Assembly: GCA_030065585.1 (NCBI GenBank)
Contig: JASJED010000074.1
Location: forward strand, 1-38,617
Direction: 5' to 3'
Origin: Desulfobacterales bacterium
Lineage (GTDB): Bacteria > Desulfobacterota > Desulfobacteria > Desulfobacterales > UBA5852
DNA length: 38,617 nucleotides
Position 1 is the first letter of the stretch. Each line of letters starts with the position of its first letter. The translations under genes were made by a program, and so were the position numbers. Below the pieces are notes generated by a model. It was not told the origin of the DNA. It saw only the letters and a program-made list of their open reading frames with translations, and did no database searches. Below, in pieces: positions 1 to 38,617 of this stretch.

Positions 1-36
1 CCGCCTGATCCCTGACACCCGAAACCTGACACCTTG
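1..36. repeat. Heptamer-based short repeat (CCTGACA/CCCGAAA units), probably cut by the window edge
   Basis: Positions 1-31 (ccgcctgatccctgacacccgaaacctgaca) match 2028-2058 at 30/31 bases. Confidence 0.75.
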
Positions 37-51
37 TAAATTTCTAAAATA

Positions 52-206
52 TTGCGGGAAAGCCATCGGACGGCCTTCAATCCTCCAGGTCGGTCAGCGG
101 ACTTGCTGGGGGAGACGCTTATCTGCGCCTTGTCTAGGCAACGCCCCTCAGAACGTCGCTTATTTCCGCCTTCGCACGCCCCTCCCCCAATTTTCTGCGC
201 AACCCT
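52..206. repeat. Structured intergenic element (REP/MITE-like)
   Basis: Imperfect terminal inverted arms TTGCGGGAAA...TTTTCTGCGCAA; internal GGGGGAG/CTCCCCC inverted repeat; direct repeat GACGCTTATCTGCGCCTT / GTCGCTTATTTCCGCCTT; only one copy in the window. Confidence 0.4.
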
Positions 207-267
207 CAGGTGCGCGCCTTTCAATCAAATCATCAAAGGTTGTGCGGTGGAAAAGAGGTAAGGATAA

Positions 268-385
268 TTCCCATCCATGGGAAGATGATTCCATAATCAT
301 AACTTGGTGTCGAAGGGGCACCTCGGTTAACTTATTGATTTTTTTCAGCGCCCCAATTTCATCAACTGCTGGACCTTTTTTTGCA
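268..385 (+). promoter_or_regulatory. Sigma54 promoter with IHF site and candidate enhancer (UAS) palindromes
   Basis: -24/-12 element TGGACC-TTTTT-TTGCA at 370-385 with correct GG-to-GC spacing; IHF consensus WATCAANNNNTTR on the minus strand at 328-340 (AATCAATAAGTTA); palindromes TTCCCAT-cc-ATGGGAA at 268-283 and ATGATT-ccat-AATCAT at 285-300. Confidence 0.65.
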
Positions 386-419
386 TGTCATCTTTGAAAC
401 TTCGACGGTTGGATAAGGG

Positions 420-947
420 GTGGTCATTTCGACGATAGAAAAAAGCGGGGAGAAGAGCCGTATCGATGCCAAAGGCAACATAGCACCACGCGCTTTTGAT
501 GATCGGCGATCGGGGAACGATCGACGCGATCGATCAAAACGGGGTGTTCGGTTTTTACTTTTCGGGGGCCGGCGCGTGAACTATCGGCGCCACGCGGATC
601 GGCAGCGCATGCTTTATGTCGATTGGTATCACCAATCGCTTTTCGGCACCATCGTGCTGATTTTGCTCCTAAGTGTGATGGATGCCCTACTGACCATTGT
701 TTTGATCAATCACGGGGCCACCGAGATAAATCCCATCATGGCTTTCTATCTGGAGATGGGACCCTATACCTTCCTATTCGTCAAATACGGCCTGACCTGC
801 GCAGGCCTGCTGATTCTGGTGCTCTGCAATAATTTCTTCCTGAGGTCGATCCGGGTCCATGCGGGGGCTTTGTTGTATCTGGTTCTGGTGGCCTTCATCG
901 GTGTCGTCTCCTGGCAGATTTTTCTGATTGGCAAGATGATCGCCTGA
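420..947 (+). CDS. DUF5658-like membrane protein with an Arg-rich DRR N-terminus
   Basis: C-terminal hydrophobic domain with LSVMDALLT...GATEINPIM...LFVKYGLT; N-terminal DRRSGNDRR. Confidence 0.75.
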   Translation: MVISTIEKSGEKSRIDAKGNIAPRAFDDRRSGNDRRDRSKRGVRFLLFGGRRVNYRRHADRQRMLYVDWYHQSLFGTIVLILLLSVMDALLTIVLINHGATEINPIMAFYLEMGPYTFLFVKYGLTCAGLLILVLCNNFFLRSIRVHAGALLYLVLVAFIGVVSWQIFLIGKMIA

Positions 948-1117
948 ATTCGGTACCCGGACCCTCACCGAAGCCACAATGGCCAGCGGCCATCCCCCCC
1001 CCTTTTTCCCGGCGGCGGCTTGTGGTAAGAACCCCGAGGGGATCGGCGGCGGAAGGCGCCCCGAGCCTCTGTGCTGTCTGATACCCTGCTGGGGTCTTCC
1101 CACGAACGGATGCTGCC

Positions 1118-1882
1118 ATGTCGCCGCGGACCAGTCTGGATTACCATGGCGGGCGAATTCTGGGCCCGTCTGACCGCTTTCGATTCGGGTGCCATCCCGG
1201 GGTAGCCTGTTTTACGCGCTGCTGCCGGGATGCGGACATGTATCTCTATCCCTACGATATCATCCGCATGAAACGCCACCTGGGGATGACCTCCGAGGAG
1301 TTTCTAAACACCCACAGCGTCGTCGCCATCCGCGACAATCCCCATTTTCCCCACGTGATGCTTAAGATGTCGGATGCCGCCGACCGGGCCTGCCGTTTTC
1401 TCACTGCCGACGGGTGTCAAATTTACCCCCATCGACCTTACGCCTGCCGGGCCTACCCGCTGGAGCGGGCCGTGGCCCGTCAATCGAGGGGCCCGAATCG
1501 AACGGCCTATTACGGCATCGCCCGCCACGTCTACTGCCAAGGTCATGCGGAGCAAACCACATGGACCATCGCCGATTGGTCGGACGACCAGGACCTGGCG
1601 GACTATGAGGCCATGAACGACCAATGGGTGGATGTCGACTCCATTTTCCGCACCAACCCCTGGGGTGACCAGGGGATTCGAAGCCCGGCCCTGCCGATGG
1701 CTTTCATGGCCTGCTATAATATGGACAAATTCAGGCAGTTCGTTTTCGAAAGCTCCTTTTTGACGCGTTTGGCGGTCCCCGCCCCGCGGATTGAAGCCGT
1801 CCGCGCCACGGACGAAGCCCTGATGCTTCTGGGATTCGACTGGGTGCGCCGGATGCTGCGCAACGAAGGACCGCTGGCGTAG
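1118..1882 (+). CDS. YkgJ/UPF0153 family Cys-cluster protein
   Basis: FGCHPGVACFTRCC and CRFLTADGCQIYPHRPYACRAYP motifs. Confidence 0.85.
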   Translation: MSPRTSLDYHGGRILGPSDRFRFGCHPGVACFTRCCRDADMYLYPYDIIRMKRHLGMTSEEFLNTHSVVAIRDNPHFPHVMLKMSDAADRACRFLTADGCQIYPHRPYACRAYPLERAVARQSRGPNRTAYYGIARHVYCQGHAEQTTWTIADWSDDQDLADYEAMNDQWVDVDSIFRTNPWGDQGIRSPALPMAFMACYNMDKFRQFVFESSFLTRLAVPAPRIEAVRATDEALMLLGFDWVRRMLRNEGPLA

Positions 1883-1894
1883 CGCGTTTTGGGT

Positions 1895-2058
1895 TTAGGT
1901 GTCAGGTGACAGGTGTCGGGTAATTCTGAAACCTGAAACCTGACACCTTAGTATGTAATAAACAGGGAGCCCTTGCAGCGGTGTCAGTGTTCAGCTGTCA
2001 GTAAATGGTTCGACTTCGGGGCCATGGCCGCCTCATCCCTGACACCCGAAACCTGACA
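1895..2058. repeat. Inverted arrays of heptamer repeats (CAGGTGT / CCTGAAA / CCTGACA)
   Basis: ttaggtgtcaggtgacaggtgtcggg...ctgaaacctgaaacctgacacctta at 1895-1950 forms a long imperfect palindrome; a second pair lies at ~1979-2001 and 2037-2058. Confidence 0.75.
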
Positions 2059-2068
2059 TTTTATGCGC

Positions 2069-2192
2069 GACGGTTTCGTAATAAATCCGAGATCAAGGCT
2101 TGCGAAGCCCGAGGAATGAGGCGTACATATCGTACGCCGCAGTGACGAGGGGTGAAGCGTAACGCCGATATCGGGCTTATTACAAAACCGTT
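2069..2192. repeat. 124-bp dispersed inverted-repeat element, copy 1
   Basis: Terminal arms GACGGTTTCGTAATAAATCCGA / TCGGGCTTATTACAAAACCGTT; central hairpin GGCGTAC-atatc-GTACGCC; homologous to the copies at 14358, 31307 and 34408. Confidence 0.9.
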
Positions 2193-2218
2193 TTAGCGAC
2201 AACCGCAGGAGGTGCCTC

Positions 2219-2686
2219 ATGACGCAACTAAAACCCGGAGACCCGGCCCCGGCCTTCGAGGCCCCGGACCAGGACGGCAACATGGTAAGCTTGGGCGACT
2301 TCAACGGCCGCAAGCTCTTCCTCTTTTTCTACCCCAAAGCCAACACCTCGGGGTGAGCCACCCAGGCCCAGGCGGTGCGGGACGCACGGCCCGAACTGGA
2401 TCACAACGGCGTGGCGGCCATCGGGATCAGCCCGGACACGCCCCGCAAACAAAAGAATTTCGACGCCAAGTACACGCTGGGTTTTCCGCTGCTGAGCGAT
2501 CCCGAGCATCGCATCGCGGAAGCCTACGGCGCGTGGGGTGAAAAGAAGATGTACGGCAAGACCTTTATGGGGATCGTGCGCACTTCGGTGCTGATCGACG
2601 AGCAGGGCCGGGTCACGGCGATATGGCCCAAGATCAGCCCCAAGAATACGGTACCTGAGCTGTTCAAGGCGCTAACAGGCGGTTGA
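2219..2686 (+). CDS. bcp: Bcp/PrxQ peroxiredoxin, probable selenoprotein (Sec at codon 46)
   Basis: RBS GCAGGAGG, then ATG 2219: MTQLKPGDPAPAFEAPDQDGNMVSLGDFNGRKLFLFFYPKANTSG-TGA(2354-2356)-ATQAQAVRD..., in frame with the ORF-track ORF 2375-2686 (GISPD, FPLLSD, YGAWGEKKMYGK, VRTS); the TGA occupies the peroxidatic Cys of PxxxT/SxxC. Confidence 0.88.
2362..2399 (+). promoter_or_regulatory. Putative bacterial SECIS hairpin
   Basis: GGC-g-GTGCG-GGA-CGCAC-g-GCC at 2371-2391; the apical loop begins with G about 24 nt after the UGA; CCAG/CTGG could form a lower stem. Confidence 0.65.
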
Positions 2687-2699
2687 AAAACGATTGCGC

Positions 2700-3137
2700 T
2701 TAGCGCTGCAGTTTGAAGCGAATCCGCAGGATGCCGTCCTGATGGCTGGAGGAGGTGATACGAAATTTGCCGATCGCGCCGGTGGAAGCCACATGAGGAC
2801 CGATGCAGGGGCAGCGGTCATAGTCGCCAACCGCCACAATGCGAATTCGGTCGCCGGCATCCTCGGGCAGCCGCGAAAGATCAAAGGCCTGCCGGGCGGC
2901 GGCGAGATCCATGAAATTCTCCGTCAGGGGCAGATCGGCGGCGATCACGGCGTTTACCTCCGCTTCGAGCCGGCGTTCCTCCACGCTGCTCAGCGGTCGC
3001 GCGAAGCGGTAGTCGCATTTTGATTTCTTCTTCTCGATGTGAGCGCTGAAACAGCGCGGGCAGTCGAAAAGGCGGCCCATGGCCTGGTTGAGGATATGTT
3101 CGGCGCTGTGCATGCGGGGATCGAATACCTTGACCAT
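2700..3137 (-). CDS. Free-standing AlaX-type tRNA editing protein (tRNA_SAD domain)
   Basis: HSAEH (HxxxH) and CIGPH (CxGxH) Zn motifs; RIRIVAVGDYDRCPC; start taken at MVKVFDPRM. Confidence 0.8.
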   Translation of the reverse strand: MVKVFDPRMHSAEHILNQAMGRLFDCPRCFSAHIEKKKSKCDYRFARPLSSVEERRLEAEVNAVIAADLPLTENFMDLAAARQAFDLSRLPEDAGDRIRIVAVGDYDRCPCIGPHVASTGAIGKFRITSSSHQDGILRIRFKLQR

Positions 3138-3343
3138 CTTGATTTCCCATCGCTGTTGATGATTGCTCGGGCTTCCTACCATCATTGGGGCCAGATGGGA
3201 ATAGCCCGCTGCCGCAAAACCGATTACGGTTGGTGCCAGGATCCCGCGCGGTTTGACAGGACCGCCAAAGCCCTCTATCTTTTAATCATCGTTTAGATTA
3301 GACGTCGAATTCCGGTAGCTAGCCCCCGGCAGCCGAGGATAGA

Positions 3344-3529
3344 ATGATGGGAACCTCCCGCAAAAAACGCAGCCCGGCTGACAGGCGCTCGGGTGTCGAT
3401 CGTCGCCGTACCAATCCCCGTCGCTACACCGGTATTGAAAGACGCATCGATCCCGATTGTCGCAGCAGCCGCGACCGACGTGAAGGCAATGGACCCTGGT
3501 CTGAACTTCAGATGCCGCATATTCGTTAG
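3344..3529 (+). CDS. Small Arg-rich DRR-repeat protein
   Basis: RBS GAGGA; DRRSGVDRRR..RRYTGIERR..DRRE; 61 aa. Confidence 0.6.
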   Translation: MMGTSRKKRSPADRRSGVDRRRTNPRRYTGIERRIDPDCRSSRDRREGNGPWSELQMPHIR

Positions 3530-3691
3530 GATCCTACCTGACAAGTTTGGGATGCACCAGGATGACCCTGAGCCTTGTACCCTTGGCCATGGCACTCAGC
3601 GGTTGATTGGCGCCGGCCGGTTGCCGACGGTGATCATATCGCCTTAACCGGTGTCTTCCTCGACCCCGTATCCACCAGCGGAGGAATGCAG

Positions 3692-3883
3692 ATGGACGAC
3701 CGAATTGCCCAGGGAAGCGGTGACACGCAAAGTGTTCGCATCGATATTCCCCAGAGTCTGATGTCGAGGGTGCACAACCACTGCAACAAGCGCAACATTA
3801 CCATTCAGGAATTTATTCGCGACGCCCTTTCCGAAAAACTGGAAATGGCCCACAAAGAACGCCGACGCAAACAGCGCGTCTAA
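3692..3883 (+). CDS. Small ribbon-helix-helix (CopG-like) protein
   Basis: RBS GGAGGA at 3680-3685; SVRIDIPQSLMSRVHNHCNKRNITIQEFIRDALSEKL fits a beta-alpha-alpha RHH pattern. Confidence 0.65.
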   Translation: MDDRIAQGSGDTQSVRIDIPQSLMSRVHNHCNKRNITIQEFIRDALSEKLEMAHKERRRKQRV

Positions 3884-4242
3884 AACCGGATGGTATTCCG
3901 CACGTTCACTTTTCCTGCCGCCTTTCCATTCGTGCGGCGCCGCTCCACTCCCATCGTTTCCGCCGGATGCTGGCCAATCGGGTGACGAAGCGTTTCAAGC
4001 CCCACATGGCCTCCTTGAAGATTACCCATTCGTAAGAAATCACGGATCTGACGATTCCGGAAGATTATGCGCGTAAACGGACCCCCATTCATCGCTGCTG
4101 GCAATTAAGGGTCTGAACCGCTACGGGTCGAATGCCGACCTGGGGTGTTGATTCGCAAGCGAAACCGCGTCCTCAAACGCCGGTCAGCGGTGATTGGCGC
4201 ACACGCCGATTGCAATGGTTGCGGGATACAAGGTGTCAGTGA

Positions 4243-4701
4243 TCAGGTGGCCAATCGCTGCGCCGCCCAGGCCAAGGCGGCATACCGGGCGGTTTTGCCC
4301 GCAGCCACCAGGAGGGTGAAGCGCCACAGGGGAATGCGCAGGATGCCGCCCACGAAGCACAGGGGATCGCCCACCACCGGGGCCCAGGCCATCAGCAGGG
4401 ACCAACTGCCCCAGCGCTCGTACCAGCGCTCTGCCCTGAGGCGCGCCTGCGCATCGATTTTGAGCCCGCGTCGGATGATGCAGGGGCCTCCCCAGATGCC
4501 CAGCGCCCATGTCGTCATGGCCCCCAGGGTGTTGCCGACGGTGGCGACAACCACCGCCGCGCCGGGGTTGATCTGATGAATCACCAGCGCCACAAGCAAC
4601 CATTCGGAAGCGATCGGTAAGACGGTCGCGGCCAGAAAACTGATACCCAAGAGGGCCGGCAGGCCCCAGTCGATGAGAAGCGCTTCCATGTCGGAGGTCA
4701 T
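4243..4701 (-). CDS. YqaA/DedA (VTT domain) membrane protein
   Basis: SFLAATVLPIASE, GNTLGAMTTW, WAPVVGDPLCFVGG, GKTARY. Confidence 0.9.
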   Translation of the reverse strand: MTSDMEALLIDWGLPALLGISFLAATVLPIASEWLLVALVIHQINPGAAVVVATVGNTLGAMTTWALGIWGGPCIIRRGLKIDAQARLRAERWYERWGSWSLLMAWAPVVGDPLCFVGGILRIPLWRFTLLVAAGKTARYAALAWAAQRLAT

Positions 4702-4719
4702 TCGCGGATCGGGGTCTGA

Positions 4720-5322
4720 TCAGTCTTCGACCGCGTAGCCATACTCTTTTGCGTTGACATTGTGGCGTTTTTCCCACCCCAAGGTCGAGGAGGGCGTCGG
4801 ACCGTAGTCATGCCCCGGCCAGACGACGGTATCTTCAGGCAGTTCCATCAGACGGCGGATAGAGGCCCCCAGGGTGGGCCGATCGCCGCCGGGAAGATCG
4901 GTGCGACCGCTGTCGCCCACAAAGAGGGTGTCCCCGGTGAAGAGATTGCCGTCGGCATACAGACAGATGCCGCCGGGCGTGTGGCCGGGGGTGTGGATCA
5001 CCTTCAAGCCAAGGGTGCCCATCTGAATCTGGTCTTTGTCGGAAAGGAAAACATCCGCCCCCGGAAATCCAGCGGCATCGTCGGTGTGGATCATGACGCG
5101 TGCCCCGGTTTGGGCCTTGAGCTGCGCATTGCCGGCCGTATGGTCGCCGTGGGCGTGGGTGTTGACGATCGTCGTAATGGTCAGACCCTCATCGGCGGCG
5201 GCCGCCAGGATGGCCGCCACGTCCGCTCCGGGATCGATTACCAAGGCCTGGCAGGTGCTTTCGCATCCCACCAGATAGCAGAAATTGTCCATCATGCCCA
5301 CTTCGAGCTGTCTGATGATCAT
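4720..5322 (-). CDS. Metallo-beta-lactamase fold hydrolase (glyoxalase II-like)
   Basis: THAHGDH, HTPGHTPG, FTGDTLF, PGHDY. Confidence 0.92.
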   Translation of the reverse strand: MIIRQLEVGMMDNFCYLVGCESTCQALVIDPGADVAAILAAAADEGLTITTIVNTHAHGDHTAGNAQLKAQTGARVMIHTDDAAGFPGADVFLSDKDQIQMGTLGLKVIHTPGHTPGGICLYADGNLFTGDTLFVGDSGRTDLPGGDRPTLGASIRRLMELPEDTVVWPGHDYGPTPSSTLGWEKRHNVNAKEYGYAVED

Positions 5323-5499
5323 CGATGCCTCCGTTTTGCAATTTTAGTCATTTTGCTTTAATGAGATCGTAAATTCCATAGGCGCCCATTATCCGATAGG
5401 CATTTAAAATAAATCGACTGCCGGTGCAAGCGGCACCTGGCAGGGCACGGCCCGCGCATTGGCTGTGCGCCAATTCTTACCATAAGGAATATCCTCGCC

Positions 5500-6417
5500 A
5501 TGCTACCGCCGTCCGGAAACGCAAGCCGTGGTCAGGTCGCCGTCAGCCGGTTGGTCGGCGGCATCGTGCTGACACGGCCTGTCTTTCTCCTGATGTTGCT
5601 TGTGATGCTGCCCGGCTGCAGCCGCATGGTCTCCAACGCGACCAGCGATCTGGCGGACAACCTGGCCCAGGCCATCGCCAACAATGATGACCCGGATACG
5701 GTCAGGGCCGGGGGCCCGGCCTATCTGCTCATGATGGACGGTCTGGTGCACCGCGATCCGGAAAATCCAGACCTGTTGATGCGCGCCGCCGCGCTCTACA
5801 GCGCTTACGGCGAGGCATTTGTCGACGACCCGGACCGGGCCCGCCGACTTTCTCAGCGGGCCTTGCGCTACGCGACACGTGCGCTTTGTGTCCACGCGCC
5901 GGACGACTGCCATTTGCGCCAGGCCGATTTCGACCTATTCGAAGCCCGCCTTCAGCGGGTCGATGAACAGGAGGTGCCGTTGTTCTACACCTGGGGGGCC
6001 GCCTGGGCCGGGTGGATTCAAGCCCGCAGCGACGATCTCGACGCCGTGGCCGAGTTGGCCCGCGTCGAGGCGATCATGCAGCGGATCGCGGTGGTGGATG
6101 AAGATTATCAGCGGGGTAGTGCGCATCTATACCTGGGGGCTTTTGCCATCCTCGTGCCGCCGGCCATGGGCGGTAGACCCGAGGTGGCCCGACAGCATTT
6201 CGAACGGGCGATTGCCCTTTCCGGCGGTGAGAATCTCATGGCCAAGGTGGTTTACGCCCGTCGCTATGCCCGCATGGTCTACGACCGTCCGCTCCACGAC
6301 CGCCTGCTGATGGACGTGTTGGCGGCCGACCCCGATGTGCCCGGGATGGTTCTCTGGAACATTCTGGCCCAGGAGCAGGCCCGGGAACTGCTGGCCAGCG
6401 CCGATGATTTTTTCTAG
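5500..6417 (+). CDS. TRAP transporter TatT component (TPR-like lipoprotein)
   Basis: Lipobox LPG|C; PPAMGGRPEVARQHFERAI, YARMVYDRPLHDRLL; directly upstream of dctP; the true start may be later. Confidence 0.85.
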   Translation: MLPPSGNASRGQVAVSRLVGGIVLTRPVFLLMLLVMLPGCSRMVSNATSDLADNLAQAIANNDDPDTVRAGGPAYLLMMDGLVHRDPENPDLLMRAAALYSAYGEAFVDDPDRARRLSQRALRYATRALCVHAPDDCHLRQADFDLFEARLQRVDEQEVPLFYTWGAAWAGWIQARSDDLDAVAELARVEAIMQRIAVVDEDYQRGSAHLYLGAFAILVPPAMGGRPEVARQHFERAIALSGGENLMAKVVYARRYARMVYDRPLHDRLLMDVLAADPDVPGMVLWNILAQEQARELLASADDFF

Positions 6418-6491
6418 CCCGCGGGCGGCTTGGCCCCCAAGAAGCGCCGGGGCGCCTTGCAACCCTAGAAAAGGGTGTTAGGTTCGATGAC

Positions 6492-7556
6492 ATGAATCGA
6501 CCGAATGGCATAACGACGGAAACCCGGGAAAGATTTATGTTGGCTTGTAATTGGCGGTATTGGATCGCCCTTCTGCTGCTGGTGGTCTTTGCGGCTCCGG
6601 CCCAGGCCGTAGTTCTCAAGGTGGCCACCCTCACGCCGGAGGGGTCCAGTTGGATGCGCAAGATGCGCGCGGGGGCCGAGGAAGTGGCCCAGGCCACCGA
6701 CCAGCGCGTGCGCTTCAAATTCTATCCCGGCGGTGTGATGGGCAACGACCGCGCCGTACTGCGCAAGATTCGCGCGGGGCAGCTCCACGGCGGGGCCTTT
6801 CAGGGGGGAACCCTTGCCGGCTACTACGGCGACATTCAAATTTACGGTCTGCCGCTGACGTTCAAGTCCCTCGGCGAAGTCCACCACGTGCGCCAACACA
6901 TGGATCAGGATCTGGTCGAGGGGCTGGAGGCCAACGGCTTCGTCACCTTCGGCCTGGCCGACGGGGGTTTCGCCTATATCATGTCCAATCAGCCGGTGGC
7001 CGACATCGAGGCTTTGGGCCGCTTGAAGGCCTGGGTTCCGGCCAATGACAAGATGATCCTGGATGCCATGCAAGGCTTTGGCTTGAGCCCGATTTCACTG
7101 CCCATCGCCGATGTGCGCACAGGCCTGCAGACCGGCTTGATCGATACCGTGGCGATTTCACCGATCGGGGCCATTGTGCTGCAATGGCACACCCAGGTGA
7201 AATACCTGACCAAGATGCCGCTGGTCTATCTTTTCGGCATCCTGGCGCTGGATCGCAAAGCCTTCTCCCGAATCGCCCCGGCCGATCAGGCGGAGGTGCG
7301 GCGGATCATGACCCGGGTCTGGCGCGAGATGGACGCCATGAACCGCGACGACAATGCCAAGGCACTCGAGGCCTTGCGCACCCAGGGGATCGAATTTATC
7401 GAACCGGCGCCCGATGCCCGCGATATATGGTACCGACGGGCGGAACCCATCCACCGCCAAATCATTGAGGCCGGGCATATCAGCCCCGCCGCCATCGACA
7501 AGTTGGAACGTCTGCTGAATGACTACCGAGCCCGGTTGGCCCGCCAAAATCAATGA
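6492..7556 (+). CDS. dctP: TRAP substrate-binding protein DctP (TatP)
   Basis: Signal peptide ending AQA; LKVATLTPEGSSW, FKFYPGGVMG, GLQTGLIDT; the start may be ATG 6537. Confidence 0.9.
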   Translation: MNRPNGITTETRERFMLACNWRYWIALLLLVVFAAPAQAVVLKVATLTPEGSSWMRKMRAGAEEVAQATDQRVRFKFYPGGVMGNDRAVLRKIRAGQLHGGAFQGGTLAGYYGDIQIYGLPLTFKSLGEVHHVRQHMDQDLVEGLEANGFVTFGLADGGFAYIMSNQPVADIEALGRLKAWVPANDKMILDAMQGFGLSPISLPIADVRTGLQTGLIDTVAISPIGAIVLQWHTQVKYLTKMPLVYLFGILALDRKAFSRIAPADQAEVRRIMTRVWREMDAMNRDDNAKALEALRTQGIEFIEPAPDARDIWYRRAEPIHRQIIEAGHISPAAIDKLERLLNDYRARLARQNQ

Positions 7557-8058
7557 CCCCGCCGTCCGTTCCCGTCTGACCCGGGTGCTCGGTCTGCTCT
7601 ACCGGCTGGAGGACCTGTTGATTGCGGCCCTCCTCACGGCGACCATGGGGCTGGCCCTGTTTCAGATTATTTTGCGCAACGTGATGGGAACGGGGATTGT
7701 CTGGGGTGACGTCCTGGTCCGGATTCTGGTGCTCTGGATCGGCATGGCCGGCGCCATGGCCGCCACACGCGAGGGCAAGCATATCAGCATCGATTTGCTG
7801 ACGCGGTTTTTAACCCCCGGCCTGCGGCGGGTGGCGAACAGCCTGACCGCCCTGTTTGCCGCGGTGATCTGCCTGGCGGCCGCTTATTTCAGCCTGCAGT
7901 TCGTGCTGAGCGAATACGCCGCCGGCGACCTGGTGTTCGGGCGCATCCCTTTCTGGGTGTGCGAGTCCGTCCTGCCGCTGGCGTTCAGCATCATTGGATT
8001 GCGCTATGGTACCCAGTTTCTGATCCATGTCGCGTTCCCGCCGGGAGAGGCCTCCTGA
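7519..8058 (+). CDS. dctQ: TRAP small permease DctQ
   Basis: Four TM segments; QIILRN, LWIGMAGAMAATREGKHISID. Confidence 0.88.
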   Translation: MTTEPGWPAKINDPAVRSRLTRVLGLLYRLEDLLIAALLTATMGLALFQIILRNVMGTGIVWGDVLVRILVLWIGMAGAMAATREGKHISIDLLTRFLTPGLRRVANSLTALFAAVICLAAAYFSLQFVLSEYAAGDLVFGRIPFWVCESVLPLAFSIIGLRYGTQFLIHVAFPPGEAS

Positions 8059-9335
8059 TGGCCGCCCTCCTGTTTGTGGCGCTGGCCCTGCTGGCGCTTC
8101 TGGGAGCGCCCCTGTTCACCGTACTGCTGGCGGTGGCCATGGTCGGTTTCCATCTTCAGGGGATCGATCTGTCCGCCACAGCCATCGAGATCTACCGCTT
8201 GGCCGACATGCCCCTGTTGTTGGCCCTGCCCTTTTTTGCCTTTGCCGGTTACATCATCGGGCACAGCCAGACATCCCGGCGCCTGGTCCGGTTGACCCAG
8301 GTTTTCCTGGGATGGCTGCCGGGGGGGCTGGCCATCGTCTCCCTGGTGACCTGTGCCCTGTTCACCGCCTTTACCGGTGCGTCGGGCGTGACCATCGTGG
8401 CGTTGGGGGCGCTGCTCCACCCGGCCCTGATCCAGGACGGCTACCGTGAACGCTTCAGTTTGGGGCTCGTGACCTCCTCCGGGAGTCTGGGGCTTCTGTT
8501 TCCGCCTTCCGTGCCGCTGATCTTATACGGGGTCGTCGCCCAGCAGATGGGGGTCGGGCCGTTGTTCGCGATCGAAGACCTCTTCTGGGCCGGATTGATC
8601 CCCGGCATTTTAATGATCGCTTTGCTGTCGTGCTGGAGTCTGTGGGCCAACCGGGAGAAGATCCGCGCGGCCGAGCGGTTTTCCGCCACCGCCGCCATGG
8701 CGGCCCTGCGCGAGGCCATCTGGGAAATACCGCTGCCGATTTTTTTGATCATCGGCATCTACGGCGGGTTCCTGGCCATCTCCGAAGCGGCGATCATTAC
8801 GGCGGCCTATGTGGTGGTGGTCGAAGTTTTCATCTACCGGGAAATCGGTCTCGGTGAGCTTCCGGCGATCATGCGCGATGCCATGGTGATGGTGGGCGGC
8901 ATCCTGTTGATTCTGGGGGTATCGCTGGCCTTTACCAACTATCTGATCGACGCGGAGGTGCCCACCCGCCTGTTCAACCTGATCCAGCGGCATGTCAGTG
9001 AGCGGATCATCTTTCTCATGCTGCTCAATATCCTGCTTCTCCTGCTGGGCGCTTTTCTGGATATCTTTTCGGCCCTGGTCATCATGGTGCCCCTGATCCT
9101 GCCGGTGGCGGTCAGCTACGGCGTCAATCCGGTCCATCTGGGCATTATTTTCCTGGCCAACATGCAGATCGGCTATTTCACCCCGCCGGTGGGCATGAAC
9201 CTGTTCATCGCCAGCTACCGCTTCGAAAAGCCGGTCGCCACCCTCTATCGGGCCACGATTCCTTTCATGCTGGTGCTGCTGGCATCGGTGCTGATCATCA
9301 CCTACTGGCCCCCGCTGAGTTTGTCGTTTCTTTAA
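8058..9335 (+). CDS. dctM: TRAP large permease DctM
   Basis: TGATG coupling to dctQ; GSLGLLFPPSVPLILY, NPVHLGIIF, TPPVGMNLF. Confidence 0.92.
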   Translation: MAALLFVALALLALLGAPLFTVLLAVAMVGFHLQGIDLSATAIEIYRLADMPLLLALPFFAFAGYIIGHSQTSRRLVRLTQVFLGWLPGGLAIVSLVTCALFTAFTGASGVTIVALGALLHPALIQDGYRERFSLGLVTSSGSLGLLFPPSVPLILYGVVAQQMGVGPLFAIEDLFWAGLIPGILMIALLSCWSLWANREKIRAAERFSATAAMAALREAIWEIPLPIFLIIGIYGGFLAISEAAIITAAYVVVVEVFIYREIGLGELPAIMRDAMVMVGGILLILGVSLAFTNYLIDAEVPTRLFNLIQRHVSERIIFLMLLNILLLLLGAFLDIFSALVIMVPLILPVAVSYGVNPVHLGIIFLANMQIGYFTPPVGMNLFIASYRFEKPVATLYRATIPFMLVLLASVLIITYWPPLSLSFL

Positions 9336-9608
9336 GTCGCCGACACTTGCATCGTGCCACACGGTGGATTGCGCCATTGCGTCGGCTGAATTCGTTTGGC
9401 GTCACACCCCCCCTTCTGGTGAGAGACCCGACGAGGTTTGACCAATCCGGCATAATCGCAACAAAGTTGCTTTTCTTTCACATGAAATGAAAGTAACCTA
9501 TAGAAATCGTCGATGGACCTGGCGGTTTGGTATCCGTAGACTTACACTGTTCGGCCGGCGTGGTGCGTGTGAGAATGGTGCGGAGATACGAGAATAGACG
9601 ACAATTGA

Positions 9609-9624
9609 TGGTATGGAAATTGCT
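9609..9624 (+). promoter_or_regulatory. Putative sigma54 -24/-12 promoter
   Basis: TGGTAT-GGAAA-TTGCT with correct spacing, about 65 nt upstream of ATG 9690. Confidence 0.55.
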
Positions 9625-9689
9625 TTCGTTTAGCGCAATGATACCGGCATCGATGACCCACTACCCTCATCTGACAAGGAAATGCCCAT

Positions 9690-11786
9690 ATGAAGCGGCT
9701 ATCGCTTAACCTATCGGCAATCTTGATCTTTATCGGCATTCAATTGGGCTTGGTCCTTCCCCTGGCGGCCGAATCCTTCCCCCGGTACGAGGCCATCCAA
9801 CCCAATGTATCTTTTTGGGAAAAGATCTATTCGGAATATCCCACCACCCGGGCGGTCGTGCATGACAGCAAGGATCTCGGTATCGTCTACGAGGTTATTG
9901 CCCTTAAACCCCACGATGCGCCGGGGGCACGTAAGATCAACCGTAAACGCATGAAGCGGGCCCGGGCCACATACCAGGGGCTCTTGAAGCGCCTGGCCGC
10001 CGATCCGCACCTTCAGGATCCCGAGGCCCGCCGGGTGGCCGCCTTGTTCGGACCGGGGGCCGGCGCGAAGGCCTTTGGGCGTGCGCGTCACCGGGTGCGC
10101 TGCCAAATTGGACAGAAGGATCGATTCCGGGCCGGTTTGATACGCTCCGGCGCCTATCTCGACGAAATCCGGACCATTTTGCAATCTTACGGCGTACCCC
10201 AGGATCTGGCCTACCTGCCCCATGTGGAGTCGTCGTTCAATCCCAAGGCCTACAGCAAGTTCGGCGCCGCCGGGATCTGGCAGTTTACGCGCTCGACCGG
10301 CAAGCGTTTCATGCGCGTGGGCTACGAGGTCGACGAGCGCCGCGACCCCATTATAGCAACCCATGCCGCCGCCCGTTTGCTCAAGGAAAACCATGAACGG
10401 CTGGGCAGTTGGCCCCTGGCCATTACGGCCTACAATCATGGGGCCTCCGGCGTGGCGCGGGCCAAACGCAAATACGGCGACTATCCGAGCATCTTTCGAT
10501 CGTATCGCAGCCGCACCTTCAAGTTCGCCTCGCGGAATTTCTACGCCGAATTCCTGGCCGCCCGTCAAGTGGCTGCCAACCACCAACAATATTTTGACAC
10601 CCTGACCATGGATCAACCGGTACCCTCCCGTACCGTGACCCTCGCGGGGTATGCCCGTTTCAGCGACCTCTGCGCACACTTCGCGATCGAACCGCAAGCG
10701 CTGCAATCGATGAATCCGGCCCTGCGCCCGCCGGTCATCAATGGTCAGAAATATGTTCCCAAGGGCTATCACCTGCGTCTGCCCGCGCCGGACGGCAGCG
10801 ATGTCCTGCTGGCGGCCATTCCCGCAAGCCTTTATCTTTCGGCCCAAAAGCCCAGCCGTTTTTACACGGTCCAGCGCGGTGATACGGCCGGCAAGATTGC
10901 GCGGGCCAACGGTGTGCGCCTGGCCGATTTGATCGCCGTCAACAATCTAAACCGCCGGGCCACGATCTACCCCCGGCAGACGCTGCGCATTCCCCTGCCC
11001 GATGAAACCGTGGCCGCCAAAACCCCACCGCCGAAACCTACGCTGATGGCGGATCGTGGCGCGGCCAGCCCCTCACCGACGCCCCCGCCGGAGCGCGCTC
11101 CGGCGCAGGAACCTGCGCCAACGCCGCCTAAGCGACCCGAACCGCCGGCGGCCGCTGCGGTTGAACTGCCGCGCCCCATGGCGGCGTCAATCGTGCCGCT
11201 GCCGGCGCCTGAGCGGATCGAAGCCCCGGTCGAAAAAACACCGATTTCGGCCGCCCAGGCGCCCAGTGCCGAGATTGTCGCCGCCGATGTTCATTTCGAG
11301 CGCATGGCCACCATTCAGGATCGGCCAGCGGGCATTCTGCAGGTGGAAGTCGAGGAGACCCTGGGCCACTATGCGGAATGGGCCGGCGTGCGCACCCAGG
11401 CGATTCGACGCCTGAACGAACTGCCTTACGGCCGCACGCTGCATTTGCACCAGAAAGTCAAGATACCGCTGCACCGGACCACCCAGGCCGCGTTTGAGGA
11501 GCACCGCTATGAATTTCACAAACGCCTGCAGGAGGACTTCTTTGCGGTCTACCGCGTCAGTGAGCTGGAAACCTACCGGGTGCAAAGGGGGGACAGCTAC
11601 TGGACCCTGTGCCGCAATAAATTCGATATACCCATGTGGCTGCTCAAACACTACAATGCCGATATCGACCTGGCGAATCTGCAATTCCGTCAGAAGCTGA
11701 TGATCCCGGTGATCGAGAAAACCGACGCCGGTGACCCCGGTACGGTGGCCGCGGATCCGGTTGCCGAAACGCCGGACGAGTCATAG
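9690..11786 (+). CDS. MltD-like lytic transglycosylase with LysM domains
   Basis: SLT motifs HVESSF, AAGIWQF, AITAYNHG; LysM repeats YTVQRGDT and YRVQRGDS; Pro-rich linker. Confidence 0.9.
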   Translation: MKRLSLNLSAILIFIGIQLGLVLPLAAESFPRYEAIQPNVSFWEKIYSEYPTTRAVVHDSKDLGIVYEVIALKPHDAPGARKINRKRMKRARATYQGLLKRLAADPHLQDPEARRVAALFGPGAGAKAFGRARHRVRCQIGQKDRFRAGLIRSGAYLDEIRTILQSYGVPQDLAYLPHVESSFNPKAYSKFGAAGIWQFTRSTGKRFMRVGYEVDERRDPIIATHAAARLLKENHERLGSWPLAITAYNHGASGVARAKRKYGDYPSIFRSYRSRTFKFASRNFYAEFLAARQVAANHQQYFDTLTMDQPVPSRTVTLAGYARFSDLCAHFAIEPQALQSMNPALRPPVINGQKYVPKGYHLRLPAPDGSDVLLAAIPASLYLSAQKPSRFYTVQRGDTAGKIARANGVRLADLIAVNNLNRRATIYPRQTLRIPLPDETVAAKTPPPKPTLMADRGAASPSPTPPPERAPAQEPAPTPPKRPEPPAAAAVELPRPMAASIVPLPAPERIEAPVEKTPISAAQAPSAEIVAADVHFERMATIQDRPAGILQVEVEETLGHYAEWAGVRTQAIRRLNELPYGRTLHLHQKVKIPLHRTTQAAFEEHRYEFHKRLQEDFFAVYRVSELETYRVQRGDSYWTLCRNKFDIPMWLLKHYNADIDLANLQFRQKLMIPVIEKTDAGDPGTVAADPVAETPDES

Positions 11787-12019
11787 CTTACCCTATTTGC
11801 AATCTACCGCGCCTGGCGCGGGTGGTTGCGGTGCTAAACACACGGCAGGTAAAACGGCCGTCGATATTACGGTAAACACGGGGGCATCCCCTGAAATTGA
11901 TCTCGAGCTGAAAGTTGGATCTCAATGACGCAAAGTGCCCCGAACAACCATGACCGTCCGGGCCGAGATATGATGATCACGAGGCCCCCCTATCCGGTCG
12001 CAGGCCCGCGGGTCTGGAT

Positions 12020-13003
12020 ATGACGCGCCCTTCGATGACGCGTGGGCGGAATCATTGCCGGCAATGCCTCCCCTGGGTGGCCATTTTCCTGATTGGCCTT
12101 TGGGCTGTGGCGGCTTGTCCGGCCACGGCCGCTGCCACGCAGGTCCGTTTCTTCTACAGCGGTGACGGTCATATCAATCTGGCCAGCAGTAAAAACGGCA
12201 CGACCTTCGATGGTCGCTATCGAATTGCCGCCGACCGCTACGACCCCGAAGCCCTCAAAGCCTTGCACCGTGTCTTCGCTGCGCCTTATACGCCTGACAA
12301 GCCGCGCTTGTCATTGCGACTGGTCGAGTATCTGGACTACCTGCAAGACCATCTGCATCCCGGTGCGCGAATCACCATCACTTCCGGCTACCGCAGTCCG
12401 GCCTATAACAGCAAGGTCCGAAAAGGCGGTGGCCTGGCGGCCAAAGCCAGCATGCATCAGTATGGGATGGCCGCCGATTTTATCATGGAAGGGGTGCCCT
12501 CACGGCGGGTGTGGGAAAAGGTCAGGGCCTTGGGCTTCGGCGGCACCGGCTATTACCAGGGCAAGACGGTGCACGTCGACGTGGGCCCGGCGCGGTTTTG
12601 GGACCAGACCGACTCGGGAGTCGGTACGGGCATCTCCGACGACAACCAACTGATCGGACTGGTGGCGGATTACGACATCTACGCACCGGGGGCGGTGATG
12701 TATATGCATTTTATCCGCATGACCGCTTTTCCGATCGGCGTAACCGCGACGTTTGAATTGCGCCGCCGGCCGTCGGCGGGCGAAGTCCTCGAATCGACAG
12801 CCTTCCACCCGGACTTCAACCGATCCTACGAGGGGGACTGCCTGCATCTGGAGGATGTCGAAGAGATGGCTTTCATCCGCTGGCGCCTGCCACGCGACCT
12901 GCCACCGGGGCGTTATGACATTCAAGCCCGTTTCTGTGATTCCCGCTGGGAGCGCATGCCTCCTCAGGTCGCCACCCCGGTGTTTGTCATCAGCGCACCA
13001 TGA
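12020..13003 (+). CDS. DUF882/YcbK (peptidase M15-like) exported protein
   Basis: ITSGYRSPAYN, SMHQYGMAAD, VHVDVGPARFW; signal peptide; extra C-terminal beta-rich domain. Confidence 0.85.
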   Translation: MTRPSMTRGRNHCRQCLPWVAIFLIGLWAVAACPATAAATQVRFFYSGDGHINLASSKNGTTFDGRYRIAADRYDPEALKALHRVFAAPYTPDKPRLSLRLVEYLDYLQDHLHPGARITITSGYRSPAYNSKVRKGGGLAAKASMHQYGMAADFIMEGVPSRRVWEKVRALGFGGTGYYQGKTVHVDVGPARFWDQTDSGVGTGISDDNQLIGLVADYDIYAPGAVMYMHFIRMTAFPIGVTATFELRRRPSAGEVLESTAFHPDFNRSYEGDCLHLEDVEEMAFIRWRLPRDLPPGRYDIQARFCDSRWERMPPQVATPVFVISAP

Positions 13004-13083
13004 GCCTTTAGCGGCCAAGACAACCAACCTGCGGCACGGCGATTTCGGATGCCAGGGGGTCGCCAATCCGGGAGCGTAACCCA

Positions 13084-13725
13084 ATGGAAACCAACCTCAA
13101 TGCGGTCGAAACCAGGATCCTGGGAAGTCTCATGGAAAAGGCGCTGTCCACGCCCGATTACTACCCCCTGTCGTTGAACGCCCTGCTCAATGCCTGTAAC
13201 CAGAAATCAAGCCGTGATCCGGTGGTGACCTATGACGCGCCGAGCGTACAGTCCGCACTCGAGGGATTGGAAGCCAAGGGCCTGGTGGACTGTAGCCGTT
13301 TGGGGCGCGTGCCTAAATTTGCGGAGCTTTTCGGCCGCCAGCACGACCTGATGCCTCCCGAAATAGCGGCGCTGTCCGTAATGCTCCTGCGCGGCCCCCA
13401 GACGGCCGGTGAGATTCGCAGCCGCACAGCCCGCATGCATCGGTTTAGCGGGCTGGAAGCGGTCCTGGAAACCCTGGCCCGACTCACCGAATGGGGCCTC
13501 TGCCACCGCTTGGCACGCCTGCCCGGCCACAAGGAAGACCGTTATGCGCACCGGCTCGGTGATACGGACGAAGCGCCGGCGGTGAAAGTTGAAGCGGATC
13601 CGGGACCAACCACGCCGCAGGCGGTTGACCGCATCGAAACCCTGGAGCAGGCGGTCGCTTCCCTGCGTGCTGAGTTGTCCGCGCTGCAAGCTGAATTCAG
13701 TGCCTTTAAATCCCAATTTGAATAG
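13084..13725 (+). CDS. YceH/DUF480 family protein
   Basis: EKALSTPDYYPLSLNALLNACNQKSSRDPV, LRGPQTAGE, coiled-coil C-terminus. Confidence 0.92.
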   Translation: METNLNAVETRILGSLMEKALSTPDYYPLSLNALLNACNQKSSRDPVVTYDAPSVQSALEGLEAKGLVDCSRLGRVPKFAELFGRQHDLMPPEIAALSVMLLRGPQTAGEIRSRTARMHRFSGLEAVLETLARLTEWGLCHRLARLPGHKEDRYAHRLGDTDEAPAVKVEADPGPTTPQAVDRIETLEQAVASLRAELSALQAEFSAFKSQFE

Positions 13726-13837
13726 ATTTGATCTCTTCGTTCCCTGTGCTTAGCGTTTAAAGACTGCGCAATCCAGCGTGCCGGCGTTCGGCCCCCATGG
13801 CGGCCGGCCGCGATGATGAAGCTTTCGAGGTGCCGCC

Positions 13838-14326
13838 ATGCGCAGACAAAAAGTATTCGTCACCAGTGACGGTAAGGCCACCTTCGTCTGTCCCGCGTGC
13901 GCGCGCTCGCGGACCGTGGATGCGGCCCGCAACCCCACGCTTTCACGCGCCGCCAGGGTGCGGGTCAAGTGCCCCTGTGGCCACCAGTATCCCGTGAGCC
14001 TGGAACGCCGCCGCTATTTCCGCAAGGCGGTTGATTTGCGCGGCACGTTTGTCCAAACGGTCGACGGTCGGCACGTGGACGGCGGGCCAATGGTCGTCCT
14101 CGACCTGTCGCGCACGGGGATGCGGATCCGGTTAAACGAGAGCCGGCCCGTAAGGATCGGCGACACCCTCGTGGTCAAGTTCCAGTTGGACGATCGTCAG
14201 CAGTCGTTGATTCACAAAGAAAGCATCGTGCGTCGGATCGATGGGGTCGATCTGGGCACCGAGTTTACCGCGTCCAACGTGATCGATGCCAGCACGCGGG
14301 CCATCGGATTTTACCTTACCGGTTGA
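13838..14326 (+). CDS. PilZ-domain protein with an N-terminal Zn-ribbon
   Basis: RBS GAGGTG; CPAC...CPCG; PilZ motifs RRYFR (RxxxR) and DLSRTG (D/NxSxxG). Confidence 0.88.
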   Translation: MRRQKVFVTSDGKATFVCPACARSRTVDAARNPTLSRAARVRVKCPCGHQYPVSLERRRYFRKAVDLRGTFVQTVDGRHVDGGPMVVLDLSRTGMRIRLNESRPVRIGDTLVVKFQLDDRQQSLIHKESIVRRIDGVDLGTEFTASNVIDASTRAIGFYLTG

Positions 14327-14357
14327 ATACGATGAACTCGCTACAAGTTATCTTACA

Positions 14358-14481
14358 GACGGTTTTGTAAACACTTCGAGAGACGGCGTGAGATGCCCGG
14401 GGAATGAAGCGTATTTAAAGTACGCTGAACTGGACGAGGGCTGAAGCGTAACGCCGCTATCGGACTGTTTACGAGACCGTC
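14358..14481. repeat. 124-bp dispersed inverted-repeat element, copy 2
   Basis: GACGGTTTTGTAAACAC...CTGTTTACGAGACCGTC; central AGCGTAT-ttaaa-GTACGCT; lies between convergent genes; extra half-arm GATGAACTCGCTACAAG at 14331. Confidence 0.85.
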
Positions 14482-14483
14482 AA

Positions 14484-15104
14484 TCAGCGGTTCTCGAGAT
14501 CCTTGATCCGCTGCCGTGTCAATCGGCGCATGGCGCGGGACAATTCCCCGGGGGCTTCCAGAATCTGGCGGTAGGCTTGCAGCGCTCTCGGTTGATCCTC
14601 TAACCATTCATAATTGCGGGCCAGTTGGAAACGGGTGACAAAGTCCGCTGGACGGGCCTGGCGGGCAACGGTCAGGCTGCGGATGGCGGCGTGGGGGTCG
14701 CCGCGTCTTTCGTAATGCTGCGCCAAGGCGGCCTGCAGGGCAAAGCGAAGATCTTCATCCGATCGGTGCGCCTCGTTTTCCAGCGCGTTCACTAGATATG
14801 CCTCCGTGTGCTGATCCGCCGCGATCGATTGGAATGCGGCCGGGCCGAGTTTGTCGGTGATCTGCTGCCGGATGAACATTTCCCGGCGCCGGGTATGAAA
14901 ATCGAATTCGGTCTGGCAGTCCTTGGCGCTGGGGAAGAAATTGGCGCGGAGCATGGGCAGCGCAATCGAGATCACCGCCGCGACCACAAGCAGGGCCAGC
15001 GGATCGAGGCGGCCACTGGTCAGCATGCGATAGACGAGGATGCTGGCAACGACGATTGCGCCGATGGCGGCTAAGGCAATAAGCAGAACCCGGTTGAACG
15101 TCAT
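14484..15104 (-). CDS. Membrane-anchored TPR-like protein
   Basis: Two N-terminal TM helices; C-terminal TPR-like helices (LAQHYERRGD..A, LARNYEWLEDQPRALQAY); ATGA coupling with the upstream gene. Confidence 0.75.
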   Translation of the reverse strand: MTFNRVLLIALAAIGAIVVASILVYRMLTSGRLDPLALLVVAAVISIALPMLRANFFPSAKDCQTEFDFHTRRREMFIRQQITDKLGPAAFQSIAADQHTEAYLVNALENEAHRSDEDLRFALQAALAQHYERRGDPHAAIRSLTVARQARPADFVTRFQLARNYEWLEDQPRALQAYRQILEAPGELSRAMRRLTRQRIKDLENR

Positions 15105-16372
15105 GGCCTGTCTCGCGGCAAGCCTTTATCGCTCGTGTGGGCTTCGACCTGCCGGGCAAAGCCTATGAAGCGTCGGGCCTCGTGGTCATGGCCTTGGTGG
15201 GCATAGATACGGGCCACACGGCGGTAATATTGTGCGGCATTGGTTGGTATTTCCTGCACGAGGGCCAGATACGATTCCAGTAGGTCGGTGTCATACTGGC
15301 TTTCGGCAAAACACAGCTCAGCGTATTCGTGGCGGATCTGGGGGTCGATGCGGGCACCGCAGCCACGGCAACGGTCGATGATGCCCCGGTAGAGCTCCCG
15401 GGCGCGGTCGCGGTCCTGCAGATCCAGGCAGACCCGGGCCAGCTTGTGGGCCACCGTCGGGTCCCATCCATGGGTGTCGATGAAGCGATGATAATGCTGC
15501 CGGGCGGATTCGTGTTTTCCAGCGCGCGTGAGGGTTTCGCCCCGCAGGAGCAAGGCCGCCACGGATGTCGCCAGATCGGTCGGCAGGGTATCCAGAAGGG
15601 CCAGGGCCCTGTCAAAATTTTTCTGGTCCCAGTAGATTTCGCACAGAAGCTGATAGGCGGGCAGGGCTTCGGGGTGATGGCGGCGAAAAAGGCGTAGCAG
15701 ATCATGGGCCGCGGATTGGCGATTCAAGTTTAGATAGGCCGTGGCCAGTTCCAGCGGGATGTAGCTGTCCGGCTCGGGGTGGGCCTTGTGGGCTTGCTCA
15801 AGGTGGCGGACGGCGTTTTCAAAGGCCCCTCGATTGAGGGCGATGTAACCCCGCTTGAAATCATCGCCGTAACGCTGATATGCTTGGCCCACAGCGGCCG
15901 GCAGGGTGTGGCATAACGCCAGGAAATAATCATCGTCCCCCGTCGCCGGCAACTGGCCGGCGGGCGTTTCCCGACGTACTGCCCCGCGAACAGCCGGCTC
16001 GGGGGCATTGACCTCGTAATACCGGCCCTCGAGTTCCCGGAGCGCTCGTTCCAGGGTGCGCTGAAAATCTTGATCGGTACTGACTTCGATTGCCAGCGTC
16101 AGCATTTCGTGGGCTTCGGCCCAATAGTGGCCGTCCATCAGGTCGCGCGCCTGGCGCCAATGATCGCGGGCCAGGGCCTGTCGCGCCTGCCGGATCTTGG
16201 CGGATAGCCGGTGCTGACGGTCGCCTGGGGTTCCGGAGCGTTTGGCGAGTTTGTCCCGAGCGCTTTCGTAGACCAGCATGGCTTCACCCCATCGACCGGC
16301 CGCCATCAGTCGATCGCCTTTGTGCTCCAGTTTTTCGGGGGTCGCTCCCGTCAGCCGTTCCAGAAGGGACAT
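15101..16372 (-). CDS. Tetratricopeptide repeat protein
   Basis: Multiple TPR-like units (GDRLMAAGRWGEA, GYIALNRGAFENAV, AYQLLCEIYW); CRGC motif; start taken at MSLLERL. Confidence 0.8.
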   Translation of the reverse strand: MSLLERLTGATPEKLEHKGDRLMAAGRWGEAMLVYESARDKLAKRSGTPGDRQHRLSAKIRQARQALARDHWRQARDLMDGHYWAEAHEMLTLAIEVSTDQDFQRTLERALRELEGRYYEVNAPEPAVRGAVRRETPAGQLPATGDDDYFLALCHTLPAAVGQAYQRYGDDFKRGYIALNRGAFENAVRHLEQAHKAHPEPDSYIPLELATAYLNLNRQSAAHDLLRLFRRHHPEALPAYQLLCEIYWDQKNFDRALALLDTLPTDLATSVAALLLRGETLTRAGKHESARQHYHRFIDTHGWDPTVAHKLARVCLDLQDRDRARELYRGIIDRCRGCGARIDPQIRHEYAELCFAESQYDTDLLESYLALVQEIPTNAAQYYRRVARIYAHQGHDHEARRFIGFARQVEAHTSDKGLPRDRP

Positions 16373-16682
16373 GGGTATACACTCCGGTATCCGTTTGGGG
16401 CTCGCTTGCCAGGGTCTTTCAGGGCTATCAGGCCAAACCCGGGATTGCAAGGCGATCGGCATCCACCGCGGCGATTCGAACGAATTGAGCCTGACGCTGG
16501 AAAATTTTCAGTTCAGACTTATGTTCATAATTGACACATCTTGATGCGATCTGATTTTCCGGATTGTGAAAACCTAAAACGTTACCGGCGAACAGGCAAG
16601 GTGCTCGCGGGTAGCGTTGATTATCGTCCAGCCCGGGAATCATTGGCCGGCACAGATCATTCATTTATTGGGGGGGGTCCAA

Positions 16683-17588
16683 ATGGAGACTTTCAGGGAA
16701 GAGTCGCAACCCATTGAATTCGTCGTCGGGGAAACCTACGAGAACGAAAAGGGTGTTTTCGAGGTCTTGTCAATTCAGCGGGATGCAATGGTCATTCAAT
16801 GGGAAAACGGCGAATCTATCGAAACCACGGTCAGTTTTCAACGCCGTATTCAGGAGCGTCGTCGCTGGGAGCGCCAACGCCGCGAAAAGCTCGCGGCGGC
16901 ATCGGGCGCCAAGGGGCGCCGCACCGCCCGCAAGGCCGGATCGACCTTCGAAGGTTTCCGACTCGAGGATTTCAAAAAGACCATCAGTCGCACACCCTGG
17001 CGCAGCCGCAGCCAGTTTGGCGGTGCCGTTACAACCCGATTGTCATCATCGCGGCTGAATGTCAATTCATGGGCGGCCAAACGCCGCAACGAAGTCTATT
17101 GGGCCGACGCCGCCCGTTGGAAGGCCAAGACCGTCGATTATCCCGCCAAGTTTTTCACCCGGGCCGACGAGACAACACTGGCCTGGGGTTTTTACATCGA
17201 ACGCGCAGATGCCGATCGCATCATCTCACCCGACTGGGAGACTTTCATGCGCTGGCTTGGTGACGTCGAGAACGATAGCTGGCTGCGTGAGACGGCCCTT
17301 GAGCACGATCTCCTGGTTTACGATGCCCATCAGCGCACTTTCGGTGGTATTATCAAGCCCCAAACCAGCAACTGGGTGGTGAGCGATGGCGACACATCGA
17401 GCGAAACGGCCCAACTGGCCCCGATCATCGAAAGCTGGCCGGCGACGACCTGGATCGACCTGATGGTTGCCAAGCGAATCGACAAGGAGGATGCCATCGA
17501 GCGCGGTCAGGACATGGCTGCCGATGTGGCTGAACTGATCGACCTGCTTTTTCCGCTCTACGAATCTTCCGCGTCGTCCTCTGCCTGA
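16683..17588 (+). CDS. Hypothetical protein
   Basis: Long ORF with a G-rich RBS and protein-like composition; small N-terminal beta domain, basic linker and C-terminal alpha/beta domain ending LLFPLYE. Confidence 0.75.
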   Translation: METFREESQPIEFVVGETYENEKGVFEVLSIQRDAMVIQWENGESIETTVSFQRRIQERRRWERQRREKLAAASGAKGRRTARKAGSTFEGFRLEDFKKTISRTPWRSRSQFGGAVTTRLSSSRLNVNSWAAKRRNEVYWADAARWKAKTVDYPAKFFTRADETTLAWGFYIERADADRIISPDWETFMRWLGDVENDSWLRETALEHDLLVYDAHQRTFGGIIKPQTSNWVVSDGDTSSETAQLAPIIESWPATTWIDLMVAKRIDKEDAIERGQDMAADVAELIDLLFPLYESSASSSA

Positions 17589-17720
17589 AATCTCGCAAGC
17601 ATCACCGGCAGAGTGTGCACCGTCGGCGCTACGATGGTTGCCTACAAGTTTGGAATGTCTCTCCGAATATTTATTCTGCGGCGACGGGGCGCATTTGTCT
17701 GACCGCGCCCTGGCAACCGG

Positions 17721-17837
17721 TCATAGCTGGATCACCCAGCGCATGGCATAGGACAGCAGCAAAGTGCCGATCAGGCCGCCGCACCACAACAGAATGAACC
17801 AGATCCACTGACGCTGTTTTTCAGTAAGCGGTCTCAT
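17721..17837 (-). CDS. 38-aa single-TM protein, DUF2474-like small cytochrome bd accessory subunit
   Basis: ATG lies inside the 3' end of cydB: MRPLTEKQRQWIWFILLWCGGLIGTLLLSYAMRWVIQL*; below the ORF-track length cutoff. Confidence 0.75.
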   Translation of the reverse strand: MRPLTEKQRQWIWFILLWCGGLIGTLLLSYAMRWVIQL

Positions 17838-18840
17838 GCGACGATTTTCCTCTGAAAAGGTAGTAGCAGTAGGCGGTGTAGCCCAGTACCACGGGGAGTA
17901 AAATTACTGTTCCGATCAACAGTAAGGATTGCGACTCTGGTGCAGCGGCGGCCTGGCGAAAGGTAACGGCGGTCGGTACGATCCAGGGCCAGAGACTGAT
18001 GCCCAAGCCGAGGTAGCTCAGGAGAAATACACCGATACTCAGAAAGAATGGGCGGTATTCAGCCCCCTTGTGGAGGTCACGCCAGATCACGGCAAAAAAC
18101 ACGGCCGTGATCAGGGGGACCGGCAATAGAAAATAAAAATTCGGAAGACTGAACCACAGCCGCCGCACATTGGCATCCATCATCGGCATGCTGATACTCA
18201 CCACGGCAATGAACAACCCCACATAACCGAGCACGTAGGAGGCGGACTGGCGGGCCCAGTGCTGTGTTTCACCATCGGTTTTCATGACCAGCCAGGTGCC
18301 TCCGAGAAGCGCATATCCAAACACGAGGGCGACGCCGACCATAATGCTGTACGCATCGATCCAATCGAAGGCGCCGCCGGCATATTGGCGTCCCTCGACC
18401 GTGATGCCCTGCACCACGGCGCCCAGGATCACACCCTGCATGAACGTTGCCGTCAGCGAGCCGAAGTGAAAGGCATAATCCCAAATGCGGCGGGACTTGC
18501 CGCTGGCCTTGAAGCGAAATTCGAAAGCCACACCCCGGAAAATGAGGCCCAGAAGCATGATGATGACCGGGATATAGAGGGCTGGCATCAGGATGGCATA
18601 CGCCAAGGGGAAAGCTGCAAACAACCCCCCCCCGGCAAGCACCAGCCAGGTTTCGTTGCCATCCCAGAAAGGTGCGATGGAGTTCATCATGCGGTCCCGG
18701 CACTGGTCGGTGGGGGCGAAGGGAAACAGAATGCCAACCCCCAGGTCGAATCCATCCAGGATCACGTACAGCAGGACGGCCGTCATGATGAGGCCGTACC
18801 AAATCATAGGCAGGTCTACGAAAGCTTCAAAATTAAGCAT
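17821..18840 (-). CDS. cydB: Cytochrome bd ubiquinol oxidase subunit II
   Basis: YVILDGFDLGVGIL, PFWDGNETWLV, FRGVAFEFR. Confidence 0.96.
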   Translation of the reverse strand: MLNFEAFVDLPMIWYGLIMTAVLLYVILDGFDLGVGILFPFAPTDQCRDRMMNSIAPFWDGNETWLVLAGGGLFAAFPLAYAILMPALYIPVIIMLLGLIFRGVAFEFRFKASGKSRRIWDYAFHFGSLTATFMQGVILGAVVQGITVEGRQYAGGAFDWIDAYSIMVGVALVFGYALLGGTWLVMKTDGETQHWARQSASYVLGYVGLFIAVVSISMPMMDANVRRLWFSLPNFYFLLPVPLITAVFFAVIWRDLHKGAEYRPFFLSIGVFLLSYLGLGISLWPWIVPTAVTFRQAAAAPESQSLLLIGTVILLPVVLGYTAYCYYLFRGKSSHETAY

Positions 18841-20236
18841 GCCCGCCTCCTTCCCCCGTTACCAGTTTGGTCACGATGGGGGGCTTCCTGACACCATGAG
18901 CGCCGTAAGCTTCCTCATCCGAGACTGGCCCTTTGTTGATCAGGTGCAGGATATAATAGGCACCGGCCCCGAAGACAAAGGTGTAGGTGACCACAAAAGC
19001 GGTCAGCGAAATGGCGATGGAAGGCGCCGCCACCGGTGAAACCGCATCACTCGTTCGCAAGATTTCATAAACGATGTAGGGCTGTCGTCCAATTTCGGTG
19101 ACGAACCAACCGGCCAACACGGCGATAAATCCCGAGGGTGCCAACGCCATGCACCAGTACTGGAACCAGCGCGTATCAAAAAGCCGTTTTTTGAAGTGCA
19201 GGACCAGAGCGATCAAGCCCGTTAGGATCATCAATGTGCCGATGCCGACCATGATGCGAAACGACCAGAAAACCCATGCCACGGGCGGACGCTCTTCCTT
19301 CGGCCATTCTTTAAGCCCCTTCACCTCACCATCGAGGTCGTGCGTCAGGATGAGACTCGTCAGGTAGGGTATTTCGATGGCCCATTTGTTTTCTTCGGCC
19401 TCCTGATCCGGCCAGGCGAAAAGCGTCATGGGGGCGCCACGCTGTGTTTCCCACAAACCCTCCATGGCCGCCACCTTGGCGGGCTGGTGCTCAAGCGTGT
19501 TAAGCCCGTGCAAGTCACCAATCACGAGTTGCATCGGGGCTACGAAAATCGCCATAATCATGGCCATGCCCAGCATGATCCGCGCATGTTTTACGTGCCG
19601 GCGGCGCCAGAGATAAAACGAGGCGACGCCGGCCACCACGAAAGCGGTCGTCAGATAGGCCGCTATCGTCATGTGGGCGAAGCGGTAAGGAAAGGAGGGG
19701 TTGAAAATCACGGCCAGCCAGTCGGTGGGGTAAAACAAACCGTCATCAGCGACGCGAAAGCCCTGCGGTGTCTGCATCCAACTATTGGCCGACAGAATCC
19801 AGAAGGCCGACACCAGTGTTCCCGCGGCCACGATGACGGTCGAGGCAAAATGCATTCGGGGGCTAACACGATTCCATCCAAAAAGCATGACGCCCAGAAA
19901 CGAGGCCTCCAGAAAAAAGGCGGTCAAAACCTCATAGCCCAGCAGGGGCCCCAGTACATTGCCTGTCTTATCGGCGAATTCAGACCAGTTGGTCCCGAAT
20001 TGAAAGCTCAAGACCACTCCGGATACAACACCCATGCCGAAGGCCACCGCAAATATTTTAACCCACATGCGATAGATTTCAGCATAGATTTGATTGCCGG
20101 TTTTGAGCCAGCGCCATTCGAGAACGGCCAACCAACTCGCCAGGCCAATCGTAAAGGCCGGAAATAGGATGTGAAAAGAAACCGTAAATGCAAATTGAAT
20201 ACGCGCGAGAATAACAGGATCTAGATTATCCAGCAT
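18833..20236 (-). CDS. cydA: Cytochrome bd ubiquinol oxidase subunit I (short Q-loop, CioA-like)
   Basis: ARIQFAFTVSFHILFP, FQFGTNW, HQPAKVAAMEG, GWFVTEIGRQP; 467 aa. Confidence 0.96.
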   Translation of the reverse strand: MLDNLDPVILARIQFAFTVSFHILFPAFTIGLASWLAVLEWRWLKTGNQIYAEIYRMWVKIFAVAFGMGVVSGVVLSFQFGTNWSEFADKTGNVLGPLLGYEVLTAFFLEASFLGVMLFGWNRVSPRMHFASTVIVAAGTLVSAFWILSANSWMQTPQGFRVADDGLFYPTDWLAVIFNPSFPYRFAHMTIAAYLTTAFVVAGVASFYLWRRRHVKHARIMLGMAMIMAIFVAPMQLVIGDLHGLNTLEHQPAKVAAMEGLWETQRGAPMTLFAWPDQEAEENKWAIEIPYLTSLILTHDLDGEVKGLKEWPKEERPPVAWVFWSFRIMVGIGTLMILTGLIALVLHFKKRLFDTRWFQYWCMALAPSGFIAVLAGWFVTEIGRQPYIVYEILRTSDAVSPVAAPSIAISLTAFVVTYTFVFGAGAYYILHLINKGPVSDEEAYGAHGVRKPPIVTKLVTGEGGGHA

Positions 20237-20290
20237 ATTATCACCTTGAACACTTAAAAGTTAGACAAAAACTATACAAATTTTAAAAAT

Positions 20291-20318
20291 ATTCTAAGTT
20301 CATGGCTTTCCTTGTCAA
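20291..20318 (-). promoter_or_regulatory. Sigma70-type promoter for cydAB
   Basis: Minus strand TTGACA-16 nt-TAGAAT, followed by an AT-rich leader and RBS AAGGTG. Confidence 0.65.
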
Positions 20319-20616
20319 GCGGTGTGCGACGAACATTCGTCACCGTGATAGGCCCACTGCGGGCAGGTCGCGAGATCGGATATAGATTGACGGTCTGGCT
20401 ATCGATAGGATCTTCGTGCCGATGCGACCTTAGAACGTCGCGCGGGTTGCCGGGCTTGATGACCCAAAGCGGGTTTGCGGTGAACGGTTTGATCACCAGC
20501 TTGTATGGGTTGGCATTGCGCGTATCGCCAAGGCGGAGCAACAAGACGGCATGTTCACAACATTTGAGCCGGATACGGGCGAGATAAGGAACTCCTACGA
20601 GGTGGGAACTGTCCAA

Positions 20617-20657
20617 CCAGCCCCGGATTGTGCTTGAGGTCGAAAATCCGGGGCCGG
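20617..20657 (-). terminator. Hairpin downstream of slyD
   Basis: CCGGCCCCGGATT...AATCCGGGGCTGG just after the slyD stop; weak U-tract. Confidence 0.45.
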
Positions 20658-20664
20658 TGTTGAA

Positions 20665-21171
20665 TTAGCCGCAGCCGCAGCCGGATTTGTCTGAATCGCA
20701 GTGGCAGCCGCCGCCGCATCCGGCATGCTGCTGGGTGGGGCTTGGACTGATGCCGACAACTTCGATGTCGAAGTTAAGCGCCTGGCCGGCCAGCGGATGG
20801 TTCAAATCCACGGTGATCTGCTCATCATCAACCTGGGCGATACGGGCCGGAACCTGGCGGCCGTCCGGGGTGGTCAGGGCAATGGCCTGACCGACCTGGG
20901 GGTCCATTTCCGGGGGCACCTCGGCGCGGGCGAATTGATGCATGTGTTTGTCGTCACGCAGCCCGTAGGCCTCTTCCGGCTTAAGCCGGAAGTTCTTTGT
21001 CTGGTTCAGCGACATGTCACTCAGGGCCGCTTCAAACCCCGGGATCAATTGACCGGCGCCCATCTTGATCTCGAGGGGCTGGCGCCCTTCGCTGGTATCA
21101 AAAACGCTGCCATCGTCAAGGGTGCCCTTGTAGTGAACGCTGATGAAAAGACCATTTTCGACTTTTTGCAT
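20665..21171 (-). CDS. slyD: FKBP-type peptidyl-prolyl isomerase SlyD
   Basis: VHYKGTLDDGSVFD, GQLIPGFE, VDLNHPLAGQALNF; Cys/His-rich tail HAGCGGGCHC..GCGCG. Confidence 0.92.
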   Translation of the reverse strand: MQKVENGLFISVHYKGTLDDGSVFDTSEGRQPLEIKMGAGQLIPGFEAALSDMSLNQTKNFRLKPEEAYGLRDDKHMHQFARAEVPPEMDPQVGQAIALTTPDGRQVPARIAQVDDEQITVDLNHPLAGQALNFDIEVVGISPSPTQQHAGCGGGCHCDSDKSGCGCG

Positions 21172-21258
21172 AAAAAACTCCTGGGTAAAGTTTAAAAGTC
21201 CTCAAAAGTAGGGATATTTTTCTAAAAATCAAGGAAATCCCGGGGAGGGGGGAGCAGA

Positions 21259-21930
21259 TCAGCGGACTTCCATCGATTGCTGGGGAACACGGCGCAGTTG
21301 CCCGACATCGTAGCCGACCCGGGCGAGAAGTTCCAGAATTTTAGCGTAGTCGGATTCGGGAATCGACGGCGTGCGGGCCATCACCCAGACGTAATCGCGT
21401 TTGGTCCGGCCGATAACCGTCTGGGAATAATCTTCGGTAAGGTAGATGATCCGGTATTCCGCCTTGAAGGGCCAGATAAATTGCATACCCCATACGGCGT
21501 TCCCGGTGCCCTCCCGGACAAAACCGCGGGGGTTGTATTCTTTTGGGGGGCCGTCAAAACCGCCCTTATTGAAGGTAAACCGGGTCGCCACCGTCCCGTC
21601 CGCGTCTAGACGATAGCTCTCTAGTGCGTTGTAGGCTCCTTTTTCGAATGAAGTCGGAATACTGGCGATCACATACCAGTCGCCCATGAAGCGCTCAATA
21701 TCGACGGAGGCGACCGTGGGAATCGGTTGGGGGGTCTGGCAGCCCGCCACCAAGGCCAGAATTATCGCGAAGAGGAAATAGCGGGTGATCGCCTTCTTCG
21801 CGCCGGCACGGCGGTAATCCGCTACGATGCCGCAACGGTGGGCCGCCCCGAGGTGCCGATTGGTCAGACGGCGGGGTAAATCAGAGGCGTTGCGGCAGTG
21901 GCCAAAGGCAGTGAAACTTGTATGCGGCAT
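21259..21930 (-). CDS. blc: Bacterial lipocalin (Blc-like lipoprotein); start uncertain
   Basis: Lipobox LVAG|C; VDIERFMGDWYVIA, WPFKAEYRI, YVWVMARTP. Confidence 0.85.
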   Translation of the reverse strand: MPHTSFTAFGHCRNASDLPRRLTNRHLGAAHRCGIVADYRRAGAKKAITRYFLFAIILALVAGCQTPQPIPTVASVDIERFMGDWYVIASIPTSFEKGAYNALESYRLDADGTVATRFTFNKGGFDGPPKEYNPRGFVREGTGNAVWGMQFIWPFKAEYRIIYLTEDYSQTVIGRTKRDYVWVMARTPSIPESDYAKILELLARVGYDVGQLRRVPQQSMEVR

Positions 21931-22006
21931 AGGGCTATGCGCTCTCTTTCAGGTTCGATGGTCAATCGTTGATGATCGTTAATTAGTTTTAGACAAGCTG
22001 TGCTTC

Positions 22007-23077
22007 ATGTCAACCAGCCGGGAAAGGTTTAGAGGCGGCGGGAAAAAAAGCCTTGCTAATCCAGGCCGTCGGCGTATTGTCGATGACATGCAAGCGAGTA
22101 CGCACCATGTTTTTTGGCGGCATCCTGCCGGCTTGGACCGCCCGCATCTCGCACGGCAGCGCCCTGTGGTCTTTGCGGGCCAGGCCGTCCTCCGACGATT
22201 GGTCTGCATACTCATCGTGTGGTGGGTCACCCTCGACCCGATCGCGGCACAGGTGGCGGAGCGCTATATTCTGGTGCTCAAGGATGGCCGGCGCATTGCC
22301 GTTTCCAGGTATGAGACATCGGGCGACCATATTTACTACGAACGCTTCGATGCCCGCATCGGTATTGACCGAGCCCTGGTTGAGACGATTCTGGTTATCC
22401 CGCCAAGCCAAGACACGCCGGTTTTGGAGGATGTCATCCTGGGGCGCGTGCTCAAAATCCATGACCGTCAATTCACGCTCGGCGATTTTTTGCGCGAAGA
22501 CTTCTTTACGGCCGAGATCGAACCGCGCCTGTCACCGGAAGAACAAACCGCCTATGTCCGCAAACTGATCAGCTTGAAGCGATGGCAAATCCTGGAGATC
22601 GAGGATCAGTGGTCGATTGCCGAGAAGAAGGGCGATATCGTCGATCTGGGCGTGCGCGAGCAACAGCTGATCGCCGCCCTGAGAGATCTAAACGATGGGC
22701 AGCGCGCCTTGTCCAAACTGGTGCAGCGGCACCGCGCCGCCCCGGCGCGGAGCGGTTCAGGAACCCGTTCCTCAGGGCCGGAAGAAAACGAAACCACGGC
22801 GGGTGGCGACATGGCGGCCAACGGGCACCCGGCTGCGGAAGTTTCGATCGATGCCCTGATGGATCCTGCGGCCGGCCGGGATCGATTGCAGCACCAACGT
22901 GAAATGCTAGTGATCGTGATCAAGAAAAATTATGATGCCGGCGAAAAAGCCGGAGGTGTCTTGACGCTGCAGCAGGCCCGTCAGGATTTGCGGATCGTTG
23001 ATTTGCAAATCAGGTATTTCGACCAACTGGCGGGTGTGCCGCCCACGTCGACAGCCCCGCCCTTGCCAAACCCATGA
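22007..23077 (+). CDS. Hypothetical exported protein (start probably later, ~22088-22166)
   Basis: Signal-like LVCILIVWWVTLDPIAA; YILVLKDGRRI beta-rich N-terminal domain; coiled-coil segments. Confidence 0.65.
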   Translation: MSTSRERFRGGGKKSLANPGRRRIVDDMQASTHHVFWRHPAGLDRPHLARQRPVVFAGQAVLRRLVCILIVWWVTLDPIAAQVAERYILVLKDGRRIAVSRYETSGDHIYYERFDARIGIDRALVETILVIPPSQDTPVLEDVILGRVLKIHDRQFTLGDFLREDFFTAEIEPRLSPEEQTAYVRKLISLKRWQILEIEDQWSIAEKKGDIVDLGVREQQLIAALRDLNDGQRALSKLVQRHRAAPARSGSGTRSSGPEENETTAGGDMAANGHPAAEVSIDALMDPAAGRDRLQHQREMLVIVIKKNYDAGEKAGGVLTLQQARQDLRIVDLQIRYFDQLAGVPPTSTAPPLPNP

Positions 23078-23405
23078 CAGTTGGGCCTTCCGGGCAGCCA
23101 ACCCGACCACCGCTCAAATCGCGTCCCGACAACCAGGGACTGCCATGCCTGCGGCCCGCAGGTGCTGGTTACGCCGCCGACCCTGAAGTTGCCCGCACCG
23201 TCGAAGTCAGCATCGTCTTGAATCCCTGGGCTAGATTGCCTTTTAACGTCATTCATAGTTAAATGGTGCCGTCGACGGTTAGTGAACGTTGGCGTTTTAT
23301 TGTTACGAACGTGCCATTCGTTCGGGGTTGACGAGCAAATTCATGAATTCCCGCCCGGTGCGCTCCGGGGGGCGCATGCCCCGTGCCCGGCGAGAAAGGC
23401 AAACC

Positions 23406-24854
23406 ATGATCGTTCCTGTCATTCTGGCCGGCGGCGCCGGCACGCGGTTGTGGCCGCTGTCGCGAGAACTGCATCCCAAACAGCTCCTGCAGTTGACCGG
23501 CCATCACAGCATGATTCAAACGACGCTCGCGCGTTTGAAGGGGCTGGCCGACCTGGCGCCGCCGGTGGTCATCTGCAACGAGAGTCACCGCTTCATGATC
23601 GCGGAGCAGATGCGGGAGATCGGCATCCGTCCCCAGGCGATCATTCTGGAACCGGTGGGGCGCAACACGGCGCCGGCCATTGCCACGGCCGCCCTTTTCA
23701 TGGCGCGGCACGCCCCTGCGGATGATTTGCTGGTGCTGCCGGCGGATCACCACATCGGCCAGCCGGCGGCCTTCCATCAGGCGGTGGTTGCCGGCTGCCA
23801 ATTGACCGCCCGCCAGCACCTGGCAACCTTTGGCATCGTGCCCACCGCGCCGGAAACCGGATACGGCTACATCCAAAAGGGGCAGGTCCTGGAAAACGAT
23901 TCAGGGGACCACACGGGCTGGGCCATCGAGGCCTTTGTCGAAAAGCCCGATCGCCAGGTCGCCGAAAGCTATCTGGCTTCCGGGGACTATCTCTGGAACA
24001 GCGGTATGTTTCTTTTTCGAACGGACGTTATCCTGGAAGAGATGCAGCGACTGGTGCCGGAAATGGTCGGCGCCTGTGAGACCTCCTTGCACCGTGCGGT
24101 GATCGATCTTGATTTCCTGCGCTTGGACGTCGAAGCCTTTGGGGAATGCCCATCGGATTCCATCGATTACGCCATCATGGAAAAAACGGATCGCGGGGCC
24201 ATGGTTCCCCTGGATGCCGCCTGGAATGATTTAGGGTCCTGGGAAGCCTTGTGGAACGTGGGGGACAAAGACGCCGCCGCCAACGTCGTTACCGGTGACG
24301 CGCTGCTGCACGACGTTACCAATTCCTACATATTGGCCGACAGCCGCCTGGTGGCGGCGCTCGGCGTGGATCGCCACATTATCGTGGAAACCGCCGATGC
24401 GGTGTTCATTTCCCCGCGGGATCGCGTTCAGGATGTGAAACATCTGGTTATGCGGCTAAAGGCTGATCAGCGCGGGGAAGGCATCCGTCATCGGCGGGTT
24501 TACCGTCCCTGGGGGACGGTGGAGAGCATCATCGCCGCGGAACGCTTCCAGGTCAAACACATCACCGTCAACCCGGACGCGCGCATCTCTTCTCAAAAAC
24601 ACGACCATCGCGCCGAGCACTGGGTCGTGGTCAAGGGTACGGCGCTCGTCAACCGGGGTGAGGAGGAATTCATTCTCAAAGAAGACCAATCTACCTACAT
24701 ACCGGTGGGTCAGTCCCATCGCCTCAAGAATCCCGGCAAACTGCCGCTCGAAATCATCGAGGTCCGGACGGGAAGCTATTTGGGCGAGGACGATATCCAC
24801 CGCTATGACGATGACTACGGTCGCTGCTTTCCCACGTGCCCAAGCGATGGGTAA
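23406..24854 (+). CDS. manC: Mannose-1-phosphate guanylyltransferase / mannose-6-phosphate isomerase
   Basis: PVILAGGAGTRLWPLSR, EPVGRNTAPA, WNSGMF, cupin RPWG..HRAEHWVVV. Confidence 0.96.
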   Translation: MIVPVILAGGAGTRLWPLSRELHPKQLLQLTGHHSMIQTTLARLKGLADLAPPVVICNESHRFMIAEQMREIGIRPQAIILEPVGRNTAPAIATAALFMARHAPADDLLVLPADHHIGQPAAFHQAVVAGCQLTARQHLATFGIVPTAPETGYGYIQKGQVLENDSGDHTGWAIEAFVEKPDRQVAESYLASGDYLWNSGMFLFRTDVILEEMQRLVPEMVGACETSLHRAVIDLDFLRLDVEAFGECPSDSIDYAIMEKTDRGAMVPLDAAWNDLGSWEALWNVGDKDAAANVVTGDALLHDVTNSYILADSRLVAALGVDRHIIVETADAVFISPRDRVQDVKHLVMRLKADQRGEGIRHRRVYRPWGTVESIIAAERFQVKHITVNPDARISSQKHDHRAEHWVVVKGTALVNRGEEEFILKEDQSTYIPVGQSHRLKNPGKLPLEIIEVRTGSYLGEDDIHRYDDDYGRCFPTCPSDG

Positions 24855-24952
24855 GGCCGCCGCCCGCAAGAGCCTCGGTGGGCCGACCCCGCGCGACTTC
24901 GCAGCATGGCCGCACCGATCGATTTTGTAATATCAACCTATAGGAACCGAGA

Positions 24953-26068
24953 ATGAAAAAAGCACTGATTACCGGCATCACGGGGCAGGACGGCGCTTAT
25001 CTGGCTGAATTGCTGTTGCACAAAGACTATGCGGTCCATGGGATCAAGCGCCGTGCGTCTTCCATCAATACCGAACGCGTCGATCATCTCTACAAGGATC
25101 CGCATGAAGAGGACGTCCGCTTCACGATGCATTACGGCGACCTGACGGATGCCACCAATCTGATCCGTATCATCCAGGAAGTACAGCCGGACGAGATTTA
25201 CAACTTGGCCGCCCAGAGTCACGTCATGGTCAGTTTCGAAACACCCGAATACACCGCCAATGCCGACGCGCTTGGAACCCTGCGGCTCCTGGAGGCCATT
25301 CGTATATTGGGCCTTGAAAACCAGACGCGTTTCTACCAGGCCTCCACCAGCGAAATGTTCGGCAAAGTACGCGAAACCCCCCAGACCGAGACAACCCCTT
25401 TCTACCCCCGGAGCCCGTATGGGGCCGCCAAGGTTTACGCCTACTGGATTACGGTCAACTACCGAGAGGCCTACGGCATGTATGCCTGCAATGGCATTCT
25501 TTTCAACCACGAGTCGCCGATCCGCGGCGAGACCTTCGTGACCCGTAAAATAAGCCGCGCCGTGGCGCGGATGCACATGGGGCTGCAGGACTGTCTCTTC
25601 CTGGGTAACCTGGAGGCGCGAAGAGACTGGGGGCATGCCCAGGATTACGTCCGGGCCATGTGGGGCATGCTTCAGCAGGAGCAACCGGAAGACTACGTGA
25701 TTGCCACGGGCGAGGATCATTCCGTGCGTGAGTTCATCGAAAAGGCCTTTGCGGTCGTGGGCGTCGCGATTCGCTGGGAGGGTGAAGGTCCCGAGGAGAT
25801 CGGTCGCGTCGACCAGATCACGGCTGCCAGGGGATCGGCCCTGCGACCCGGCGATACGATCGTGCGTATCGATCCGCGTTATTTTCGTCCCACGGAAGTC
25901 GATTTTCTATTGGGGGACCCCACCAAGGCCCGGGAAAAACTGGGCTGGGTGCCGGAAGTCAGCTTCGATGAACTGGTGGCGACCATGATGCAGGAAGATC
26001 TCAAGGTGGCCGACCGGGACCGCCTGTGCGATATTGCCGGTTTTCCCATCTATCAACATGCTGAATAG
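24953..26068 (+). CDS. gmd: GDP-mannose 4,6-dehydratase
   Basis: [46 protein letters not shown]. Confidence 0.97.
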
Positions 26069-26086
26069 CACCCGAAAGAACACCGT

Positions 26087-27205
26087 ATGAACCGACAGAA
26101 TCGGATCTATGTGGCCGGACACCGCGGGATGGTGGGGGCCGCTATCGCCCGGCGGCTTCGTGCCGAGGGCTATGATCAGCTGATTACCCGCCGGCACGCC
26201 GATCTGGACCTGACCGACCAGACAGCCGTCCGGCAGTTTTTCCGCCACCAGCCGATCGATCACGTGGTCCTGGCAGCGGCGCGTGTCGGTGGCATTCAGG
26301 CCAACAACACCTATCCGGCCGAATTCATCTATCAGAACCTGATGATCGAGGCCAACGTGATCCACGGGGCCTATCAGGCCGGGGTGCGGCATCTCCTTTT
26401 TTTGGGCAGTTCCTGCATTTATCCCAAATATGCCGAACAGCCCCTAAAGGAAGAAGACCTTCTTAGCGGCTGGCTGGAGCCCACCAATGAACCCTACGCG
26501 GTGGCCAAGATTGCCGGCATCAAGCTCTGTGAGGCCTACAACCGCCAGTACGGCACCCGTTTTCGTTCGCTGATGCCGACCAATCTTTACGGCCCCCATG
26601 ACAACTACGATCTGGAGACTTCGCACGTTCTGCCGGCCCTGATCCGCAAATTTCATCTGGCCAAATTGGCCCTGAACAAGGACTGGGAGGCGGTGGCCGC
26701 CGACGAAAGGCGCCATGGACCGATTCCCGATGAGATCCGGGCTTCGCTGGGCGATCCGCAAAGCCCGAAACGAGGAACGACACCACAGGTGGTCCTCTGG
26801 GGCAGCGGCCGCCCCTATCGTGAATTTTTACATGTGGACGATCTGGCCGCGGCGTGCCTCTTCATCATGAACCAGCCCGACGAGCGCTTAGCCGAGATCA
26901 TGACAGCCGCGAGCAGGGCAGGCGCAGACGACACCGGAACTGCCCCGCGTCACAACCTGCGGCCCGAGACCTGCCTGGTGAATGTCGGCACGGGGCGCGA
27001 CCTGACCATCAGGGCCTTGGCCGAAACCGTCGCCGAGGTCGTGGGCTATGCTGGCCGGGTCGTTTGGGATACCGCTAAACCCGACGGCACCCCCCGCAAG
27101 CAACTCGATGTCAGCCGTTTGCTGCAGCTGGGCTGGGAACCCCGGATCGGTCTGCGCGAAGGCATCCAGCTGACGTACCAGGCCTATCTGGACGCTTGCG
27201 ATTAG
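26087..27205 (+). CDS. fcl: GDP-L-fucose synthase
   Basis: [40 protein letters not shown]. Confidence 0.95.
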
Positions 27206-27263
27206 ACCTGCTGCCGGGCGATAACAACCGCGGCCTCGTCGCTGTACTTAGAAAGGATCATCG

Positions 27264-28928
27264 ATGCACCAAGCTGCCAAGAATCATGACGTTTCGCTGG
27301 CCCCTACCGGTGAAGTCTTCGACTTGCCGTGCGAGAAAGACTATGCCGACGAATTCAACCGATTGCAGGCGCTGGCCCGGCGTCACCGCGACGACGGACG
27401 CGAGGTCGTCGTCGTCATGGGCGTCGGTTTTGTCGGCGCGGTGATGGCTGGTGTGGTGGCCGATGCATCCCCGGAAGGATCGGACCGATCGCCTTATTTC
27501 GTGATCGGTATGCAGCGGCCTTCGACGCGTTCTTACTGGAAGATACCCTATCTCAACCGTGGCCTGGCACCGGTGGAGGCCGAAGATCCTGAAGTGGCAC
27601 CTTTGATCGAGCGTTGCGTGAAAGCGAAACAAACGCTCACCGCCACTTTTACCTATGACGCCCTCCAGTTGGCGGATATCGTGGTGGTCGATGTGCAGTG
27701 CGATTATCTCAAGGAGACCCTGGGCGATGTCCGTCAGGGCTATGCCGATATCCGTGCCCTGGAAGAAAGTCTGAAGGTGATCGGTCAGAAGATTCGACCC
27801 GAATGCCTGGTGTTGATCGAGACCACGGTGCCGCCCGGAACAACGGAGTATGTGGCCAATCCAATCATCAAGAAAGCCTTCGAAGAACGCGGCCTGACCC
27901 GGGTGGAGCCTTGTCTGGCGCACAGCTTCGAGCGCGTCATGCCCGGGCGCGACTATGTGGCCTCCATCCGTGAATTCTGGCGGGTGTGCAGCGGCATCAA
28001 TGCCGACGCCCGCGATAAGGTGGTGGCCTTTCTTTCCAACGTGATTGATGTTGCCAATTTCCCCCTGACGGTGCTGGACCGCCCGATCGAGAGTGAAACC
28101 TGCAAGATTGTGGAGAATTCCTACCGAGCCACCACGCTGGCCTTTCTGGATGAGTGGAGTCTGTTTGCCGAGCGCAACGGGGTGGATCTGCACAAGGTGA
28201 TCGAGGCCATCAAGGTGCGCCCCACGCATTCGAATATGATTTTTCCCGGTCCGGGTATCGGGGGGTATTGTCTGCCCAAGGACGGGGGTTTGGGCGTCTG
28301 GGCTTACAACACGCTCATGGGATTTGAGGACGAAATTTTCAAGATGACGCCCCTGGCGATCGACATCAATGATACGCGGGCTTTACGGGTCGCACAGCTC
28401 GTCCGTGACGCCCTGCGAAACATGGGTAAAATCGTGGCGGCCTCGCGGGTCGCGCTACTGGGTGCCTCCTATCGAAAGGACGTGGGCGATACGCGTTACA
28501 GCGGCTCCGAGCTCATCGTCCGCAAACTGGCCGAAATGGGGGCCGAACTGGTGGTTCACGATCCCTACGTGAAGCGTTGGTGGGAGTTGGAAAAACAGGA
28601 CAGCTATCCCCGGCCGGGCTATTCGATGGCGCGGTTTTTCCGCAATCAGGAAGGGCTGCGCGACATTGCGGTTAAAAAACAAATGGCCGATGTGCTCAAA
28701 GGGGTGGACGCCGTTATCCTGGCTGTCGGACATCAGGCTTACCGTCAATTAGACCCGGATACCGTGATTCGGCAGACGGGCCGCCCCGCTGCCGTCATCG
28801 ACTGTTTCAACCTTTTGAATGATGATCAGATCGAACGCTATTTCGAGTTGGGCTGCGAGGTCAAAGGTCTTGGACGGGGACATGTCAAACGCATCAAGGA
28901 CCGCGTGGCCTGCCGCCCGGCCTCCTGA
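27264..28928 (+). CDS. Nucleotide-sugar dehydrogenase (UDP-Glc/GDP-Man dehydrogenase family)
   Basis: MGVGFVG, IETTVPPGTT, CKIVENSYR, PGPGIGGYCLPKD, YRKDVGDTRYS. Confidence 0.92.
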   Translation: MHQAAKNHDVSLAPTGEVFDLPCEKDYADEFNRLQALARRHRDDGREVVVVMGVGFVGAVMAGVVADASPEGSDRSPYFVIGMQRPSTRSYWKIPYLNRGLAPVEAEDPEVAPLIERCVKAKQTLTATFTYDALQLADIVVVDVQCDYLKETLGDVRQGYADIRALEESLKVIGQKIRPECLVLIETTVPPGTTEYVANPIIKKAFEERGLTRVEPCLAHSFERVMPGRDYVASIREFWRVCSGINADARDKVVAFLSNVIDVANFPLTVLDRPIESETCKIVENSYRATTLAFLDEWSLFAERNGVDLHKVIEAIKVRPTHSNMIFPGPGIGGYCLPKDGGLGVWAYNTLMGFEDEIFKMTPLAIDINDTRALRVAQLVRDALRNMGKIVAASRVALLGASYRKDVGDTRYSGSELIVRKLAEMGAELVVHDPYVKRWWELEKQDSYPRPGYSMARFFRNQEGLRDIAVKKQMADVLKGVDAVILAVGHQAYRQLDPDTVIRQTGRPAAVIDCFNLLNDDQIERYFELGCEVKGLGRGHVKRIKDRVACRPAS

Positions 28929-29001
28929 TCGACTGGATCTCCGGGATGCCGGCGGCCGTACCCCGCTGCATCTGGCCGTCTTCCGAGGCCATCGCGAAAT
29001 G
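28927..29001 (+). pseudogene. Isolated ankyrin-repeat remnant
   Basis: DRLDLRDAGGRTPLHLAVFRGHREM matches the ankyrin consensus D..G.TPLH.A...GH; no credible start and no further repeats. Confidence 0.55.
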
Positions 29002-29219
29002 AGAGGCGCCCGCGTCCGCAAACCCGATGAATTTAAAGCGGGCTGTGTTGACGCGTCTGTAGCGATCAAGGCAGGGTCTTGCGGCAAAGGGGCGGATGGA
29101 TGCGATGCCCATAGGGCCGCATCGAACTATTGGCAGACCCCATCAGAGGTGGGGGGAGTAAACGCAACGAGGGCGACCACGATTGGCAGACCGCACATTA
29201 CCCAAAGAAGCCCCGGGGC

Positions 29220-29795
29220 CTATGGATCTTCATTCAAAGCATCGTCCTGCCAATATTTGGTCCCTTTGACCGTGGCCTGAAGGGCTAAACCGCTTTCGGT
29301 CAACTGGTAAATCGTGATGTTGTCCAGCAAAGCCTCGCCGCCGACCGCGGCCCCCATATCGCTGGCCTTGGCAGCGGCATCGGCATGCCCGCCAAACTCC
29401 CAGCCGCTTTCGACAAAGCGTTTCATGGTTTCATGGTCATGGAAAATGAAGACGGCGCGGAAATCCTTGATACCCAGTCCCAGGCCGATGCCTAATTCAC
29501 CCATTTTCATATAGGTCCGGCGCCGGTCGCCATTGTTGTGGACGACACCGTAGCCGCCGCCAAAACTGGCGAGGATAAGATTGACGTTGGCATTGCTGAA
29601 GACGGCATACCCCGGGGCCGACGCAATCTGCGATTTGGCCTGGGGACGAACGCGGTAGAGATTCGAGAGGGTTTCCTGCTGCATCTCCCGAATTGCCTGA
29701 CGCTTGTTTTCCGGACGGTGTCCCTTACTGGTCGCACAGGCCGTTAAAACGCTGGCCATGGCCACAACGCACAACACGGTCTTGATCGGTTTCAT
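29220..29795 (-). CDS. YSC84/SYLF-like lipoprotein
   Basis: Lipobox LTA|C; APGYAVFSN, GGGYGVV, GLGLGIKDFRAVFIF, GWEFGGHADAAAK, GTKYWQD. Confidence 0.85.
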   Translation of the reverse strand: MKPIKTVLCVVAMASVLTACATSKGHRPENKRQAIREMQQETLSNLYRVRPQAKSQIASAPGYAVFSNANVNLILASFGGGYGVVHNNGDRRRTYMKMGELGIGLGLGIKDFRAVFIFHDHETMKRFVESGWEFGGHADAAAKASDMGAAVGGEALLDNITIYQLTESGLALQATVKGTKYWQDDALNEDP

Positions 29796-30095
29796 TTTTG
29801 ATATCCTGCCATGATCGCGATTCGTCCACCAGCGGCGGAGCCTTAGACGGTGATAACCTGCATCGTTATTCAAATATCGGGAAATCCGGTCTAGATCTTT
29901 AATGCCTGCATTTTATCCCTGAATCGTTTAAGACACTGATTATGGCATTCGGTCTAAAGGCTGATGAGCGCATGGCCTTCGCGACATCCTGGTAGAGGAC
30001 CGTCGATGGCCGCATGACGATTATGGATTGAATCATTACAAGCGGTTGGCGGCCGCGAACCGTCCACCTTTTACCCCGCATTCGAGGAGGCGCCC

Positions 30096-30425
30096 GTGGC
30101 GTATTCACATGATTTGGAAAAACGCATCGATGCCAGTGTTGGGGGTTGGGGGCTGGCCAAGAAGAAGATGTTCGGTGGGATCTGCTATCTGCTGGCGGGC
30201 AACATGTGCTTCGGAATTTACGGGGACTTCCTGATCGTGCGCCTGGGCAGCGACGCGGCGGCGAAACCCTATCTGGCCCAAGCACATGTCAAGCCCATGG
30301 ACATTACCGGACGGCCCATGAAGGGCTGGGTCATGGTGGCGCCGGCCGCCTACGACGGGCCGGAGCAGCTTCGGCCATGGCTTTCCCGGGGAACGCAGTT
30401 CGCTCAGACCCTGCCGCCCAAGTAA
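30096..30425 (+). CDS. TfoX/Sxy N-terminal domain protein
   Basis: RBS GAGGAGG plus GTG; KKMFGGICYLLAGNMCFG, GRPMKGWVMV. Confidence 0.9.
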   Translation: MAYSHDLEKRIDASVGGWGLAKKKMFGGICYLLAGNMCFGIYGDFLIVRLGSDAAAKPYLAQAHVKPMDITGRPMKGWVMVAPAAYDGPEQLRPWLSRGTQFAQTLPPK

Positions 30426-30503
30426 GCGAGGGTAAGGCCTTCATGGGAATTCAGCCCCTGTATACGCGCTTGTCATCGCCGTTCTGGTCAATGGTCGCTG
30501 TCT

Positions 30504-31226
30504 TCAACACATCCCGCCGTTGACGCCGATAACCTGTCCGGTGACATAGGCGGCGTCCTCCGAGCACAGGAAGCGCACGACGCGGGCCACCTCTTCGGGG
30601 CGGCCGATGCGCGCCATGGGGATCATCTGTTTCAGCGCGTCCACCGGTACATCGCGTATCATTTCGGTGTCGATCAGGCCGGGGGCTACCGCGTTGACCC
30701 GGATGCCCAGGCGGCCGACCTCGGCCGCCAGCGCCTTGGTGGCCCCGATCAGACCGGCCTTGGCGGCGGAATAGTTGACCTGTCCGCGGTTGCCGATCAC
30801 GCCGGCCACGGACGAGATGGTGACCACCGTGCCGCTTTTCTGGCGCATCATTTTCTTGATGACCGGCTTGGTGACGTTGTAAAAGCCCTTCAGGGCCACG
30901 TCGATCACCGTATCCCATTTGCCCGGCTTCATGGTCAGAAACAGGTCGTCGGCCGTAATACCGGCATTGTTCACCAGGGCATCGATGGTCGCGGCACGCC
31001 CGATGATGTCTTTTATAACCGGCCCGGCCTGGTCAGGATCCGCCACGTCGAAGGCCACGGTTTCGACGGTGCCGCCGATGGCTTCGATGGCCGCCGTCGT
31101 TTCGCGGGCCGTATCGGCGTTGGAATGATAGGTGGCCACGATGTGATAGCCGTTGCGGGCCAGTTCGATGGCGATGGCTTGCCCGATACCCCGGGTACCG
31201 CCGGTAATGATTGCTGTTTTTTCCAT
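30504..31226 (-). CDS. fabG: 3-oxoacyl-ACP reductase (SDR)
   Basis: TGGTRGIG, NNAGIT, GNRGQVNYSAAK, GQVIGVNGG. Confidence 0.88.
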   Translation of the reverse strand: MEKTAIITGGTRGIGQAIAIELARNGYHIVATYHSNADTARETTAAIEAIGGTVETVAFDVADPDQAGPVIKDIIGRAATIDALVNNAGITADDLFLTMKPGKWDTVIDVALKGFYNVTKPVIKKMMRQKSGTVVTISSVAGVIGNRGQVNYSAAKAGLIGATKALAAEVGRLGIRVNAVAPGLIDTEMIRDVPVDALKQMIPMARIGRPEEVARVVRFLCSEDAAYVTGQVIGVNGGMC

Positions 31227-31306
31227 CAGCGTCTCCTTGGATGACGAAATCTAATCGGTGAAGAAGGCCGGGGGGGCTGTCGTGTCAACCGGCCGGCTGA
31301 TTTCCC

Positions 31307-31430
31307 GACGGTTTCGTAAAACGTCCGATATCGGCGTTACGCTTCATGCCTCGTCATTGCAGCGTACCGAAAGTACGCTCTATTCCTCAGCATTCGCAAG
31401 CCTTGATCTCAAACCTTTTACGAAGCCGTC
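31307..31430. repeat. 124-bp dispersed inverted-repeat element, copy 3 (opposite orientation to copies 1 and 2)
   Basis: GACGGTTTCGTAAAACG...CCTTTTACGAAGCCGTC; central AGCGTAC-cgaaa-GTACGCT; followed by half-arm ATTTTACGAGTCCATC. Confidence 0.9.
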
Positions 31431-31656
31431 TGAAATATGACATTTTACGAGTCCATCTTTTCTGTATTCAGGATAATCCGCTGGGCCGATGCTGCGTTAA
31501 CCCGGCGCCATTTCTAATACGAAAGCCCTTGGTCTGTAAAGCACGGCACGGTGGTGAGGCGTCCCGCGGGCCTGCAACGCCATTGGACTTGCATAAAATT
31601 GCCAGTTGACATTTGATAGTGACGTTTTTGATCGAACCGACACGCTAAGGAGCGCC

Positions 31657-32811
31657 ATGCTATTCCAATTTCAGACCGCCGGCCGGATTTATTTCGGCTG
31701 CGGTGAAGCCGCCCGACTCGGTGCGGTCGCCGCCGAATGGGGCCGGCGGGTTTTGTTCATGACCGGTCGTCATCCCGAACGCTGGGATGATCTGCGGGCG
31801 CAGCTGGCGGCGCAGCGCCTCGATGCCACCGTCTGGCGCATCGAGACCGAGCCCACGGTCGCGATGATCGACCGGGCCGTGGCCACGGCCCGCGAGACGG
31901 GCGCCGACGTTGTGGTGGCGGTCGGGGGCGGGAGCGTCATCGATGCGGGCAAAGCCGTGGCGGCCATGCTGGCCAACGACGGCTCCCTCATGGATTATCT
32001 GGAAATCGTGGGACGGGGCCGGGCGCTCACACAGCCTTCGCAACCCTGTATTGCGGTTCCCACCACGGCCGGCACGGGGGCCGAGGTCACCCGCAACGCC
32101 GTGCTAAGCGCCGTCTCCCACAAAGTCAAAGTGAGTCTGCGCAGTCCGTTCATGATGCCCTGTGTGGCGATCGTCGATCCCGAACTCACGGTGGCCATGC
32201 CCCCTGCGATGACGGCCGGCACGGGCATGGACGCCATGACCCAGTTGATCGAGGCCCTGGTGTCCTCGAAGGCCAACCCCCTGACGGACGGGATCTGCCG
32301 GGAAGGCCTGCCCCTGGCCGTGCGCTGTCTGCCGCGGGCCTTCGATGACGGTCGCGACCTGGCGGCCCGGGAGGGGATGGCGCTGGCCAGTCTTTGCGGA
32401 GGACTGGCCCTGGCCAACGCCGGTCTGGGGGCCGTGCACGGCTTGGCCGGCCCGCTGGGCGGAATGATCCACGCGCCGCACGGTATGATCTGTGCCGCGC
32501 TGCTGCCGCCGGTCATGGCGGCCAATATCGAGGCCCTGCGACGGCAGGCGGCCGATTCGATTTATCTGGAGCGCTATCGGGAAGTGGCCCGTCTTCTGAC
32601 CGGCCGTCTGGACGCCCGGGAGAATGAGGGCGTCGACCACGTGCGTCGCCTGGTCGACCAGTTGGCGCTGCCGGGACTGTCGACCCTGGGCCTCCAGGCC
32701 TCCGACTTGGAAGCGGCCGCGGCCAAGGCGTCTCGCGCCAGCAGCATGCAGGGCAACCCGGTCGTCTTGAGCGCCGATGTGCTGGAAGGCATTTTAAGAT
32801 CGGCGTTCTGA
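31657..32811 (+). CDS. Iron-containing alcohol dehydrogenase
   Basis: RBS AAGGAG; GGGSVID, PTTAGTGAEVT, GLGAVHG, APHG. Confidence 0.93.
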   Translation: MLFQFQTAGRIYFGCGEAARLGAVAAEWGRRVLFMTGRHPERWDDLRAQLAAQRLDATVWRIETEPTVAMIDRAVATARETGADVVVAVGGGSVIDAGKAVAAMLANDGSLMDYLEIVGRGRALTQPSQPCIAVPTTAGTGAEVTRNAVLSAVSHKVKVSLRSPFMMPCVAIVDPELTVAMPPAMTAGTGMDAMTQLIEALVSSKANPLTDGICREGLPLAVRCLPRAFDDGRDLAAREGMALASLCGGLALANAGLGAVHGLAGPLGGMIHAPHGMICAALLPPVMAANIEALRRQAADSIYLERYREVARLLTGRLDARENEGVDHVRRLVDQLALPGLSTLGLQASDLEAAAAKASRASSMQGNPVVLSADVLEGILRSAF

Positions 32812-32827
32812 GACGCGCTCTACGGAC

Positions 32828-33781
32828 CTACCTATCCGCATGCCTGGGCGGCCTTTCCAGGAATGATGCGATCTGCGGCCAGAGTCGGACGACGTCTTCC
32901 GGTGTCGACCAGACAATTTCGGGATCCGATTTGAACCAGGTAAACTGACGTTTGGCATAGCGCCGGGTGTCACGTTTGATCAACGCCACGGTTTCGTCCC
33001 AGGCCGTTTTTCTGGAAAGATACTCGACGATATGGCGATAGCCGATGGCTTGCATCGGTTTGAGATCGGCATGGTAGCCGCGGTCCAGCAGCGATTGAAC
33101 CTCGGCCACCAGACCTTCCGCGACCATGGCTTCGACCCGTTGGTTGATGCGCGCGTAAAGGACGTCGCGATCGATTTCCAGGCCGATCTTGAAGGTTGTA
33201 TAGCGCTTTTGCGCAAATCCGTGGCGGCGCTGGAGTTCGGACAATGAGCGGCCAGTGGTCTCGAGGGTCTCGAGGGCGCGGATGATGCGAAAACGGTCGT
33301 TGAGGTGGATGCGGGCGGCACTTTGCGGATCGCGGCGGCGCAGTTCGGCATGCAACCCGGCCACGCCTTGCGTCTCGGCCCGCCGCGCCAGTCTTTGGCG
33401 GATCTGGGGATCAGGCCTCCGGGCAGCGAACAAGCCGTATACCAGCGCTTTGATGTAAAGGCCGGTGCCGCCGGCCACCACGGCCGGTGACGCGGCCTGC
33501 CGGAGACGGTCGATGCAGTCGGCGGCCAGGACCGCGTAGCGCACGGCGTCGAAAGACGTATCCGGATCGACCACGTCGATCATGTGATGCGGGACGGCGG
33601 CCTGTTCCTGCGGCGTTGGTTTGGCAGTGCCGATATCCATGTAACGATAGACCTGCATGGAATCGGCCCCCACGATCTGGCCCCCGATGCGTTGGGCCAG
33701 GCGAATCGCGGCGGCTGTTTTGCCGATGCCGGTCGGACCGCAGATGATGACGATGCGGGGGCGTCTAGAATCCGTGCGCAT
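32828..33781 (-). CDS. miaA: tRNA dimethylallyltransferase
   Basis: GPTGIGKT, ADSMQVY, DIGTAKP, GGTGLY, TRRYAKRQFTWF. Confidence 0.97.
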   Translation of the reverse strand: MRTDSRRPRIVIICGPTGIGKTAAAIRLAQRIGGQIVGADSMQVYRYMDIGTAKPTPQEQAAVPHHMIDVVDPDTSFDAVRYAVLAADCIDRLRQAASPAVVAGGTGLYIKALVYGLFAARRPDPQIRQRLARRAETQGVAGLHAELRRRDPQSAARIHLNDRFRIIRALETLETTGRSLSELQRRHGFAQKRYTTFKIGLEIDRDVLYARINQRVEAMVAEGLVAEVQSLLDRGYHADLKPMQAIGYRHIVEYLSRKTAWDETVALIKRDTRRYAKRQFTWFKSDPEIVWSTPEDVVRLWPQIASFLERPPRHADR

Positions 33782-33906
33782 GCCGCGCAGATAATCAGAC
33801 TGTGGGCCTAATCGCAAGCGGAATCTGGGTCGCCGCACAGCTTCCGGTCAGACCCGACACGAAGCACGTCAAGCTTTCGCGCCACTTGAAAATCAGGCTT
33901 TTTTAT

Positions 33907-33933
33907 TTGACATTAAATGGTCGATGCTATAAC
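33907..33933 (+). promoter_or_regulatory. Probable dsrC promoter
   Basis: TTGACA at 33907 and an extended -10 TGcTATAAC; the spacer is short (15 nt). Confidence 0.5.
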
Positions 33934-34016
33934 TAAACTCGAAATTAAATTAGGCTTGCAGTGAGTATAACCGGCGGGACGCCGAATAAAATTCATTTAA
34001 AGGAGGGTATGAGTAA

Positions 34017-34337
34017 ATGGCCAACGTAGAATACATGGGCAAGACGTTTGAAGTAGATGAAGACGGTTTCATCGGTAATTATGAAGATGGAAAGTGTGAA
34101 GAATGGATCCAGTACGTCAAGCAGCAAGAAGGTATCGACGAACTGAGTGAAGAACACCGCAAAGTCATCACGGTGCTGCAGGAGTACTACGAGAAAAACG
34201 GTATCGCTCCCATGGTGCGGGTCCTTTCCAAAGTCACCGGCTTCAAACTGAAACACATCTATGAGCTGTTCCCTTCAGGTCCGGGCAAGGGCGCCTGTAA
34301 AATGGCGGGTCTCCCGAAACCGACCGGCTGCGTCTAA
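34017..34337 (+). CDS. dsrC: DsrC sulfur relay protein
   Basis: RBS AAGGAGG; VDEDGF, GIAPMVR, C-terminal GPGKGACKMAGLPKPTGCV with both conserved Cys. Confidence 0.97.
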   Translation: MANVEYMGKTFEVDEDGFIGNYEDGKCEEWIQYVKQQEGIDELSEEHRKVITVLQEYYEKNGIAPMVRVLSKVTGFKLKHIYELFPSGPGKGACKMAGLPKPTGCV

Positions 34338-34375
34338 TGCTGCGGCCTTGACGGCTGTTGCTTAGAACCGATTGC

Positions 34376-34407
34376 AAGGCCCTGCCCCAGGCAGGGCCTT
34401 TTCATTT
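34376..34407 (+). terminator. Intrinsic terminator after dsrC
   Basis: AAGGCCCTGCC-cca-GGCAGGGCCTT-TTCATTT. Confidence 0.8.
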
Positions 34408-34530
34408 GACGGATTCGCAAAAAGCCCGAGAGCGGCGTTATGCTTCAGCCCTCGTCATTGCGGCGTACTTATGTACGCCTCATTCCTCGGGCTTCGCAAG
34501 CCTTGCGCTCGAACTTTTTGCGTATCCGTC
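34408..34530. repeat. 123-bp dispersed inverted-repeat element, copy 4
   Basis: GACGGATTCGCAAAAAGCCCGAG...CTCGAACTTTTTGCGTATCCGTC; central GGCGTAC-ttat-GTACGCC. Confidence 0.9.
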
Positions 34531-34596
34531 TGCAACGCCAATCTTTGCAGTTCCGTTTTCATACGTAATTCGTTTTGGTCGGGGAGGGCGCTTATC

Positions 34597-34983
34597 ATGG
34601 AATTCAAGGTCAAGAGCGGCAGCCGGACTCAGCTGATTGACATAACGTCGGATGTTCAGGCGGCCCTGCGCGAGGCCGGCGTCCGCGATGGTCTCTGTAT
34701 GATTTATGTCCCCCACACCACTGCCGCGGTGACGATCAACGAAAATGCCGATCCCACGGTCAAGTCGGATATTCTTAAAATCCTCAACCAGGTCATTCCC
34801 TTTGAAGCCAATTACGGCCATATGGAGGGCAATTCGGCGGCCCATATCAAGTCGACCCTTGTGGGGGCTTCCGAGTTGGTGGCCGTGCGCAACGGCAAAT
34901 TGCAGCTGGGCACCTGGCAGGGCATTTTTTTCTGTGAGTTCGACGGCCCCCGCCGCCGCCGCGTTCATCTGCACATGCGTTGA
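34597..34983 (+). CDS. yjbQ: YjbQ/UPF0047 family protein
   Basis: RBS GGAGG; PHTTAAVTINEN, GNSAAHIK, LGTWQGIFFCEFDGPR. Confidence 0.93.
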   Translation: MEFKVKSGSRTQLIDITSDVQAALREAGVRDGLCMIYVPHTTAAVTINENADPTVKSDILKILNQVIPFEANYGHMEGNSAAHIKSTLVGASELVAVRNGKLQLGTWQGIFFCEFDGPRRRRVHLHMR

Positions 34984-35483
34984 TGGATCGATGCCGAATA
35001 CAGGAATCCCCCATGCCCCCTAAGATAAATGATCTGATGGATGATGACGATCGACGCCTGCTGAACCGGATCCAATCGGATTTTCCGGTATCCTCCCGAC
35101 CTTTTGCGACCCTTGGCCAGGAACTGGGCATGAGCGAAGAGGAGGTTCTGGCGCGTGTCGCCGGTCTCAAAGCGGCTGGCATCATTCGACGCATCGGCGG
35201 TAATTTTTCGCCGGAAAAGCTTGGGTTCGTGAGCACGCTCTGTGCGGCCCAGGTGCCGGAGGACGAGATCGATCGGTTTGCCGAGATCGTCAATCGCTAT
35301 GCCGGCGTGACCCATAACTACCTGCGCGAAAACAGCTTCAATATCTGGTTCACTTTTATTGCGCCTTCGATGCAAGAAATCGAGGCCAATTTGGCGGCCA
35401 TCCAGGAAGCCACCGGCGTGACCCAAATCATGAACCTTCCGGCCACCCGGGTTTTTAAAATTAGGGCCAAATTCGACGTCTGA
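34983..35483 (+). CDS. ahbA: Siroheme decarboxylase alpha subunit (Lrp/AsnC-like, alternative heme pathway)
   Basis: IQSDFPVSSRPF, GIIRRIG, VSTLCAA, GVTHNYLR, NIWFT; the start could be 35013 or 35037. Confidence 0.85.
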   Translation: MDRCRIQESPMPPKINDLMDDDDRRLLNRIQSDFPVSSRPFATLGQELGMSEEEVLARVAGLKAAGIIRRIGGNFSPEKLGFVSTLCAAQVPEDEIDRFAEIVNRYAGVTHNYLRENSFNIWFTFIAPSMQEIEANLAAIQEATGVTQIMNLPATRVFKIRAKFDV

Positions 35484-36301
35484 TGGCCGCGGATCTGCGC
35501 ATTGCCGCCGTGATCACGGAAGCCCCCCTGGGGCGGTTTCAGGCGAATTTGGACCAGGCGGCCGCCTGGGTGCGTCGGACCAAAGACGAGGGCGCCCGGC
35601 TGGTGTGCTTCCCGGAAATGAATCTTTCCGGCTACAGCACCCGCGCGGCCGTGCGCCGGCTGGCCCAACCGCTGGATGGCCCTCTGGTCGACCAGATCGC
35701 GGCGCTGGCGACGGAAACCCGCATGGTGATCCTGGCCGGTCTGGTGGAGTCCGATGCCCGCCAAAGGATTTTCGCCAGCCACCTGGTGGCCTTCCCGCAC
35801 CGGCCTGTGGCGGTCTACCGCAAAACCCACGTGGCCCCCCCGGAGATGGGGATTTATACCCCCGGTCAGGCGCTGCCGCTCTTCGAGATCGACGGCTGGC
35901 GTTTCGGCATCCAGCTTTGCTACGACGCTCATTTCCCGGAACTCGCCACCCGCATGGCGCTGGACGGCGTCGATATTATTTTTTGCCCGCACGCCTCGCC
36001 GCGCGGCACACCGCAGGACAAGCTCGAATCCTGGCGGCGGCACCTGCCGGCCAGAGCTTTTGACAACGGGGTCTTTGTGGTGGCCTGCAACCAGACCGGG
36101 ACGAACGGCGAGGGGTTGCGGTTTCCAGGCTTGGCCGTGGCCATCGGGCCCTCGGGACAAATTCTGGCCCAGGATGTTTCCGGACAGGAAGGTGTCCTGT
36201 ATGTCGATCTGAAACGGGCCGATCTCGCGGCCGTGCGCCGGCACCGCATGCGCTATTTTCTACCCAACCGCCGCCCGGACCTCTATTCATCCTCGGCCTA
36301 G
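35483..36301 (+). CDS. Nitrilase-related carbon-nitrogen hydrolase
   Basis: E-K-C triad in CFPE, YRKTH and QLCYD; RRPDLY. Confidence 0.92.
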   Translation: MAADLRIAAVITEAPLGRFQANLDQAAAWVRRTKDEGARLVCFPEMNLSGYSTRAAVRRLAQPLDGPLVDQIAALATETRMVILAGLVESDARQRIFASHLVAFPHRPVAVYRKTHVAPPEMGIYTPGQALPLFEIDGWRFGIQLCYDAHFPELATRMALDGVDIIFCPHASPRGTPQDKLESWRRHLPARAFDNGVFVVACNQTGTNGEGLRFPGLAVAIGPSGQILAQDVSGQEGVLYVDLKRADLAAVRRHRMRYFLPNRRPDLYSSSA

Positions 36302-36377
36302 CGGCCGATCCGCACAACCATTTTCAAAATGGCCTACGCCTCGGGCTGACGAGGTGCGCAAGGTTGGCTGGCGGCTT

Positions 36378-37070
36378 TCAGGTAAGCGGGGAATAGGTCA
36401 GGTGAATACGCGCTTGATCGCGTTTGACCTGGATGTGAAAACCCGGCAGCGTCTGGACAAGAGGGCGGCCCAGCAGAAAATCGAGCATATCTGCCTGGGC
36501 CCGGCCCTGCTCCACCAGTAGCTGGCGAAGGCTTTCATCGTAGCGCACCATGTCCCGGATTTCGGCCATGGCCTTTTCACGCCTCTCCGTGGCCGACGCC
36601 ATTTGGGAGGAGAGCTCCTGGACCCGGCGGTAGGCACAGCGTTCTTCGTGATGGGCGATCAACTCCCAGAGGCCCTCGACGGTGCCCACAAGATCCCGGC
36701 GTGAGAGGCGCTCCTGCCGGTAGAGCGTTTCGATCTCCCGGGTGTCCCAGCATTGCATGCAACGGCATTCCGCGGGGCGGTTTTGGTAAATCTCACATCC
36801 ATGGCCGTTTGCTGCCAGAAAACAGCAGGTCCAGTGATCACCACGGCCCTTGATCTTGATAATGTCGGTCTTCGCAAAGGCCAATCGGCCGGCCACATTG
36901 TCGTAGACCGGCTCGCCGGGACGGATGGTGTAAAGGCAGGCCGCCGGGATCAGCCCCTTTTCGATCAGCGGGCGGTCGATGGGGTGGAAGGCCGGTCCGC
37001 CCTTTCGGCAGCATTCGCCGCAGCGGCGGCAGGTTTGGCAGTTTTCTTCGGGCGAGGGGGGGGGCTTCAT
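36378..37070 (-). CDS. YkgJ/UPF0153 family Cys-cluster protein
   Basis: CRRCGECC, CCFL..GCEIYQNRPAECRCMQC. Confidence 0.85.
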   Translation of the reverse strand: MKPPPSPEENCQTCRRCGECCRKGGPAFHPIDRPLIEKGLIPAACLYTIRPGEPVYDNVAGRLAFAKTDIIKIKGRGDHWTCCFLAANGHGCEIYQNRPAECRCMQCWDTREIETLYRQERLSRRDLVGTVEGLWELIAHHEERCAYRRVQELSSQMASATERREKAMAEIRDMVRYDESLRQLLVEQGRAQADMLDFLLGRPLVQTLPGFHIQVKRDQARIHLTYSPLT

Positions 37071-37078
37071 CGCGCAAG

Positions 37079-37366
37079 TTACTTTTGATGGCGAAGTTTG
37101 TTTTTAATGAGGTCCAGTACCAGACAGCCGCCCCAGCCAATACCCGCGGATAAAGTGCGATGATAGGGCATAAGTTCACCATCGTTTAATACAATTAATA
37201 GCTGGCTCGGAAGAATCACCACCATTCCCGCCAATCGTGAAGCCCAAAACAACAATCCGTCAATGCCGGAGGCCCCACGGCTGATTTCCAATGTCATCGT
37301 TGCAAAGAAGAATAAGGTTCCCAACAGGCCGATAATCGTTATCAAATAGTTTTTTATAAAATTCAT
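37079..37366 (-). CDS. Small AT-rich membrane protein
   Basis: 95-aa ORF with 2-3 hydrophobic segments; AT-rich compared with its neighbours. Confidence 0.5.
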   Translation of the reverse strand: MNFIKNYLITIIGLLGTLFFFATMTLEISRGASGIDGLLFWASRLAGMVVILPSQLLIVLNDGELMPYHRTLSAGIGWGGCLVLDLIKNKLRHQK

Positions 37367-37415
37367 TGGAGGACACGAAAGACCATCAGATTGATAGAAA
37401 GCATCTTAAAAATGG

Positions 37416-37448
37416 AACGGAAGCCGTTGCTGCGCAACGGCTTCCGTT
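37416..37448. terminator. Strong hairpin downstream of PFOR
   Basis: Perfect 15-bp stem AACGGAAGCCGTTGC-tgc-GCAACGGCTTCCGTT with T-runs nearby on both strands. Confidence 0.75.
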
Positions 37449-37478
37449 TTGGTTAGGATTTATGCTTCGCGTTTGCGA

Positions 37479-38617
37479 TCAGGCATCCGGTTTGACACCG
37501 GCGCGGCCGTCGTCGCAGGGCTCGTCCGCGCCGCCGTGTTCGGCCGTATCCGAGATGGTGCAGACCGGATCGCCTTCAACCGCCGCAGAGGCGACGTCCT
37601 TGGCCGCCACTTCCGGGGCGGCATATTCCAGATCCGCCATGCGCTTCAGCGCGGCATAGCGTTCGTGGTACTGTTTCTCCAGCTCGACGGTAAGACGCTT
37701 GGACTCCTCCGGAAAAGCCTTCTGGAGTGTCGCGTAGCGGACCTCACCGGCCAGGAACTCCTGGAGTTTGCCGTTGGGCTCCTTGCATTCCAGGATGAAG
37801 GGGTTCTTGCCTTCCTTCTTGAGTTCCGGGTTGTAACGGTACAGGGGCCAGTAGCCGCACTCGACGGCCAGCTTGGTTTCCTCCTGGCTCTTGCCCATGC
37901 CCTTTTTGATGCCGTGGCTGATGCAGGGGGAATAGGCCAGAATCAGGGAGGGGCCGTCGTAGGCTTCGGCTTCGACGATGGCTTTCAGCGTCTGCTGCTT
38001 GTTGGCCCCCATGCCGATACTGGCCACGTAGACATAGCCGTAGGTCATGGCCATGCCGCCCATGTCCTTTTTCGCGGTCTTCTTGCCCGAGGCGGCGAAC
38101 TGGGCCACGGCCCCGGTGGGTGTGGCCTTGGAGGACTGGCCACCGGTGTTGGAGTAGACCTCGGTGTCGTAGACCATGACGTTGACGTCCTCGCCCGAGG
38201 CCAGCACGTGATCAACACCACCGTAGGCGATATCGTAGGCCGCCCCGTCGCCCAGGAAGACCCAGTAGGACTTTTTGGTAAGGAGTTTTTCCATGCTGAG
38301 GATTTCGGCCAACAGCGGGTTGTCCTTGTGGGCCGGCAGCAGCTTTTTGAGCTGGTCGCCGTACTTGCGTGAGCCCTCGGCATTCTTCATATTGTCCAGC
38401 CAGCCTTGGAGGGCTTCTTTAACGTCCGGCGGCGCTCCGTTGGATATGGCTTCGCTGGCCAGGTCCGCCAGCTTGCGCCGTTGCTGCATGGCGCCCAGGA
38501 ACATGCCATAGGTGAATTCGGCCGGATCCTCGAACAGGGAGTTGCCCCAGGTGGGGCCGAAGCCGTCCTTGTCGACACAGTAGGGCACGCTGGGGGCCGA
38601 GCCGCCCCAGATGGACG
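37479..38617 (-). CDS. nifJ: Pyruvate:ferredoxin oxidoreductase, 3' part (continues beyond the window)
   Basis: SIWGGSAP, WGNSLFED, TPP motif GDGAAYDI, DTEVYSNTGGQSSKATP, YSPCISHG, GYWPLYRYNP. Confidence 0.95.
   Translation of the reverse strand, partial: SIWGGSAPSVPYCVDKDGFGPTWGNSLFEDPAEFTYGMFLGAMQQRRKLADLASEAISNGAPPDVKEALQGWLDNMKNAEGSRKYGDQLKKLLPAHKDNPLLAEILSMEKLLTKKSYWVFLGDGAAYDIAYGGVDHVLASGEDVNVMVYDTEVYSNTGGQSSKATPTGAVAQFAASGKKTAKKDMGGMAMTYGYVYVASIGMGANKQQTLKAIVEAEAYDGPSLILAYSPCISHGIKKGMGKSQEETKLAVECGYWPLYRYNPELKKEGKNPFILECKEPNGKLQEFLAGEVRYATLQKAFPEESKRLTVELEKQYHERYAALKRMADLEYAAPEVAAKDVASAAVEGDPVCTISDTAEHGGADEPCDDGRAGVKPDA

Follow-up and report, generated by a model that had tools for sequence, protein, structure and literature searches.

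Among the closest described counterparts of the repeats considered here are MITEs. Those linked to ISMac2 in Methanosarcina acetivorans, tabulated at 160 and 169 bp, have an IS1182-family partner (PMC3852290). The bcr1 elements of the Bacillus cereus group are about 155 bp long, carry 5-bp direct repeats, are transcribed and show compensatory changes, while Chunjie, a MITE of Geobacter uraniireducens, spans 178-235 bp and has 21-bp TIRs and 9-bp direct repeats (both as outlined in PMC3184786). The stretch of DNA analysed here (38,617 nucleotides of a Desulfobacterales MAG, hereafter the window) contains four copies of a repeat that, judging from sequence comparison, is almost certainly a MITE, one that probably borrows the enzyme of an IS1182-like DDE insertion sequence. 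Its arms evolve in concert.

A profile search with nhmmer places 142-144 distinct loci of the element in its own 4.2-Mb genome, far above chance. The density across the genome is about 1 per 29 kb, and not the roughly 1 per 10 kb given in a preliminary description of the window. That description had located four copies, two per strand, all of which were found again at the same positions. It took each for a unit of 123-124 bp, however, and so missed the true left end, which lies 27 nt further 5′ in the element's orientation. These additional bases, a third arm and a spacer, are present in most copies (85 of 144 loci begin at model positions 1-10) and extend the non-coding consensus to 151 nt, flanked by a 6-bp duplication. 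The 151-bp unit consists, in order, of an outer-left terminal repeat (GATGGACTCGTAAAAAGTC), an 8-nt spacer and a 124-bp imperfect palindrome, both arms of which are additional copies of the outer-left terminal repeat. At the outer-left and right termini, GAYGGNCTCGTAAAAAGTC recurs as inverted copies; the element is thus short, non-coding and bounded by TIRs, as MITEs are. The unpaired motifs GAGGAAT, GACGAGG and TAACGCC, earlier described as largely conserved among the window copies, are confirmed to be conserved.

Copy 1 (2056-2192, plus strand) comprises the 124-bp hairpin core (2069-2192) and, of the 5′ extension, only a decayed remainder (2056-2068), and matches positions 18-150 of the long-form nhmmer model. 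Its neighbours are a CxxCxxCC-domain gene (1118-1882) on one side and the next plus-strand ORF on the other, and inspection of its flanks revealed no recognisable target duplication. Copy 2 (14331-14481, plus strand) is a full 151-bp unit matching model positions 1-151, with its third arm and spacer at 14331-14357 and its core at 14358-14481. It sits between two convergent stop codons, the left belonging to a PilZ-domain gene, and is flanked by GAATAC (14325-14330) and AATCAG (14482-14487). Copy 3 (31307-31457, minus strand), also a full unit matched over positions 1-151 and the highest-scoring in the window, has its core at 31307-31430 and its third arm and spacer at 31431-31457. It separates divergent SDR and Fe-ADH genes, and its flanks, TTTCCC (31301-31306) and TTTTCT (31458-31463), are identical at 4 of 6 positions. 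Copy 4 (34408-34557, minus strand; model positions 10-151) has its core at 34408-34530 and a diverged third arm at 34531-34557. It directly follows the dsrC terminator (34376-34400), with DsrC and UPF0047 as neighbours. Its flanks, TTCATT (34401-34406) and TTCATA (34558-34563), resemble a duplication that has decayed and is shifted by 1 nt on the core side.

Target duplications are decayed in all four window copies, and the earlier statement that none is clear proves wrong for the family as a whole. When flanks are read from the 151-bp ends of 46 full-length copies, the 6-bp duplication is perfect in 17 and matches at 5 of 6 positions in another 8. A first count gave 18 perfect and 8 five-of-six matches among 43 full copies, where a permutation control predicts 0.6 and 1.3. 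The duplications are 74% A+T, with consensus AANNWT. Among 32 short forms, four match at 5 or more of 6 positions directly at the 124-bp core, against 0.5 expected. From these flanks it appears that the core can move alone, its inner-left arm serving as an end.

The partner insertion sequence, about 1.9 kb long with a 582-aa ORF, lies at positions 147-2045 of contig C285 in the genome of the window, G000, and also occurs in congeners. Its transposase matches the Pfam families DDE_Tnp_1_6 (63.2 bits) and DUF772 (35.5 bits), both above their cut-offs. The best NCBIfam match is the IS1182 family (E 2.1e-39, positions 37-487 of 488), at 135.7 bits, below the curated cut-off of 270 bits. Comparing the ends of the repeats with insertion sequence termini in the genome, a check proposed at the outset, revealed the common 19-bp termini: positions 133-151 of the MITE consensus are identical at 19 of 19 bases to the terminus of the G001 insertion sequence. 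No similarity was found between the MITE interior and the insertion sequence. Eight full copies of the latter are known, one being that on G000 C285 and the other seven lying in G001, G003 and G006. Six of the eight have perfect 6-bp duplications (AATATT, ATTATT, AAGGTT, AAAGAT, TTACTT, AATGTT) and one matches at 5 of 6 positions; the G000 copy itself lacks one (TTGGTT versus AACTTT), which counts against the assignment. We infer that the 151-bp unit is moved in trans by this IS1182-like DDE transposase. The window itself holds no convincing transposase gene, as previously noted; the best tblastn match of the partner transposase there covers 50 aa at E 0.001.

Insertion is further documented by empty orthologous sites in relatives, which exist for copies 2 and 4. 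The site of copy 2 is empty in G007 (L174) and G011 (L173), where it reads TTGAATCAGC and CTGAATCAGC, without the element. The site of copy 4 is filled in G011 (L176) and in G012, where a contig end truncates it; in G002 (L180) and G010 (L179) it is empty. Conversely, 12 distinct G012 copies have flanks that both map to a single G000 contig: 8 of these copies are shared, for 2 the G000 site lacks the element, 1 is rearranged and 1 is unclear; of seven G011 copies mapped to G000, four are without the element there. The G000 contigs lacking it at these G012 and G011 sites are C215, C289, C151, C161 and C11.

The repeats resemble REPINs, in which two inverted repeats likewise form a long hairpin with frequent compensatory changes at mainly intergenic locations, as described in PMC3116915, and three Y1_Tnp-domain genes are present in the genome. 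Yet REPINs are moved as single-stranded hairpins by HUH tyrosine transposases and are linked to RAYT genes (PMC3116915), whereas here there are 6-bp target duplications, and the termini are common to a DDE-type insertion sequence that duplicates its targets in the same way. The three Y1_Tnp genes have no flanking copies: the nearest lie 2.9 and 4.9 kb from two of them, and the contig of the third carries none. A REPIN/RAYT system is contradicted by these observations, and we consider it extremely improbable. Of the original proposal of a non-autonomous mobile element handled as single-stranded DNA, the first part stands, and handling by HUH/RAYT enzymes is not supported. Because of the common 19-bp termini, the same 6-bp duplications and the orthologous empty sites, we read the repeats as a MITE, and not as an undescribed RNA family or a REPIN.

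The preliminary description had noticed that the arms differ between copies and remain complementary within each, and that the central stem alternates between GGCGTAC/GTACGCC and AGCGTAC/GTACGCT. Both observations extend to the whole genome. Over 115 copies, the central stem pair is A:T in 51, G:C in 46, G:T in 7 and A:C in 6, and the column pairs with the highest MI-APC fall on the palindrome antidiagonals. Among 57 independent nearest-copy pairs, there are 87 double changes that preserve pairing, spread over 27 different pairs, against a mean of 7.2 (maximum 22, 500 trials) under random pairing and 5-12 with slid partners. In an alignment of 46 sequences from many taxa, both sides have changed in 18 of 34 pairs and in 89 cells; shuffling yields 7.1 pairs and 17.2 cells, the observed values being reached in none of 500 shuffles. 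Nine same-locus pairs from different species, a small sample in which positional orthology is judged from flanks only, hold 35 compensated doubles out of 39 doubles, alongside 51 singles; random pairing yields a mean of 1.7 (maximum 11, 1000 trials).

Covariation might instead go back to a small number of master copies, or to transposase variants requiring matching ends, with no upkeep at individual loci. High-frequency variants are indeed linked into subfamilies, for example the central stem with arm pair 34-145 (columns 97 and 145, MI-APC 0.16), and the same transposase must bind both ends of one insertion sequence. Nevertheless, independent nearest-neighbour contrasts still yield the compensated doubles over many different pairs, as do same-locus copies of different species. 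Further, the pair C289:21358 and L206 has a common rare arm variant marking common descent, and interior helices, which are not insertion sequence termini, covary as well. The nearest-copy and same-locus contrasts largely refute descent from master copies, which we hold to be very unlikely. The suggestion that a folded structure is kept up by selection or by conversion between the arms is supported as an observation (87 against about 7; 35 against 1.7).

After insertion, the arms change at about the neutral rate yet stay complementary. Arm divergence between orthologues is 0.225 (100/445), and that of fourfold sites in flanking genes, our neutral proxy, is 0.23 (664/2888); conversion is therefore favoured. 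In large palindromes, arm-to-arm gene conversion causes arms to evolve in concert with pairing kept, as does templated mutation in quasi-palindromes. The documented cases concern palindromes of far greater length, or mutation hot spots studied in the laboratory. The arms considered here, in contrast, measure about 25 bp and belong to a 124-bp mobile element, and their mechanism is one that we infer. The partner transposase would mobilise the 151-bp unit in trans into A/T-rich AANNWT targets. The inserted palindrome would then occasionally fold back during replication or repair, and mismatches in the folded form would be erased or copied onto the opposite arm, possibly through hairpin mismatch correction or templated switching in the quasi-palindrome. 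Pairing would thereby be conserved without slower substitution. The compensated doubles are unclustered (4 adjacent pairs versus 3.7 expected) and so give no direct sign of conversion tracts, and a 3-nt mismatch block persists in the arms of one subfamily from other genomes (e.g. L048, L051, L088). We regard the account as a whole, a MITE mobilised by an IS1182-like transposase and subject to DNA-level arm-to-arm correction, as fairly probable; whether this correction is the cause of the covariation is close to evenly balanced, with a slight lean in favour.

The strands of the element are not equivalent. Residual mismatches had been thought not to favour G-U pairing on one strand, which fails in the larger sample: single mismatches read on one fixed strand are of G:U type in 90 cases and of A:C type in 51 (binomial p 0.0013, four G:U-rich pairs excluded). 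The cross-taxon alignment gives about 99 and about 13, partly due to three ancestral U:G pairs. Taken overall, substitutions in paired columns show a symmetric spectrum (C>T 115 versus G>A 142), and unpaired columns show no matching mutation bias. The element strand also gives the better RNA fold in 107 of 115 copies (mean -58.6 versus -48.6 kcal/mol); for copy 3, the values are -58.7 kcal/mol (z -5.25) and -43.0 (z -3.43). These asymmetries count against pure DNA-level correction, since a symmetric DNA process predicts neither. Moreover, orthologue divergence is 0.11 in the unpaired core motifs and 0.056 in the central stem, both below the neutral proxy of 0.23, and such slow change calls for selection or for ectopic conversion between copies. 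The G:U excess, the stabler element-strand fold and the slow unpaired motifs are unexplained by the model we favour.

All three would be expected if the MITE core were also a structured RNA, or a strand-specific single-stranded form of fixed orientation relative to the element, with selection on the fold keeping arms paired and unpaired motifs constant. The slow central stem and the strong covariation in every helix, even in interior helices outside the transposase-binding ends, point the same way, and element sequence occurs in contigs of one metatranscriptome run, where presence is not proof of transcription. However, orientation relative to host genes in tandem contexts is exactly random (36 copies co-oriented, 36 anti-oriented), and a search of copies 3 and 4 gave no sigma-70-like promoter. 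Rfam gave no match in the whole window at gathering thresholds, and at E up to 1 four copy-bearing loci produced a sole match, SprD (E 0.46), outside the element. A near-neutral arm rate is also unusual for stems under selection alone, and many copies are species-specific, a rapid turnover more in keeping with a parasite than with a function for the host. We consider RNA-level selection possible, if rather improbable. It is likewise doubtful that the core is a strand-specific functional RNA or protein-binding module borne by the MITE, with GAGGAATGA, GACGAGG, TAACGCC and the fold under purifying selection at each locus; if true, such a module would be widely spread across Desulfobacterales and Syntrophales. 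Should the asymmetry and core constraint prove selected, this would be a MITE carrying a functional module.

No description of the family was found in the literature searched or by the Rfam scans. It appears to be undescribed, as well as abundant, in hosts that are marine sulfate reducers and syntrophs; Desulfosarcina cetonica JCM 12296 is a carrier in culture. Copies adjoin key genes such as dsrC, and MAG assemblies are broken at them (for 14 of 142, a contig end is at most 150 bp away), making the family worth knowing for annotators and binners. With about a hundred copies per genome, and orthologous copies in sister species whose arms drift at the neutral rate and are still paired, it provides a natural data set for how short palindromes remain palindromic.

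Among known systems, the ISMac2 MITEs are similarly non-coding, about 150-170 bp, multi-copy and equipped with terminal repeats of about 25 bp common to an IS1182-family partner (PMC3852290). They are set apart, by their description, in belonging to another host domain and in having a duplication of 4 bp or none, compared with 6 bp here; the passage on them in PMC3852290 makes no mention of a third arm or of hairpin covariation, both present here. The element is like bcr1 in size, target duplication, insertion polymorphism between relatives and pair-compensatory changes that keep the fold (PMC3184786). It differs in its unrelated host phylum and in a duplication of 6 bp where bcr1 has 5 bp; on that source's account, bcr1 transcription is documented. 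Here, an autonomous partner insertion sequence is identified. Chunjie too is a MITE of a 'deltaproteobacterium' with a very stable RNA-level hairpin, but its size, TIRs and 9-bp rather than 6-bp repeats mark a different family (PMC3184786). Seen against these systems, ours is not a new kind of element; it is a tidy case of concerted evolution.

The four stretches in the window are present as the preliminary description reported them, with a mean column identity of 84% when aligned. A profile built from them gave 177 matches in the genome that contains the window (G000), a MAG of 4.23 Mb in 361 contigs that is 85.7% complete and has 58% G+C; these reduce to 142 distinct loci. The loci are split 70 to 72 between the strands, and 14 of them are no more than 150 bp from a contig end. 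The repeat is thus real and abundant, but its genome-wide density is about one per 29 kb rather than the one per 10 kb first estimated. Its true extent became visible in the 60-nt flanks of 98 full-length copies, which contain an extra conserved block, GATGGACTCGTAAAAAGTCATGTTTCA, 5′ of the start originally assigned. The first 19 nt of this block repeat the arm once more. The unit therefore carries the arm three times, as an outer-left, an inner-left and a right copy, and comprises 151 bp: the outer-left arm, a spacer and a 124-bp palindromic core. A profile of the full unit finds 144 loci in G000. Seven of 46 full copies form a size variant of 167–170 bp, with about 18 extra bases relative to the usual ~151 bp.

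With the outer-left end as boundary, the element is flanked by a 6-bp direct repeat. In a first count, restricted to copies with a clear extension, 18 of 43 had perfect duplications and a further 8 matched at 5/6, against 0.6 and 1.3 expected when left and right flanks were drawn from different copies. A cleaner count of the 46 copies matching the whole 151-nt model gave 17 perfect duplications, 8 at 5/6 and 10 at 4/6. The duplications are 74% A+T, with the consensus A-A-N-N-W-T. The preliminary description had reported no clear target-site duplication, a claim that fails at the corrected boundary; its own boundary yields no flank match above 3/6, and nothing was noticed in the window because the duplications of the four copies there have decayed. 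Four of 32 core-only copies have a match of at least 5/6 directly at the 124-bp core (0.5 expected), and thus, judging from these flanking bases, the core appears to move on its own from time to time.

A candidate source of mobility lies in the same genome. When G000 was searched outside the known copies, the arm motif was found to open a 1,899-bp unit on contig C285 (147–2045), with the motif inverted at the other end. This insertion sequence (IS) codes for a 582-aa protein in which Pfam DDE_Tnp_1_6 and DUF772 both score above their cut-offs; the top NCBIfam model is 'IS1182 family transposase' (E 2e-39), at 135.7 bits against a cut-off of 270. A second, truncated copy sits at a contig end (C348), and relatives of the transposase at 85–86% identity occur in three congeneric genomes. 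Perfect 6-bp duplications (AATATT, ATTATT, AAGGTT, AAAGAT, TTACTT and AATGTT) flank six of the eight full-length IS copies, while one of the remainder has a 5/6 duplication and the G000 copy has none. The IS terminus in the related genome G001 is identical to the repeat's consensus terminus at 19/19 nt. Common ends, duplication length and target preference are what characteristically links a MITE to its autonomous partner, and on these sequence features we assign the repeat and the IS to those roles. No similarity extends beyond the termini, and this unrelated interior rules out a simple deletion derivative of the IS. With the correct 5′ end, the duplication that flanks it and the partner IS taken into account, the apparent mystery structured element becomes a MITE; the original observation was largely right.

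At least one other MITE-like family in G000 has the same ends, and several MITE families are probably moved by one transposase. A short repeat family with the same ~18-nt terminus and a different interior occurs at C12:12985, C207:8113 (−), C261:3121 (−), C239:883 and C242:2670, and its C12:12985 copy has AATTTT on both flanks.

Empty sites, which the preliminary description had proposed seeking in relatives, were found for two window copies. The site of copy 2 (14331–14481, +) is empty in the related genomes G007 and G011, where it reads TTGAATCAGC / CTGAATCAGC and two convergent stop codons nearly abut (L174 ~1975 and L173 ~1975, respectively). In the window, at 14325–14487, the 151-bp copy stands between the convergent genes, and the duplicated bases keep both stops. 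At the site of copy 4 (34408–34557, −), G011 and G012 carry the element and G002 and G010 lack it. This copy lies directly 3′ of the terminator of dsrC (dsrC side 34017–34400; identified by Pfam DsrC, 110.9 bits), ahead of a UPF0047 gene. Of 12 distinct G012 copies with both flanks on one G000 contig, eight are shared, two lack the element in G000 (C215, C289), one is rearranged and one is unclear; for G011, four of seven mapped copies lack the element in G000. The genes flanking copy 3 (31307–31457, −) are ~25 kb apart in five congeners, where synteny is absent. No clean empty-site joint was seen in contigs of public read runs.

The MITE is not confined to G000. A BLAST-type search found it in 12/12 congeneric genomes, 15/16 genomes of the family and 8/24 genomes taken one per family from the rest of the order, and an exact-pattern scan of GTDB representatives returned at least 118 stretches. 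The matches listed from that scan comprise one isolate, Desulfosarcina cetonica JCM 12296, and MAGs labelled Desulfobacterales (including Desulfosarcina, Desulfococcus and Desulfonema), Syntrophales (including Smithella) and Desulfatiglandales, as well as single contigs labelled Nitrospirota or Rokubacteria. Among these listed matches, the profile match begins within model positions 1–20 in 46 of 80 loci; the third arm is therefore found outside G000 as well. In genome G006, three element matches ~300 bp apart form a tandem cluster (C3:711354–712062) rather than dispersed single copies. Other repeats occur nearby: a ~260-bp repeat beside a G012 copy (L189, on G012:C17, 1241–1496) recurs on an unrelated G000 contig (C166:13743–14006), and a short ctgacacccgaaacctgac-like motif, which may be a separate small repeat, precedes window copy 1 (motif 2035–2060; copy 2056–2192, +), with a similar run upstream of the G000 copy at C11:5199.

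The arms of the MITE co-vary between copies. When column pairs were ranked by corrected mutual information across 115 G000 copies, the top pairs fell almost entirely on the antidiagonals of the palindrome, namely those of the arms, an interior 5-bp helix (65–69 with 108–112) and the central stem. Shared ancestry was removed by comparing 57 disjoint nearest-neighbour copy pairs, whose paired columns hold 371 single and 139 double changes. Of the doubles, 87 are Watson–Crick in both copies, against a mean of 7.2 (maximum 22, 500 trials) under random re-pairing of the same columns and 5–12 when partners were slid by 1–3 columns. They cover 27 different pairs, 45 are transversion-type swaps, and they bear out the arm co-variation noted initially. 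A cross-genome alignment of 46 sequences, four from the window and 42 from elsewhere, in which the central-stem and GGAAT/GACGAGG columns are invariant by construction as required by the scan pattern, has both-side changes in 18 of the 34 predicted pairs and in 89 cells; shuffling gave 7.1 pairs and 17.2 cells, with 0/500 reaching the observed values, and slid controls gave 7–22 cells. One exception to arm complementarity is a stable 3-nt mismatch block, with GGCAAAG in the left arm where the right arm needs GGCTTCG, in a subfamily from other genomes (L048, L051, L059, L088, L089, L103 and L118).

The same pattern is seen at single loci. In nine same-locus pairs (G000 against G012 in eight, G011 in one), paired columns contain 51 single differences and 39 doubles. 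Compensation is seen in 35 of these doubles, where random pairing gave a mean of 1.7 (maximum 11, 1000 trials) and slid controls 0–3. These pairs and the 57 independent contrasts contradict subfamily descent alone as the source of covariation. The copy at C289:21358 and its counterpart L206 share a rare variant of the arm, a mark of their common descent, and stand five mirrored changes apart. Divergence between orthologues is 0.575 in the central loop, 0.33 in the third arm and spacer, 0.26 in the interior helix, 0.225 in the arms, 0.11 in the unpaired core motifs and 0.056 in the central stem. The flanking genes differ at 664/2,888 of their fourfold-degenerate sites (0.23). The arms therefore diverge at close to the neutral rate and still keep their complementarity, and over half of the changes in them are mirrored. 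Where a fold is under selection, its stems normally evolve more slowly. If, instead, a new arm mismatch were either erased or copied to the partner arm, the substitution rate would be unchanged, and for this reason arm-to-arm correction at the DNA level is the favoured reading. Conversion tracts, sought as clustering of compensated changes, were at chance level (4 adjacent mirrored changes, 3.7 expected). In a search for donors of possible ectopic replacement, every G000 copy proved to be closer to near-consensus paralogues than to its orthologue.

Some features are strand-specific. The predicted RNA fold averages −58.6 kcal/mol on the element strand (the MITE's fixed orientation) and −48.6 on its complement, and in 107 of 115 copies the element strand has the more stable fold. 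Single mismatches in the independent contrasts are G:U-type in 142 cases and A:C-type in 56; with the exclusion of four pairs at which G:U is frequent across the family, 90 and 51 remain (p 0.0013), which overturns the initial impression that residual mismatches do not favour G–U pairing on one strand. Unpaired columns show no mutation bias matching this excess, and paired columns have a symmetric overall substitution spectrum (C>T 115, G>A 142; A>G 233, T>C 189). The unpaired core motifs are also constrained between orthologues. A symmetric DNA process does not predict these asymmetries or this constraint, whereas a transcript, or a strand-specific single-stranded intermediate, with a role of its own would predict the better element-strand fold, the G:U excess and the constrained core. 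We nevertheless regard such a role as rather unlikely. Tandem gene contexts, from rough ORF-based gene calls, split into 36 co-oriented and 36 anti-oriented copies (the others being 28 divergent, 28 convergent and 16 at contig edges), a scan of copies 3 and 4 found no promoter-like site, turnover between species is fast, and ectopic conversion among ~150 copies could also keep the core near consensus. Element sequence is present in contigs of one metatranscriptome run (X12), from which transcription, strand and ends are not readable; summed contig depth there is 23,619 over window 34141–34407 and 153 over the copy 4 bin. In contigs of three marine-sediment DNA runs, element bins are over-covered ~100-fold, the result of a pile-up of many copies contributed by many organisms.

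A REPIN/RAYT system is contradicted by the 6-bp duplications, the DDE partner and the absence of copies beside the three Y1_Tnp genes of G000. Nothing relevant emerged from Rfam, either in a window scan at gathering thresholds or in a permissive scan of four loci. Literature searches found no report on MITEs in Desulfobacterales or on this element, and none on IS1182 with MITEs in the Desulfobacterales group; four element sequence motifs searched as text gave only three unrelated primer matches. Judged from Rfam and these searches, this MITE is a new family, which may nonetheless have an unpublished or database-only name. The kind of element is well known: IS1182-linked MITEs are listed for Methanosarcina (PMC3852290), the bcr1 and Chunjie repeats are summarised in PMC3184786, and compensatory changes are reported in REPIN hairpins (PMC3116915). 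Uncommon details of the present family are its third arm copy and the measurable in-situ concerted evolution of its arms.
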